DNA of 64,000 bases from an uncultured Acidimicrobiia bacterium (GCA_963819945.1 CAWFYD010000005.1:18374-82373); one strand, 5' to 3'; counted from the first letter of the stretch, positions 1-64,000 are shown. The notes: generated by a model not told the origin, from the sequence alone. Translations and numbers: made by a program.

Positions 1-2
1 AG

Positions 3-239
3 GGCCGGGCCATCCTTCACGGCGAGCAGGGCTTCGAGTTCACCCGCTACCCGCGCGTCGGCGATGTGCTCGACGGCGTCACCACGGTGACGGACGTGTA
101 CGAGAAGGAGCGTTCCAACGGCGGGAAGCTCGAGTTCTACGTGACCGAGACCGTCTGGACCGACGCCGAGAACGCCGAGCCGGTGTGCACGTCGACGTTC
201 ACGCTCGTGATCAACGTCCGCCCGCCCAAGACCGACTGA
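3..239 (+). CDS. MaoC-like hot-dog fold hydratase/dehydratase, C-terminal fragment (5' end outside window)
   Basis: Own translation of frame 3: GRAILHGEQGFEFTRYPRVGDVLDG...KLEFYVTETVWTD...TFTLVINVRPPKTD, then TGA at 237-239. High GC3. Absent from the ORF track because no start codon lies in the window. Confidence 0.55.
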   Translation, partial: GRAILHGEQGFEFTRYPRVGDVLDGVTTVTDVYEKERSNGGKLEFYVTETVWTDAENAEPVCTSTFTLVINVRPPKTD

Positions 240-256
240 ACACCTCCGAGCTGCCG

Positions 257-1066
257 ATGGATACGCCGCCGGACGATTCGCTCACCGTGCGGATGGGTGA
301 CCCGGATGGTCCGTACCGGCGCCGCATCCGCTTGGTGACGGTCGATCCGCGCACGGTGTGGGGCGGGCTCGAGGACGACTTCCACCACTTCGAAGTCACC
401 CTGCAGCACGACGGCACCCACGTGACCGCGATGGACATGCACGCGGTCCGCTGGCCGTGGGCGACGTGTCCCGCCGCCGGGCAGGGACTGCAGGCCCTGG
501 TCGGCATGGAGCTGTCCGACCGTTCGACGGCGGTGGCCAAGGTGACCGATCCGCGCTGGAACTGCACCCACCAATTCGATCTCGCCGGCCTGTGCGTCTC
601 GCACACGGTGCGCGGCACGCCGTCCCGGCAGTACGACATCGAGCTCCCGCCGCCGGTCGACGGCACCGTGACCACCCGCCTCTGGCGGGACGGCGAGCTC
701 ACCTTGGAGTGGCAGCTCGCGGTCGGGTCCACCCGCACGCGGGATCTCGTGAGTCCCCCGCCGTTCACCGAGGCGCCGTGGCGCGGCGGGTTCATGAAGT
801 GGGCCGACGCGACCTTCCCGCCCGAGGAAGCGGAGGCGGCGATCGTCCTGCGCCGTTCGTGTGACATCGGGATGGGGCGCGGGATGGACCTCGAGGCGAT
901 CTCCGTCGCCGAGGAGCTGGCCGGGATCATGACCGGCATCTGCTACTCGATGCAGCCGGAGATCATGCCGGTGGCGTTTCGCAACCGCGGCTCGATCCGC
1001 GACTTCGGCCGGCACCCCGAGGTCATGCTGTCGGACGCGCCCGGCGACGGACCGAACGAGGCCTGA
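257..1066 (+). CDS. DUF2889-like protein
   Basis: ORF 185..1066, with ATG at 257 (MDTPPDD) chosen as start. Contains LEDDFHHFEVTLQHDG and VRWPWATCPAAG, which I recognise as DUF2889-like. Uninterrupted. Confidence 0.55.
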   Translation: MDTPPDDSLTVRMGDPDGPYRRRIRLVTVDPRTVWGGLEDDFHHFEVTLQHDGTHVTAMDMHAVRWPWATCPAAGQGLQALVGMELSDRSTAVAKVTDPRWNCTHQFDLAGLCVSHTVRGTPSRQYDIELPPPVDGTVTTRLWRDGELTLEWQLAVGSTRTRDLVSPPPFTEAPWRGGFMKWADATFPPEEAEAAIVLRRSCDIGMGRGMDLEAISVAEELAGIMTGICYSMQPEIMPVAFRNRGSIRDFGRHPEVMLSDAPGDGPNEA

Positions 1067-3081
1067 CTCGCGAGTCGGTCTCGGCCGACGCCGGGCTGAT
1101 CCGGACCCGGGCGGTGAACACGGGTGCGGCACCGAGGTCGGCCTCGGTCTGGCCGGTGAGTGCGTTCACGCCGGGGCCGCGCCGCACGTCGCGGTGCCAC
1201 CAGTTGTCGAGCACCACGACCGTGCCCGCGAGCACGTTGTCCGACACCGACGCGTCGAGCTCGAGCGTGCCGTGCTCGTTGGTCAGCACGATCGGCGCGC
1301 CGTCCTCGATGCCGGCCGCGATCGCGTCCGCGGGCGCGACGAGCGCGACCGCAGTGCCGGCGGCCTTGCGCAGCCGCTCGTGGTTCACCAGCTGCGAATT
1401 CAGGAAGTGGTGCGACTTCGGCGTGAGGAGGATCAGACCCTCGGCGTCTTCGTCGACGGTCTTCGCCCTGAGGAACCGCGTCGACACCGGCGATCTCCGC
1501 GAGCATGTCGGAACGGAGCTGCACGCGCGCGTCCGGCGCGGTCACGACCGGCAGCTTCACGTAGCCCTGCGTGTCGAGCGCGGCGCGTTGCTCGGCGGTG
1601 CAGTCGGCGAGGTACGTGTCGACGAGGGTCTCGTCGTCCTCGTGGAGCTCGGGTTCGTCGTAGCCCATCTCGCTCGCGAGTCGACGGAAGATCTCGGTGT
1701 TGGGCGCGGTCTGGCCGCGAGGCGGGATCGCCGGACGGTTCAGCGAGAGGTAGTAGTGGCCCCAGGACCAGAGGACGTCGAGATGCTCGAGCTGGGTGGT
1801 CGCGGGAAGCACGACGTCCGCGTAGCGCATCGTGTCGGTCGGCATCAGCTCGAGCACGACGGTGAAGAGGTCGTCGCGGGCCAGGCCTCGGGTCACCGCG
1901 TTGGTGTCCGGGCACACGACCGCGGGATTGCAGTTGTAGACGACGAGCGCATTGATGCCGTCGCTCGTTCCGGACCCGTGGGTGAGCGCGTCGCCCAGGC
2001 CCGTCATCGGCACCGTCCGTGCCGCGGGCGCGGCGCGGAGGTCCGGGCGGGTCATGGCGTCGCCCTTCGCCGGGAAGCCGTCGACGCTGTGCACGTGCGC
2101 GCCACCGCCCGGGTACTTCCACGCGCCCGTGACCGCCGGCAGCGAGAGGACGGCGCGGAAGGCCTGGCCGGCGTGCCGCTGGTGGTTCGCGCCCGGCCCG
2201 AGCTTCACGAACCCGGGGCGGGCCGCGGCCCAGAGCCGGGCCACGGCCGCGATCTGCTCGGCGGCGAGACCGGTCGCCCGTGCCGTGCGCTCGAGCGGCC
2301 ATTCCGCGGCGCGCGCCCGCAGGTCGTCCGCGCCGTCCGTCCGCGTGGCGAGGAACTCCGCGTCCTCGAGGCCCTCGGCGAAGATCACGTGCATCAGGCC
2401 CAGGGCGAGCGCGGCGTCCGATCCGGGCCGGAGCTGCAGGTGGATGTCGCTCGCCGCCGCGGTCTTCGTCCGGTACGGGTCGACACAGATCAGCGTCCCG
2501 CCGTTCTTCCGCACCGCCTGGAAGTAGGGCCAGAAGTGCAGGTGGGTGGAGAACGGATTCACGCCCCACGCGATCGCGACCTCCGCTTCACCGATGAGCT
2601 CGGGGTCCGTCGCCGCGAAGCCCGGGTACGTGAACGCGTACGCCCAGCCACCGGCTGCGAGGCAGATGTTGCGGTCCAGCTCGGCACTGGCCAAGCGGTG
2701 GAAGAACCGCTGGTCCATCGACGCGCCTTGCAGCACGCCCTGGGTTCCCACGTAGCTGAACGGCAGCACGGACTCCGGTCCCGACTCGTCGATGACGCGG
2801 GTGAGCCCGTCGCGCACCAGGCGCAGCGCCTCGTCCCACGACGCCTCGCGGAAGGCGCCCGCACCCTTGGATCCGGTGCGCACGAGCGGCGTGAGGAGCC
2901 GGTCGGGGTGGTACACCCGCTCCTCGTAGTGGTTCACCTTGATGCAGAGGTGGCCGGCGGTGAACGGGTGATCCTTGTTGCCGCGGACGCCGGTGACCGT
3001 GCCGTCCTCCACCGTCGCCGTCCACGAGCAGGTGTCGGGGCAGTCGTGGGGACAGCAGCCACGCACCTCGGTGATCGCCAT
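1023..3081 (-). pseudogene. Molybdopterin oxidoreductase (MopB family), one frame switch near 1485-1500
   Basis: ORF 943..3081 starts MAITEVRGCCPHDCPDTC (4Fe-4S Cys motif) and carries the MopB body. The C-terminal molybdopterin-dinucleotide-binding domain (LILLTPKSHHFLNSQ...VVLDNWWH...VFTARVRI) is in ORF 1023..1487. The Arg-rich tail of the long ORF is out of frame. Confidence 0.75.
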
Positions 3082-3169
3082 GTCCCCTCCACGGTCCGGG
3101 TCACGTGCGGTCAGACGCTACGCCCGGGGTCGACCGGTCGCCAGGATGGGCGGTTCAGTCTCGCGGTGC

Positions 3170-4035
3170 TCACGACGCACGCGGGGTGAGTCCGACGAGG
3201 TCGGCGTAGCGCGTCATGCCGTCGACGGCTTCGGGCGAGCGGGACCATGGCGCGATGACGAGTCGGGTGACGCCGATGTCTTCCCACCGCTTGACGTCAT
3301 CGAGTGAGCGCACCGGTCCGCCGACACAGATCTGGAACGGCCGACCAGGCTGACCCTCGTCCTCCCGTTGCGCTCGCAGCTCGCGCAGTCGCCCGATCTG
3401 CTCGGCGGCGGACTCGAACGTGTGCGCCATCCCGATCCAACCGTCGGCCGCGAGCGCGGCGCGGCGCAGCGCCGCGGGACTCTCACCGCCGACGAGGATC
3501 GGCGGCCAGGGCTTCTGCACCGGCTTGGGCTCGAAGGCGACCGCGTCGAAGTCGAAGAACTCGCCGTGGTGCTCGACCTCGGGCTCTGCCCACAGTCGCT
3601 TGCACACCGCGAGTGACTCGTCGACGCGGCGGCCCCTCGTGCGGAAGTCGAGGCCGGCCGCGACCCATTCCTCTTCGAGCCAGCTCGCGCCGATCCCGAA
3701 CTCGAACCGTCCGTCGCTCACGATGTCGAGGGTCTGCACCGCGCCGCGCCACGACGAACGGATGGCGCAACCCGAGGTTGTAGACGTGGGTGCCGAGCCG
3801 CAGCGACGGGAAGCGGCCGGCGAGGAACGCGAGGTAGGCGCACGCGTCGTAGACGGGCGCGGTCGGCGGGATCGGCGGGTGGTCCTCGCCGGCGCGGGGC
3901 GAGCGGCTCATGTGGACGGGCAGCACGAGGTGCTCCGGGAGCCAGACCGACTCGTAGCCGAGCGATTCGGCGGCTTGGGCCGCGGCCGAGATGGAAGTGC
4001 GGGTTGAGCGCCCCGAGCGCGATGCCGAACTGCAC
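3170..4035 (-). pseudogene. LLM-class (luciferase-like, F420/flavin-dependent) oxidoreductase, two frame switches
   Basis: Consecutive pieces: GTG-start MQFGIALGALNP (ORF 3718..4035), AAQAAESLGYESVWLPEHLVLPVHMS...LGTHVYNLGLRHPF (ORF 3483..3926) and DGRFEFGIGASWLEEEW... (ORF 3170..3739). Switches near 3985 and 3735. Confidence 0.75.
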
Positions 4036-4049
4036 GCCGAGTCAGGCCT

Positions 4050-4832
4050 TCACGTCGTGTAGCTGCCGTCGGGTTGGCGATGCCAGCCCCCGGCCGCCGA
4101 GTTGCCGCCGTCGACATGGATCGTGCTGCCGGTGACGAAGCCCGAGAGATTCGGGTTGGCGAGGAACACGACCGCCGCGGCGACATCGTCGACGTGACCG
4201 GCGCGCGGCAGCGGCGTCCGAACACCCATGTCCTGGCCGATGCCCGGGGTCGGGATCACGTCCGGCGCGACGCAGTTCACCCGGATCAGCTTCGGCCCGA
4301 GCTCGAGGGCGAGGCTCTGGGTGAGGTTCACCTGCGCGGCCTTCATCGCGCTGTAGATCGCGAAGCCCGGTCCGGCGCGATGCGCTTCGATCGAGGTGAC
4401 GTTGACGATCGAGCCACCCGTGTCCGGCATGAGCGGTACGACGCCGCGCACGAACGTCGTGACGCTGGTGAAGTTCTCCCGGATGAGCGCGTCCTGGCCC
4501 TTGTCGCTGACCTCGAGGAACGCCGCCTGGAATCCACCACCCGCGTTGTTCACGAGCACGTCGACGTGGGCGTGCGCCGCCGCGATCTCGGCCAGCCACG
4601 TCGGTGACCTGCTCCCGTCGCGGACGTCGAGGAGACCCTGGTGCGCGGCGCGCCCGGTCGCTTCGATCGCGGCCGCGCAGCTCGCCAGCCCTTCCGGCTC
4701 CCGGTCGCAGATCGCCACGTCGGCCCCGAACCGGGCCAGCGCGAGCGCGGCGGCCCGGCCGATTCCCTGCGCGGCACCGGTGACGATCGCGACCCGGCCG
4801 TCGAGGCGTACGTCGTCGGGTCCGAGGGCCAT
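4050..4832 (-). CDS. SDR family oxidoreductase
   Basis: Uninterrupted ORF with TGAAQGIG cofactor motif, NNAG and catalytic YSAMK. Confidence 0.85.
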   Translation of the reverse strand: MALGPDDVRLDGRVAIVTGAAQGIGRAAALALARFGADVAICDREPEGLASCAAAIEATGRAAHQGLLDVRDGSRSPTWLAEIAAAHAHVDVLVNNAGGGFQAAFLEVSDKGQDALIRENFTSVTTFVRGVVPLMPDTGGSIVNVTSIEAHRAGPGFAIYSAMKAAQVNLTQSLALELGPKLIRVNCVAPDVIPTPGIGQDMGVRTPLPRAGHVDDVAAAVVFLANPNLSGFVTGSTIHVDGGNSAAGGWHRQPDGSYTT

Positions 4833-4949
4833 CCGCGGAGGCTAGCGGCGGCCGGGCCGGACATGACGCCAACGTCATATGCTGGCCCGCGCTCGGACCG
4901 GCCCGACCCGGACCCGCCTCGGACTCGATCCCGACGAACGGAGCGCGCC

Positions 4950-5760
4950 ATGGGCTACTCGGTCGCAGGCAAGCACGTGCTGGTCACGGGCGCGTCGTCG
5001 GGCATCGGCGCCGCGCTCGCCGAGGGGTTCGCGGCCGCGGGCGCGACCGTCGGCATCTGCGCCCGCCGGGAGGACCGGCTGGCCGAAGTGCTGGCCCGGG
5101 TCCAGACCCACTCCCCCGGCTCGCGGATGTGGTCCGTGGACCTCGCGGATCTCGACGCGCTCGAGCCGTTCGCCCGCCAGGTGAGTGACGAGCTCGGCGG
5201 CGTCGACGTGCTCGTGAACAACGCGGGCATCCCGAAGCGACGGATCGTGACCGAGCTCGATCCCGCGACCGTCGAGGCCGTGATGGCGATCAACTACTTC
5301 TCGCCCGTCCGGCTCACCCTCGCGCTGCTCCCCGAGCTGATCGAGCGCGCCGGGCGCGTCGTGAACATCTCGTCGGTCGCGGCGAGGCTCGGACCGCCGG
5401 CCGAAGCTGCGTACACCGCGTCGAAGGCCGCGCTCACCGGTTGGTCGGAGTCGATGCAGGTCGATCTGGCGGTCGCGGGCACGGACGTGCGCGTGCACGT
5501 GGTGAACCCGGGCGTCATCGACACCGACCTGTTCCACCTGCCGGACAACGACGAGTCACTCGCCGACATCGAGGCGCTCCCCGTCGAGGCGATGATCCAG
5601 CCGGTGCTCGAGCAGCTGGACTCGGGGACGTTCGAGATCTACGTCCCGGGCTGGTTCGCCGACGTGGTGGGCGGCAAGTTCCCCGACGTCGGCACCTTCC
5701 TCGCCGGCTCCATCGCCTGGGTCAAGCAGCAGCAACAGGCCTCCGACCCCCACCCCCTAA
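4950..5760 (+). CDS. SDR family oxidoreductase (stop codon displaced by one base in a C5 run)
   Basis: ATG 4950 (MGYSVAGKHVLVTGASSGIG), NNAG, YTASK. The frame stays open to 6422 only because TAA 5758-5760 is one base out of frame after the CCCCC run at 5753-5757. End set at that TAA. Confidence 0.75.
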
Positions 5761-5766
5761 CCCCCG

Positions 5767-5816
5767 TTTTGGCGTCACCTAGGCACGCGCATAGCTGCAC
5801 GTACACGACGCCAAAA
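5767..5816. repeat. Palindromic element copy 1 (TTTTGGCGTC-30 nt core-GACGCCAAAA)
   Basis: Read directly. Perfect 10-bp inverted termini. It nearly fills the convergent gap between SDR stop 5760 and DUF559 stop 5817, leaving only 6 nt after the SDR stop. Core is related to copy 2. Confidence 0.85.
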
Positions 5817-6711
5817 TCATGGTGCGCGGTCTCGGAGGGCTTGGCGCGATCGCGCGCGCAGGCAGGGCGCCCCTCGGCGGAGATCGGTCGGGCCGACGTC
5901 GATCGGGAGCCAGCTCGCCGCGATGAGCTCGTGCCGTCGGGCGCGGTCGTGCTTCGTCGCCGCACGCCCGGTGTGGAACTCGTCCGAGTCGTACTCGATC
6001 GCGATCCGCGCGTCCGGGTACGCAGCATCGACTCGTCCGATGCAGACGCGCACCATGCCAGACCTCGTACTGCGGACCGGCTCCGGAAGTCCGTGGGCCC
6101 GGATCGCTTGCATCAGGAGCGTCTCCATCTCGCTCTCCGTCGGCCGCTGCTCGGGCGCACGTACGCCAGGAGCAGCTCCCGGAGCACCGGTCCGCCGGGC
6201 CGACCCGAGCGACTGAGCCGCCTGACGGTCGCGACGAGCTCCGCTTCGCTGACGAGCCCGCGTCGCAAGGCGTTCTCGAGCGCGAGCTCGACCAGCCCGA
6301 TCCGCCAGACGCCACCCAGATCGAACAGCGTCCGAGCCGGTGTCGTCGTCGGGATGTTCGAGACGACTGCGACGTCGAGCGGATCGAGCACCTTCGTCTC
6401 GTGCACGATGAGTCCGTCATGACGGGCGCGCCGCCACCGCGGGCAGGTGATCTCGGCCAGGTCCCGTCGGCCGCCGGGCAGGCCGTGCAACGCCGCCGCC
6501 GACCGATGCGAAGCGACCGCCCGGAACCCGCCGGCCCAACACGCGGCCAGCACGGTCCCCTCCCACGACCGGCGCACCGTTCACGCGGTACACGTCGTGG
6601 TGGAGCTCCTCCACCGCCTGCGACGCGATCCGAGCGACGATCTGACGGGCGCGAGAGGCCCGCCATGCGTGCGTGCGCGCCGCGGAAGACCCCGTGGTGC
6701 TCGAGCGGCAT
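5817..6711 (-). pseudogene. DUF559 (Vsr/restriction-endonuclease-like fold) protein with AbiEi-like N-terminal region, three frame switches
   Basis: Pieces in four minus frames: MPLEHHGVFRGAHARMAGLS; RQIVARIASQAVEELHHDVYRVNGAP; SWEGTVLAACWAG...LRELLLAYV (ORF 6113..6577); METLLMQAIRAHGLPEP...IAIEYDSDEFHTGRAATKHDRARRHEL (ORF 5817..6128). Switches near 6650, 6575 and 6125. Confidence 0.65.
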
Positions 6712-6800
6712 GCACGCGCGAGACGCTCGTCCGCCTCGAGTTCGACATCCATGTCGATTTCCATGGCCGGCAGTCCAGCCGCGACCTGGGACACCAACGA

Positions 6801-6847
6801 TTTTGGCGTCGACGTAGGTGCGCATATGCGCACGCACGACGCCAAAA
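6801..6847. repeat. Palindromic element copy 2 (TTTTGGCGTCG-core-CGACGCCAAAA)
   Basis: Read directly. 11-bp inverted termini. The core contains the perfect 16-bp palindrome GTGCGCATATGCGCAC (6818-6833). Lies 20 nt beyond the gpmA stop. Confidence 0.85.
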
Positions 6848-6867
6848 CGTGCGGGCTGGCGGGCGCT

Positions 6868-7593
6868 CTAGCCGGCTTGCTTGGCTACTGCGGCCGCGGC
6901 GGCCGCGGCGGCTTCGGGGTCGAGGTAGCGGCTCTCGACCACCTGGAAATGGTCGTCGAGCTCGTACACGAGGGGTTGGCCGGTGCCGATGTTGTACTTG
7001 ACGATGTCGGCCTCGCTCATGCCGTCGAGGTGCTTCACCAGTCCGCGCAGCGAGTTGCCGTGCGCGGCGACGAGCGTCACGCGCCCGGCGGCCAGGTCCG
7101 GCACGATCGAGTCGTACCAGTACGGGAGCATCCGCTCGACGACATCCGCGAGACACTCCGACTTCGGGATCAGCTCCGCCGGAAGGTCGCGGTAGCGCGG
7201 GTCCTCCGACGCGTCCCACTCCAGCGGCGGCGGCGGCACGTCGTAGGAGCGCCGCCACTCGAGCAGCTTCTCCTCGCCGAACTCCTCCGCGGTCTGCAAC
7301 TTGTCCTTGCCCTGCAGCGCGCCGTAGTGACGCTCGTTCAACCGCCATGACCGGCGCACCGGGATCCACGACCGGTCACAGGCCCGCAGCGCGAGCTCGG
7401 CCGTGTGGATCGCCCGGATCTGGAGCGACGTGTGCACGACTTCGGGCAGCACGCCGTGCTCCTGCAGCAGCTCGCCGCCGTGGATCGCCTCCTCGATGCC
7501 CTTCGGGGTCAGACCCACGTCCACCCAGCCGGTGAACAGGTTCTCGAGGTTCCAGGTGCTCTGCCCGTGACGGAGCAGGATCAAAGTCGACAT
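6868..7593 (-). CDS. gpmA: 2,3-bisphosphoglycerate-dependent phosphoglycerate mutase
   Basis: ORF 6868..7635, start taken at ATG 7593 ([18 protein letters not shown] motif). Contains ...[12 protein letters not shown]...AAHGNSLR. Uninterrupted. Confidence 0.9.
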
Positions 7594-7627
7594 GACGCCG
7601 AGGCTAGGTCGCGCGAGAGTCAGGGCC

Positions 7628-8383
7628 ATGAACAACGACGGCTTCTACGGCCAGGCCCAGGCCGCGATCCACCACGACCGGTTCGGCGACCTGGCGACGG
7701 ACGCGGCGAAGGCGCTCGCGGGTGAGCTGGTCTCGCACGGGCTGACGACGGGAACCGTCACGGACCTCGGCTGCGGCTCCGGCATCCTCGCCGGCATCAT
7801 GAGCGACCTCGGCTACGACGTTCGCGGCTACGACATCTCCGCGGACATGCTCGAGCTCGCCGCCGCGCAACGCGCCCCGCGCCACGTTCCGCAACGAGTC
7901 GCTCGTCGACGCATCGATCCCGCCGTCGGTCGGGGTGACGGCGATCGGCGAGGCCCTCAACTACGCGACCGACCCTCGGGCCGGCCTCGTTGCGACCGTC
8001 TCCGTCGCCCAACGGGTCTTCGACGCGCTCGCCCCCGGTGGCACGTTCCTGTTCGACGTCTCCACCCCCGGGCGGAACCTCGGCGCTCGCCGTCCGCGAG
8101 CGGATCCACGAAGGCGACGGCTGGATGCTGGCCATGCGGGCCGAGGAGTCCGGCTACCAGCTCGACCGGCGCATCACGATCTACTCGCGGGAGCCCGACG
8201 GCCGGTACGCGCGCGTCGACGAGCATCACGTCATCCATCTCTACGACCTCGACGCGGTGACCGCGATGCTCACCGAGCATCGGCTTCAAGGTCGAGACGC
8301 GGGCGAACTACGGCGCGACGCGATCCGACTCGACGCCACCGATGGGCTGGTCCGTGTTCGTGGCGACGAAGCCGCAGGCCTGA
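7628..8383 (+). pseudogene. Class I SAM-dependent methyltransferase, at least three frame switches
   Basis: MNNDGFYGQ...VTDLGCGSGILAG (ORF 7592..), AIGEALNYATDP...LAPGGTFLFDV (ORF 7935..), RERIHEGDGWMLAMRAEESGYQLDRRITIY (ORF 7990..), then a fourth frame GFKVETRANYG...MGWSVFVATKPQA ending at TGA 8381-8383. Confidence 0.65.
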
Positions 8384-8414
8384 GCCGAGCGCGCGAGAAC
8401 CTACGCGGGAGAAC

Positions 8415-9885
8415 CTAGGCGGGCAGGCCGACCGTCTTGGTCTCGAGGTACTCCTCGAAGCCCGCGATCCCGTGCTCGCGCCCGAGACCCGACTCCTTGT
8501 ACCCACCGAACGGCGAGTCCGGCCCGAACCACTGACCACCGTTGACCGCCACCGTCCCGGTCCGCAGACGCTTCGCGATCCCGTAGGCCCGGTCGAGGTC
8601 GGTGCCGTTCACCGCCGCCGACAGCCCGTAGCGCGAGTTGTTCGCGATGCGCACCGCGTCGTCGTCGTCCTCGTAGGGAATGACCGCGAGCACCGGCCCG
8701 AAGATCTCTTCCTGCGCGATCGTCGAATCGGGGTCGACGTCGACGAACAACGTGGGCTCGACGTAGAAGCCCTTCTCGAACTGCGGCGGCCGGCCGCCAC
8801 CGACGAGCAGGCGAGACCCCTCGCTCTTGCCCTTCTCGATCAGGCCGAGCACCCGCTCGCGCTGGCGCGCGTTGATGAGTGGACCCTGCAGGTTCGCCGG
8901 GTCCGTCGGGTCGCCGTACGTCCACGCCTCGAACGCGGCCTGCAGCAGCTCGACCCCTTCGTCGTAGCGCGAGCGCGGCAGCAACATGCGCGTGGTGATC
9001 GCGCAGCCCTGACCACCGTGCATGCAGACCATCGCGCCACCGCCCATCTGGGCCGGGAAGTCCGCGTCGTCGAGGATGATGTTCGCCGACTTGCCCCCGA
9101 GCTCGAGGAACACCCGCTTCAGGGTGTCCGAGCCCTGCGCCATGATCCGCTTCCCGACGACGGTCGATCCGGTGAAGCTGATCATGTCGACGTCGCGGCT
9201 CGCGCTGAGCACCTCGCCCACCGCCGCCGGATCACTCGAGGTGACGACGTTCAGCACCCCGGCCGGGATGTCCGTGTACTCCGCCGCGAGGCGACCGATG
9301 TGGGTCGCGCTCCACGGCGTGTCCGGCGCCGGCTTGAGAATCACCGTGTTGCCCGGCCGCGAGCGCGGGAACGATCTTGGAGAGGTTGAGCATGAACGGG
9401 AAGTTCCACGGCGTGATCGCGCCCACGACGCCGATCGGCTCGCGCAGGACGCGACGACCGCTCGTCATCCCGAAGAACTCATGGACCGGGAGGTCGTACT
9501 CCCACTCGATGCGGTCGATGCACTCGATGTCCCACTCCATGTCGTCGATGCAGCTGTCCATCTGCACCGCGTACGTGAGCATGATCGGCGAGCCGACCTC
9601 GGCGACGATCTGGGGGCGCAACGTCTCGCGCTCCTTGGCCAGCGCCTCGTGCAGCTGGCGCAGGCACCGCTTCCGCAGCTCGGGGTCGGTCGCCCAGGCC
9701 GACTCGTCGAACGCCCGACGGGCCGCACCGACCGCGCGCTGCATGTCGTCCACGCTCGCGTCGGCGACCGTGCCGATGACTTCCTCGGTGGCCGGATTGA
9801 CGTTGTCGTACCGGGCCCCCGAGGCCGCTTCGACGAGCTCGCCGCCGATCAACATCCGGTGCTCGCCGCTCACCGATTCCCCCAT
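8415..9885 (-). pseudogene. Aldehyde dehydrogenase family protein, one frame switch at a G/C run (plus-strand CCC 9353-9355)
   Basis: ORF 9232..9885 (MGESVSGEHRMLIGGELV...ITPWNFPFMLNLSKIVPALAAG) joins ORF 8415..9344 (ILKPAPDTP...FLELGGKS...EEIFGPV). Removing one G from GCGGCCGGGCAAC on the coding strand restores LAAGNTVILKP. Confidence 0.8.
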
Positions 9886-9926
9886 GACGCGTCTCCCTCG
9901 TTCCGGCTGGCGTTCGCGCCGAGGCT

Positions 9927-9946
9927 ACCTGACACCGGAGTCAGGT
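9927..9946. promoter_or_regulatory. Operator-like palindrome ACCTGAC-ACCGGA-GTCAGGT (class B)
   Basis: Perfect 7-bp inverted arms, 42 nt upstream of the ALDH start (9885). Near-identical core to the palindrome in the TetR promoter at 13182-13199. Confidence 0.4.
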
Positions 9947-9971
9947 CCCACCGCCACCTCCGTCTCGGCGT

Positions 9972-10918
9972 TCAGAGGACGCGGTCGGGGATGCCGAAGG
10001 ACGCGCGCACGTCGGCCAGCGGCTCGTGGGCCCGGGCGAGATGGTCGATCGTCGTGAAGTCCCCCGTGCACTGCGTGCCCCGCCAGAACGCGTGCGCGAC
10101 GGCCTCGGGCGCGCCGGGACGGGTGAGGCAACCTTCCTTCGGCACCAGCGACCCGCCGCCGTCGAGGTACCCGGCCTCGTGCACACCCAGGTTGCCGAGG
10201 AACTGGAACCAGTGGGCGTCGGTGTCGTTCATCCCCAGCTGCATCGCGCCGAGCGCGATCTCGTCGATCGCCACCGGCTCGTAGCCACCGATGACGTGCG
10301 ACATGTCGTGGGAGACGAAGACCGCGGGCATGTTGGTGCCGTCCCCGGCAGATCGAATCCGTAGCGCTCGTAGAACTCGACGTACGCGCGGCCGAGGGTT
10401 CCGGGCCCGGCGTCGGCCAGCGCCCGCAGCCGCGCCGCCAGCGCGGATCCGGCGCGTCGATGCTGTAGCCGGGGTACGCGGCGGCGAGCTGTGGCTCGAG
10501 CAGCGGCTTCGCGAGATCGCCACCGAGGAAGCGCATGTAGTCCGCCGCGGCCTGCGCCTTCCTCTGGTCCACGAGGTCACGGACGATCTGCAGACCCGGG
10601 CCCGCCTCCCCCATCGCGGCGCAGTACTCCTCGACCCGCGCCGGCCTGGCTGGCCGTCGCCGGGTGGCGGCACAGCTCCACGAAGACGAGGAGCTCCCGC
10701 ACCCGCCGGCGCTCGGCGGCCGGGCCGAACGCGTCCGCCGTCGCCGCCGGCGAGAGCGGCTCGGCGGCACCCGGATCGAAATCGATCTCGTAGTAGCCCC
10801 GGGCCAGCGCGGCGATGACGGCCAGCTGCTCGGCGGTCGGTCCGCCGTCGACGTCGGCCGCGCCGACCATCGCCCGCAGCGCCGGCTCGGCGTGCTCGGC
10901 ATCGATGATCCTCGGCAT
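9972..10918 (-). pseudogene. Hypothetical protein with Coq4-like HDxxH-x11-E motif, several frame switches
   Basis: MPRIIDAEHAEPALRAMVGA...LLVFVELCRHPA (tail of ORF 10577..12118), VEEYCAAMGEAGPGLQIVRDLVDQRKAQAAADYMRF (ORF 9925..10947), FVSHDMSHVIGGYEPVAIDEIALGAMQLG... (ORF 9972..10673). Family call is tentative. Confidence 0.45.
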
Positions 10919-10990
10919 GGCTCGTCCGTTCCTTCGCTTCTCGGCACCCGTGTCCAGCCGGGGTGACGGCGACGCGTACCCTAACTTGGC

Positions 10991-12532
10991 GTGCGCATCG
11001 CGGCGGTCGACCTCGGATCGAACTCGTTCCACCTCGTGGTGGCCGAGGTCCGGCCCGACGGCACGTTCGAGCCGCTCATCCGCGAGAAGGAGATGCTGCG
11101 GCTCGGCGACGTGGTGAGCCGCGAGGGCGTCGTCACTCCCGAGGCGACCGAGGCCGCGGTGCAGACCGTGCGCCGGTTCCGCTTGCTCGCCGAGGCCGCC
11201 GGCGCGACCGAGATCCTCGCCTGCGCCACCAGCGCGCTGCGCAGCGCGAGCAACGGCGACGCGGTCCTCGACCTGATCGAGACCGAAGCCGGCGTCAGCG
11301 CGGACGTCATCGACGGGCTCGAGGAAGCCCGACTCATCTTCACCGCCATCCGCACCGCCGTCCTCATCGATCCCGGACCGGCGCTCTGCTTCGACCTCGG
11401 CGGCGGGAGCGTCGAGATCATGGTCGGTGACACGACGGGGCTGCACTGGGCGGCCAGCGAGCGACTCGGCGTTGCTCGTCTGAGCGCGGAGTACGTGCGA
11501 TCGGATCCCATCTCGAAGGGTGACCGTCGCCGGCTCCGTGAGCACCTCGTCGAGATCCTGGGCCCGCTGGCGGTGGACGTCATGCGCTTCGAACCCAAGC
11601 TGGCCATCGGCAGCAGCGGAACGCTGGAGGACATCGCGAACATGGTCGCGGCCCGCCGTGACGAGTCGGTCCCCCGCTCGCTGAACCAGCTCAGCTTCTC
11701 GCGCGAGGAGTTCGAGCCGCTGCATCACGAGCTGGTCCGGTCCACGTCGGCGCAGCGCAAGAGCATCAAGGGGCTCGACGCCAAGCGCAACGACCTCATC
11801 GTCGCCGGCGCCGAGTTCCTCGCGACCGCGATGGAGCTGTTCGAGGTGGACGAGCTCACGATCAGCGAATGGGCGCTGCGCGAAGGCATGGTGCTCGACG
11901 CGATCGGCCGCCACGACCCGGTCGACTGGTCCGACGATCCCCGCGCGATCCGTCGCGCGTCCGTGCAGGCGCTCGCCCGCCGCTTCTCCTGGCCCGAAGC
12001 GCATTCGCGTCAGGTCGCGCAGCTCAGCCTCGAGCTGTTCGACCAGACCCGCGAGCTGCACGGGCTCGAGCGACACCGACCGCGAGCTGCTCGAGTACGC
12101 CGCACTCCTGCACGACATCGGCGAGCACGTCTCCCACGACGGCCACGACCGCCACGCGGCCTACCTCGTCGCGCACGGCCAGCTGCGCGGCTTCGATCCC
12201 GAAGAGATCCTCGTGCTGACCGCGCTCGTCCGCTGGCACCGGCGCGGCGAGCCGAAGGCGAACGACGACCTCGTCGGCGAGATCGACCTGGAGACACGTG
12301 CGAGCGCGTCCGGCGCCTGGCGGCGCTGATCCGCATCGCCGACGGGCTGGACCGCAGCCGCAAGCAGGTCGTCGGCGGCATCACGGCCCGGGTCAGCCCC
12401 TCGCTCGTGCTCCTCCGCCTGCAGACCGACGGTGATCCCGAGCTCGAGCTCTGGGGCGCGCGGCGCAAGCGGGAGCTCTTCGAGAAGGTGTTCGACCGCG
12501 AGCTCGAGCTGACCGCGCACCCGAGCGCGTGA
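10991..12532 (+). CDS. ppx: Ppx/GppA family exopolyphosphatase/guanosine pentaphosphate phosphohydrolase with an internal out-of-frame segment
   Basis: ORF open throughout. N-terminus MRIAAVDLGSNSFHLVV. Between ~12067 and ~12295 the conserved HD-domain sequence DTDRELLEYAALLHDIGEHVSHDGHDRHAAYLV... is readable only in another frame, giving a compensated pair of frame switches. Confidence 0.8.
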   Translation: MRIAAVDLGSNSFHLVVAEVRPDGTFEPLIREKEMLRLGDVVSREGVVTPEATEAAVQTVRRFRLLAEAAGATEILACATSALRSASNGDAVLDLIETEAGVSADVIDGLEEARLIFTAIRTAVLIDPGPALCFDLGGGSVEIMVGDTTGLHWAASERLGVARLSAEYVRSDPISKGDRRRLREHLVEILGPLAVDVMRFEPKLAIGSSGTLEDIANMVAARRDESVPRSLNQLSFSREEFEPLHHELVRSTSAQRKSIKGLDAKRNDLIVAGAEFLATAMELFEVDELTISEWALREGMVLDAIGRHDPVDWSDDPRAIRRASVQALARRFSWPEAHSRQVAQLSLELFDQTRELHGLERHRPRAARVRRTPARHRRARLPRRPRPPRGLPRRARPAARLRSRRDPRADRARPLAPARRAEGERRPRRRDRPGDTCERVRRLAALIRIADGLDRSRKQVVGGITARVSPSLVLLRLQTDGDPELELWGARRKRELFEKVFDRELELTAHPSA

Positions 12533-12546
12533 CCCGAGGCGCTCCG

Positions 12547-13167
12547 CTAGCCGGCCACCGTCCGGAACACGATCCGCGCCGTCGTCTCCACCACTTCGGC
12601 GCGCGTCGCGCCATACGGCTCGAGATCGACATGGAACGCGGCCATGCGCTCCATCATCGCGACGAGCGCCGCGGCCGCCGCGTACGGAGCGATGCCCTCG
12701 GCGCCGTTCTCGGCGACCTTCCGTGACAAGCCTTGCGTGATCGGCTGCAGCGACGCGTTGCGCACGTCACGAAACCGCTGATCACCTTCCTGGGCTGCGA
12801 GGTTGCGCGTGCGCAAGATCGCCCGGTGGTCGTCCCAGTAGCGGAGGAAGCCGTCGACGAGCCGGCGCGCCGACTCGAGCCCGGCTTCGCCCTGCCACGG
12901 CGAGTCCAGCAGCTCGACCAGCGGCGACGTCTGCTCCCCGACCGTCTCCGCGAGCGCGAGCACCGCTTCTTCGACGTCGCGGAAGTACTGGTAGAAGGTC
13001 GCGGGCGACGTCCCGACCGCACGCGCGATGTCGACGACGCGCAGGTCGCGCAACCCGTTGCTCTCGAGCTGCTCACCGGTGGCATCGAGCAACCGGCGTC
13101 GCGTCGCCGCGCCCCGCTTGCCCAGTGCCCGCCCGTCGAGCGCGACCGTGTTCTCCGCCGCCGTCAC
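12547..13167 (-). CDS. TetR/AcrR family transcriptional regulator
   Basis: Uninterrupted 206-aa ORF (GTG start). N-terminal HTH LRVVDIARAVGTSPATFYQYF. Confidence 0.85.
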   Translation of the reverse strand: MTAAENTVALDGRALGKRGAATRRRLLDATGEQLESNGLRDLRVVDIARAVGTSPATFYQYFRDVEEAVLALAETVGEQTSPLVELLDSPWQGEAGLESARRLVDGFLRYWDDHRAILRTRNLAAQEGDQRFRDVRNASLQPITQGLSRKVAENGAEGIAPYAAAAALVAMMERMAAFHVDLEPYGATRAEVVETTARIVFRTVAG

Positions 13168-13181
13168 GGCTGGTCAGGGTA

Positions 13182-13199
13182 TCTGACACCGGCGTCAGA
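13182..13199. promoter_or_regulatory. Operator-like palindrome TCTGAC-ACCGGC-GTCAGA (class B) in the TetR divergent promoter
   Basis: Perfect 6-bp inverted arms, centred in the 60-nt gap between the TetR start (13167, minus) and the 13228 operon (plus). Confidence 0.45.
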
Positions 13200-13227
13200 C
13201 TCCCGCGCCATGCGAGGATGCACGGCC

Positions 13228-14096
13228 ATGGAGACCGTCGGAGACCTCCTGCGCGACGCGTCACGCGATCTGGCCGCGGCATTCGACTCGGTGCCGATTC
13301 CGGGGGCGCTGCGCTACGCACTCGGGCTCGCGGTGCCGCCGCGCCAGGGGTCGCCGCTCGGGCGGCTCGACCAACCCCGCGGGCCGGGTCGCGATGCTCG
13401 CGGGTCCCGGGGTCCTGCGGGACCGAGCGGTCGAGGGCCTGCGCGCGTTCGCCGCCGCCGCGAACATCGGGCGTCGCGAACACCTGGGGCGCGAAGGGGG
13501 TGTTCGCGTGGGACAGCCCTCACCACATGGGCACCTGCGGGCTGCAGGCACGCGACTTCGAGCTGCTGGGCTTGGCCGATGTGGACCTGCTGTGGGTCAC
13601 CGGCATCGATCCGGACGAGTCACCGCGCGAGCGCTACGAGCTGGGTGCGCGCGTCGTGCCGATCGCTCCGGCCGATCTCGAACCCTTCGCCGCGCAGGTG
13701 GCCCGATCCTCGTACCCGATCACGCGGCCGCCGCTGTTCGACCGTCTCGCTTCGGTCGCCCAACCGGGGTACGTCGACGACCGGTACCCGCGCCACCCCG
13801 CCCGTGCCGTCATCGAGATCAAGCAGCGGATGGAACCCGGGGCGCTCGTGACCGCCGAACCGGGACCGGCCGGGCTGTGGGTCGCGCGCACCTTCCCCAC
13901 CGACGGTCCCGGATCGGTGGTGGTCCCGGCGATCGCACAACCCGGCATCGCCATGGCGCTCGCGCTCGCCGCCGGCCGAGCCGGCCGGTCCGCGACCGCC
14001 GTGACGGTCGCGCCCGTCGACGCCACCACCGAGGCCCTCGTCGAGCTGGCGACCACCCTCGGTGCGCCGGTCACGCTCGAGGTCTGGGCGCGATGA
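13228..14096 (+). pseudogene. Acetolactate-synthase-like TPP-enzyme domain protein (tentative), two frame switches
   Basis: METVGDLLRD... (ATG 13228), MLAGPGVLRDRAVEGLRAFAAAANIG (ORF 13394..), NTWGAKGVFAWDSPHHMGTCGLQARDFELLGLADVDLLWVTG... (ORF 13125..14096). Confidence 0.4.
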
Positions 14097-14159
14097 CGTC
14101 GATCTCGCGCTCACCGCTCTGCTCGTCGACGCGGCCGGTCCCGTCGTAGCGTGGGGATC

Positions 14160-14996
14160 GTGACCACCGAAGCCGCGCGTCGTCGCCGTCACCGGCGCCT
14201 CGTCGGGAATCGGCCGGGCGATCGCCGTCGCGTTCGGCGAGCTCGGTTGGCGGGTGGCGGTCGGTGCCCGCCGGCGCCGACGAGCTACAGGAGACGGCGA
14301 AGATCGTCCTCGAGGCCGGCGGCGAGGCGTTCCCGATGTCGGTCGACGTCACCGACGCCCACTCGATCGACGCGTGGATCACCGCCGCCGAGGACGGCCT
14401 CGGGCCGATCGACGCGCTCGTGAACAACGCCGGCATCGCCATCCCCGGGCCGTTCTGGGAGCTCGCCCCGGAGCAGCTCGAGCGGGAGGTCCGGACCAAC
14501 CTGCTCGGGCCCGATGCTGTGCGCCCGCCGCGTGCTCCGCTCGATGATCGGCCGCGGCTCCGGCGACATCGTGTTCGTCTCCTCGGACACCGCCCGCGCG
14601 CCGCGGCCACGCCTGCTCGGCTACAGCGCGACCAAGGCCGGCGTCGAGGTGGTGGCGCGCACCCTGGGCATGGAGCTCGAAGGGACGGGAGTCCGTTCGA
14701 CCACCGTCCGCGTGGGCCCGACCCTCACCGACTTCGCGTCGGGCTGGACACCCGAGCAGGTCGCGGAGCTGATGACCTACTGGCCGCGGTTCGGGATCCA
14801 GCGCCACTTCCACACCCTCCAGCCCGCCGACATCGCCCGGGCGGTGGTCTACGCGGTGACGTCGCCTCCGGACGTCCACATCGACGTCGTCGAGGTGCAG
14901 CCCGCCGCCCCGATCGAGCCCGTAGCCGCCCGGCAACCGGTTGCGCGTCCCGGGGATACGCTTCACCCATGCAGATGGATGACCTCATCATCGTGA
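14160..14996 (+). pseudogene. SDR family oxidoreductase, about three frame switches
   Basis: PRVVAVTGASSGIGRAIA (own translation), ADELQETAKIV...LVNNAGIAIPGPF (ORF 14264..), IVFVSSDTARAPRPRLLGYSATKAGVE... (ORF 14514..14996). Start and end approximate. Confidence 0.65.
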
Positions 14997-16252
14997 GCGT
15001 CGACGACCACGTCGTCGAGCCGCCGGACATGTTCGAGCGCCACCTCCCCGCGAAGTATGCGGACGTCGCACCGAAGCTGATCCACAAGGACAACGGCACC
15101 GACGTCTGGTCCTTCCAGGGCTTCGAGGTGCCGAACATCGGACTCAACGCAGTGGCCGGCCGGCCCAAGGAGGAGTACGGGATCGACCCGACCTCCTTCG
15201 AGGAGATCCGCGACGGCTGCTTCGACGTCGAGAAGCGCGTCCTCGACATGAACGCGAACGGCGTGCTGGGCTCGCTCAACTTCCCGAGCCTGCCCGGTTT
15301 CGCCGGCCGCCTGTTCGGAGCGCTCGACGACAAGGACACGTCGATCGTGCTCGCGCAGGCCTACAACGACTGGCACATCGACGAGTGGTGTGGCTACGCG
15401 CCCGACCGCTTCATCCCGCTCGCGATCCCGATGATCTGGGATCCGGAAGCGTGTGCGGCCGAGGTCCGGCGGGTCGCGGCGAAGGGCTGCCACGCGATCA
15501 CGTTCCCCGAGAACCCGGAGCCGCTCGGTCTCCCGAGCCTGCACTCCGATCACTGGGACCCGGTCTGGCAGGCGTGCTCCGACGTCGGGACGATCGTGTG
15601 CATGCACATCGGGTCGTCCGGCAAGCTCGTGATGACCGCGGCCGACGCGCCGATCGACGTGATGATCGTGCTGCAGCCGATGAACATCGTGCAGTGCGCG
15701 GCCGACCTCATCCACTCACCGGTGTTCAAGAAGTTCCCCGATCTCACCGTCGCGCTCTCCGAGGGTGGCATCGGGTGGATCCCGTACTTCCTCGAGCGCC
15801 TCGACCATTCGTACAGCGTGCACAAGGCGTGGACCGGCGCCGACTTCGGCTCGAAGATGCCGAGTGAGGTGTTCCTCGAGCACGTCGTGCTCTGCTACAT
15901 CTCCGATGCAGCCGGCGTGAAGCTCGCGCGTGACATCGGCGTGGACCGCATCACCGTCGAGGTCGACTACCCGCACTCGGACACGAACTGGCCGTACGCG
16001 CCGGAGCGGATGATGGAGGAGTTCGACGCGACGGACCTCACCGACGCCGAGATCAACGCGATCACGTACGAGAACGCGATGGGCTTCTTCCAGTACGACC
16101 CGTTCGCGATCCGGCCCCGGGAGCGCTGCACGGTGGGCGCGCTGCGGTCCGAGGCGATCGGTTGGGACGTCGAACCGCACCCGGCCGTGGGTCGCGCACC
16201 GAAGGAGAAGACGGGTCCGGTGACGGTCTCGGATCTCACCGTCACTGCCTGA
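14969..16252 (+). CDS. Amidohydrolase_2 (ACMSD-like) family protein
   Basis: ATG 14969 inside ORF 14264..16252: MQMDDLIIVSVDDHVVEP...YNDWHIDEWCG...SEGGIGWIPYFLERL...VDYPHSDTNWP. Uninterrupted, about 427 aa. Confidence 0.8.
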   Translation: MQMDDLIIVSVDDHVVEPPDMFERHLPAKYADVAPKLIHKDNGTDVWSFQGFEVPNIGLNAVAGRPKEEYGIDPTSFEEIRDGCFDVEKRVLDMNANGVLGSLNFPSLPGFAGRLFGALDDKDTSIVLAQAYNDWHIDEWCGYAPDRFIPLAIPMIWDPEACAAEVRRVAAKGCHAITFPENPEPLGLPSLHSDHWDPVWQACSDVGTIVCMHIGSSGKLVMTAADAPIDVMIVLQPMNIVQCAADLIHSPVFKKFPDLTVALSEGGIGWIPYFLERLDHSYSVHKAWTGADFGSKMPSEVFLEHVVLCYISDAAGVKLARDIGVDRITVEVDYPHSDTNWPYAPERMMEEFDATDLTDAEINAITYENAMGFFQYDPFAIRPRERCTVGALRSEAIGWDVEPHPAVGRAPKEKTGPVTVSDLTVTA

Positions 16253-16269
16253 TCGCGTCACCTCCCCCA

Positions 16270-17436
16270 GTGGTCCGGTTCGATCCGTACAGCTACGAGC
16301 ACCACGAGGACCCGTACCCGACGTATCGACGGCTCCGGGACGAGGCGCCGGCGTACCTCGACCCGGAACACGGGTTCTGGGCGCTGTCGCGCCATGACGA
16401 CGTGCGCGCCGCGATCGACGACTGGCCGACGTTCTCGTCGACCGGTGGCATCACGCTCGAGCGGCGAACCGAGGACGTCGAGCCGATGCTCATCGAGATG
16501 GACCCACCGCGGCACACCGAGCTGCGGTCGCTCGTGAGCCGCGCGTTCACCCCGCGGCGCGTCGCGACCTCGAACCGTCCATCCGCGACCTGGCCAACGA
16601 GCTCGTCGACGGATTCGGCGGGCGGTCACGCGTCGACGTGATCGAGGACTTCGCGGCCAAGCTCCCGATGGCGGTGATCTCCGTGATGCTCGGCGTACCC
16701 CGCGAGGACCAGGACGAGCTCCGCGAGTGGTCCGACGCGATGCTCCATCGCGAAGAAGGCAGCGCGGAGCTGACACCGGCCGGGATCCGCGGCGCGACCC
16801 GGCTCTACGGCTACTTCAACGACGTGATCGCCGACCGGCGCCTCCACGCCGACCGACGACCTCGTCGGCGCGCTCGTCGCGGCCGAAGAGGGCGACCGCT
16901 CGCTCACGCCCGGCGAGGTGCTCGGCTTCTGCTTCCTCCTGCTGATCGCGGGCAACGAGACCACGACCAAGCTGCTCGGCAACGCGATCTACTGGCTCGA
17001 CGCGATTCCCCGACCAGCGGGCCAAGCTGCTCGCCGACCCGACGCTCATCCCGGCCGCGGTCGAGGAGACGTTGCGATACGACACCTCGACCCAGGCGCT
17101 GGCCCGACTGCTCACCCGCGACGTCGAGCTGCACGGCACGACCCTCCCCGCGGGCAGCAAGGGCTGCTCCTGTTCGGGTCGGCGAACCGAGACGAGCGGC
17201 GGTGGGACGAGCCCGACCGGTTCGACATCGGCCGCAACCCGGCGGGCCACCTGGCGTTCGGCCACGGCATCCACCACTGCCTCGGCGCGGCGCTCGCCCG
17301 GCTCGAGACGCGGGTCGCGCTCGAGGTGCTGCTGCCGGAGCTCGGCGAGTACACGGTCGACGCCGGCGACGCGGTTCGGGTCCATTCCGGGAATGTCCGC
17401 GGGTTCGCCCGACTTTCGATCGAAACTGGGGCATGA
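16270..17436 (+). pseudogene. Cytochrome P450, at least four frame switches
   Basis: FGHGIHHCLGAALA heme-thiolate motif and AGNETT I-helix motif (ORF 16918..17436). Other pieces lie in ORFs 16162.., 16638.. and 17072... GTG 16270 start is tentative. Confidence 0.75.
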
Positions 17437-18216
17437 CCAAGAAGCACCACGTCCGGATCGGCAAGGACCCGGAGCGGCTCAACCGTGGCTTCTGGGACGA
17501 CGACGCCGACGACTACCAGGCCGAGCACGAGTCCCAGCTCGACGTCGAGACGATGGGTTGGGGCGTATGGGACCTCCCCGAAGCGGAGCTCAACGTGCTC
17601 GGCGACGTCAACGGACCTCGACGTGCTCGAGTACGGCTGCGGCGCCGCGCAGTGGGCGATCAAGCTCGCCCGCACCGGCGCGGTCGTCACGGGGCTCGAC
17701 CAGTCACGCGGACAGCTCCGCCACGCGGCCACGAAGATCGCGGCGGCGAACGTCGCCGTGGAGCTCACGTGTGCGACCGCGACCGCAGTGCCGTTCGGAG
17801 ACGAGTCGTTCGACGTCGTGTTCTGCGACCACGGCGCGATGAGCTTCTGCGACCCGTACCGCACCGTGCCCGAGGTGGCTCGGGTGCTCCGCCCGGGCGG
17901 CTTGTTCGCGTTCAACATCTCGACGCTGCTGCGCAACCTCTGTTACCCGCCGGGTGATCCCGATGCGCCGGTCAGCCGCCGGCTGCACGCGAAGTGGTTC
18001 GGTGCTCGGGCGTTCGACTGGGGCGACGGGACGATCGACTTCCAGATCCCGCACGGCGAGTGGATCACGCTGTTCCGCGAGCACGATCTCGTCGTCGAGG
18101 ATCTGCTCGAGCTGCGCCCGCCGAAGCACGCCACGAGCACCTACGGCGACTACGTCGACCACAGCTGGGCCCGCCGCTGGCCGGCCGAGGAGATCTGGAG
18201 GGTACGGAAGCGGTGA
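17433..18216 (+). pseudogene. Class I SAM-dependent methyltransferase, one frame switch near 17610
   Basis: ATG 17433 overlaps the P450 TGA (ATGA). MTKKHHVRIGKDPERLNRGFWDDDADDYQ (frame of ORF 16638..) joins LDVLEYGCGAAQW...VLRPGGLFAF (ORF 17485..18216). Confidence 0.7.
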
Positions 18217-18744
18217 TCAGGCCCGCCGAGACCGCGCTGCTGGTGCCCGTGCCCGAGGCCGAGCCCCTCGTCCAGTCGCACCGCGTCGCGCACGATCCGG
18301 TCGCGCCGCTCGGTGTCCCGGCCCACATCACCATCCTGTACCCGTTCATCCCACCCGACGCGCTCGACGACTCCGTCGAAGGCAAGGTGGCGGAAGTGCT
18401 CCAAGGGTTCGCCGCCTTCGACTTCGAGCTTCGCGACGTCCGCGGCTTCGACGACGGCGTGCTCTACCTCGCGCCGGAGCCGGCGGAGCCCTTCGCCGCG
18501 CTCACGAACGCCTTCGCGGTGCGCTGGCCCGAGCATCCGCCCTACGACGGCAGCTTCACGGAGATCGTTCCCCACCTGACCGTCGCGATGGCCGCCGGCG
18601 CGCCGATCGAACAGATTGCCGACGAGCTGCGCGGCGGGCTGCCGGTGAGAAGCCGGGCCGAGACCGTGTGGCTGATGGAGGGCCGCAAGAGCGGCGGCTG
18701 GGACGCTGCGGGCCGCGTTCCCGCTCAGCGACGGTCGAACGTGA
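18213..18744 (+). CDS. 2H phosphoesterase / 2'-5' RNA ligase superfamily protein (3' end uncertain)
   Basis: GTG 18213 overlaps the upstream TGA (GTGA). Two HxT motifs (AHITILYPF, PHLTVAM) in the frame of ORF 17994..18857. After ...WDAAGR the frame becomes antisense-like R/S-rich sequence, so the end is set at the alternative-frame TGA 18742-18744. Confidence 0.6.
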
Positions 18745-20349
18745 ACCCGGCCGCCTCGCGGTCCCAGGTTGCGTCCGTCACGCCGTCGTCGCGCAGCTCG
18801 TACTTCAGGACCCGACCGACCGGGTTGCGGGGCAGGTCGTCACGGAACTCGATGTAGCGCGGGACCGCGAAGTACGGCACCTGGTCCACCGACCACCGGC
18901 AGAGCTCTTCTTCGGTCACCGTCGCGCCCTCCTGCAGCACCGCGGTCACCTTCACGTCGTCCTCACCCTGCTCGCTCGGCACCGCGTGGACCGCCACGTC
19001 CTTGATGTCCGGGTGCGCGACGAAGGTGCGTTCCATCTCGAAGCTGGAGATGTTCTCGCCCCGCCGGCGCAGGTAGTCCTTCTTCCGGTCGACGAAGAAC
19101 AGGAACCCGTCCTCGTCGAGCCGGGCCAGGTCACCGGTGTGGAACCAGAGGTTGCGCCACACCTCGACCGTCGCTTCCGGGCCGACGCCAGTAGCCGGCG
19201 AACATCAGGTTCGGTCCTTGCGGGCCGGCACACGATCTCGCCGATCTCGCCCACCGGGACCGGACGGTCTTCGTCGTCGACGAGCCGGACCTCGAACTCG
19301 ACATCGTTGAGGCGACCCGCGGCGCCGACCTTGTTCGGCTCCCCTGCCGGCAGCAGGGAGATCAGTGAGGCTTCCGTGAGCCCGAACCCGGCGCTGAACG
19401 TCGCGCAGCCGAACCGCTCGCGCCAGATCCGGTCCGTGTCGGGGGGGATCGGCGCGGCGGCGCACAAGCGGAGCCGGTGCTCGCCCGTCTCGGGTCCGTC
19501 GGTCGCGTTCGCAACGAGGATCGCGAGCGACCCGAGCATCGACAGCATCGTCGCGTTCGTGCGCTGCACCTCGGACCAGAACCGGCTCACCGAGAACTTG
19601 CGGACGATCGCCGCGCTGCCGCCGGTGAGCAGCGTGCCGACGACGCAGACCGAGATCGCGTTGAAGTGGAACAGCGGCAACGGCGTGAGCACGATGTCGT
19701 CCGGACGACGCTGCCACGCCCGGGCGATCTGGTCCGCGAGCGCGACCACGTAGTGCTGCGGGAGCATGCAGCCCTTCGACGGCCCGGTCGTGCCCGCGGT
19801 GTAGATGAAGCAGGCCAGGTCCGACGGGCGCGCCGCGACGGGTGCGGGCGCAGTGTCGGGTCCGGCGGCGAGCAGCGACTCCCAGTCCTCCACCGGCAAC
19901 CCGATGTCGACCCCGTCGGTCGGCCCGACCACGACGACCGCCCGGAGCTCCGGCAGGGTCTCGCGCGCCACCGGGATCGCTCCCGACCTCGGCGACCCGG
20001 GCGGCCAGGCTGGCCTGGGTGACGACCACCCGAGCCCCGGAGTCGGCGAGGACGTGGCGCAGGAACTCGCCCTTGTACGCCGTGTTGATCGGCACCTGGA
20101 TCGCCCCGAGCTTGAGCGCGGCGAAGAAGCTGACCACCTGCTCCGGCGAGTTCTCGAGCAGCGTCGCCACCCGGTCGCCCGGACCGACGCCGAGCCCGGC
20201 GAGGCGCGTGCGCGGCCCGGTTGGCGGCCCGGTCCATCTCCCGCGGCGGTGAGCGCGACGCCGTCGAAGTCGAGGTACGGGCCGTCCGGGTCCGAGGCCA
20301 GGCGCCCCGCGAGCGCGTCGAGGACGGTCGTCTGCGAATCCTGGGCCAT
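18725..20349 (-). pseudogene. AMP-dependent acyl-CoA synthetase/ligase, about five frame switches
   Basis: MAQDSQTTVLDAL..., LENSPEQVVSFFAALKLGAIQVPINTAYKG, FIYTAGTTGPSKG, WFHTGDLARLDEDGFLFFVDRKKD, spread over ORFs 18952..20349, 19205..20368 and 18725..19162. Confidence 0.75.
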
Positions 20350-20507
20350 GACCTGACAATACCGTCATGTTTCCGGCTGCGATCCGTGCCCGGCCGCGAC
20401 CGGCTCACTCTGGTGCGAGCGGCGCAAACCGAGCATCATGGCCTCGGCCACGCGTTGTCCGAGCGTCACCACGACCGGTGGCGTTGGGGGTCGGGCGGAG
20501 GAGGGGC

Positions 20508-22355
20508 ATGGCGCAGGCTGCGAGTCGACGTCGCCAACGGCGACGGGTGCTGGTCACGCCGGTCGAGCGTGACCCGTTCCGCGTCGCGTTCGACCACGCG
20601 CCGGTCGGCATCGCGATCCACGATCCGGTCGGCGAGATCGTGGCGGTCAACCCGGCGATGTGCCGCTTGCTCGGACGGGACCAGGTGGACCTCGCCGGGT
20701 TCCTCGAGGTGGTGCACCCCGATGAGCGGGTCAGCCTGCACCGCCGCCTGCGCTCGCTCATCGCGGGCGAGGCGCCGGATGTCGTTGCCGAACATCGCTT
20801 GATCCACGCGGACGGGACCCGGCTGAGCGTGCGCGTGCACGTCACCGCCACCTCGGACCGCACCGGCGTCGATCACATCGCTGGTCACCCACGCGGTGGA
20901 TGTCACCGAGCAGCTCGCGCAGACCCGCGAGCTCCTGCATCAGACGCTGCACGACGCGTTGACCGGCTTGCCGAACCGGACGCTGCTCGTCGACCGGCTC
21001 GGCCATGCGTTGAGCCGGGCCGAACGCGTCGACGACATGAGCGTCGCGCTCCTGTTCCTCGATCTGGACCACTTCAAGCTCGTCAATGACTCGCTCGGCC
21101 ACGCGTGCGGCGACGCGATCCTCGTGGAGGCGGCGGCTCGGCTGCGCGCCACGGTGCGGCCTTCGGACACCGTCGCCCGTTTCGGTGGCGACGAGTTCGT
21201 CGTGTGCTGCGAAGACGTGCGCAGCGGCACCGAGACGATCAGCATGGCGGAGCGAATCCTGCGCGCGATGCGCGAGCCGTTCACGACCTCGGGCCAGGAC
21301 CTCCGCCTCTCGACGAGCATCGGCATCGCGCTCGCCACTCGCCCCGACGACACGCCCGAAGCCCTGCTCCGCGACGCGGACACGGCGTTGTACGTGGCGA
21401 AGGGCGGCGGGCGGAACCGCTACGAGATCTACGACGACGGGATTCGCAGCCAGCTGCTCGCGCGCGTCGAGACCGCGGCCGAGCTGCGGCGGGCGGTCGA
21501 AGGCCGGCGAGCTCTGCCTGCACTTCCAGCCCACGTTCTCGCTGGACGACCACACGCATCGTCGCGATGGAGGCGCTCGCTCCGTTGGCACCATCCCGAC
21601 GCGGGGTCTGCTGCGGCCCGGATGACTTCCTCGCCGATCGCCGAGCAGATGAGCCTCGACGTGCGCATCGGCGACTGGGTGCTGCGCGAGGCCGCGACGC
21701 AGGCCCGGGCCTGGCGCGACCTCGACGCCGCAGCGCACTCCTCCGGTCTGGGTCAACCTCTCGGCCCACCAGCTCACCGAGCCCGGGCTCCCGACGCGGG
21801 TCGCCGCGGTGCTCGCCGAGCTCGAGCTTCCCGCGAGCGCGTTGGGCTTCGACGTGCGCGAGGCAGTGCTCACCGAGGTGGAGCGCACGCCCGGTGCGCA
21901 CGACGTGCTCGCCGGGCCTCTCCGCGCTCGGTTGCCGGATCGCGATCGACGACTTCGGCACCGCGTACTCGTCACTGCGAGCGCTCGGTCGCTATCACGT
22001 CGACACCCTCAAGATCGATCGAGCGCTGGTGAGCGGACTGCCCGACAACAGAACGGACGCCGCGCTGGTCGAGCACGTCGTCTCGCTCGGCCGGCTGCTC
22101 GACGTGACGGTCAGCGCCGAGGGCGTCGAGACCGACGCTCAGCTGCGCGCGCTGCGAAACGTCCACTGCTCGGCGGCGGCCGGCTTCCTCCTCGCCCCAC
22201 CGGCTGCCGCCGACGCGGCAACTCATCTGCTCCACCCCGGCGCTCGGCTGACAGACTGGCGGCCATGGGGATCGTCCGGTACTCGATCGGCGAGGCAACG
22301 TTGGTGCGGGTTCCGTATGCGGATGTGCTCGTCGACGCCGAGGTGCTCGGGCTGA
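20508..22355 (+). pseudogene. PAS-GGDEF-EAL signalling protein (c-di-GMP turnover), multiple frame switches; 3' end uncertain
   Basis: PAS-like FRVAFDHAPVGIAIHD (ORF 20367..); LTGLPNRTLL...ARFGGDEFVV (ORF 20896..); EAL part VAMEAL..., IAIDDFGTAYSSLRALGRYHVDTLKIDRAL...AEGVETDAQL (ORF 21105..22355). Confidence 0.75.
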
Positions 22356-23114
22356 CCCCGGAGGACATCACCGCGGTCGAGTGGTCGGTCCCCACGTGGG
22401 CCGAGGGTGTGCAGGCCCGAGCGGGCGCCGCGGTGTGGATCATCGAGTCGGACGGGCGGCGCATCGTCGTCGACCCGGCCCAAGCCGCCGACGACATCCT
22501 GCGCGCGGACGGACGCGGCGTTCCACCAGGAGGCCGTCGCGGCGGCGCTCGCCGACGCCGGGTATCCGCGCGAGTCCATCGACACCGTGATCGCGACGCA
22601 CATCGACGGCATCGGCATGATCGCCTGGCGCACCGACGACGGTTGGGCGCCGTTCTTCCCGAACGCCGACTTCCTCGTGTCGCGCCGCGAGCGCGATGCG
22701 ATCATCGAGGCGGGCGACGTACCAGCCGTCCGGCGCCGAGGCGTTCCTCGCGCTGTACGAGCAGGGCGTGGTGAGCACCGTGGACGACGAGCACGTCGTG
22801 ACCTCCAACGTGACGACGGAGTGGACGGGTGCCCACTCGCCCGGACACCATGGTCGTGCACACGATGGCGGGTGACGACACCGCCACGATGATCGGACAC
22901 CTGGCGCTCAGCCCGCTGCACCTCGAGGTTGACGCGCACCGGCCCGCACATCGACGCGGCCGCCGCGGATGCCGCGCTCCAGGCTCTCGGTGACGGCCGC
23001 CTGATCATCGGGCCCTTGTGGCCCACCCCCGGCGCCGTCCGCTGGACCACCGCGGGCGGGTCGCGAGTAACACCACCCGATACTCCCGGGAGCGCTAGCG
23101 TCCGACGCAACTGA
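22265..23114 (+). pseudogene. MBL-fold metallo-hydrolase (tentative), about four frame switches
   Basis: MGIVRYSIGEATLVRVPYADV...AAVWIIESDGRRIVVDP (ORF 21809..), VIATHIDGIGMIAW (ORF 22407..), TGAHSPGH and GHLALSPLHL in other frames, C-terminus in ORF 22929..23114. Confidence 0.5.
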
Positions 23115-23146
23115 GATTCGCGAGCAGGCCAAAGTGCGGGGGAAGC

Positions 23147-23702
23147 GTGAAGCAGAGTTCGGGCGATCGCCAGGTGTTCGGCATCGGCACCTTCATCTTC
23201 TCGTTGTTCGCACTGATCTTCGCCTTCATCGCGGTCGTGCTGGCCGGTCAGGCAATTTCGAGAAGCGACGACGCCAAGGACTCGGTCAACAAGCTGGTCG
23301 CCGGCGGCCTCCTCGGCGACCAGGTCAACGTGCGGCTCCAGGAGTACTCGATGGTGGCCCGCCCGACCGCAGTGAAGGCGGGCGACGTCCGGTTCAACAT
23401 CCAGAACAACGGGACCATGACGCACGAGATGGTGCTCGTGCGTGCCCCGAGTGCGGCTGCGCTGCCCAAGGTGACCGACCCCAGCTCCGAGCGAGCCCTC
23501 GGCGACGTCGACGAAGAGGCAATTCCCGGAGCAGGACAAGCCGGGCGAGGCGGAGGTGAAGAAGGGGGCGACGGTGACGAAGACCATCGAACTCACCCCC
23601 GGCACGTACGTCATGTTCTGCAACATCGACACGAAGCTGCCGGACGGGACGATCCTCAACCACTTCCAGCGAGGCATGAGCGCCGTCATCACCGCCGGCT
23701 GA
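23147..23702 (+). pseudogene. Membrane-anchored cupredoxin-like (type-1 copper-like) protein, one frame switch near 23525
   Basis: GTG 23147; TM helix IGTFIFSLFALIFAFIAVVLAG; FNIQNNGTMTHEMVLV (ORF 23147..). Own translation of the shifted frame gives ELTPGTYVMFCNIDTKLPDGTILNHFQRGMSAVITAG, ending at TGA 23700-23702. Candidate His/Cys/His/Met ligands. Confidence 0.5.
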
Positions 23703-23754
23703 CCAGCCTGCGGGCATTGAGCTCCCGGGCTCGTGAGCTCCGCGCTCCTGCCGG

Positions 23755-24423
23755 CTACTCCGGAGCGTCGGACTCGATGGGTGCGGGTGCGGGCGCGGGT
23801 CGGCGGCGGGTGCGGAGGAGCACTGCGCCGATTGCCACCCCGGCGGCTCCGGTCAACGCGAGCTTGGCCAGCGGTGCGCCCGTGTAGGCGAAGGGGCTCG
23901 TCGACGCGGCGGCCGTACTCGGCACACCGGTCGCCGCGAGCGCGCTCGAAGCAGGTGCTCCGATCGTCGAGCCCCCCGACGTGACATCGCCGCCGTTCGA
24001 ACCACCGGGCGTACCGGGAGGGTCGACCGTGGGGTTCGCGGGTGCGCACACGAGCTGCTCACTGACGCCGGGCGTGCGAAGGTCAACGCTCGCGCTCGTC
24101 GCGAACAGCTGCGCGTAGGTCGCGGTGTCGACCGCGCACGCAACTTCGACGCCACACTTGCAACCGGGATGCGCTCGTCCGGCTTCGGCGGCGGCTCGCG
24201 TCGCGAATCGCTTGTTCGCCGCGTGCTTGACGCACGCGTGACAGCCACCACAGGTGCGCGAACCGCCGTTCGCGACGCAGGTCGGATCGCCGGCACCCCA
24301 GTTCGGGTTCAGCCGGTAGACCGTGCGCGTGTCGGCGCGGGCCTGCGCCGTCATCGGGCCGACGAGAATCCCGACCCCGATGGCGGTGCCGAGAAACGCG
24401 CGACGAGACAGGTGCTGCGGCAT
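23755..24423 (-). CDS. Tat-signal, Cys-rich secreted protein with C-terminal LAxTG-type sorting signal
   Basis: ATG 24423 with GGAGGGA 7 nt upstream. MPQHLSRRAFLGTAIGVGILVGPMTAQA twin-arginine signal. C-x8-C-x2-C-x2-C...HPGCKC cluster (8 Cys). C-terminus LALTG + AAGVAIGAVLL + RTRRR. Uninterrupted. Confidence 0.7.
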   Translation of the reverse strand: MPQHLSRRAFLGTAIGVGILVGPMTAQARADTRTVYRLNPNWGAGDPTCVANGGSRTCGGCHACVKHAANKRFATRAAAEAGRAHPGCKCGVEVACAVDTATYAQLFATSASVDLRTPGVSEQLVCAPANPTVDPPGTPGGSNGGDVTSGGSTIGAPASSALAATGVPSTAAASTSPFAYTGAPLAKLALTGAAGVAIGAVLLRTRRRPAPAPAPIESDAPE

Positions 24424-24486
24424 GGTGGTTCCCTCCGGGAGGGGTCCCGGTTCCGGGAACCACACCGCCCGTCACCAGCTCTTGAC

Positions 24487-24634
24487 GATCCCCCGAGGGG
24501 AATCGCCTCAGCCTGGCCCGTGACAGGGGCTCTCAACGGCCGCCCGAGGGAGACCTCAAGCCCAAGTTCGTGACCTGCCCCGACGACCCCCGAGAGGGAC
24601 CGCCGCAACCTGGCTCGTAGACGATGTGGTATCC
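24487..24634. repeat. Three degenerate tandem ~46-52 nt units (CCCCGAG(R)GGGA...CCTGGC(Y)CGT(R)GAC)
   Basis: Read directly. Units start near 24487, 24539 and 24585; units 1 and 3 match at about 80% over ~36 nt. Lies in the 271-nt gap upstream of the Tat/LAxTG gene. Confidence 0.6.
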
Positions 24635-24695
24635 GCAACCGGGACACGATGACCTGGTGATCATGACCCGGATGAAGAGATAACCGGTGGATACC
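24628..24695 (-). terminator. Long imperfect stem-loop abutting the VOC gene stop codon
   Basis: GGTATCC(gca)ACCGG at 24628-24642 pairs with CCGGTGGATACC at 24684-24695 (12 bp, 3-nt bulge). An inner CCGGG/CCCGG alternative exists. The function as a terminator is inferred only. Confidence 0.35.
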
Positions 24696-25100
24696 TACAC
24701 AGAATTCGGAAAGAACTGCACCTCCACTGCGAGTGGCAGGCGGTAGCGGAAGCGGAACGAGCGGTACCCGTCAGCGGCGGAGTTCAACGGTTCGAGGTTC
24801 ACGTCGCGTGACTCTGCATCGAGACCGGCCCAGAGCGTGTCGGCTTCCTCCGGCGAGCGGACGAGCAGTCCGAAGTGCTCGTAGCCGTGGCACACCATCG
24901 TGTCGCGGCGCTCACGGATGTTGACGTACGTGCCGCGCCCGACGTCGAGCGTGAGCCGATCCGGGAGACGTAACTGCCTCCATCTCACTCCAACCGAAGT
25001 AGTCGCCGTAGAAGCCGAGGAGCTCGGTGCGGTACTCGTCGGTCAGCGTGCCTTCGGCCACGCTCATCGCGACGTGACTCAGACCATTCGACATCACCAT
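24695..25100 (-). pseudogene. VOC (glyoxalase/bleomycin-resistance/dioxygenase) family protein, one frame switch near 24985
   Basis: MVMSNGLSHVAMSVAEGTLTDEYRTELLGFYGDYFGWSEME (frame of ORF 24912..25346) joins LPDRLTLDVGRGTYVNIRERRDTMVCHGYEHFGLLV... (ORF 24695..24988). Confidence 0.6.
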
Positions 25101-25120
25101 GACCGCCTCCGAAGCGTGGA

Positions 25121-25986
25121 CTAGAACCGACCGCCGAGCTTCTTCAATCGCTGCAACGCGGCCTCGAGTCGCGGCGGATCGGGATGCGGACCGAACGGAG
25201 TTCGGCCGACGAACTGGATGGAGTCGGGTGCGCCGAGTCTCCACATCCTTGACCACGAGGTCGGCCAGCGCGAGCTGCCCCGCCCGGGGCCCTTCCAGCA
25301 GCACGACACCGACGGTCCACACCTTCGGTGCGTTGCCATTGATCAAGAAGACGCCCAGCCGAGCGTGCCGCGCCAGCTCGCGCGTCGAGGTCGTCGATCT
25401 CGAGGTCCGTCAGCCCGCTCTGCGCGTACTCGACCATTCCTTCGTAGCCACGGCCGTCTGGTCCGGTAGTGGATTCAGCCGTGGTCCGGAGCGGCCGCAT
25501 CGTCGGCGGACGCGGAAACTCGCGCTCCCCGTCAGCCGTTGTGACCACAACCGGCCCACCCGAGGACGGAACTTCGACCAGGAACGCGTTGTTCTCGAGG
25601 ACTGCTTCAATGCCGTCCACGCGCACCGCGATGACCGAATCAGCGACGATCCCATACGCGAAGCAACGCCCGTTGCCGCCGGAGCTCCACGCCGGCTTCG
25701 CGCCGTGCGACGCCAGGACAGACCGCGGTCCGCCACTCCCACCGCCACCCGACGAGTGCCAGAAGAACTGGTAGAGCTCGTCTTCATCCACACCGCGACC
25801 GATGTAGACGCGGCGGCCGTCGACGGCGAGCGCGAGCCGGATCGAGTCCATATCCAAACGATCGTGGAGCATCGGTGCCTGGTGATCCGGCACGCCGTCC
25901 GTCGGCGGCGCGCGGCCGATCCAACACCGATACCCGCAGCTCCACCGGACGATCTGCTTCCCGCACGCCGAAATGGTCGCGCCCAC
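25121..25986 (-). pseudogene. Hypothetical protein (no family recognised), about two frame switches
   Basis: ORF 25144..25986 (GTG start; SACGKQIVRWSCGYRCW, ...LYQFFWHSSGGGGSGG..., GIVADSVIAVRVDGIEAVLENNAFLVEV). C-terminal pieces in ORFs 24912..25346 (INGNAPKVWTVGVVLLEGP) and 25121..25339 (...EAALQRLKKLGGRF). Confidence 0.45.
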
Positions 25987-26013
25987 GAGGGTGCCTGACC
26001 ACTGAATTCCGGT

Positions 26014-26956
26014 TCAGATGATGGTGAAGTAGCAGGTGAGCTCGGGCAATCCGAGATCCTGGCGGAGCCGGTCGAGGTCGTCACTGCTCGCGAACCGGTC
26101 CCGGCGGGACTGCTTGACCGTGGCGTCGAACTCGTCGTCATCTTGCGCGTTGATGGCACGCCCGACCCTCTCCAAGGTCGAGTCGTACTTCGCCCGATCC
26201 TCGAGGAAGCGCTGCCGGTCGATCGCCGCCACACCCTTGAGGTCGATTCCGGAGAGCTGGCGGGCGAAGTCGCGATCCACGCGCAGCAGGAACACGATCG
26301 AGTTGACATCGGTCCGGCCGGGAATGGTGCGGTAGTAGTACTCGAGATCCTGCAGGCCGAGATGGAGTCCGATCAGCGCGTTGGCGACCTGCTGCGTCGA
26401 TCGATCTTGTGCAGGGCTCGTGGCGACCCCGCAGAATGGCGCGTGCCGGATGGACGGGACTTCGACTCCAAGGACGTGCGGCATGCCGTCGAGCGCGCCG
26501 GCCCCGGCCAGCACGTCACCCCGCGTCAGCGACCGGCCGGTTGCGGTCAACGTGATGGTGCGGCTGACCAGCGACGAGCTCACCTCGAACGGAAGTCCCG
26601 AGGCGCGGATCACCTTGCCCGCGGCGCGCCAGGCCCGGTCGAACGAGCTCGCAGGGAGCTTCGGGTCGGTGTACGCGATGACGCTGGCCTGATCCGACGC
26701 GACGATCGGGAACGGCTTCGATGCATTCTGCGACGCCACGAGCATGGTCGGCGTCCCTTTGGATGCTCCGACCGATCGCAGCGCCCCCGATGATCACGAC
26801 GATGCAGACTGCCGCGACCGCCGGACCGAGCCAGCGGGGCGTCTTCCCGCGCGGTCGCTCCGGCGGGGCGACGACCGACGAGAAGAGCGGTGACCCTGCG
26901 TCGGGCGCGCCGGCAACCGTCGCTACTGACCCGCGGGGATCGACCGGATCGTTCAC
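26014..26956 (-). pseudogene. Hypothetical membrane-anchored protein (no family recognised), one frame switch near 26750
   Basis: ORF 26516..26956 N-terminus with TM helix (WLGPAVAAVCIVVIIGGAAIG) joins the uninterrupted 243-aa ORF 26014..26745. Confidence 0.5.
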
Positions 26957-27141
26957 AAGACACCCACCCTTCGGTACCTGTCATCGGCACCGCGGGCGAG
27001 TGGTTGAACCTCAATGTGAACCGGTTACGCCCGCCGACGCCGTGCCGTCGACTCGTTCCTCGTTTCGGGCGCGTAGCCGTCGCTATGGCGACACGTACGC
27101 CGCCCCGAAAGGTATCTCGCCGCGACTGGTCCGGGCGGGAG

Positions 27142-28043
27142 CTACAGGGTCTTGGCGAGGGTGTCGGCGTGGTGGTCGATGGAGCCGAAGTGGGTGTCGA
27201 GGACCCAGGCGCGCTTGAGGTAGAGGTGCACGTCGACCTCCCAGGTGAAGCCCATGCCGCCGAACACCTGCGTCGCCGACTTCCCGTTCGTGATCGCGGC
27301 TTCGTTCGCCAGCAGCTTGGCGCCGCTCACCGACCGGACGAGATCGCCGGTGCGACGGGTCGTCGAGCACGCACGCCGCCGCGTACACCGCGGCCCGCGC
27401 GACCTCGGCCCGCACCACCATGTCCGCGCACAGGTGCTTCACCGCCTGGAACGAGCCGATCGGGCGGTTGAACTGCTCCCGCTCCTTCGCGTAGGCCACC
27501 GCGAGGTCGACCAGCGCGTCGGCCATCCCGACGCAGAACGCGGCGGTCAGCAACGCGCCTTCGCGTCCGCAGCGTGGCCAGCGCGTCGACGTGGCCGACG
27601 TGGGTCAGCGGCGGCAGCTCCACCGGCGTCACGGGGGTCAGCGGGTCGAGCGGCCAGTCGGCCGCCGACCCGGTCAGCGTCGACGGGTCGATGATCGCGA
27701 TGCCCGTGTCGTCGAGCACCACGAGCGCTTCGAGCGCGTCGAGGTGCTCGACGTAGCGCGTCCCGCCGACGGTGAGGTCCAGACCGCCGGTGATCGCGTC
27801 GCGGCCGAAGCTCCAGACCAGCGGCCCGGGGACCAGCGCGCGACCGAGCTCCTCGTAGACGATCGCCGCGTCGGCCCAGCCGAACCCGTCGGCCCGCAGC
27901 GAGAAGACGCCGGCTTCCTTCAGGTCGTCGTAGGTGGAGCGGTCGAAGCCCTCGCGCACCCGGCTCATCGGGAACTTGCCCTCGAGCAGGCTGCGGATGC
28001 CGTCGCGGAGCGCGACCTGGTCTTCGGAGAGGTCGAAGTTCAC
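27142..28043 (-). pseudogene. Acyl-CoA dehydrogenase family protein (short, partner-type subunit), two frame switches
   Basis: MNFDLSEDQVALRDGIRSLLEGKF (ORF 27327..28043), LLTAAFCVGMADALVDLAVAYAKEREQFNRPIGSFQAVKH (ORF 27083..27553), GGMGFTWEVDVHLYLKRAW (ORF 27142..27330). ATGA-type overlap with the upstream ACAD. Confidence 0.7.
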
Positions 28044-29185
28044 TTGGGCGTCGGCTCCTTCGGCAGCCCCAGCACGCGCTCCCCCAGGATGTTGCGCTGG
28101 ATCTGCGAGGTCCCCGCGGCGATCGTGAGCGCGAGCGTGCGCAACCGCTCCTCCACGAACTCCCCCTTGCCGTCGACGACGAGCCCGTCGCGTTCGAGCA
28201 CCCGCAGCGACAGCTCACCGAGCCGCTGCCGGGTCTCGGAGTACGCGAGCTTCATCATGAACGCGCCACGCCCGGGCGTGCCGCGCGAGGACTGCGTCAC
28301 GTTGCGCTTCGTCAACGCCCACTGCGCGTCGAGCTCCGCGGCGACGTGGCCGAGCTCGCGGCGGTGCGCCGGATCCTTCACGAGCGGTGCGAGATCCTCG
28401 ACGAGCCGCATCGCATCGACGAGCTCGCTCACGAACGCGGTGCCGCGCTCGAACGACAGCGTGACGTTGGTGACCCGCCACCCGTCGTTCTCCTCGCCGA
28501 CCCGGCACGACACCGGGACGCGCACCTCGTCGAGGAACAGCTCGGCGAACTCCGAGGATCCGAGCACCGTCTTCAGCGGCCGCACCTCGATGCCGGGCAG
28601 GTCCATCGGCAGCATGAGCCAGCTGATGCCGGCGTGCTTCTTCACGTCGGGATCGGTGCGGACGAGCAGCTCGCCGAAGTCGCCGATCTGGCCGAACGAG
28701 CACCAGATCTTCTGGCCGGTCACGACGTAGTGATCGCCGTCGCGCACCGCGCGGGTGCGCAGCGACGCGAGGTCCGATCCCGCGCCCGGCTCGGAGAAGC
28801 CCTGGCACCACACCTCGTCGCCGCGCAGGATCTTGGGCAGGTGGTCGCGCTTCTGCTCGTCGGTGCCCTCGGCCACGATCGTCGGCCCCGCGTGCAGGAG
28901 CCCGACGAAGTTGACGCCCACGTACGGCGCCCGGGCCCGGGTCGTCTCCTCGAGGAAGATCAGCTGCTGGCTCGACGGCAGGTCCTGACCGCCGTACTCC
29001 TTCGGCCAGTTGAGGCCCGCGTACCCGTGGTCGAACAGCCGGCGCTGCCAGTCCGTGTCCCAGGCCCGGCGGGCGATCCAGTCGTCCCGGGCCGGCTGCG
29101 GCGCCAGGTCGGGAAGCTCGGACGCGAGCCACGTGCGGAGGTCGGCGCGGAAGGCCTCGTCGGCTTCGGAGTATCGGAGATCCAT
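28040..29185 (-). CDS. Acyl-CoA dehydrogenase family protein
   Basis: Uninterrupted 381-aa ORF: ...WCQGFSEPGAGSDLASL...GQKIWCSFG...TIAAGTSQIQRNILGERVLGLP. Confidence 0.85.
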   Translation of the reverse strand: MDLRYSEADEAFRADLRTWLASELPDLAPQPARDDWIARRAWDTDWQRRLFDHGYAGLNWPKEYGGQDLPSSQQLIFLEETTRARAPYVGVNFVGLLHAGPTIVAEGTDEQKRDHLPKILRGDEVWCQGFSEPGAGSDLASLRTRAVRDGDHYVVTGQKIWCSFGQIGDFGELLVRTDPDVKKHAGISWLMLPMDLPGIEVRPLKTVLGSSEFAELFLDEVRVPVSCRVGEENDGWRVTNVTLSFERGTAFVSELVDAMRLVEDLAPLVKDPAHRRELGHVAAELDAQWALTKRNVTQSSRGTPGRGAFMMKLAYSETRQRLGELSLRVLERDGLVVDGKGEFVEERLRTLALTIAAGTSQIQRNILGERVLGLPKEPTPK

Positions 29186-29207
29186 GCGGTGGCGGAGTCT
29201 ACGGGCC

Positions 29208-29228
29208 GACCTGACGACCCCTCAGATC
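29208..29228. promoter_or_regulatory. Operator-like palindrome GACCTGACGACCCCTCAGATC (class A, degenerate)
   Basis: 17 of 21 positions identical to 34882-34902. Lies 23 nt upstream of the ACAD operon start (29185). Confidence 0.3.
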
Positions 29229-29276
29229 CGGCGTTCCCGCGCTCGAATCGCGGCCGGGCCGGTCCACAATGACGGC

Positions 29277-30511
29277 GTGCAGGGCCCAGGCAGGCGACTC
29301 GCGGTCATCACGTTCGCCGCCGCCCTCATCGCGCTGACTCTCGCCGGCTGCGGCTGGATCCGAATGAGCCCGCGGGTGCTGGGACGAGGGCCGACCAGCG
29401 CGGTCGACGGCTTCGCACAGTTCACGGTGCCGCTGAGCTCCCGACAAATGCCGGCCATCGTGGCCGCCGGGCACTTCATCGTCGTCTACGGCGGGTACGT
29501 GTACGACGCGTCCAACCCGAAGAACAAGGTCCGGCCGCTCGGCGACGGCGCGGTGTACGACGTAACGAAGGGTGAGTGGACCGCCTTGCCGGCTTCGCCG
29601 TTCGAGTACCCGCTCTACCAGTCGTCGGGCGCATGGGACGGAAGCGAGGTCGTCATCACCGGCACGCCGTGCACCGGAACACCCGGAGAGGATTCCGAAG
29701 GCGACTACGCCTCGTGCGAGCCCGGTGGACAAGCGATCGGCGCCTACTCACCCACGAAGCGCATCTGGCGAACGATCAAGGTTCCCCCGGGCCTCACCGC
29801 TGACTACGGCGGGCGGATCACGCCGATACAGCTCCGCGCCTTCGGGTACGCGAACGGGCACGTCATCTTGGACGCGTCAATCTCTGTCCTTCAGCCACGC
29901 CGCCTGCTGCTCGCTCGACCCGAACACCGGTGCCTCGAAGTTGCTCACCGTGCCCGACGCCGGCATCGACTCGGTCTGCGTCACCGGACAGAAGCTGATC
30001 GCCGCGCATACCGGCGATGCCAATCCCGGCCCGATCCTCACCTTCGAGCTGGACTCCGCGCCTGAATTGGAAGCAGTTGCCGAATGCAATGCGATCGGCG
30101 GTCGCTCCCGCACTGTTCGTCGGTCAGCCGAACTGCGCCGCCGGTCAGCTGGTCTACTTCCCGATCCTCCAACCGCCGGTCGGCTTGGACGCCGGTGCGC
30201 TCTGGTACCTCCCCGACCGAGCAACGGTGGGAACCGCTCCCCCGCTTCGGATCGCTCGGCTTCCCGAATCTCGCACCGTCGAGCTTGCGTGGAACCCGCG
30301 CGCTCTGGAACAGCGGAGGAGACGAGATGTACCTCCTGCCCGCCGGCGCGACTGCGTGGATTCGGGTCAAGCATCCGCCAAGCTTCGGTGGCAGTACTCG
30401 AGCCAGCTCGACAACGCAATCCTGATGCATGACTGGGACGAGCGACCGCCCGCGGGAATCACGCTGACGCTGTTCGACCCGAACGCGTTCCTTCCGAAAC
30501 CGCCGGGCTGA
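29277..30511 (+). pseudogene. Putative lipoprotein (possible Kelch/beta-propeller-like repeats), about five frame switches
   Basis: GTG 29277; lipobox ALTLAGCG; AGHFIVVYGGYVYD...GAVYDVTKGEWTALP (ORF 29010..30065). Later pieces in ORFs 29572.., 30017.. and 30084... Confidence 0.5.
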
Positions 30512-30539
30512 CTCGCGCCTGGTCGGTAGGGTTCGGCGC

Positions 30540-31275
30540 GTGGAGTACGAGACGCAGGTCGACGCGGTGGAGCGGGAGCTGGCGGGGCTTGTCGCCGCGG
30601 CCGGTGCGGGCCCGCTCGACGCGCCCGTGCCGACGTGTCCGGGATTCACGGTCGACGACCTGGCCGCGCACGTCGGTGAGTTCTGCGGGTGGTGGACCCA
30701 CAACCTGTGCGAGGGAACGGGACGCCCGAAGACGCCGTACTCGGATGACGTCGGGCCGGAAGGTCGCGTCGAGTGGCTCGCGAGCCATCGGCGAGCATCT
30801 GGTGACCGAGCTGCGAGCCGCGGCGGCGGACACCGTCGTGTGGACGTGGAACCCGTCGGACCAGTCGGCCGCGTTCGTGGCCCGCAGAACCAGCAACGAG
30901 CTGGCCGTGCACCGCGTCGACATGCAGCTCGCGCGTGGTGCCGCGGAGCCGGTGGACGCGGAGCTCGCGGTCGACGGGATCGAGGAGATCATCGTGATCA
31001 TGACGCGCGGCCGCCCCGTCGATCCGGCGCTCCGGCCGACCACGCGCCAGACGTTGCACCTGCACGGCACCGACTACGAGCCGTCCGAGTGGTTCGATCG
31101 TGCTCGATCCCGACGGCGTGCAGGTCACCCGCGAGCACGCGAAGGGTGACCTCGCGTTGAAGGGCGGCGTGAGCGATCTCGAGATGCTCCTGTACCAGCG
31201 GCCGACGGTCGGCGCGGTCGAACGGTTCGGCGACGACTCGGTGCTCGAGACGTTCCACCGAGAGTTCACGTTCTG
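30540..31275 (+). pseudogene. Maleylpyruvate isomerase family mycothiol-dependent enzyme (MDMPI/DinB-like), about three frame switches
   Basis: GTG 30540 MEYETQVDAVERELAGLVAAAG...CPGFTVDDLAAHVGEF; VWTWNPSDQSAAFVARRTSNELAVHRVD (ORF 30589..). The last part, EWFIVLDPDGVQVTREHAKGDLALKG..., is my own translation, ending at TGA 31273-31275. Confidence 0.6.
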
Positions 31276-31287
31276 AGCACGCCGGCC

Positions 31288-31976
31288 GTGACCATCGGCG
31301 ACGCGGCCCGCAACAACGCGGAGCTGTGCGACATCGTGTGCCGGACCCACAACGTCGTCGGTGCCTTCGCCCCGGATGCGTGGACCAGTGCCGAGCGCAC
31401 TCCCCCGCTGTATCCCGACGCGGTCACGCTGCGGCCCGGCGTCTCCGCGTCCGGCCTGCTCGCGCGCATCGACGGCTCCCCTGGCTGCTCGATCAAGGAC
31501 AGCTTCGCCGACCTCGACCTCGGGCCGCACGGGTTCGAGATCCTGTTCGCGGCCGAATGGATCCAGCGGCCACCGACGAAGGCGAGCGGTGACGTCCCGC
31601 CCTGGATTCCGATCGTCGACGACGCAGTCGCTGGCCCGATGGTCGGCCGCGTGGGCCGACGCCGGCGACCCGACGGACCTGTTCCGCCCGGCCCTGCTCC
31701 GTCATCCCGACATCGTCGTGCTCGCGGCCATGGTCGGCCCCGAGGTGGTCGCCGGCGCGCTGGCGAACCGCAGCGCGCACGTCGTCGGACTGTCGAACGT
31801 CTTCGTGACGACCGCCGCGCCCGACGACGTCTGGCCCGGCTGCCTCGACGCGATCACCGCGACGTTTCCCGGCCTCCCGATCGTCGGGCTACGAACCGGC
31901 CGAGTCGCTGGAGACCGCGCGGCACTACGGGTTCACCTCACTGGGGCCGTTGCGGGTCTGGATCCGACCGGAATAG
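31288..31976 (+). pseudogene. GNAT-like acetyltransferase-fold hypothetical protein, two frame switches
   Basis: GTG 31288 MTIGDAARNNAELCDIVCRTH...; LARWSAAWADAGDP...HVVGLSNVFV (ORF 31361..). The last part, GYEPAESLETARHYGFTSLGPLRVWIRPE, is my own translation, ending at TAG 31974-31976. Confidence 0.45.
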
Positions 31977-31987
31977 CAACGCCTGGC

Positions 31988-32358
31988 TCACCACGCCGGC
32001 GGCGACGAGCACGAGCCCGATCGACCAGCCACGGGAGCGGGTTCAGGTGCTCCTCGCAGCCACTCGACGTCGCGGTGTGCCAGCACGTCGTGCCCGGGAC
32101 CGTCGCGCTGCACCCACGCGACGAAGAGGAACAGTGCCCCGGCACCGGCCAGCAACCCGAACGCGGATCGCTGCGAGCTCGGACGGATCGCGAGCCACAC
32201 CGCCAGCGCCGGCGAGCGGGATGACCGCGACAACGAGCACCACGACGAACGAGATCAGGCCGAGCACCAAGGCCGCAGCCGATCAGTGCCCACACGCAGA
32301 ACCAGGCCCACCCGACGAGATGCGACCGGCGTCTCGTCCGCAGCCCGGCTCGGCTCAT
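31988..32358 (-). pseudogene. Small polytopic membrane protein, 2-3 frame switches
   Basis: ATG 32358 overlaps the VOC stop (ATGA). Hydrophobic segments HLVGWAWFCVWALIGCGLG, LVLGLISFVVVLVVAVIPLAG and FGLLAGAGALFLFVAWV lie in three different frames (ORFs 31933.., 32043.., 31988..). Confidence 0.35.
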
Positions 32359-32792
32359 TGGTGCAGGCGGCGGGCGAACTGGTCGCCGGCGAGCAGCTCG
32401 ATGATCTGACCGTCCGGGTCCGCGACGAACACCGCGTTCGGCAGGCGCGACTCCTCGAACACCGTGCCGCCGTGGGCGATGACCGCCGCGCACGTGGCGT
32501 CGATGTCATCGACCCCGACCGAGAGGTGGGTCAGTCCCGGCTCGGTGATCGGCCGGACCCGCGGCGCCAACGGCTCCGGCTGCGCGAACGCGAGGAGCTC
32601 GAGCACGAAACCGTCGCGCTTCAGGTACACCGCGTGCATCTCGACCGGATCCGGCAGGCGCAGCAGCTTCGCCGACTGCGGCCCGCTGACGTCCAGCTCC
32701 ATCACTTCCTCGAACGCGAGCACCTCGACGTAGAACGCGCGCGACACGTCGAGATCACGAACGCACTGCCCGACGTGACTGAACATCACCAC
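32355..32792 (-). CDS. VOC (glyoxalase) family protein
   Basis: Uninterrupted 145-aa ORF: MFSHVGQCVRDLDVSRAFYVEVLAF...GLTHLSVGVDDIDA.... Confidence 0.8.
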   Translation of the reverse strand: MVMFSHVGQCVRDLDVSRAFYVEVLAFEEVMELDVSGPQSAKLLRLPDPVEMHAVYLKRDGFVLELLAFAQPEPLAPRVRPITEPGLTHLSVGVDDIDATCAAVIAHGGTVFEESRLPNAVFVADPDGQIIELLAGDQFARRLHQ

Positions 32793-32818
32793 GGCGCCGA
32801 TCCTGCCAGATCCCCACG

Positions 32819-32865
32819 TTTTGGCGTCGTACAGGCACCTCTACGGGGCCAAGGCGACGCCAAAA
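32819..32865. repeat. Palindromic element copy 3 (TTTTGGCGTCG-core-CGACGCCAAAA)
   Basis: Read directly. 11-bp inverted termini. Lies 11 nt beyond the phosphatase stop (32877) and 26 nt upstream of the VOC start (32792). Confidence 0.85.
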
Positions 32866-32876
32866 CGATGGGAGGG

Positions 32877-33624
32877 TCAGTCGAGGAGGGAGGTGCGGAT
32901 GCCTTCGACGGCGACGGGCTCGAGGCCGTGGGCGAGGACGTAGCCCTCGATGGAGCCGTACTCGCTGATCAGGTGCGTCGATGACCGCTCGCATCGCCAC
33001 CGCGTCCACCGCGTAGTGCTGCTTCGGCCACCTCCGCGATCGCCCCGTCGGTCGGCCCGGGCCTGGTGCCGCTCGAGCAGCACCGGCATGCGGTCGTGGG
33101 TCAGGCCGTAGTCGGCCGCGATCAGATCGGGATCCACGCCGAGCAGCCCGAGCACGAGCATGGCGACGAGCCCGGTGCGGTCCTTGCCGGCCGCGCAGTG
33201 GAAGACCAACGGCTGACGGTCCGTCTGCGCGATCACGCCGGAGCACTTCGACGAAGCTGGCGGCGAAGCGGTCGAGCATGAGCAGGTAGAGCCCGTCGAG
33301 CGGCTTGTCCGCGCGGCGTCTTCCCAACCGTCGGGCGGCGGGCGCGGGTCTCGTCGATGATCGGGATGTGCGCGACTTGCACGCCGAGCGAGCCGAGCGG
33401 GCCGTGGGTGAACTTGCTCGACCTCACCGACCCCGCGCAGATCGATGACGGTGCGCAGCCCGAGCACCTCGATGACGTGCCGGACGTCGGCGTCGCTCAT
33501 GTACGACAGCGAGTCGCTGCGGTACAGGCGACCGGTGCGCACGAACCGCCCGTGCATCGGTCTCGTAGCCGCCGACGTCGCGGAAGTTCGCGGGCCCGTC
33601 GAGCGGGATCAGTCGGTCCTGCAT
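32877..33624 (-). pseudogene. Protein-tyrosine/serine phosphatase family protein, about four frame switches
   Basis: MQDRLIPLDGPANFRDVGGYETD (tail of ORF 33424..34695), GRFVRTGRLYRSDSL...VIDLR, and the active-site loop VFHCAAGKDRTG (ORF 32877..33557). Confidence 0.65.
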
Positions 33625-33632
33625 CCGCCGAC

Positions 33633-34858
33633 CTACAGGTCGAGGCCGAGCATGCGGATCGCGTTCCCGCGGCAGATCTTGTCGACGACGTCCTGCGGGA
33701 GGAACTCCCATCATCGACGCGGCCAGCTCCTTGGTGTGGGGCCAGGTCGAGTCGGTGTGCGGGTAGTCCGTCTCGAACGTCGTGTTGTCGACGCCGACGC
33801 GGGCGAGCGACTCGAGGCCGTGCACGTCCCGGAAGAAGCAGCCGAAGACCTGGCGGTAGTAGTAGGTCGACGGCGGTTCGGGGACGATGTCCTTCACGCC
33901 ACCCCACGCCCGGTGCTCGCGCCACACGTCGTCGGCGCGCTCGAGGATGTACGGGATCCAGCCGATCTGGCCCTCGGAGTACGCCAGCTTCAGCTCGGGT
34001 GCCGCACGAGCACGCCGGAGAACAGGAAGTCCGCGAGGCTCGACATCGCGTTGCCGAAGCTCAGGGTCGCGGCGACCGCGACCGGCGCGTCGACCGACGT
34101 GGCCGGCATCTTCGAGCTCGAGCCGATGTGCATGCACACGACCGTCTGCGTCTCCTGGCACGCCGACGAAGAACGGGTCCCAGTAGCCGGTGTGGATGCT
34201 CGGCAGCCCGAGGTGCGGCGGGATCTCGCTGAAGCACACGGCTCGCACACCGCGCGCCGCGTTGCGACGAACCTCCGCCGCGGCGAGCTCGGCGTCCCAG
34301 AGCGGGATGAGCGTGAGCGGGATGAGCCGGCCGCCGCTGTCGCCGCACCACTCCTCGACCATCCAGTCGTTGTACGCGTAGACACACGCTTCCGCGAGCT
34401 CGCGGTCCTTCGCCTCGAGGAACGTCTGGCCGCAGAAGCGCGGGAAGGTCGGGAACGACAGCGACGCCTCGACCCAGTTGATGTCCATGTCGTCGAGGCG
34501 GGCCTTGGGCTCGTAGCAACCCGGCCGCATCTCGTCGTAGGTGATCGGCGACATCGTCATGTCGTCACGGTCGAAGCCGACCGACGCGACGTGGCGCTTG
34601 TTGATGTAGACGAGATCCTCGTAGACCCAGCAGTCGGCCTTCGGGCTCTCGTCGTCGAAGGTCTGCTCGTAGGTGCCGCCGCCGATGTGGCGCATGCCGG
34701 CGACCCCGCGGCGCTCGACCTTCGGCCCCCGGTCCCGGAAGCGGGCCGGGAGCCAGGTGTCCCAGAGGTGGGCGGGCTCGACGACGTGGTCGTCGACGCT
34801 CGACGATCCGCGGGATCTCGATGCCGGCCTCCGTGCCGTGCTCCGCCGTTGCGGTCAT
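33633..34858 (-). pseudogene. Amidohydrolase_2 (ACMSD-like) family protein, paralog of 14969..16252, about five frame switches
   Basis: MTATAEHGTEAGIEIPRIV (ORF 34565..34858), SSVDDHVVEP... by own translation, YNDWMVEEWCG, YSEGQIGWIPYILERA, ETDYPHTDSTWPH (ORF 33424..34695). C-terminus EFLPQDVVDKICRGNAIRMLGLDL ends at TAG 33633-33635. Confidence 0.7.
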
Positions 34859-34881
34859 CGTGCCTCCGCGCCCTGGCTCCG

Positions 34882-34902
34882 AATCTGACGACCCGTCAGA
34901 TT
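34882..34902. promoter_or_regulatory. Operator-like palindrome AATCTGACG-ACC-CGTCAGATT (class A)
   Basis: Perfect 9-bp inverted arms, 24 nt upstream of the amidohydrolase start (34858). Confidence 0.45.
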
Positions 34903-34962
34903 ACCGCCACGGCCCCCGGCGGCCTCGCAGCGGAGCGGTCCCGGGCGCGGAGTCGGGCCGCG

Positions 34963-36459
34963 TCACGCCGGGCAGTGCAGATCCGGCGCGGGCGGGCGCA
35001 ACCGGACGACGTAGGCGACCAGCGCATCGTCCAGGCAGGGGTTCGCCGAGAGGCTCGACGTGTGGCTCGTGCCCTCGACGGTGACGAGCCGGGCCGAGCC
35101 GAGCTCGCGGGTCAGGCTCTCGGCCCAGGCGATCGGGGTGGCCGGGTCCCCCGTCGTGCCCACCACGACGATCGGCGGCGCGTCGGGCGCGGTCACCGCC
35201 GTCGGCGTCCGGGTCACCGGCGGGACCGGCCAGTACGAGCACGTGAGCGTGAGGCCGATCGTCGAGACACCGAAGATCGGCGCCGCCGCCCGCGGCGTGC
35301 GCCTCGAGCGCGGGCAACGTGGACGGGGCGAGCTCGGGACCGTCGGCGCACGAGATCGCGAGGAACGCGGCCCACTCCGGCGAGTAGGTGCCGTCCGCCT
35401 TGCGCCCGACGTAGTCGTCGAAGCTCTCGAGCATCGTCGGCCGGATCGCCGTGCTCCGCCTCGCGCAGGGAGTGGGCCAGGTCGTCGTAGCCGTCCGCGC
35501 CCTCGTACAGCGGCGACGCGACCGCGAGGTCGAACTGCGTCGGGCCGAGCAGCTGGCCGTCGTCGCCCTTGATCGGCCGGCGGTCGACCTTGGCCCGCAG
35601 TGCGTTGAACGCCGGCCGCGGGCTTCCCGCCGTGATGGAACGCGCAGCTCTCGACGCTTCGCGCAGTCGGCGAGGAACGCGTCGAGCGAGCGCTCGAACC
35701 CCGTGCGACTGCTCGATCGACACCTGCTCGATCGACAACGCGGGGTCGATGGCTCCGTCGAGCACGAGCGCGCGGACGCGGTCCGGGTACTGCTGCGCGT
35801 ACAGCGCACCGATGTACGTGCCGTACGAGAGGCCGAGGAACGTCAGCTTCTCGTCGCCGAGCGCGGCGCGAATGTGCTCGAGATCCGGACGGTGTCGAGA
35901 CGTCGAGACGTGGCGGATGAGCGCGGGCTCCGCTGGTCGCACGCCTGCGCGAACCTCTTGGCCGCGGCTTCCCGGGCCGCGGACTCGGCCGCGTCGTCGG
36001 GCGCGACATCGACGTTGAAGAGGTAGTCGAGCCGGTCGCCACATCGGACCGGGCTGCTCCGGCCCGTGCCGCGGGGATCCCAGCCGACGACGTCGAACCG
36101 GTCGCTGATCTCGCTCGGGAGCACGCTCGGCCAGCTGGTCCACGATAGTCCGAGCCCGGCGCGCCCGGCCCGCCCGGGTTGACGACGATCGAGCCGATCC
36201 GCTCGTCGGGCTTCGCGGCCCGCACCCGGGCAGAGCGAGGCCGATCTTCTGGCCCGCGGGCTGCGCGGGGTCGAGCGGGACCTGGAGCGTGGCGCACTCG
36301 CCGTCTCCGCAGTCCGTCCAGTCGAGCGCGGCTTCGACCGGGCGCCTCGTCGCTCCGACGACCGTCGCGTGGCGTCACCGGTGCCGACGAGCTGCCGCCG
36401 CACGCGGCGAGCGCGAGGAGACCGGCAACGAGCAGCGCGACGGCGCGACGGGATGACAT
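34963..36459 (-). pseudogene. Secreted alpha/beta hydrolase (tripeptidyl-aminopeptidase-like) lipoprotein, many frame switches
   Basis: ATG 36459 MSSRRAVALLVAGLLALAACGGSS (lipobox); IGSIVVNPGGPGAPG; LTFLGLSYGTYIGALYAQQYPDRVRALVLDG (GxSxG; ORF 35214..36143); C-terminus VVVGTTGDPATPIAWAE...TVEGTSHTS (ORF 34963..). Confidence 0.65.
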
Positions 36460-36529
36460 GAGCCGACCACGGTGCCACACCGGCCGGGCTCGAACCGCGG
36501 CAGGGGTCGCAGCCATGTAGGTTTCGTCG

Positions 36530-37979
36530 ATGGTCCAGAGCTTGTTGGTGGGTGGACAGTCCCGCGCTGCACTCGACGGCAGCGAGTTCAGCGTGCGCGA
36601 GCCGTCGACCGGCGAGCGAGCTGGTCCAGGTGGCGCGGGCCGGTGCCGCGGATGTCGACGCGGCCGTCACGTCTGCGGTCGCGGCGTTCGAGAGCGGCGT
36701 CTGGGCCTCACGAGTCCGCGACCGGCGCGCGGCCGGGTGCTCATGAAGGTCGCGACACTGCTCCGGGAGCGGGCCGAGACGTTCGCGGTCGCGGAGGCGC
36801 GCAACGCCGGCAAGCCGATCGGCGACGCCCGCTGGGAGGTCGAGGCCGCAGCGGGGACCTTCGAGTACTACGCCGGCGCCGCGAACAAGCTGTTCGGCGA
36901 GGTGGTGCCGGTGCAGGACGCCGGGCTCGACGTCGTGCTGCGGGAGCCCGTCGGCGTCTGCGCGCTGATCGTCCCGTGGAACTTCCCGCTGCTCATCACG
37001 TGCTGGAAGACCGCGCCCGCGCTGGCGTGCGGCAACGCGGTGATCATCAAGCCGGCATCGCTCACGCCGGTGACCGCGTTGATGCTCGGCGAGCTGCTGG
37101 TCGAAGCCGGCGTCCCCGAGGGGTGCGTCTCGGTGATCCCCGGTCCCGGCAGCGTGGTCGGCGACGCGCTCGGTGAGCGATCCCCGGGTGAACAAGATCT
37201 CGTTCACCGGCGAGACCACGACCGGCGCGTCGATCCTGCGCGTCGTCGTCCGACAACATCACCCGCGTCTCACTCGAGCTCGGCGGGAAGTCGGCGTGCG
37301 TCGTGTTCGCCGACTCCGACTGGGAGCGGGCGGTCGAGGACACCGCGATGGCCGTGTTCGGCAACGCGGGCCAGGACTGCTGCGCCCGGAGCCGGATCGT
37401 GGTCGAGCAGTCCATCTACGACGACTTCGTCGCCGCGTTCGCCCGCCGGACCGAGCGCATCAAGGTCGGGGCGCCGCTCGAGGAGAGCACCGAGATGGGC
37501 CCGATGATCTCCCCGGCCCAGCGCCAGGTGTCGCTCGACTACCTCGAGATCGGCGCCGGCGAAGGGGCGGAGCGGGTGACGGGAGGCGAGATCCCGACGC
37601 GACCCGGCGTTCGAAGGTGGCTCGTACCTCACGCCCGCGGTGCTGGCGAACGTGGACAACGACATGCGCGTCGCGCGCGAGGAGATCTTCGGGCCGGTCG
37701 CGTCGGTGATCCCGTGCGCCGACGAAGCCGACGCGATCCGCATCGCCAACGACGGCGACTACGGGCTCTCGGGCTCGGTGTGGACCCGCGACCTCGGCGC
37801 GCGCGATCCGCGTCGGCAAGGCGATCCGCACCGGCGTGCTGTCCGTGAACTCGAACCGGAGCGTGCGCACCGAAGCGCCGTTCGGCGGCTACAAGCGCAG
37901 CGGCCTCGGCCGCGAGCTCGGCATGCACGCGATGCAGCACTACACCGAGGTCAAGAACCTCTTCCTCTCCTCCGAGTAG
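36530..37979 (+). pseudogene. Aldehyde dehydrogenase family protein, about six frame switches
   Basis: ATG 36530; LIVPWNFPLLITCWKTAPALACGNAVIIKPA (ORF 36530..), LELGGKSA-type and EEIFGPV pieces in ORFs 37303.. and 37640... C-terminus [15 protein letters not shown]...KNLFLSSE ends at TAG 37977-37979. Confidence 0.75.
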
Positions 37980-38006
37980 CCCGTCGCGCCCGCCGTAGCG
38001 CTCGGT

Positions 38007-38074
38007 TTTTGGCGTCAGGCCCTTCGCGTTTGCGCAGGTCAGAGCGTCGCGACTTCAGCCTTACGACGCCAAAA
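38007..38074. repeat. Palindromic element copy 4 (TTTTGGCGTC-48 nt core-GACGCCAAAA)
   Basis: Read directly. The core has nested self-complementary AGGC/GCCT and TCGCG/CGCGA. Lies 27 nt beyond the ALDH stop. Confidence 0.85.
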
Positions 38075-38852
38075 CGTTGGGCTCAGGGGTCCGTCACCAC
38101 TGGTTCGGGGGGAGGGGGCCGCCGGGAATCGTCGCCACCGACCGCAACTCGTCGCGGCAGCGTTGCGCAGTCGGCGCCGATGTCGCCCTGCACCGCCAGA
38201 TCGCCCGCGACGCCCCGGCCGTCGATGCCTCCGGGTTCGAGGAAGAGCCGAGCAGTCCAGTCGCCCGTACTGCTTCGCTGTATCCGGAGCTCCGGAGCGG
38301 CTCGCCGGGTCCCGGCATGGACCGACGAGTCGGCTCACCACGTCACCGCGGCGAGCAGGGCGCGGCATCCCGCGGAGGTCTCGAGGCCTCCGGGCAGCAG
38401 CAAGCACTGGCCCTACCGGAGGCGTCGGCCACTGCGTCGACGCGCGTGAGATGCCCGCGGCGTCACCGGTGATCGACCGGTACCTGAGCGTCACAGTCGC
38501 CGATGTCGTAAGCCTGGATCCCCAACACGGAGTCGGTCGCCGATCGAGACGCGACCGAGAATCAGCCGGCACTGGCGACGCCGCGTCCGGCCATGTCGGG
38601 TGGCCGGCACTCGATCGCTGAGCGACCTGACAGCTTTGAATGCACCATCCCCAGCGTGCTGGAGCTGCCGGGAACTCGGTGACGAGTCGAACTCGCTATT
38701 CGACGATCCCATGGCCGCGAACGAGGTGAGCCCGCGCCGCGATCACGGCGAGGTCAACACCCTGCCGCGTCCGGTGATTCCTCCCGCTCCGCCCGATGCT
38801 CCACACACGCTCATGCACCCGCCGCCCCCGCGATCGCGTCGCTGCCAACAGA

Positions 38853-38899
38853 TTTTGGCGTCGCCTAGGACCCGTATGGGGTCCCTCTTGACGCCAAAA
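38853..38899. repeat. Palindromic element copy 5 (TTTTGGCGTC-27 nt core-GACGCCAAAA)
   Basis: Read directly. The core contains GGACCC-GTATG-GGGTCC. Lies 16 nt beyond the cupin gene stop (38916). Confidence 0.85.
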
Positions 38900-38915
38900 T
38901 CCGAAGGGGAGCTGG

Positions 38916-39380
38916 TTAGGTGCCGATGACTGGGGGGCGGCCGAGGCCTTCGGCCTCGCACATGGCGAAGTAGGTGTCGCGCACGAGGCCGGCGTCGATG
39001 ACCATCTCGACGTTGCCGTCCGCGTCGAGGTTGAGGTTGGCGCCGTAGATCGCGAACCACACGTCGGTCAGCTCGGTGTTCTCCTCGGGGACCGTCAACG
39101 TGTGGACCGACCCGGCCGGCTCGTACAGGTACGACCCCGCGACGTTCACCTCGGGGTACTCGAGGTACTTCCAGCTGCCGGACCGGGTGAACGCGAACAC
39201 CTCGCCGGTGTGCTTGTGGGTCGGCACGGTCGTGCCCGGCTCGAACTTGCTCCGGATCACCCACAGGCCGAGCTCGATGTTGACCTGGAGGAGCTGGAGG
39301 TGGGTGCCGTCGCCGAGGTTGACGAACGGCAGCTCCTCCTCGCCACGGTGGAGGGCTTGGGGAATCTCAAGTGTCGTCAT
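38916..39380 (-). CDS. Cupin domain protein (ChrR / 2,4'-dihydroxyacetophenone dioxygenase-like)
   Basis: Uninterrupted 154-aa ORF with cupin metal motif VPTHKHTGEVFAF...EPAGSVHTL. Confidence 0.65.
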   Translation of the reverse strand: MTTLEIPQALHRGEEELPFVNLGDGTHLQLLQVNIELGLWVIRSKFEPGTTVPTHKHTGEVFAFTRSGSWKYLEYPEVNVAGSYLYEPAGSVHTLTVPEENTELTDVWFAIYGANLNLDADGNVEMVIDAGLVRDTYFAMCEAEGLGRPPVIGT

Positions 39381-39409
39381 GTGCCCATGAAAGCACGCGA
39401 GCGGCAGGG

Positions 39410-41095
39410 TTACGAGCGCAGCAGGCGGCCGGCCAGCTCGCCGGTGTGCTCGCCGTGCTCCATGAACACCGCACCGTTGACGATCGTGGCGTCGTAGCCC
39501 GTCGCCCGCTGGACGTACCGGCCGGCTCCCCGGGGGAAGTCGTTGACGTACTCGGGCTGCGGGAGGCGCATGCCGTCGAGGTCGATGACGTTCACGTCGG
39601 CGAACGCCCCCGGACGCAGCACACCCCGATCGACGACCCCGAACAGCTCCGCGGTGTCCGACGTCAGCCGCCGGATCGCCTCACCGATCGGGGCGAGGCC
39701 CCGGTCCCGGATCCAGTACGTGAGGTAGAAGGTCGGCTGGCTCGAGTCCATGATCATCCCGACGTGCGCACCGGCGTCGGCCAGACCGAGGACCGAGTGC
39801 GGGTCACGCAGCATCGTCTCGACGGCTTCCATGTCGTCGTTGAGGAACGGCCAGTTGACGAGGACGTTGCCGTTCCGCTCGTCGACCAGCTGGAGGAACG
39901 CTTCCGCCGGGCTGACCTCACGACGCTTCGCGTGGGCGCCCAGCGTGTCGTCCGGACCGAGGTCGTAGCGCGCATCACCAACGGGGAGGACGTACAGCTC
40001 GTCCATCGGGATCGTCGGCAGACCCTCGGCCGCGGCGACGAGCTCGGCGCGCCGTCCGGGGTCGCGCATGATCCCGACCGTCTCGGCGAGCGACAGGTCC
40101 CGCAGCGCCTTCCACGCCGGGGCGCCGTCGAACGGCGTGCGGCACGACGGACCGAACAGCAGGCCGATGCCCCGGGCGGTCGTCTGCGGTCGCAGGTTCG
40201 CGCCGAGACCGTTCTGCAGCTCCACGGTCTCGAGCGCGTCGGTGTGGATCCCCGGAACCCGCTTGGTCTGGCTCATGCCGAACGTCGCGGGCCGTCCGGT
40301 GCGGCGGCTGATCTCACCGAGCATCGCGACCTCGGCCTGCGTGCGCCGGTCGCCGTCCGGCCCACGCTCGCCGAGCGCGGCCGCCGCTTCGAACACGCCC
40401 CGCTGCCGGTCACCCATCACCTGCGCGATCTCGAGCAGCTCGTGCGGGTCCGCGTGCGTACCCGGGACGACGCGACCATCCGGGACGCGGTGCAGCGCGG
40501 TGCGCGACGTGGAGAAGCCGAGCGCGCCGGCATCGATCGCCTCGGCGACCAGCTCGCACATCGCCGCGACATCCGCCTCGGATGCGGGCTCCTCGTCCAT
40601 CGCCCGCTCACCCATCGCGTGGATGCGGACCGCGCAGTGCCCGACCATCCCGCCGGCGTTGATGCCCTTCGGCATGCGGTCCACCGCGTCGAGGTACTCG
40701 CCGTAGGACTCCCAGTCCCAGGCGAGGCCGTCCATGATCGAGTCGGCCGGGATGTCCTCGACGGACTCCATCATCTCGGCCAGGAATCGCCGGTCCTCCG
40801 GCTTGCAGGGCGCGAACGTGACGCCGCAGTTGCCGAGCACCACCGACGTCACGCCGTGCCAGCAGGACGACGAGCCGATCGGGTCCCACGCGAGCTGCGC
40901 GTCGAGGTGGGTGTGGATGTCGACGAAGCCCGGCGTGACGAGCCGCCCTTCCGCGTCGAGCTCCCGCGTGCCCGACCCGTCGATGTCGCCGACTGCGGTG
41001 ATGCGGTCGCCGTCGATGGCGACGTCCGCGGCGACCGGCTCACTGCCGGTCCCGTCGACGACGTGGCCGTTCCGGATGACGAGATCGTGTGCCAT
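39410..41095 (-). CDS. N-acyl-D-amino-acid deacylase (D-aminoacylase) family amidohydrolase
   Basis: Uninterrupted 561-aa ORF: MAHDLVIRNGHVVDGTG...LVTPGFVDIHTHLD...GVTSVVLGNCG...; the longest undisrupted gene in the window. Confidence 0.85.
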   Translation of the reverse strand: MAHDLVIRNGHVVDGTGSEPVAADVAIDGDRITAVGDIDGSGTRELDAEGRLVTPGFVDIHTHLDAQLAWDPIGSSSCWHGVTSVVLGNCGVTFAPCKPEDRRFLAEMMESVEDIPADSIMDGLAWDWESYGEYLDAVDRMPKGINAGGMVGHCAVRIHAMGERAMDEEPASEADVAAMCELVAEAIDAGALGFSTSRTALHRVPDGRVVPGTHADPHELLEIAQVMGDRQRGVFEAAAALGERGPDGDRRTQAEVAMLGEISRRTGRPATFGMSQTKRVPGIHTDALETVELQNGLGANLRPQTTARGIGLLFGPSCRTPFDGAPAWKALRDLSLAETVGIMRDPGRRAELVAAAEGLPTIPMDELYVLPVGDARYDLGPDDTLGAHAKRREVSPAEAFLQLVDERNGNVLVNWPFLNDDMEAVETMLRDPHSVLGLADAGAHVGMIMDSSQPTFYLTYWIRDRGLAPIGEAIRRLTSDTAELFGVVDRGVLRPGAFADVNVIDLDGMRLPQPEYVNDFPRGAGRYVQRATGYDATIVNGAVFMEHGEHTGELAGRLLRS

Positions 41096-41134
41096 GAGAC
41101 GCTCCCCCGGTTGAGGGGGCCAAGGTACCGCCGA

Positions 41135-42081
41135 TTACGAGAGCCGAGCAGCGCGAGCGGGCACGAAGTGCGGACGTCGGAGCGACCCAGCTACAAAGCG
41201 GCCCCGAGTCCGGAAGAAGGGCTCGACGTCGGCCCGGCTGCGCAGGAAGCGCCCGAGCGCGACCGACACCGTCGTGATCCCACGGGCCGCCAGGTCCGGT
41301 ACCGGCGCGACCGTCGCCTCGAGATCCACCGTGCCGTCCTCGTTCGTCTTCACCGCGAGATTGCTCCGAACCCCGAGGGTCGCCGGATCACGGCCGTGCT
41401 CACGGAATGCGGTGCGCATGCGTTCGATCGTCGCGGTCACGTCGTCGAGCGGGATCGCGAGCGGGAGCCAGCCGTCACCGAGCTCCGCGACGCGCCGAAC
41501 GGTGGCGTCGTTCGCCGCGCCCGGAGAACCAGATGGGGAGCCGGCTCTGGACCGGGCGGGGCTCGCACCAGAGATCGGTGAACGACGACGGTGTCCGAGG
41601 CGAACGAGACCGGCGGATCCGTCTCCCACAGCGCCCGGCACGCCCGCACCGCGTCCTCCATCCGCGCGGTGCGCCCGACGAACGGCAGCCCCGGATCGGT
41701 GAACTCCTCGCGCTGCCAGCCGGTGCCGATCCCGAGGTCGACCCGGCCGCGGGACAGGACGTCGATCGTCGCGACGGCCTTGGCGATCTCCAGCGCGGGC
41801 CGCACCGGAGCGATCAGCACTCCCGTCCCCAGCCGCACCCGGCTGGTCGCGGCCGCGAACGCGGCGAGCGTCGCCAGCGGCTCGAGCCACGGCTCATCCG
41901 GCGGGTACGGGAACTTCGGCGCGAACGGATAGCGGTCGGTGCGGGGCCCGATGGCGAGATGGTCCGTCATCACGATCTGGTGGATGCCGGCCTCGTCGGC
42001 GATCCGGGCGACGTCGACCACTGCGGCCAGATCGTCGCCGAACAGCCGCGACAGCCCCGAGACCGTCACCGAGATCTGCAT
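41135..42081 (-). pseudogene. LLM-class F420/flavin-dependent oxidoreductase, 1-2 frame switches
   Basis: ATG 42081 MQISVTVSGL...SRGRVDLGIGTGWQREEF (tail of ORF 41437..43386) joins ANDATVRRVAELGDGWLPLAIP... (ORF 41135..41890). Exact 3' end uncertain. Confidence 0.7.
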
Positions 42082-42159
42082 TGCCGGCTCCACCGCCTCT
42101 AGGTTTCGCGCCTCTAGCGTCAACGCCTCCGGCGCCCGCCGGGATCCTAGGAGGAGTGC

Positions 42160-42936
42160 ATGGCTCGGCTCGACGGCAAGGTGGCGCTGATCACCGGCGC
42201 GGGAAACGGCATGGGTCGCTGCGCGGCCGAGCTGTTCGCCGGCGAGGGTGCCCGCATCGTGGTCGCCGACTTCGACGAGACGCTCGGCGCCGAGTCCGTC
42301 GCCGCGATCGAGGATGCCGGCGGCGAGGCGGCGTTCGTCAAGGTCGACGTGGCCGACGACGAGCAGGTGGCCGGGATGATCGCGTTCGCGGTCCAGCGCT
42401 TCGGCGGCCTGCACGTCCTCTACAACAACGCCGGGATCTTCCCGGCGGACGACGGCGGGGTCACCGAGACGCCCGAGTCGACGTGGGAACGGGTGATGGA
42501 CGTCAACCTCAAGGGCGTCTGGCTCGGCTGCAAGCACGGCATCCCCGCGATGCTCGACTCGGGCGGCGGGTCGATCGTCAACGTCGCGTCGTTCGTGGCG
42601 ATCGTCGGCGCGGCGACCGCGCAGATCGCGTACACCGCGAGCAAGGGCGGCGTGCTCTCGATGACCCGGGAGATCGCGGTCGAGTACGCCCGCCGGGGCA
42701 TCCGGGCGAACTCGCTCTGCCCCGGCCCGATCGCCACGCCGATGCTCGAAGAGCTGATGAGCGATCCGGCGCGGCGCGAGCGGCGCATGGTGCACATCCC
42801 GATGGGCCGCCTCGGTCAGGCCGAAGAGCTGGCGCAGGCCGCGCTGTTCCTCGCGTCGGACGAGTCGTCGTTCATGACCGGCGCGTCGCTCGTCGTCGAC
42901 GGTGGGATCACCGCCGCGTACGTGACCCCCGAGTGA
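42160..42936 (+). CDS. SDR family oxidoreductase
   Basis: Uninterrupted 258-aa ORF with TGAGNGMG, NNAG and YTASKGG. Confidence 0.85.
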   Translation: MARLDGKVALITGAGNGMGRCAAELFAGEGARIVVADFDETLGAESVAAIEDAGGEAAFVKVDVADDEQVAGMIAFAVQRFGGLHVLYNNAGIFPADDGGVTETPESTWERVMDVNLKGVWLGCKHGIPAMLDSGGGSIVNVASFVAIVGAATAQIAYTASKGGVLSMTREIAVEYARRGIRANSLCPGPIATPMLEELMSDPARRERRMVHIPMGRLGQAEELAQAALFLASDESSFMTGASLVVDGGITAAYVTPE

Positions 42937-42951
42937 GGCACGTGAGCCGCC

Positions 42952-43882
42952 GTGAGCCCAGCCGATCCCGTCGAGATCGTCCGGCGCGTCCCCGGCTGGG
43001 CCGGTCGCGCCCGGGTGCTCGGTCCGCTCGACGGTGGGATCACCAACCGCAACTTCCTGGTCGAGGTCGGCGACGATCGCTTCGTCCTGCGCGTCCCCGG
43101 GCGTGGACACCCACCTGCTCGAGATCGACCGCCGGGTCGAACGCGAAGCGAACGCGCGCGCCGCGGGCCTCGGGTTCGCGCCGGAGGTCGTGGCGTTCAT
43201 CGAGCCCGAGGGCTTTCTCGTCACCCGCTTCGTCGACGGCGACCCGCTGCCCCAGCGCGACATGACCGAGCCCGAGGTGCTCACCCGCATCGCCACGATG
43301 CTGCGCCAGTTCCACGACTTCGGCCCGATGGCCGGCGAGTTCGACGCGTTCCGGGTCCCGGCCCGCCACCTCACCGCCGCCCGCACCCGCGCCGTGCCCG
43401 ATCCCGGACGCGTACCGGATCGTCGAGGACCTCGTGCAGGAGATCGCCGCCGCGTTCGCCGAGTCGCCCGACCCGCGCGTCCCGTGCCACAACGACCTGC
43501 TCAACGCGAACTTCCTGCGCGACGGCGACCAGCTCTGGCTGCTCGACTGGGAGTACGCCGGGATGAACGACCGGTACTTCGACCTCGCGAACCTGGCCGT
43601 CAACAACGGGTTCCAACGCCGACGCGGAGGTCGCGCTCGTCGAGGCGTACTTCGGCGCGGTGACCGAGCGCCGGCTCGCCCGGCTCCGGCTGATGAAGAT
43701 CGTGAGCGACGCCCGGGAGGCCACGTGGGGGCTCGTGCAGCAGGGCATCAGCGTCATCGACTTCGACTACGTGGCGTACGCGCAACAGCACCTCGACCGG
43801 CTGCTCGCGAACGCCGCCGCGCCCGACTACCGCGACCTGCTGCTCGCGGCCGCGGCCGCCGGACGACGACGCGACGCAGTGA
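42952..43882 (+). pseudogene. Choline/ethanolamine kinase-like phosphotransferase (APH fold), about four frame switches
   Basis: GTG 42952; LDGGITNRNFLVEVGDDRFVLRVPG; PCHNDLLNANFL...LLDWEYAGMNDRYFDLAN (ORF 43434..). As assembled it runs in frame into the next gene; end set at the TGA of the GTGA at 43879-43882. Confidence 0.6.
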
Positions 43883-46343
43883 AGGACCAGGCGCAGGTCG
43901 TCATCATCGGCGGTGGCGTCGCCGGCGCGAGCATCGCCTGGCACCTCGCGCACGCGGGCTGCACCGACGTGCTGCTGGTCGAGCGGGCCGAGATCACGAG
44001 CGGGTCGACGTTCCACTCGGCCGGCCTCGTCGGCCAGCTGCGGGCGCAGCCTGCCGCTGACCCGCATGATGATGCACAGCGTCGACGTCTACCGGCGGCT
44101 GCAGGCCGAGGCCGAGGAGACCGGCCGCTCGCCCGGGTTGGACGCGAGGTCGGGTCGCTGCGGATCGCGTCGACGCCCGAGCGCGCATGGAGGAGCTCAC
44201 CCGCCAGCACGGCTGGGCGAAGACGTTCGGGCTCCCGATGGAGCTGCTCGGCGCGAGCGAGGCCCAGCGAGCGGTTCCCGCTGATGGACCCGGCCGGCGT
44301 GCTCGGCGCGGTGTGGCTCCCGACCGACGGCCACCTCGACCCGAGCGGCCTCACCTACGCGTTCATCGGCGGGGCGAAGGCACTCGGGGTGGCCGTCGAG
44401 ACCGGCGTTCGCGTCACCGACATCCTCGTCGAGCGGCGGACGGGCCGTCGGCGTCGTCACCGACCACGGGACGGTGCGGGCCGAGACCGTCGTCGCGGCG
44501 TGCGGGATGTACACGCCGCAGGTCGCGGCGTTCGCCGGCGTCAACGTGCCGATCGTCCCGATGGCGCACCAGTACCTGATCACCGAGCCGCTCGACGGCG
44601 TCCCCGACGACCTCCCGCAGCTCCGCGACCCCGACCGGCTCGTCTACTTCCGCCGCGAGTCCGGTGGGCTCGTCGTCGGTGGGTACGAGCGCGATCCGGC
44701 GCCGTGGTCGGTCGACGGCGTTCCCGAGGACTTCAACAACAAGCTGCTGCAGGAGGACTGGGACCGCTTCGCGCCGCTCATGAGCCAACGCGTGCGAGCG
44801 CGTGCCCGCGGTCGAGCACGCGCCGATCGTGTCGCTCGTCAACGGTCCGGAAGCGTTCACCCCGGACAACGAGTTCATCCTCGGCGAGAGCGAGGTGCAC
44901 GGGTTCTTCGTCGCGGCCGGGTTCTGCGCCCACGGGATCGCGGGTGCGGGCGGCGTCGGCCGGGTGATGGCCGAGTGGATCCTCGACGGCGAGCCGAGCT
45001 TCGACACCTGGCGCATGGACATCCGCCGGTTCGGCGCGCAGTACCGCAGCCGCGAGCTCGACCCTCGCCCGGTCGGTCGAGGTGTACTCGACCTACTACG
45101 ACATCCACTACCCGAACGAGGAGCGGCACGCGGGCCGGCCGCTGCGGCGCTCCCCCGCGTACGACCGGCTCGCCGCACTCGGCTGCGCGTTCGGCGAGAA
45201 GAGCATGTGGGAGCGACCGAACTGGTTCGAGCCGAACGCGGTCCGCGGCGACGAGCATGCTGCGCCCGCGCGGTTGGGCCGGCGAGCACTGGAGCCCGGC
45301 GATCGTCGCCGAGGCGCTCGCGTGCCGCGACACCGCCGCGCTCTTCGACGAGACCAGCTTCTCGAAGCTGGAGCTCTCCGGGCCGGGCGCGGTCGCGTTC
45401 CTGAACCGGCTGTGCGGCCAACGAGATGGACCAGCCGGTCGGCTCGGTGATCTACACCCAGCTCTGCAACGAGCGCGGGCGGCATCGAGTGCGACCTCAC
45501 CGCGACCCGGCTGGACGCGCCAGCGCTACCTGCTCGTCACCGGGACCGCGTTCGGCCAGCCACGACCTCGGCTGGGTGCGCAAGCAGCAGGAGCTGCTGC
45601 CCGAGGGCGACGCGGTCGACGGCCGTGGACGTCACGTCGAGCTACGCGTGCTTCGGGCTCTGGGGTCCGGCGCGCGCGCGAGATCCTCGCGCCGCTCACC
45701 CGCGCCGACCTCGGCAACGACGCGTTCCCGTACCTGAGCGCGCAGCGGATCACCGTCGGGCGCGTACCCGGTCATCGCGCTGCGGGTCACGTTCGTCGGC
45801 GAGCTCGGCTGGGAGCTGTACTGCCCGACCGAGTACGGCACCGCGTTGTGGGACGAGCTCTGGGACGCGGGCGCGCCGCACGGGATGCTCGCCGGCGGCT
45901 ACCGCGCGATCGACGCGCTGCGGGTCGAGAAGGGCTACCGCGTCTGGTCGAGCGACATCACGCCCGAGGACAACCCGTTCCAGGCCGGGCTCGGCTTCGC
46001 GGTGAAGCTCGACAAGGCACACGACTTCGTCGGGCGTGACGCGCTGCGCGCGGTGAAGGCGCAACGGCGTCGACCGCCGCCTGCGCTGCGTGCGCCTGGC
46101 CGATCCGCTCGCGGTGCCGCTCGGCTCGGAGCCGGTGCGGGTCGACGGCGAGATCGTCGGCCGGGTCACGAGCGGCGGCTCGGGATACCGGGTCGGTGCC
46201 GCCATCGGGTTCGCGTACCTCCCCGCCGACGAAGGCGGAGATCGGCCGGCCGGTGGAGATCGAGGTGTTCGGCGAGTGGATCGCCGCCGAGGTCGTGGCC
46301 GAGCCGCTCTGGGATCCACAGCGGCGAGCGCATCCGCGCCTGA
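43879..46343 (+). pseudogene. FAD-dependent dimethylglycine/sarcosine dehydrogenase-like oxidoreductase with C-terminal GcvT-type folate-binding domain, about ten frame switches
   Basis: GTG 43879 VKDQAQVVIIGGGVAGASIAWHL...SGSTFHSAGLVGQLR; PMAHQYLITEPL; FCAHGIAGAGGVG; GYRAIDALRVEKGYRVWSSDITPEDNPFQAGLGFAVKLDK; pieces in ORFs 43660.., 44474.., 44802.., 45082.., 45846.., 46090... Confidence 0.7.
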
Positions 46344-46423
46344 TCCGCACCGCCGCGAATAGCCTGAGCCGCCGTCGGCCCCTGGACCGCCCTGGCACGA
46401 TCGGCCAGATAGCCTGCAGACCG

Positions 46424-47807
46424 ATGACGACCGGAATGCTCGACCCCCAGGCGCTCGAGACCCTGATCCGCAACGGCAGCGTCGACACCGTGCTCGTCGT
46501 GTTCACCGACCTGCAGGGCCGCCTGATCGGCAAGCGGGTGACGGGCCACTTCTACCTGGACCACGTGGCGTCCGGTGAGGGCGCGATCGAGGCCTGCGTC
46601 TACCTGCTCGCGGTCGACGTCGACATGACGCCGCTCCCCGGCTTCGACTACGCCAACTGGGAGACCGGCTACGGCGACTTCCGCTGCGTGCCGGATCCGT
46701 CGACCCTGCGCATCATCCCGTGGCTCGAGAAGACCGCGCTCGTGCTCTGCGACCTCGTACGACGAGGAGAGCGGCGAGCCGGTCGAGGTGTCACCCCGCC
46801 AGATCCTGATCAAGCCAGGTCGAACGAGCCGCGGCGCTCGGCTACCGCGTGATGTGCGCGTCGGAGCTCGAGTTCTTCCTCTTCCAGGAGTCCTACGAGG
46901 AAGCGCAGGCGAAGCAGTTCCAGAACCTCACGCCGCACTCCGGCTTCATCGAGGACTACCACATCCTCCAGACGACCCGCGACGAGTACCTGATCCGCCA
47001 GATCCGCAACGGCATGGACGGCGCGGGGGTGCCGGTCGAGTTCTCGAAGGGTGAGGCGGGCAAGGGTCAGCACGAGATCAACCTGCGCTACTCCGACGCG
47101 GTGACGATGGCCGACCGCCACGTCATCTACAAGAACGGCGCGAAGGAGATCGCGGGCATCAACGGCCGCTCGCTCACGTTCATGGCGAAGTACTCGATGG
47201 ACGACGTCGGGTCGTCGTGCCACGTGCACTCGAGCCTCTGGAACGCGCGACGGCACCGAGTCGCTCATGTGGCAGGAAGACGGGCCCGGACCACATGTCC
47301 CCCGCGTTCCGCGGTTGGCTCGGCGGCCTCGTCGCGACGGGCCGCGAGCTCGCGTGGATGTTCGCCCCGACCGTCAACTCCTACAAGCGCTACCAGCCCG
47401 AGTCGTGGGCGCCGACCGCGCTCGCGTGGGGCCGGGACAACCGCACCTGCGGGTTCCGCCTGGTCGGGCACGGCCAGGGATTCCGGATCGAGTCCCGCAT
47501 CCCCGGCGCGGACTGCAACCCGTACCTCGCGTTCGCGGCGACGATCGCCGCCGGGCTGCACGGCATCGAGAACAAGATCGAACCGCCACCGATGCTCGTC
47601 GGCAACGCGTACGAGGCGCCCGACATCCCGCACGTCCCGTGGAACATCGTCGACGCGATCAACGAGTTCGAGCGCAGCGAGGTCGCCCACGCCGCGTTCG
47701 GCGAGGCCGTGCACCGCCACCTCGTGCATGCCGCCCGCCAGGAGTGGGCCGTCTTCAACCAGGCGGTCACGGACTGGGAGCTGCGCCGCAACTTCGAGCA
47801 GTTCTGA
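46424..47807 (+). pseudogene. Glutamine synthetase family protein (gamma-glutamyl-amine synthetase type, PuuA/GlnA3-4-like), about three frame switches
   Basis: ATG 46424 MTTGMLDPQALETLIRNGSVDTVLVVFTDLQGRL; ASELEFFLF...FSKGEAGKGQHEINLRY (ORF 46849..); NSYKRYQPESWAP...RIESRIPGADCNPYLA (ORF 47217..47807). Confidence 0.75.
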
Positions 47808-47809
47808 TC

Positions 47810-48548
47810 GTGACGAAGAAGCCGCTGATCGCGGTGCCCGCGTACCCCGTTCGTCCCGGACGGATCGAGGGTTGGCTCGACGGCGGCGTCGCGGTGCCCG
47901 AGCCGTACATCGCCGCGTTGAAGCGCGCCGGCGCGCAGGAAGCGATCCTGATGCCCGACGAGATCGGCCCGCTCGACGCCGAGGACCTCCTCGGCCACTT
48001 CGACGGACTGCTGCTGCTCGGCGGACCGGACCTCGATCCGTCGACCTACGGCGCCGAGCCCGACGTCCACCTCTACGGCGTGAACCAGACCCGGGACATC
48101 TTCGAGCTCGCGCTCGATGCGCGTCGCGCTCGAGCGGGGCATGCCGACGCTCGCGATCTGTCGCGGCGCGCAGCTGCTCAACGTCGCGCTCGGCGGCTCG
48201 CTGGATCAGCACATCACCGGCCGCGCCGGGCTGATCGGCCACGGCATCCCCGGCGTCGAGGGTGGCGCCGCGCTGCACGACCTCGAGCTCGAGCCCGGAC
48301 TCCCGGCTCGCCAAGGCGATGGGCACGACGCACGCGGAGTGCTCGTCGCACCACCACCAGGCGGTCGACCGGATGGGCGCGGGGCTCCGGCTGACGGCGC
48401 GCGCGCCGGACGGGATCGTCGAGGGCATCGAGCTCGACGGCGACCCGTGGATCGTCGGCGCGCAGTGGCACCCCGAGGACACCGCGGGACGCGATCCCGT
48501 GCAGCAGGCGCTCTTCGACACGTTCGTGCGCGAGGCGACGCCGCGTGA
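47810..48548 (+). pseudogene. Gamma-glutamyl-GABA hydrolase-like class I glutamine amidotransferase (PuuD/peptidase C26-like), two frame switches; 3' end uncertain
   Basis: GTG 47810, 2 nt after the GS stop. KKPLIAVPAYP...GLLLLGGPDLDPSTYG (frame of ORF 47267..), PTLAICRGAQLLNVALGGSL (ORF 48117..), SSHHHQAVDRMG...GAQWHPE (ORF 48262..). Confidence 0.65.
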
Positions 48549-49082
48549 TCGAGATCCTCCGGTCATCGAGACCGAGCGGCTCCGGCTGCGGCCGTGGCGC
48601 GACGACGACCTCGACGCGTACGCCGCGCTCTGCGCCGATCCCGAGGTCATGCGGTGGCACGGCGCGCAGGGCGACCCGCTGACCCGGGCCCAGGCGGCCG
48701 AGCAGATGGAGAGCTTCCGCCGGCTCTGGGACGACGACGGGTTCGGCCTCTGGTGCGCGGCGCCGAAGGACACCGACGAGTGCATCGGGTTCATCGGGCT
48801 GGCGATTCCCCGCTTCCTCCCCGAGATCCTCCCGTGCGTCGAGATCGGCTGGCGGCTCGCCCGCGTCGTCGTGGGGCCAGGGCCTCGCGACGGAGGGCGC
48901 CCGCCAGGTCGTCCCCTTCGCGTTCGACACCGCTCGGCCTGGACCGGATCGTGAGCGTCACCCGGCCCGAGAACCGCAGCTCCTGGAACGTGATGCAGAA
49001 GCTCGGCATGACGATGGAGCGCACGACCATCCACCCGGAGCACCAATTCGACGTGGTGGTCTACGAGCTGTTCGCACCGTGA
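48526..49082 (+). pseudogene. GNAT family N-acetyltransferase (RimJ/RimL-like), 1-2 frame switches; start tentative
   Basis: VIETERLRLRPWRDDDLDAYAALCADPEVMRW...GFIGLA (ORF 48262..) joins LGLDRIVSVTRPENRSSWNVMQKLGMTMERT (ORF 48594..49082). The only in-frame start candidate is GTG 48526. Confidence 0.6.
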
Positions 49083-49787
49083 GGGCGCCGCTGATGGACC
49101 GGGTCACCGAGCCGGAGCTGATGGTCGACGACGACCAGGCGCTCGCGTACTCCGAAGCCGACTTCGCCGAGTCGCACCAGGCGGCCGTCACCCGCTTCGC
49201 CGAAGCGTTCCCCGACTTCCGCTCCGGCCGCATGCTCGACCTCGCGTGCGGACCGGCCGACATCACCGTCCGGTTCGCCCGCGCGTATCCGGAGACGACG
49301 ATCGTCGGGCTCGAGGGCTCGCCGGCGATGCTCGCGCTCGGCGTGCAGCGGCTGCGCGCGCGAGGGACTCGACCGCCAGATCTCGTTCGCGCACCGCGTG
49401 CTGCCGGATCCGGATCTCGCGCGAGCTCGGGCGGTTCGACGCGGTGGTGTGCACGAACTCGCTGCACCACTTCCACGACCCGGCGGTCGCTCTGGGACGC
49501 GATCGGCGTCGGCCGCGGCGCCGGGCGCGCCGGTGTTCGTCCAGGACCTCATGCGCCCGGAGTCGCCTGCCGCGGCCCAGGCGCTCGTCGACCAGTACGC
49601 GCCCGGCGAGCCCGAGGTGCTCCGCCGCGACTTCTACAACTCGCTGCTGCGCCGCGTTCACCCCGGCCGAGGTCGCCGAGCCAGCTGCGCGGCCGCCGGC
49701 TTCGACGGCTTCACCGTCCAACCCGTCACCGACCGCCACCTGACCGTCACCGGCCGCGCCCCCTCGCTCAGATGGAGTCGGGGTTGA
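49079..49787 (+). pseudogene. Class I SAM-dependent methyltransferase, about three frame switches
   Basis: GTG 49079 overlaps the GNAT TGA (GTGA). RMLDLACGPADITVRFA...; FDAVVCTNSLHHFHDP (ORF 49246..); VFVQDLMRPES...GFDGFTVQPVTDRHLTVTG (ORF 49398..49787). Confidence 0.6.
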
Positions 49788-50534
49788 TCTGGGCGTCGAT
49801 GCCGCCGTCGACGAAGACGATGCTGCCGTGGATGTAGGCCGCCGCCGGTGACAGGAGGAACTCGATCACCGCGGCCACCTCGTCCGGCTCGCCGATCCGG
49901 CCCGTCGGCACCGGCAGCGCGTCGATGAACTGCCCGAGCACCGGATGGTCGCGACCACCCTGGAGCAACGGGCTCTCGAAGGGACCGGGCGCCACCGCGT
50001 TCACCCGCACTCCGGCCGCGCCCCATTCCGTGACGCGCCGCCGGACCGTCCGGGCGACGCCGACCTTGGTCGACGCGTAGACCGTCCAGCCCTCGAGCTC
50101 GTCCGCCCGGGCCCGCGCCGCGGCTTCGTCGGCTGCGACACACGCGCCGACCAGCACCGCGTCGACCGTCGGGTCGATCGTGGTGGAGTTCGACGAGATC
50201 GCGACCGCCGCGGCATCGGTCCCGCGCGCCAGCGCGCCGAAGAGCCCGTCCAGCGTCGCCAGGAACCCGAAGTAGTTCACCGACGCGATCAGCGCGTGAT
50301 CGGGAACCTGCGGCCCGAGCCCGCGCACGGCACGAGGCCGTCGAGCACACCTCCGCTCGCGTCGAGCACCCCCGCGATCGCCGCGTCGCGCCCCTCGGCC
50401 GACGACAGATCGGCCACCACCTCTGCGTCGCGCAGGTCGACGCCGATGACGCGCGCCCCGCCGGCTTCCAACCGGGTCCGCACCGCGGCACCCAGACCCG
50501 ACGCCGAACCGGTGATCGCGATGGTGCGCGTCAT
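49768..50534 (-). pseudogene. SDR family oxidoreductase, one frame switch near 50320
   Basis: ATG 50534 MTRTIAITGSASGLGAAV (ORF 50289..50642) joins ORF 49768..50328 (YASTKVG...VNAVAPGP...GSIVFVDGG). Confidence 0.7.
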
Positions 50535-50544
50535 CTGGGTGCCG

Positions 50545-51482
50545 TCACTTCGTCGCGGTCGGTGCGACGAGACCGCCCAGGCCGCCCACGACCGGAAGCG
50601 GCGTGGCCGAGAGCAGGAAGTCGTAGGCGCCGTCCTCGGCACAGTCGTCGGCGAGCTCGTCGAGCGCCCACTGCTGGCCCTGCGGGATGCCCATGTCCCG
50701 CAGCTCGATCATGTGCACCGGGAAGAGGAACGGGTTCTCACCCTCACCGGGGTACGGCTCGAAGGTGTGCGTGTCGGTGGCGATGCCGGCGATGTCGTTG
50801 TCGTGCAGCCACTCGAGCGCGCCGACCCCGACGCCGGGCGAGATGTCCGCGTACCGCTCCCGGTTGCCTTCCCGGAGCCAGTGCATCTGGTTGGTGCGGA
50901 CCAGGATCACGTCGCCCGGCTCGGCGGAGAGTCCGGCGCTCGGACACGCAGGCGTCCAGATCGCCGCCGGTGATCGCGTACGGCTCGTCGAACCACTCGA
51001 CGCCCTTCAGCCGCGCGATGTCACAGAGAATTCCGCGCGTCACGATCGGACCGAACTGCTCGATCCCCAGGCGTCGTCGCGCCGTCCTCCATCGTGATGG
51101 CCGACGACGGCACGCCGTTGAACAGCAGGTGGTCGTAGCCCGGCGTGCGCCAGCGAGTCCCAGTGGGTGGCGGACTGCAGACCGGTCTCGAGCTTGTCGT
51201 CGCTGGTCTGGAAGTCGCCCGGGATCACCCGTGAACGCGAACGACGCGACGGTGACGGTCCGCTTCGGGTTCTCGCGGCCCATGACCCGGCCCGTCTGCG
51301 GGCCGTCGGCGTGCATCGGGATCGAGAGCGAGAACGACACACCACGCCGGACCGCGGCCGCACCTCGGCGCACCGCGGCCTCGTCGATGAGGTTCAGCGT
51401 GCCGCGCTGATCGTCCGGACCCCCAACGTCCCCAGTTGGAGACGCGGGCCGCGAGCGCCCGCTGCTCGTCGTTCAGCGGCAC
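50545..51482 (-). pseudogene. Cyclase family protein (kynurenine formamidase-like), about four frame switches
   Basis: MPLNDEQRALAARVSNWGRWG (ORF 51225..51482), LQSATHWDSLAH (ORF 51040..), GIEQFGPIVTRGILCDIA (ORF 50744..), ILVRTNQMHW...GIATDTHTFEP (ORF 50545..50910). Confidence 0.6.
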
Positions 51483-51488
51483 GGGAAC

Positions 51489-53063
51489 CTACGAGTCCGA
51501 GTACTGCTTGCGCAGCTCGTGCTTGAGCACCTTGCCGGTCGGGTTGCGCGGCAGCACGTCGAGCAGGACCAGCTGCTCGGGGATCTTCTGCACCATGAGC
51601 CCCTCACCCTTCAGGAACTCGAACAGATCGGTCAGCGTCGGCGGGTTCTCGGGATCGGCGGCGACAACCACCGCGCAGGCCCGCTCCCCCGACTTCGGGT
51701 CCGGCAGACCGATCACCGCCGCATCCGCGATCTGCGGCGAGGTGAAGAGGAGATCCTCCACCTCCTTGGCCGAGATGTTCTCGCCCTTGCGGATGATCAC
51801 GTCCTTGAGGCGGCCCGTGATCGCGATGTAGCCCTCCGCATCGAGGTTGCCGAGATCGCCGCTGCGGAAGAAGCCTTCCTCGTCGAACGCCTCGGCATCG
51901 AGCGACGCATCGACGTACCCGAGCATCAGATTCGGGCCCTTGGCCCGAATCTCGCCTTCCTCACCCGGGCCCGCCGGCGTGCCGTCGAGCTTGACCACCT
52001 TCACGTCGACGCCGGGGCCGGCCCGACCTTCGGTGTCGGCGAGCTTCTGGTCGGGGTCGTGGATCCCGGCCATCGCGAGGATCGGCACCTCGGTCAGGCC
52101 GTAGCCACTGACGATCCCCACGCCCCCGAGCTCTTCCTTGACTTCGTAGTGCAGCGCCGGCGGCTTGGCCGCGCCCCCGCCGACGAACGCGCGCGCATCG
52201 GGGAAGATCGGCTGGTCGCCGTGCTCCCGCTGCGCGGTCAGGTACGCGAGGTGGAACGCGGTGCCCGCACCCGCGATCGTCACGTTCTCGCGCCGGAGCA
52301 CGGGAATCGTGGTCACCGGCACGAACGACTCGACGAGCACGTGCACGTACCCGCCCATGAGCGACGCGAACAGCCAGCCGATGCCGCCGATGTGCGTGAA
52401 CGGGAACACCATCGCGTTGCGGTCCTCCGGGCTCATCTCGAGCACGAGGTCCATCGTGTACGCCGACGCGCCGACGGTCTTGTCCGTGTGCCGCGCGCCC
52501 TTCGGGTCCGCCGTCGTGCCCGACGTGTAGAAGACCCAGCGCCACGGACCGTCGGTCGGCGACGCCGGGCTGGAAGGGCTCGGCGGCACCCGCGGCCGGC
52601 GGACCCAGGGTCGACGGGTCGCCCTCGGGCAGCACCTTGTCGCAGACGAGCACCTCGAGGTCGGGGTTGTCCGCGGCGACCGTGCGCGCCATCGCCTCGT
52701 AGTCGAACCCCCGCCACTCCGACGGGACGATGAGCAGCTTGGCGCCGGTCTGCTGGGTGATGAACCGCACCTCGCGCTCGCGGTAGATCGGCAGCATCGG
52801 GTTCTGGACCGCACCGAGCCGGGCCAGCGCGCCGACGAGGACCATCGACTCGATCCAGGTCGGGAGCTCCCAGGACACGTTCGTGCCCTCGCCGACCCCG
52901 AGCGCCGCGAGACCGGCGGCGGCGCGGTGGCGGCGTCGCGGTACTCGGCGAACGTGAGCGAGCGCTCGTGCTCGTCGATCGCGAACTTGGCGTCGGGCGT
53001 CGCCGCGGCGCGCTGCTCGATCAGGTCCCAGAGCGACGTCCAGCTCGTCAGGAGGTCGGTCAC
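51489..53063 (-). CDS. AMP-dependent acyl-CoA synthetase/ligase with an internal out-of-frame segment (~52560-52900)
   Basis: GTG 53063 within open ORF 51489..53513. WVFYTSGTTADPKGARH, GYGLTE, FRSGDLGNLDAEGYIAITGRLKD. The conserved segment WIESMVLVGALARLGAVQNPMLPIYREREV... is readable only in ORF 51961..52878. Confidence 0.75.
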   Translation of the reverse strand: MTDLLTSWTSLWDLIEQRAAATPDAKFAIDEHERSLTFAEYRDAATAPPPVSRRSGSARARTCPGSSRPGSSRWSSSARWPGSVRSRTRCCRSTASARCGSSPSRPAPSCSSSRRSGGGSTTRRWRARSPRTTPTSRCSSATRCCPRATRRPWVRRPRVPPSPSSPASPTDGPWRWVFYTSGTTADPKGARHTDKTVGASAYTMDLVLEMSPEDRNAMVFPFTHIGGIGWLFASLMGGYVHVLVESFVPVTTIPVLRRENVTIAGAGTAFHLAYLTAQREHGDQPIFPDARAFVGGGAAKPPALHYEVKEELGGVGIVSGYGLTEVPILAMAGIHDPDQKLADTEGRAGPGVDVKVVKLDGTPAGPGEEGEIRAKGPNLMLGYVDASLDAEAFDEEGFFRSGDLGNLDAEGYIAITGRLKDVIIRKGENISAKEVEDLLFTSPQIADAAVIGLPDPKSGERACAVVVAADPENPPTLTDLFEFLKGEGLMVQKIPEQLVLLDVLPRNPTGKVLKHELRKQYSDS

Positions 53064-53830
53064 TTCGGGAAGCCTCCTCCGTAGCTCACGAGACCGCCGT
53101 CGATGGAGACGATCGAACCCACCATGTAGCGCGCGTCGTCCGACGCGACGTACGCGATGCAGTTCGCGACTTCCTCCGGCTCGGAGACCCCGATGCGAGA
53201 CATCACCGGCCGCAGCACGTCGACGTCCGCACCCTCGGGCAGGCGGAAGCCCTTGGTGAGCGGCGTGCGCATCCCGCCCGGCGCGACGCAGTTGACCCGC
53301 ACGCCGCGGTCGACGTACTCGACCGCGAGGGCGCGGGTCAGGTTCACCACGCCGCCCTTCGACGCGCAGTACGCGGCGCTGTACGGCTGGCCCATGATCC
53401 CGGCGTTCGATGCGATGTTCACGATCGTCCCGCCGCCGTCGAGCAGGTGCGGCAGCGAGTAGCGGCACATGAGGAACGTGCCGGTGAGGTTCACGTTGAG
53501 GATCGCCGCCCACCGGGCCGGGTCCTCCTCCTCGCTGCGGGCGAACCCGCCGATGCCCGCCGAGTTCACGAGGAGCTGCGGTCGGCCGAGATCGCCGGCA
53601 ATGGCGCCGATCGCGGTCTCCACCGAGCCGGCGTCACTCACGTCGACGGAGTACGCCTTCGAGGTCCCGCCGTTCCCGTTGATCTCCGCCGCGACTTCCT
53701 CGGCGGCGTCGGTGGCCAGGTCCAGGACGGCGACCTTCGCGCCCTCGCTCGCGAACAGCCGGGCGGTGGCCCGACCCAGCCCGGACCCTGCTCCGGTGAC
53801 CACCGCGACTCGATCCGTGAAACGCGCCAT
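53060..53830 (-). CDS. SDR family oxidoreductase
   Basis: Uninterrupted 256-aa ORF with TGAGSGLG and YCASKGG. Start/stop overlap with the downstream synthetase gene. Confidence 0.85.
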   Translation of the reverse strand: MARFTDRVAVVTGAGSGLGRATARLFASEGAKVAVLDLATDAAEEVAAEINGNGGTSKAYSVDVSDAGSVETAIGAIAGDLGRPQLLVNSAGIGGFARSEEEDPARWAAILNVNLTGTFLMCRYSLPHLLDGGGTIVNIASNAGIMGQPYSAAYCASKGGVVNLTRALAVEYVDRGVRVNCVAPGGMRTPLTKGFRLPEGADVDVLRPVMSRIGVSEPEEVANCIAYVASDDARYMVGSIVSIDGGLVSYGGGFPK

Positions 53831-53882
53831 GTACCTGGGCCCCCTCGACCGTCATGAGCGGACCGTCGTGGCCCGGGTTCCG

Positions 53883-53905
53883 GAATCTAACGTAGTGTCA
53901 GATTC
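53883..53905. promoter_or_regulatory. Operator-like palindrome GAATCTAAC-GTAGT-GTCAGATTC (class A)
   Basis: 9-bp inverted arms with one mismatch. Lies in the 64-nt divergent gap between SDR (start 53830) and acyl-CoA synthetase (start 53895/53907). Arms match 34882-34902. Confidence 0.45.
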
Positions 53906-55422
53906 TGTGGCAACGGCCGAAAACACTGCGCAATTGCTGCGCGTCGCGGCTCGTGAGCATCCCGAGCGCGAGGCCTATGTTCACGGAGAGAAGCGGGTCA
54001 CCTACGCGTGGCTGGACCGGGCCGCGGACGGGTTCGCCGCGACGCTGCTCGACTTCGGGGTGCGGCCCGGCGACGTCGTCTGCCTCATGCTCGCCTCGTC
54101 CATCAAGTTCGCCGCCTGCTACCTCGGCGCGCTCCGGGCCGGCGCCATCACCTCCGCCATCAACCTGCGTCTGGGGGTCAACGAGCAGGCGAGCATCCTC
54201 GCCCGCACCCGACCGGCGGTGACCGTCCTCGGCGACGGCGCCGAGATCCCGGCCGGGGCCGACGCGGGCAAGGTGCTCCACGTCTCCGAGCTCGGCACCG
54301 CGCTCGGCCGCGAGCCGCGTCAGCCGACGAGCGGCTTCCCGCGATCGGCCGCGACGGATCCGGCGTGCATCGTGTGGACGAGCGGCACCACCGGCGCGCC
54401 GAAGGGCGCGGTCTACGACCACGTCCGCATGGCCGCGATCTCCCGGCAACATGGGCCAGCTCACCGAGCCCGGCGACCGCCGGCTCGTCGTCCTCCCGTT
54501 CGCGCACGTCGGCTACATGACCCGCATGTGGGACGAGCTCGCGAACGGGACGACGATCGTCCTCGCCGGCGAGCCGTGGTCCGCGGCCGAGACCCTGCGC
54601 CTCATCCGTGAAGAGAACATCACGATGGGCACCGGCGTCCCGACGCAATGGGAGCTGGTCCTCGCGCCACGAGGACATGGCCCGCACCGACTTCTCCCGG
54701 CTCCGCGTCTGCGGCATCGGCGGCGCGGCGATCTCACCCGACCTGGTGCGCCGCATGCGCGAGACCATGGGCTGCCCGGTGATCAGCCGCTACACGAGCA
54801 CCGAAGCCGGCGTCACGACGAGCACCCTGATCGGCGACCCGGACGAGATCGTCGCGACGACGGTCGGTCGGCCCGCGCCGGAGGTCCAGCTCCGCATCGT
54901 GGACCCGGCGACCAACACGCCGGTGGCGACGCGGTGAGGTCGGGCGAGGTCGTCTGCCAGTCCCCCGCGATGATGCGCGGGTACTGGCACGACGACGAGC
55001 TCACCGCGACCGTGATCGACGCCGGACGGCTGGCTGCACACCGGCGATCTCGGCACGGTGGCCGACGACGGCAACGTCCGCATCGTCGGCCGGCTCAAGG
55101 AGATGTACATCCGCGGCGGGTACAACGTGTACCCCTCCGAGGTCGAGGCGGTGCTGGCCGAACACCCGGCGATCGCGCAGCGTCGCGGTGCTCGGCCTGC
55201 CGGACCCGGTGCTCGGCGAGGTGGGCGGCGTGTTCGCCGTAGCCGCCGATCCCGGGCGCGCCACCGCAGCTCGCCGACCTGCGGAACTGGTGCAAGGCCC
55301 GGATCGCGGACTACAAGGCACCGGACCGGTTGGTCGTCGTCGACGCCCTGCCCGTGACCCCGATGCACAAGATCGACAAGGCGGCACTACGCGCCATCTA
55401 CGAGACGACGGAGGAAACGTGA
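53895..55422 (+). pseudogene. AMP-dependent acyl-CoA synthetase/ligase, about five frame switches
   Basis: GTG 53895 or 53907; AENTAQLLRVAAREHPEREAYV...CIVWTSGTTGAPKGAVY (frame of ORF 53469..); pieces in ORFs 54451.., 54608.., 55058.., 55188... C-terminus [25 protein letters not shown] ends at TGA 55420-55422. Confidence 0.7.
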
Positions 55423-56246
55423 GCGAAGCGACAGCCGAGAAGCCGAAGGCGAACATCCAGGACGTCGGTACCGGGGACACCCGCGACAAGCCGATCAAGC
55501 TGGGTGGTGCGCTCGTGACGATGGTCGAGCCGCACAAGGGGCACGAGGTCGCGTACAACCGCTGGTACGAGCGCGACCACTTCTACGCCGGGTGCCAGAT
55601 CGGCGCGTGGAACCTCGCGGGCACACGCTTCGTCGCGACCCGCGAGTGCAAGGCGAAGCGCTACCCCGCCGACTCACCGATCTGCCCGGACCCGACCTCG
55701 GGCTCGTACCTCGCCGTCTACTGGATCCTCGCGGGCAAGTTCGGCGAGTGGATCCAGTGGGGCACCAACCAGGTCAACTGGCTGCACGAGAACGGCCGGA
55801 TGTTCCCGCACCGCGATCACATCCACACGCTGATGTACAAGTACCGCGGCGAGGTCCACGCCGACCCCGACGGCGTCCCGGCCGAGCTCGCGCTCGACCG
55901 CCGCTACCCCGGGCTCGTGCTCGTCATCGGTGAGCTGGCGGACGGCGTGCAGGACACCCAGGTCACCGAGTGGGTGGCGTCCCGGCCCCTCCCCTCCGAC
56001 CAGGTCGTGACCTTCACCCCGATCCCGTTGCTGGGCAACGCGCCGTCGGACGTCCCCCGGGACGAGGCCAAGGACCGGTTCTGCCACCTGTACTTCGTCG
56101 ACGGTGACCCGGTGGAGATCTGGGACGAGCAGTTCGCCGGCCTCGGCGACGACCTCGCGGCGGCCGGTCTCGGCACCGTCGTGTTCGCGTCGCCGTTCAT
56201 CGGCACCGTGGCCGGCACCGACACCTACACCGACCAGCTCTGGTAG
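55419..56246 (+). CDS. Conserved hypothetical protein (family not recognised)
   Basis: GTG 55419 overlaps the upstream TGA (GTGA). Uninterrupted ~275 aa: LVTMVEPHKGHEVAYNRWYERDHFYAG.... Good GC3. Confidence 0.6.
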   Translation: MSEATAEKPKANIQDVGTGDTRDKPIKLGGALVTMVEPHKGHEVAYNRWYERDHFYAGCQIGAWNLAGTRFVATRECKAKRYPADSPICPDPTSGSYLAVYWILAGKFGEWIQWGTNQVNWLHENGRMFPHRDHIHTLMYKYRGEVHADPDGVPAELALDRRYPGLVLVIGELADGVQDTQVTEWVASRPLPSDQVVTFTPIPLLGNAPSDVPRDEAKDRFCHLYFVDGDPVEIWDEQFAGLGDDLAAAGLGTVVFASPFIGTVAGTDTYTDQLW

Positions 56247-56250
56247 CCGC

Positions 56251-58045
56251 TCAGTCCGGGCGTTCGTCGAGGTACACCGCGATCTCGACCGCGGGCGCGT
56301 GGCGCCCCTTCCGCACCATGTCCAGCGAGCGCGTCTCGCCCGGCCCCGGGCGGCGTGCGCTCCGCTTCGTCCAGGACCGCTTGCAACGCGGCCCGATCCG
56401 CCGGCGGTCAGCGGGCGCGAGTAGTGGGCGATGCGGGGCCCGGGCGCCTTGAACTTCTTGATCGCGTCGCGGCCCAGCACCATGACGATCTTGGCCCGGT
56501 AGGGACCACCGTGGTCGCTGCGGTGCTCGCCGTAGACCACCGGCAGCGACGGGATGAGCTCGACCGGGATGCCGTGCCGCTCGAGCGCCAGCGCGAGGCC
56601 GGGCGACGACCGTGCCCGCCCTCGTAGGTGTTGATGCGAACCGGTCCGTCACCGGGCGGGAGGTGCTCGAGCACCTGGCGGGCGATCGAATGCTCCTGCG
56701 CCTGCTGCTTGGCGAACGGAGTCCCGGCGTTGATGGCGTCCACGGTCTCCATCGTGGCAGATGACCGCGAGCAGGACCGCGGCCAGTGGCGTCGCGACGC
56801 GCAGGACCGCGGCGCGTCGGGCCGGCGGGACGGCGAGCCAGATGCCTTGCAGCACCAGCATGCCGAGCGCGGCGCCGAGCACCCACGTCCAGCGGTTGAG
56901 GTACGGGAACACGATGTCGACGATGTTGCTGACCGCGAGGAGCGCGGCGAGCAGCCCGACCCCGATGAGCGCGGCGAACCACACGGTCTCGCGGGCGTTG
57001 CGATCCGTCGGTCGCCGCTTGACCGCGACGACCGTCGCCGCCGCGCCGAGCACCAGCCAGATGACCGCCCACCAACGTGGCTCGACGAACGCGTTGCCGA
57101 ACACCGCATTGCCGCGCGGGCCGAGGATCCATTCGGGGCGGGGGCCCCACTGCAGCCCCATGACCTCCAACGCCGTGTGGAAGCCCGCCGTCGGCCGGTT
57201 CTGCGTGTAGAAGAAGTCGAACAGCCGCCCGAGGTTGCCGTCACCGTCCACGATCGTGCCGTACGCGACCGGGAGCCAGAGCACGACGAAGACGGCTCCG
57301 GCTACCACGGCTGATCTTCGCGCAGGCGACGCCACCACACCCCGCGCTCCTCGGCCGGGGTCCGGCGGCCCTGGACGAACACGCCGACGAGCGCGACGAC
57401 CAGCAGCGCCACGGACTCGATCGCGAGCCCGACGTGGCTCTGGATCGTGAAGCTGGCCACCGCGATCGCGACCGGGAGCATCCACAGGTCGCCCACCGCG
57501 ACGGACCACGCGAGCAGCAGCAGCAACAGCAGCGGCAGCACGGGGAGGTACGGGTTCCACGGATTGCGCAGGAGGTCCGCGCCGAGCGCGTGCGTCATGA
57601 GCGCGACCGGGACCAGGACCGTCAGCGCGATCGGCAGCCGGCCGCGCCGGTACGCGACCCAACCGATGGCCCCGATCGTCGCGGCGTTGATGCCGAGCGC
57701 GGTGATGTGCATCGAGATCGACCTGGACCCGAGCAGCTTGTACGGCACCGCGAGCGCGTAGAACATCAGCGGCCCGGGATGGTTGAAGCCGTACCGGGAG
57801 TAGGGGCCGACGAAGACGCCGTGGGTGAAGACGTCGCGCGTCTGCATCTCGAAGATCGCCCAGTCGACGGTCGGCACGTACGAATCGCCGACCACGAACC
57901 ACAGGTAGACCGCCGAGACGACGAGCGGGATCACGAGCAACGCGACGAGGCCGACGGTCCACCACCGGTCGCGGCGACCGGCGGCGGGGATCGCCGTCGG
58001 AACGTCAGGCCGCGCCTGCGGCTCGCTCTGCTCGTGGGTCAGCAC
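56251..58045 (-). pseudogene. Large polytopic integral membrane protein (function unknown), about four frame switches
   Basis: ORF 57302..58045 (multiple TM helices, LPVLPLLLLLLLAWSV), then pieces in ORFs 56649..57965, 56408..57244, 55674..56540 and 56251..57150 (C-terminus ...VEIAVYLDERPD). Confidence 0.5.
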
Positions 58046-58099
58046 CGGGGCGCCACCCTACTGATCAACGCTCGGCGCGCCATTGCAGCGTCCGCGGGC

Positions 58100-59576
58100 T
58101 CAGTCGGCCACGAAGACGCCCGGCGCGGTCACGCGCACCGTGCGGCCGACCCAGTCCGATTCCGTCATGGCGGAGGCGATACCCACATCGGTGCACCGGG
58201 CAATCGTTCGCCCACCCTCGACGTCCAGCACGGCGACCCGCGCGTGACGGCTCGGCGCCCGCGAACACCACCGTGTCGGCCACGATCGTCGCCGGTCCGG
58301 TCGCATCCGGCAGGAGGTCCAGCACCTCGGTGCGCGCGGTCGCTTCCTCGGTGACATCGGTGGCGCGGAAGCCACCCGGTGGGCGGCGTGGCCGACCACA
58401 ACGATGCGCCCGGCTTGGTGAGGATGGCGCTCACCGACGTGATGAGTCCGGTGGCGTCCGGCTGCTCGCGCAATCGACCGACGAGCGGCACCAAGCCCTT
58501 GGAGCACCGAGCTGTTGAGCGGGCCGCCCCCGAACGTCATGCCGCCCGAGACGGTGAGCGGGGAGTCGATCGGCAGCCCGAGCGCCGCGGCCTGCACCTG
58601 CACCGCGGCCGGGAAGCAGCTGTAGAGCTCGACGAGCGCAGGGACGATCGCATCCGGACCGCGCAGCCCGAGCGCGTCTGCGACCGCCTCGAACGCGGGC
58701 CAGCGGTGGATCTCGGCTCGCCGCGGCATCACGACCATCTGGTTGGACTCCGCCGCCGAGTGCGCGAACACCCACTGGTCCCGCGGCACTCCGAGGGCCG
58801 TCGCGGTCTCCGCGGCCATGAGCACCGCCGCCGCGGACTGGTCGACGTTCCACTGCGAGCAGAGCAGCTTCGTGTACGGCGTCGCGAGCATCCGGTTCTC
58901 GCGCGTGATCGTTGCGATCTCGTCGGCGCTCAGGCCCCGCTGGTCCCAGGCGATGTCGTTCGTCAGCGGCGACGGCACCGAAGCGGGACCAGAGCTCGGC
59001 CGCGTGGCGCCGCTGCTCGTCGGGCGTCCGGTGCGCCTCGTGCGCGAGCGCGCTCTCGATGAGCGCGTACTGGTGCGCGGGCGGAGCGAGATCACGTTCG
59101 ATCTCGGCCGTGGTGTAGATGTCACCCGCCGGCTGCAGGAGCTCGTCCGGTGCACCGGCGGATGGATCCGGATCGTCCAGCGCGATCCCGGCTCTTGGCC
59201 GCGAGCACCGCGCGCTGCTTCGCCTCCGCACCGCAGACGAGCACCACGTTCGCGTCGCCGTCGGCGATCGCCTGCGCCGCTCGGGTCAGCAGCGTCTGCT
59301 GCAGCACGCCGACCTCGGCGAGGACGCTGCGCGGATCCGCCCCGAAGGTCTTCGCGACCGCGCGACCGGGATCGCGATACGACCAGATGCCCTTCGGGCA
59401 CGAGCACGAGGTCGATGCTCTCGAGCGCACGCGACCGCCCCAGAGTCCTCGCCGGCGCGTGCGGCGGCCGCGACCATCAGATTCCAGGCGTCATCGCCGT
59501 CGTACGGGTCGGTGGCGCGTTGGGTGACCGCGCCGACCCCGACGAGGACCGGCGTTCGCGGATCGACCTCGCTCAT
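58100..59576 (-). pseudogene. Thiolase-like protein (acetyl-CoA acetyltransferase / lipid-transfer-type), about six frame switches
   Basis: MSEVDPRTPVLVGVGAVTQR (ORF 59286..59576); VLVCGAEAK; LCSQWNVDQSAAAVLMAAE...ELYSCFPAAVQV...TVSGGMTFGGGPLN (ORF 58100..59407 and neighbours). Confidence 0.6.
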
Positions 59577-59580
59577 GCGA

Positions 59581-60574
59581 TCAGGCGGTCGGTCGGATGC
59601 GGGGCACGACCTCCGACGCGAAGAGCTCGAGGCTGGCCCAGGAGATGTCCGGCGGCAACCCGCCGGCGAGCGGGTTGAACGTCAGCGCGCCCATCGGCGA
59701 GATCTTCCCGGCCGCTTCGACCACCTGGTCGGGGGTGCCGACGAGGTACTGCGGGCTCGCCTTCAGGTCCTCGATGCCTTCCGCGTCGACCATCGGCGTG
59801 GAGTGCTGCCCGCCGGTCTGGAAGCTCGCGTAGGTCTGCGCCTCGTAGAGCACGTACGGCGCGATCTCCGCCCACGCCCGCTCCGGGTCGTGGCTCACGT
59901 GCACGAACGTCGGGCCGGACGGCGTCATCACGAACCCACCTTCGAAGCCGGTCTTCGCGGCTTCGTCGGCGTACCACTCGCTCAGGCGCGGGTCTTCGTT
60001 CATCGGCATCATCGGCAGCCCGAGTCGCGCCGCGCGCCGCGCCGCGGCTTCGACTCCGCCGCCGACGAGGATCGTCGGGTGCGGCTGGCTCAAGCGGCTT
60101 CGGCGTGCACGTGGATCGTGCGGCCGTTCCACTCGAACGGCTCCCCGGTCCAGGCCTGCAGCATGACGCCGACGTACTCCTCGAGCACCTTGCCCCGCCG
60201 GCCGATCTCCGCGCCGGCCATCTCGAACTCCTCGGGCCGGTATCCCGCGCCGGCGACGGTCCACACGCGGCCGCCGGTGGCGATGTCGATCACCGCGAGC
60301 TGCTCGGCCAGCCGCACCGGATCGTGCAACGGGACCACCACCGCGCTCAACAGGATCGGGATGCGCTCCGTCATGCCCGCGATCAGCGCGGCCATGGTGA
60401 TCGGCGCCGGCAGCCATCCGTCGTCGAGTCCGTGGTGCTCCGACACGACCGCGAAGTCCCAGCCCTGCTGGTCCGCCCACCGAAACTGCTCCAGCGCGGC
60501 GCCGTAGATCTCGGCCGAGGAGGCCGGGCCGAACGCGGGAGCCCGGAAGTCGTGACGCATCACCAGCAGCGGCA
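59581..60574 (-). pseudogene. LLM-class flavin/F420-dependent oxidoreductase, one frame switch near 60100
   Basis: ATG 60574 MPLLVMRHDFRAPAFGP...VSEHHGLDDGWLP (tail of ORF 60090..61559) joins HPTILVGGGVEAAARRAARLGLPMMP... (ORF 59581..60480). Confidence 0.7.
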
Positions 60575-60625
60575 TGGATGGAGCCCTTCGGTCGCGGGTG
60601 GGTAGGGTCGGGTCAGCGGGCGGGG

Positions 60626-61559
60626 TCAGCGGGTGAGGTGCGGTCCGACTTCGTCGCCGAAGCGGGCCATCTGGTCGCACAGCTCGTCGATCGAACGCGT
60701 CGCGAACCGAAGCTGGAGATGCGAGATCCCCATCGCGCCGTACTCGTTCAGCTTGTCCACGATGCTCGCGGCCGAGCCGCTGCGGGTGTACGGCGGCAGG
60801 TCCCAGTCCGGCGTCGCCGACGTAGACGTACTCGGTGATCACGCCGACCTCGATCGGCTCGCCGGGGCGCACGGTGTCGCGGTGCGCGTGGAGGTAGTCG
60901 ATCGACTCGGGCATCAGCTTCTTCGGGGTGCCCTGCGGGATCCAACCGTCGCCGCGCTCGGCGACGCGGCGCAGCGCGGCTTTCGACGAGCCGCCGATCC
61001 AGATCGGGGGACGCGGCTGCTGCACCGGGCGCGGCGCCAGCCCGACATCGCCGACGTACTCGTGGGTCCACGACTCCGTGATGCCGTCGATCGCCTCGTT
61101 GGTGAGGCGGCCGCGGTCGGCGAACGAGATCCCCAGCGCCTCGAACTCGCCTTCGACGTGACCGGCGCCGACCCCGAGGATCACCCGCCCGCCCGAGAGG
61201 TGATCGAGCGTGGCGAACATCTTGGCGGTCTCGAGCGGGTGGCGGTACGCGGCGACGAAGACGTTCGTCATCAGGCGGACGTTCTCGGTCTGGCCGGCGA
61301 TCCACCCGAGGGTCGCGACCGGGTTGAACCACGTCGTCGACATCGTCTCGGCCTTCTCCCGCGGGATCGCGACGTGGTCGCAGATCGCGGCGTAGAAGAA
61401 CCCGGCCTGGTCCGCGGTGACCGCGGCGCGGCGCAGGTCGTCGACGCCCGCGTCGCGCTCCCACGGCATCGACGTGTTGATGCTGAGCGCCTGGATCGGC
61501 AGCTGGATCCCGTAGACCAGCTGACCGTCCGGGATCACGGACACCGTGGGTGTGGTCAC
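60626..61559 (-). pseudogene. LLM-class F420-dependent oxidoreductase, one frame switch near 60830
   Basis: MTTPTVSVIPDGQLVYGIQLPIQ...SGGRVILGVGAGHVEGEF...IWIGGSSKAALRRVAERGDGWIPQG (ORF 60090..61559). C-terminus ...LQLRFATRSIDELCDQMARFGDEVGPHLTR by own translation, ending at TGA 60626-60628. Confidence 0.7.
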
Positions 61560-62691
61560 GCCGCTCCCATCTGCGCTTCCCGCTGCCGGGTCGTGGAGTG
61601 ACCCGCGTCGTGATCGAACGCCGGGATCACCTCGCGCCCGAAGGTCTCGAGCGACTCCTGCGCGATCTCGAGCGGCAGCGTGTTGTTGAGGATGCCGTAG
61701 ATCAGCTGGTCGGCGCCGGCGTCACGCCACCGCTGCACCGACTTCGCGACGTCCTCGGGCGTGCCCACGCTGCGCCGGCCCGCGTCCACGGACTCGGTGA
61801 GCTCTTCGAGGCTCGGCTCCGGTACGGAGAAGCTGTCGCGGTCGATGCCCTCGGGCAGCGGGATGGAGTCGAGCTTGCGGACGACGAGCGACTGGTAGTT
61901 GGACGTGCCCATGTTGCGGAACAGGTCGAGCGCGCGGTCGCGGTCGTTCAGGCAGAGGAGCATGCTCACGCACGCGACGTTGTCGTTGATGTACGCGCCG
62001 ACCGGCTCCGTGCACTTGCCGATCGCGTTCTTGTAGGCGTCGATCAGCGGTGCGAGGTCTTCGGGGTCGCCCATCGTGAAGCACAGCGCGCCCATGCCCA
62101 GGCGCCCGGCCTTCTCGAACGTCGACGGGCTGCCGCACGCGAGCCACAGCGGCGGGTGCGGCACCGTCCACGGCCGCGGGCAGCACGGTGCGCTCGGGCA
62201 TCGAGAACCCGCCGGCCGTCGTGCGCGTACGGCGCTTCCTGGAGCATGCGCACGACCTCGGGCAGCGCCTCGTCGAACAGATCCCGGGTGGTGTCCGGAT
62301 CCGGGATCCCGAACCCCTGGTACTCGGTGCTCGACGAGCCCCGCCCGGTCCCGAACTCGAACCGGCCGTTGCTCAGGTGGTCGAGCATCGAGACCCGCTC
62401 GGCGACCCGGGCCGGATGGTTCACCGGCGGCGTGAGGTTGAAGATCCCCGAGCCGAGGTGGATCTGCTCGGTCCGAGCGGCGACGTAGCCCATGAGCACC
62501 TCGCTCGCGGAGACGTGCGAGTACTCCTCGAGGAAGTGGTGCTCGGTGAACCACGAGTACTTGAAGCCGTTCCGGTCGCCGGTGACCGCGACCTCGACTT
62601 CGTCGAGCAGCCGCCGGTGCTCGAGTCGTCGTTGCGCGTCCGCAGTCGCCTGCGTCGGCACGTGTCCCGAGTGGAAGATCCCGAACTCCAT
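61556..62691 (-). pseudogene. LLM-class flavin-dependent monooxygenase (alkanal monooxygenase-like), 1-2 frame switches near 62200
   Basis: ATG 62691 MEFGIFHSGHVP...FTEHHFLEEYSH...SNGRFEFGTGRGSS (tail of ORF 62044..63804) joins PPLWLACGSPSTFEKAGRLGMGALCF... (ORF 61556..63316). Confidence 0.7.
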
Positions 62692-62702
62692 GGTGCCGGG
62701 GC

Positions 62703-64000
62703 TCAGCCGGGCCAGACGACGGACTGCAGCTCGGTGTACGCGTGGAGCCCGAAGGAGCCACCGTCGCGACCGATGCCGCTGTGCTTCGTGCCGCCGAACG
62801 GGGTCTCCTGGTTCCGCTGCACGGTGTTGATCCCGACGTTGCCGGCCCGCATGCGGCGCGACACGCGCATCGCGCGGCTGGTGTCCTTCGAGAACACGTA
62901 GTCGTAGAGCCCGAACTCCGTGCCGTTCGCGATCGCGATGCCTTCGTCCTCGTCGTCGAACGGCACCGCGACGATGACCGGACCGAAGATCTCTTCCTGC
63001 ACGGCGCGCATGTCCGGGCCGGCAGTTCGCGATCAGCGTCGGCTCGAGGTACCAACCCTTCTCGAGGTGCCCGGGCCGGCCGCCGCCCACCACGACCTCG
63101 CCGCCCTCGTCGCGTCCGGACTGGATGTAGCCCTCGACGCGGTTGCGGTGGGCCTCGGTGATGAGCGGGCCGATGACCGTGTCCTTCTCCAACGGGTCGC
63201 CGACCTTGAGCACCGTGGCCATCTTGGCCAGGCCCTCGACGACCTGGTCGTAGACCGAGCGGTGCACGATCGCCCGGGTCGGCGCGGTGCAGATCTGCCC
63301 GGAGTGGAAGGTCCACACCGACCCGATCATGCCGATCGTCGACTTGAGGTCGGCGTCCTCGAACACGATCGCGGCACCCTTGCCGCCGAGCTCGAGCAGC
63401 TGGCGCTTCAGCCCGCGGCCGGCCGTCTCACCGATCTGCATCCCGACCGCGGTGGAGCCGGTGAAGCTCACCATGTCCACGTCCGGCGACTCGACCAGCG
63501 CCTGGCCCGACACCGGCGACGAGCCGGTGACGATGTTCACGACGCCGGGAGGGAAGCCCGACTTCGTCGAGGATGCGGACGAGCTCGATGACCGCGAGCG
63601 GGTCCTGGCCCGCGGGCCGCACCACGACGGTGTTGCCCGTGGCGAGCGCGGGACCGAGCTTGCCCACCATGTTGACGAGCGGGAAGTTGTACGACGTGAT
63701 GCACGCGACGACACCGACCGGCGCCCGGCGAGCGAGTGCACCGATGAGGCCACCCGGAGCCAACGCGGTCGCCTGCACCTCCTGCGGCGCGAGCGGGAGC
63801 ACACTCGACTCCAGCGCGCCGACCGCGTAGCGCTCGAGCCGCGTCGAGACCATCGGGACCTGCATCGTCCGGCCGACGTTCGTCGTGCAGCCGGTCTCCG
63901 CGATGACGAGCGGGACGAGCTCCTTCGCGCGGGCCTTCACCGCGTCGGCCGCGGCCTGCAGGAGCCGCGCGCGCTCCTGCGGGCTGGTCTGCGACCAGGA
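62703..64000 (-). pseudogene. Aldehyde dehydrogenase family protein, 5' end beyond window, two frame switches
   Basis: ITSYNFPLVNMVGKLGPALATGNTVVVRPA (ORF 63428..63940), LELGGKGAAIVFEDAD...FHSGQICTAPTR (ORF 62044..63804), EEIFGPVIVAVPF...PFGGTKHSGIGRDGG (ORF 62703..63011). Confidence 0.75.

Follow-up and report, generated by a model that had tools for sequence, protein, structure and literature searches.

Hairpin copies and neighbouring genes

The window, the whole 64-kb stretch of DNA analysed here, carries five copies of a palindromic element, none of them assigned to a strand. Hairpin 1 (5767..5816, 30-nt core) abuts the stop codon of a nuclease gene (TCA, 5817-5819) and is located 6 nt past the stop of a convergent SDR gene. 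Hairpin 2 (6801..6847, 27-nt core), 5′ of the same nuclease gene, follows the stop of a His_Phos_1 (gpmA-like) gene by 20 nt. Hairpin 3 (32819..32865) is a solo copy between the stop of a Y_phosphatase3 gene and the start of a glyoxalase-family gene. Hairpin 4 (38007..38074), with an atypical 48-nt core, follows the ALDH stop by 27 nt and forms the left edge of a window-specific insertion, and hairpin 5 (38853..38899, 27-nt core) is found 16 nt from the cupin stop. The 778-bp segment between these last two copies (38075..38852, likewise without strand) lacks a clear coding periodicity, does not resemble the nuclease family, and may be decayed cargo. The neighbouring genes named in the first-pass annotation were borne out in Pfam (adh_short, His_Phos_1, Y_phosphatase3, Aldedh and Cupin). 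In the window, the SDR stop (5758-5760) falls out of frame, probably through a one-base homopolymer indel; comparison with orthologues confirms it as the real stop.

The five copies had been proposed from inspection of the window. Four of them match the pattern TTTTGGCGTC-N15-45-GACGCCAAAA, for which 100 shuffles gave 0 matches, and the copy at 38007-38074 was recovered by an arm search, which returned 10 exact matches (five elements on two strands) and 0 one-mismatch matches vs 1.8 expected. Arms of 11 bp, described earlier for copies 2 and 3, were seen in the window sequence. Each copy was folded, as had been suggested, and all five formed hairpins on both strands (-21 to -35 kcal/mol, z -2.7 to -7.4). 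No degenerate hairpin relics were detected in the window by a covariance model scan.

The gene between hairpins 1 and 2

The gene at 5817..6764 (minus strand), with a hairpin on both sides, encodes an AbiEi-wHTH module and a Vsr/DUF559-like nuclease and is an orthologue of P0004. Its 36-nt leader (6765..6800, minus strand) runs from the upstream hairpin to the start codon and contains a recurrent TCGTTGGTGTC-like motif. In the window, the gene is broken by at least 3-4 frameshifts, representing either assembly indels or a recent pseudogene.

Proteins of this family, ∼300 aa in length, join an entire AbiEi DNA-binding module to a nuclease of the Vsr/EDxHD type (AlphaFold model, pLDDT 93). The N-terminal ∼185-200 residues match AbiEi, both in a fold search (6y8q, E 1e-5) and using PADLOC (AbiEi, E 1e-30). 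The C-terminal ∼100 residues match the catalytic domain of I-Bth0305I (3r3p; TM 0.75, rmsd 3.1) and NGO0050 (3hrl) in the fold search, the corresponding sequence search match to 3r3p being weak (E 0.61). Pfam domains assigned were AbiEi_4, AbiEi_1, MTES_1575, and DUF559. Residues D245, E256, S259, and H263 were invariant in 76 sequences. No AbiEii (DUF1814) toxin gene was found beside the nuclease gene, the neighbours being the SDR and His_Phos_1 genes in the window and unrelated genes elsewhere. The first-pass annotation had seen no RAYT/transposase-like gene, and indeed Y1/RAYT is not involved: the bracketed gene is AbiEi plus Vsr-like by Pfam, PADLOC, and fold search.

Architecture of the hairpin family

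A scan of species-representative genomes, carried out as a search for further copies beyond the window, recovered the element in at least 116 additional stretches, almost all of which come from metagenome-assembled genomes (MAGs) of Acidimicrobiia. The element is a hairpin of ∼47-49 nt with conserved basal arms, G-TTTTGGCGTC...GACGCCAAAA-C, conservation extending one base outward on each side (G at −1 in 102/125 copies, C at +1 in 97/126). Termini earlier called invariant are perfect in all five window copies, while across genomes variants with one or two changes occur that are often compensatory. Sister families share only GCGTC...GACGC with the main arm type.

The core is variable in sequence with an AT-rich centre, and its self-complementarity is kept. 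Core length is 27 nt in 71 and 28 nt in 34 of 126 copies, and the covariation score of 0.335 exceeded those of shuffles (0.12) and slid controls (0.07-0.10). The view that the core varies freely has to be abandoned, since length is fixed, the stem covaries and cores are alike among copies of one genome. Around the hairpins, a C-rich consensus precedes the G at −1, TAGG is confined to cores of the window lineage, and slight extra complementarity is seen at flank positions 2-5 only. The flank consensus contained no conserved GTAG head 5′ of the palindrome. There was no target-site duplication or defined insertion signature, and no direct repeat at the hairpin flanks. The copies recovered appear to be mostly singlets, with a few doublets (L004, L132, and L173). 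Copy number seems modest, apparently tens; by-catch of solo copies gives a crude density in the region of one per 100-150 kb.

The motif had not been recognised as a described repeat family; no Rfam match reached the gathering score in the window and nothing relevant appeared at E ≤1 around two copies. No description of the hairpin family, or of its pairing with the gene, was found in the searchable literature.

Pairing of hairpin and nuclease gene

A hairpin was present on both sides of the gene in 8/8 homologues at genome loci. In the loci read directly, an inverted repeat lies 33-41 nt 5′ of the nuclease start codon. The gene is low-copy, and the rest of the genome contains further solo hairpins, 2-30 nt beyond stop codons. 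In addition, 80 metagenome loci were picked by presence of the nuclease gene alone and assessed for TTTTGGCGTC-type hairpins, allowing ≤2 changes per arm. Such a hairpin occurred at a stereotyped distance on 37/69 assessable upstream and 38/70 downstream sides; nearly all remaining sides carried same-geometry hairpins with compensatory variant arms. In total, 92 TTTTGGCGTC-type hairpins were counted in 263 kb of these gene-selected loci vs 1 after shuffling.

Protein identity correlated with outer-arm identity (r = 0.48), a value reached by 0/2000 Mantel permutations, although physical linkage alone could produce this correlation. At one locus (L197), a homologue at 32% identity is bracketed by unrelated perfect palindromes of 41-45 bp, and each protein lineage appears to have its own palindrome. 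Because hairpins bracket this gene in every genome examined, the ‘DUF559’ gene, previously listed as a mere neighbour, becomes a candidate cognate enzyme inside the window.

Turnover between related genomes

Core identity was 0.70 within a MAG vs 0.40 between MAGs, which 0/1000 permutations reached. Paired hairpins flanking a single gene share 79% identity, vs 42% for random pairs, and are arranged as direct repeats in 21 and as inverted repeats in 8 cases. In the genome sample, the ratio of solo to gene-flanking hairpins was only ∼7 to 1.

Three species, at 71-81% nucleotide identity, have the nuclease gene at one and the same locus. At this locus, the window and L033 carry hairpin-gene-hairpin, L003 carries the cassette inverted and L029 has a solo hairpin. 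Such deletion and inversion could arise by plain homologous recombination between the flanking hairpins, without the nuclease. In the syntenic stretch L108, hairpin 3 is missing from the orthologous site, hairpin 4 and the 778-bp segment are missing too, and hairpin 5 is orthologous to the single L108 hairpin, with identical arms and a core ∼70% identical. Perfect arms at this orthologous solo site and the lack of relics in the window would also be compatible with purifying selection on a host function.

Gene ends and RNA

All copies, in the window and in the further stretches, are intergenic or at gene ends. Their position just past stop codons, remarked on before, holds across genomes, with a median stop-to-element distance of 14 nt (120 copies). 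Convergent intergenic regions harboured 57 hairpins and divergent ones 8, against a background of 147 and 140, respectively.

The elements are not canonical terminators, in agreement with the original description: the T-run is 5′ and the A-run 3′, both are paired, and no U-tract follows the stem on either strand. A terminator scan of the window did not call the hairpins, and canonical hairpin plus T-run terminators were not above chance. On the transcribed strand, 21 G.U pairs and 28 A.C mismatches were counted, indicating no RNA-strand bias. A protein-bound 3′ stem-loop acting as RNA, one of the two readings first put forward, finds no support in these counts, and copies come and go between related genomes. 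Sequence-specific recognition of a REP/MITE-like element, rather than generic terminators, stands. In the explanation proposed below, a part played by the hairpins in termination or in mRNA stabilisation would come second.

Proposed explanation

We consider the window hairpins to be dispersed DNA palindromes cognate to the low-copy gene for an AbiEi plus Vsr/EDxHD-type PD-(D/E)XK nuclease, forming a functional analogue of REPIN/RAYT or of a free-standing homing endonuclease (probability about 0.6). We infer that the protein binds and cleaves the hairpins and leads to their copying. The AbiEi-Vsr protein would recognise the conserved arms, probably with a dimer spanning the fixed-length palindrome or its extruded cruciform, and would cut at or close to the AT-rich centre. 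Other copies, acting as donors in repair or strand transfer, could then cause hairpins to be copied, homogenised, gained, and lost. Where the donor is a hairpin-gene-hairpin unit, a solo hairpin could receive the gene itself, in either orientation. At roughly even odds, hairpins and gene constitute an unrecognised class of self-propagating or domesticated element. Such a class would be a REPIN/RAYT-like system that evolved a second time and independently, with a homing-type PD-(D/E)XK nuclease, not a Y1 transposase, reading a fixed-length palindrome by its arms and driving copying and homogenisation.

Points against this explanation include the lack of a target-site duplication or insertion signature, the persistence of the gene at one locus in three species, the apparently modest copy number, and the frameshifted state of the window gene.

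Comparison with known systems

REP/RAYT systems combine dispersed palindromes, mostly at gene 3′ ends, with a low-copy, largely vertically inherited gene bracketed by cognate repeats; the repeats are lineage-specific and undergo concerted evolution within the genome (PMC5581495, PMC3116915). The window family shares the dispersed extragenic palindromes mostly at gene 3′ ends, the low-copy and largely vertical gene flanked by cognate repeats, a separate repeat sequence for each gene lineage, and concerted evolution within a genome. It differs in its enzyme, AbiEi-wHTH plus Vsr-like PD-(D/E)XK instead of an IS200-like Y1/HUH transposase, in lacking the GTAG head, and in having the conserved part at the stem base with length fixed at 47-48 bp. 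Moreover, the copies recovered appear to be mostly singlets and apparently number tens, whereas REPINs are inverted doublets present in hundreds. On the best reading, the hairpin-nuclease pairing resembles REP/RAYT but uses a different enzyme, and no earlier description was found in the literature searched.

The EDxHD/Vsr-like homing endonuclease I-Bth0305I is homodimeric, and its footprint covers ∼60 bp of a pseudopalindromic site (PMC3239194); a presumed target in the form of a 47-49-bp palindrome fits these properties. The modelled C-terminal fold resembles that of I-Bth0305I (PDB 3R3P, TM 0.75), including conserved acidic and histidine residues, and both proteins are multidomain, joining a DNA-binding part to a Vsr-like nuclease. 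In contrast to homing endonuclease genes, the AbiEi-Vsr gene is free-standing and intergenic between intact hairpins, not within an intron, intein, or split gene; its N-terminal module is a whole AbiEi protein; and the encoded protein presumably targets a palindrome that exists in many copies and remains whole on either side of the gene, whereas a homing endonuclease gene disrupts one site in a host gene by its insertion. AbiEi of the AbiE type IV toxin-antitoxin system binds inverted repeats 5′ of its own gene (PMC7319586, PMC3985639). The N-terminal AbiEi domains (wHTH and C-terminal domain) and the inverted repeat upstream of the gene recall this arrangement, but the AbiEii nucleotidyltransferase is not adjacent, a nuclease domain is present instead, and the inverted repeat is also downstream and dispersed over the genome.

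Alternative explanations

The hairpins could be host regulatory elements marking transcript ends in a lineage that has no U-tract terminators, whether as roadblocks, as stabilisers of mRNA 3′ ends or as terminators of the factor-dependent or I-shaped kind, with the AbiEi-nuclease as a regulator that uses its own upstream copy as operator. The location of copies 2-30 nt past stops, their convergent bias, the lack of canonical terminators above chance in the window, the identical arms at the orthologous solo site, the lack of decayed copies in the window and the autoregulation of AbiEi proteins via inverted repeats (PMC7319586) are all consistent with such a role. Nevertheless, we consider it unlikely. 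The stem has no U-tract on either strand, and G.U pairs are not in excess over A.C mismatches. Copies are far too few to end most operons (five in 64 kb here, fewer elsewhere) and are gained or lost between genomes 80% identical. Independent selection at each locus cannot explain the within-genome core similarity, and a regulator would not need a conserved nuclease active site. Intrinsic (Rho-independent) terminators resemble the elements in being GC-rich hairpins just past stops, often between convergent genes, but here the T-run is 5′ and paired, no 3′ U-tract is present, sequence is conserved rather than structure alone, and the hairpins are tied to one gene family without RNA-strand bias. 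As unlikely as the regulatory reading is that only the hairpin-gene-hairpin unit is mobile, as a homing-type or transposon-like selfish gene landing at gene 3′ ends, and that solo hairpins are not mobilised in trans but are inert scars of gene deletion by recombination between flanking hairpins, like solo LTRs. In its favour, L029 has a solo hairpin at precisely the site where L003, L033, and the window carry the cassette; the flanking hairpins, as 47-bp repeats sharing 79% identity, would be able to recombine; the decayed 778-bp segment between hairpins 4 and 5 could be dying cargo; and solo copies outnumber gene-flanking ones by only ∼7 to 1. Inert scars should decay, yet arms are perfect in the five window copies and at the hairpin 5/L108 site despite ∼20% genome divergence, the covariance model found no degenerate relics, and a gene kept at one locus across three species is more like a resident than a jumping gene.

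Assignment to a known repeat class, be it REP/RAYT proper, MITEs belonging to a classical DDE transposon, or integron attC sites, is very improbable. Short palindromic intergenic repeats beside stop codons would suit such a class; conserved inverted ends around a variable centre with structured single strands recall attC, and terminal inverted repeats recall MITEs such as the Neisseria Correia elements. However, the bracketed gene is AbiEi plus Vsr-like and not a Y1/HUH transposase, and neither a GTAG head, a target-site duplication, an Rfam match nor an associated DDE transposase was found. The ends, TTTTGGC...GCCAAAA, misfit the attC R''/R' consensus RYYYAAC...GTTRRRY, no integrase is associated, and the flanking genes are syntenic housekeeping genes, not cassettes. 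That the hairpins are chance or generic GC-rich structures without common origin carries next to no weight. Inverted repeats are abundant in high-GC genomes, but chance origin was refuted by the shuffles (0/100 matching), the genome scan (at least 116 further loci with fixed length), the strong covariation and the gene-selected metagenome loci, together with the tie to one gene family.

Significance and annotation of the family

Acidimicrobiia are abundant in soil and freshwater and mostly uncultured. To our knowledge, REP/RAYT is the textbook, and nearly the only, case of a bacterial repeat population kept by a resident, vertically inherited enzyme. If the cognate pairing proposed here is true, a second repeat-enzyme pairing exists with another catalytic fold and in another phylum, and this lifestyle evolved more than once. 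It would likewise explain a conspicuous class of Acidimicrobiia intergenic palindromes and provide a naturally occurring series in which nuclease and palindrome specificities are matched; matched sets of arms and proteins make specificity directly testable in vitro. Annotation pipelines could flag the hairpins and correct gene-end predictions where ORFs run into the arms. A function would also be given to a very large set of unnamed proteins: the family comprises 7,197 clusters (50% identity) at E ≤1e-30, currently annotated as ‘AbiEi antitoxin domain’, ‘DUF559’, or ‘very-short-patch-repair endonuclease’.

Palindromes in the window and their relatives

The pattern TTTTGGCGTC-N15-45-GACGCCAAAA was found four times in the window and in none of 100 dinucleotide-preserving shuffles. 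When the arm (the conserved base of the stem) was searched alone with at most one mismatch, exactly 10 matches were obtained, all of them perfect, against 1.8 expected; these correspond to five elements read on two strands and so add a fifth copy. The elements, numbered hairpins 1 to 5, are located at 5767-5816, 6801-6847, 32819-32865, 38007-38074 and 38853-38899. In this DNA of 70-72% G+C, folding predicted a strong hairpin for every copy on either strand. Hairpin 4 (38007-38074) has perfect arms, while its core, the enclosed variable part, is 48 nt instead of the usual 27-28 nt and forms a longer, nested stem; it was missed by the covariance model. With filters off, this model detected neither additional nor degenerate copies in the window. 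Pfam assigned the neighboring genes to adh_short, His_Phos_1, Y_phosphatase3, Aldedh and Cupin. The first-pass annotation, which had reported five copies, named these gene families, and proposed folding each copy and searching Rfam, was borne out by the pattern and arm searches with their shuffle controls, by folding and by Pfam; Rfam yielded no relevant match, either for the whole window at gathering thresholds or around two copies at permissive E-values.

Scanning one genome per species retrieved at least 116 stretches with the element, nearly all from Acidimicrobiia or unclassified Actinomycetota MAGs. The palindromes form a dispersed family of fixed length; of 126 copies, 71 have a core of 27 nt and 34 one of 28 nt. 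Conservation extends beyond the arms to a G at position −1 (102/125) and a C at +1 (97/126), and the flanking sequence is rich in C on the 5′ side and in G on the 3′ side. Pairing was measured on 70 copies aligned gap-free. A stem of 22 bp closed by a loop of 5 nt was 84.7% paired, compared to 71.2% in shuffles, with a stem covariation score of 0.335 versus 0.12 in shuffles and 0.07-0.10 after sliding the partner columns. The center is AT-rich (0.53-0.73) and flanked by GC-rich stem segments. In other loci, the covariance model recovered copies in which one or two arm positions have changed, in some cases with compensation (TTTC...GAAA), as well as sister families having only GCGTC...GACGC in common.

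Hairpins bracket one nuclease gene family

Hairpins 1 and 2 are separated by 1,034 bp, and the gene between them (5817-6764, minus strand) had been listed as DUF559 and only as a neighbor of the repeats. It is more than an incidental neighbor. Pairs about 1 kb apart were also present in three other loci (L003, L014 and L065), each enclosing a gene for a protein of approximately 300 aa of one family, and tblastn against the window and 116 loci identified eight such genes, all eight with a hairpin on both sides. Reading these eight loci directly, the upstream hairpin was found to end 33-52 nt ahead of the start codon and the downstream hairpin to adjoin or overlap the stop codon.

For a reciprocal test, 80 metagenome loci were chosen solely for encoding the protein, using a four-sequence alignment as query. 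Among the sides that could be assessed, hairpins of the TTTTGGCGTC type (at most two changes per arm) were present on 37 of 69 upstream and 38 of 70 downstream. Nearly all remaining sides carried hairpins that matched in size and position but had different arms with compensatory changes, such as GAACTTGCGTC...GACGCAAGTTC, GAACCGGCGTC...GACGCCGGTTC and TTTTGGCGCC...GGCGCCAAAA, and GGTTCTGATGGG...CCCATCAGAACC for proteins 38-40% identical. In total, 92 such hairpins were counted in 263 kb of metagenome loci, versus one after shuffling. In L197, part of a 5.2-Mb contig, a homologue with 32% identity is likewise enclosed by perfect palindromes of 41-45 bp (2862-2902 and 3909-3953) of unrelated sequence (TGGTAGCAAAAGGCGAGGT...). 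Outer-arm identity was correlated with protein identity (r = 0.48), a value reached by 0 of 2000 permutations. One nuclease gene family is thus strictly bracketed by palindromes across wide divergence, and the arm changes are lineage-specific and compensatory.

In L003 (4879-4926), in L099 (3037-3083) and at the C-terminus of the orthologous protein P0004, the nuclease reading frame extends into the downstream hairpin, the arm GGTTTTGGCGTC thereby encoding a C-terminal ...GFGV. Right after the upstream hairpin, a TCGTTG(N)TGTC-like motif was seen in the window (6765-6800), L003, L014, L033 and L065, preceding the start codon by 33-41 nt in the loci read directly; it could act as a −35-like promoter element or represent a second protein site. 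Palindromes of about 45-50 bp were also noted just upstream of the gene in L198 and L199.

The AbiEi-Vsr protein

Pfam matched the N-terminus of the protein to AbiEi_4 and AbiEi_1 and the C-terminus to REase_MTES_1575/DUF559, and PADLOC AbiEi models covered residues 13-193 (E 1e-30). An AlphaFold model of the orthologue of the window gene, built from 76 sequences, had a pLDDT of 93. A Foldseek search paired the first ∼200 residues with the AbiEi antitoxin 6y8q. For the last ∼100, it returned the homing endonuclease I-Bth0305I, in its catalytic domain (3r3p, TM 0.75), along with NGO0050 and the nuclease domains of PvuRts1I and AbaSI. Residues D245, E256, S259 and H263 were invariant in the 76 sequences. 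AbiEi proteins bind inverted repeats upstream of their own genes (PMC7319586), I-Bth0305I is a homodimer with a footprint of ∼60 bp centered on a pseudopalindrome (PMC3239194), and DUF559, Vsr and 3r3p belong to one PD-(D/E)XK group (PMC3424549).

The family comprises 7,197 clusters at 50% identity (E ≤ 1e-30). Where members are named in their sources, the names are generic ones such as 'hypothetical protein', 'very-short-patch-repair endonuclease' or 'predicted transcriptional regulator of viral defense system'. No AbiEii toxin gene adjoined the nuclease gene at the loci whose neighbors were examined, and the only plasmid homologues were AbiEi-only matches from Thermus.

In the window, at least 3-4 frame changes were needed to align the nuclease gene with its orthologue, to which it is 81% identical in frame. 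At 5740-5760, an additional C within a C-run makes the SDR frame miss the TAA of its orthologues, and the ALDH reading frame (36530-37979) is broken as well. Because several genes are frame-broken and the nuclease is still 81% identical in frame, these frameshifts are likely long-read homopolymer indels of the assembly rather than marks of pseudogenes.

Turnover between genomes

The cores evolve in concert: core identity was 0.70 within one MAG versus 0.40 between MAGs, and the two hairpins of one gene were 79% identical, compared to 42% for random pairs. Gene-flanking pairs were in direct orientation in 21 cases, inverted in 8 and indeterminate in 11. Hairpins, and the cassette of hairpin, gene and hairpin, are polymorphic in presence and orientation. 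Four loci were syntenic with the window at ∼71-81% identity. The window order, SDR-hairpin-gene-hairpin-gpmA, is kept in L033; in L029, a lone hairpin separates the two stop codons and the gene is absent, and in L003 the cassette occupies the SDR site in reversed orientation. The ALDH-cupin interval of L108 contains one hairpin, versus hairpin 4, 778 bp and hairpin 5 in the window, and hairpin 3 (32819-32865) is absent from L108. Hairpin 5 (38853-38899) is identical in its arms to the orthologue in L108, but the cores are only ∼70% identical.

The 778-bp segment (38075-38852), absent from L108, lacks clear codon periodicity and resembles none of the loci compared. Its identification as a decayed nuclease gene was rejected, as profile, tblastn and blastn searches gave no similarity and coding periodicity was lacking; it may be the decayed cargo of a second cassette. 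No target-site duplications and no insertion signature were found at the element flanks. Locus-specific inverted duplication of the flanks, as in a palindrome-forming insertion, was also rejected, the slight excess at positions 2-5 resulting from lineage-specific stem extension.

Genomic placement and interpretation

Gene context was obtained with a home-made, crude codon-bias gene caller, so the following counts are approximate: 57 copies were in convergent, 41 in tandem and 8 in divergent intergenic regions, against a background of 147, 434 and 140. The elements lay a median of 14 nt from a stop codon, in agreement with the placement just past stop codons described in the first-pass annotation. 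Its view that the elements are not canonical intrinsic terminators also stood, as the elements lack the defining features of these, and also those of attC sites. Between 28000 and 44000 of the window, neither canonical terminators with a hairpin and T-run (2 against 3.2 expected) nor sigma-70-like promoters (0 found) exceeded chance, as is usual in high-GC Actinomycetota.

We favor, with a probability of roughly 0.6, a cognate nuclease-palindrome system, mobile or domesticated. The arms would be read by the AbiEi module, cutting would be performed by the Vsr-like domain, and the hairpins, occasionally with the gene, would be copied through repair or strand transfer. Such a system would be a functional analogue of REPIN/RAYT or a free-standing homing endonuclease whose target is present in multiple copies. 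The apparently modest copy number and the lack of an insertion signature count against this reading. A regulatory role of the hairpins in the host would also be consistent with arm conservation at solo sites, those lacking the gene. When 36 tandem contexts were read in the direction of transcription, however, G.U pairs did not exceed A.C mismatches on the transcribed strand (21 versus 28), which argues against selection on RNA structure; RNA-level selection was rejected on this basis. A host role is considered improbable. We give similarly little credence to solo hairpins being purely scars, and little to any other reading. The Y1 enzyme and GTAG head that define REP/RAYT systems are both missing here, as is the target-site duplication that defines MITEs. 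No link between the AbiEi/DUF559 protein family and dispersed palindromes was found in the literature searched. By analogy, what appears to be new is a repeat-enzyme partnership like that of REP/RAYT, with another enzyme and another repeat architecture.

Atypical copies

Exact arm matches occurred in MAGs of Pirellula, Casimicrobium, Alphaproteobacteria and other non-actinobacteria (L049, L053, L066, L074, L080 and L084); their core lengths are odd, and they may reflect chance or contamination. A typical element in a MAG labeled Bifidobacterium breve (L020) suggests mis-binning. Occasional doublets with 12-25 nt spacing, in L004 (45-93 and 106-154) and downstream of the gene in L132 and L173, resemble REPIN pairs, although most copies are singlets. 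Solo hairpins of the same geometry with arms GAACTTGCGTC...GACGCAAGTTC and ATGATGCGTC...GACGCATCAT were observed in L043 (2727-2775) and L010 (4468-4517); as both genomes are dominated by TTTTGGCGTC, a single genome may host more than one arm family.
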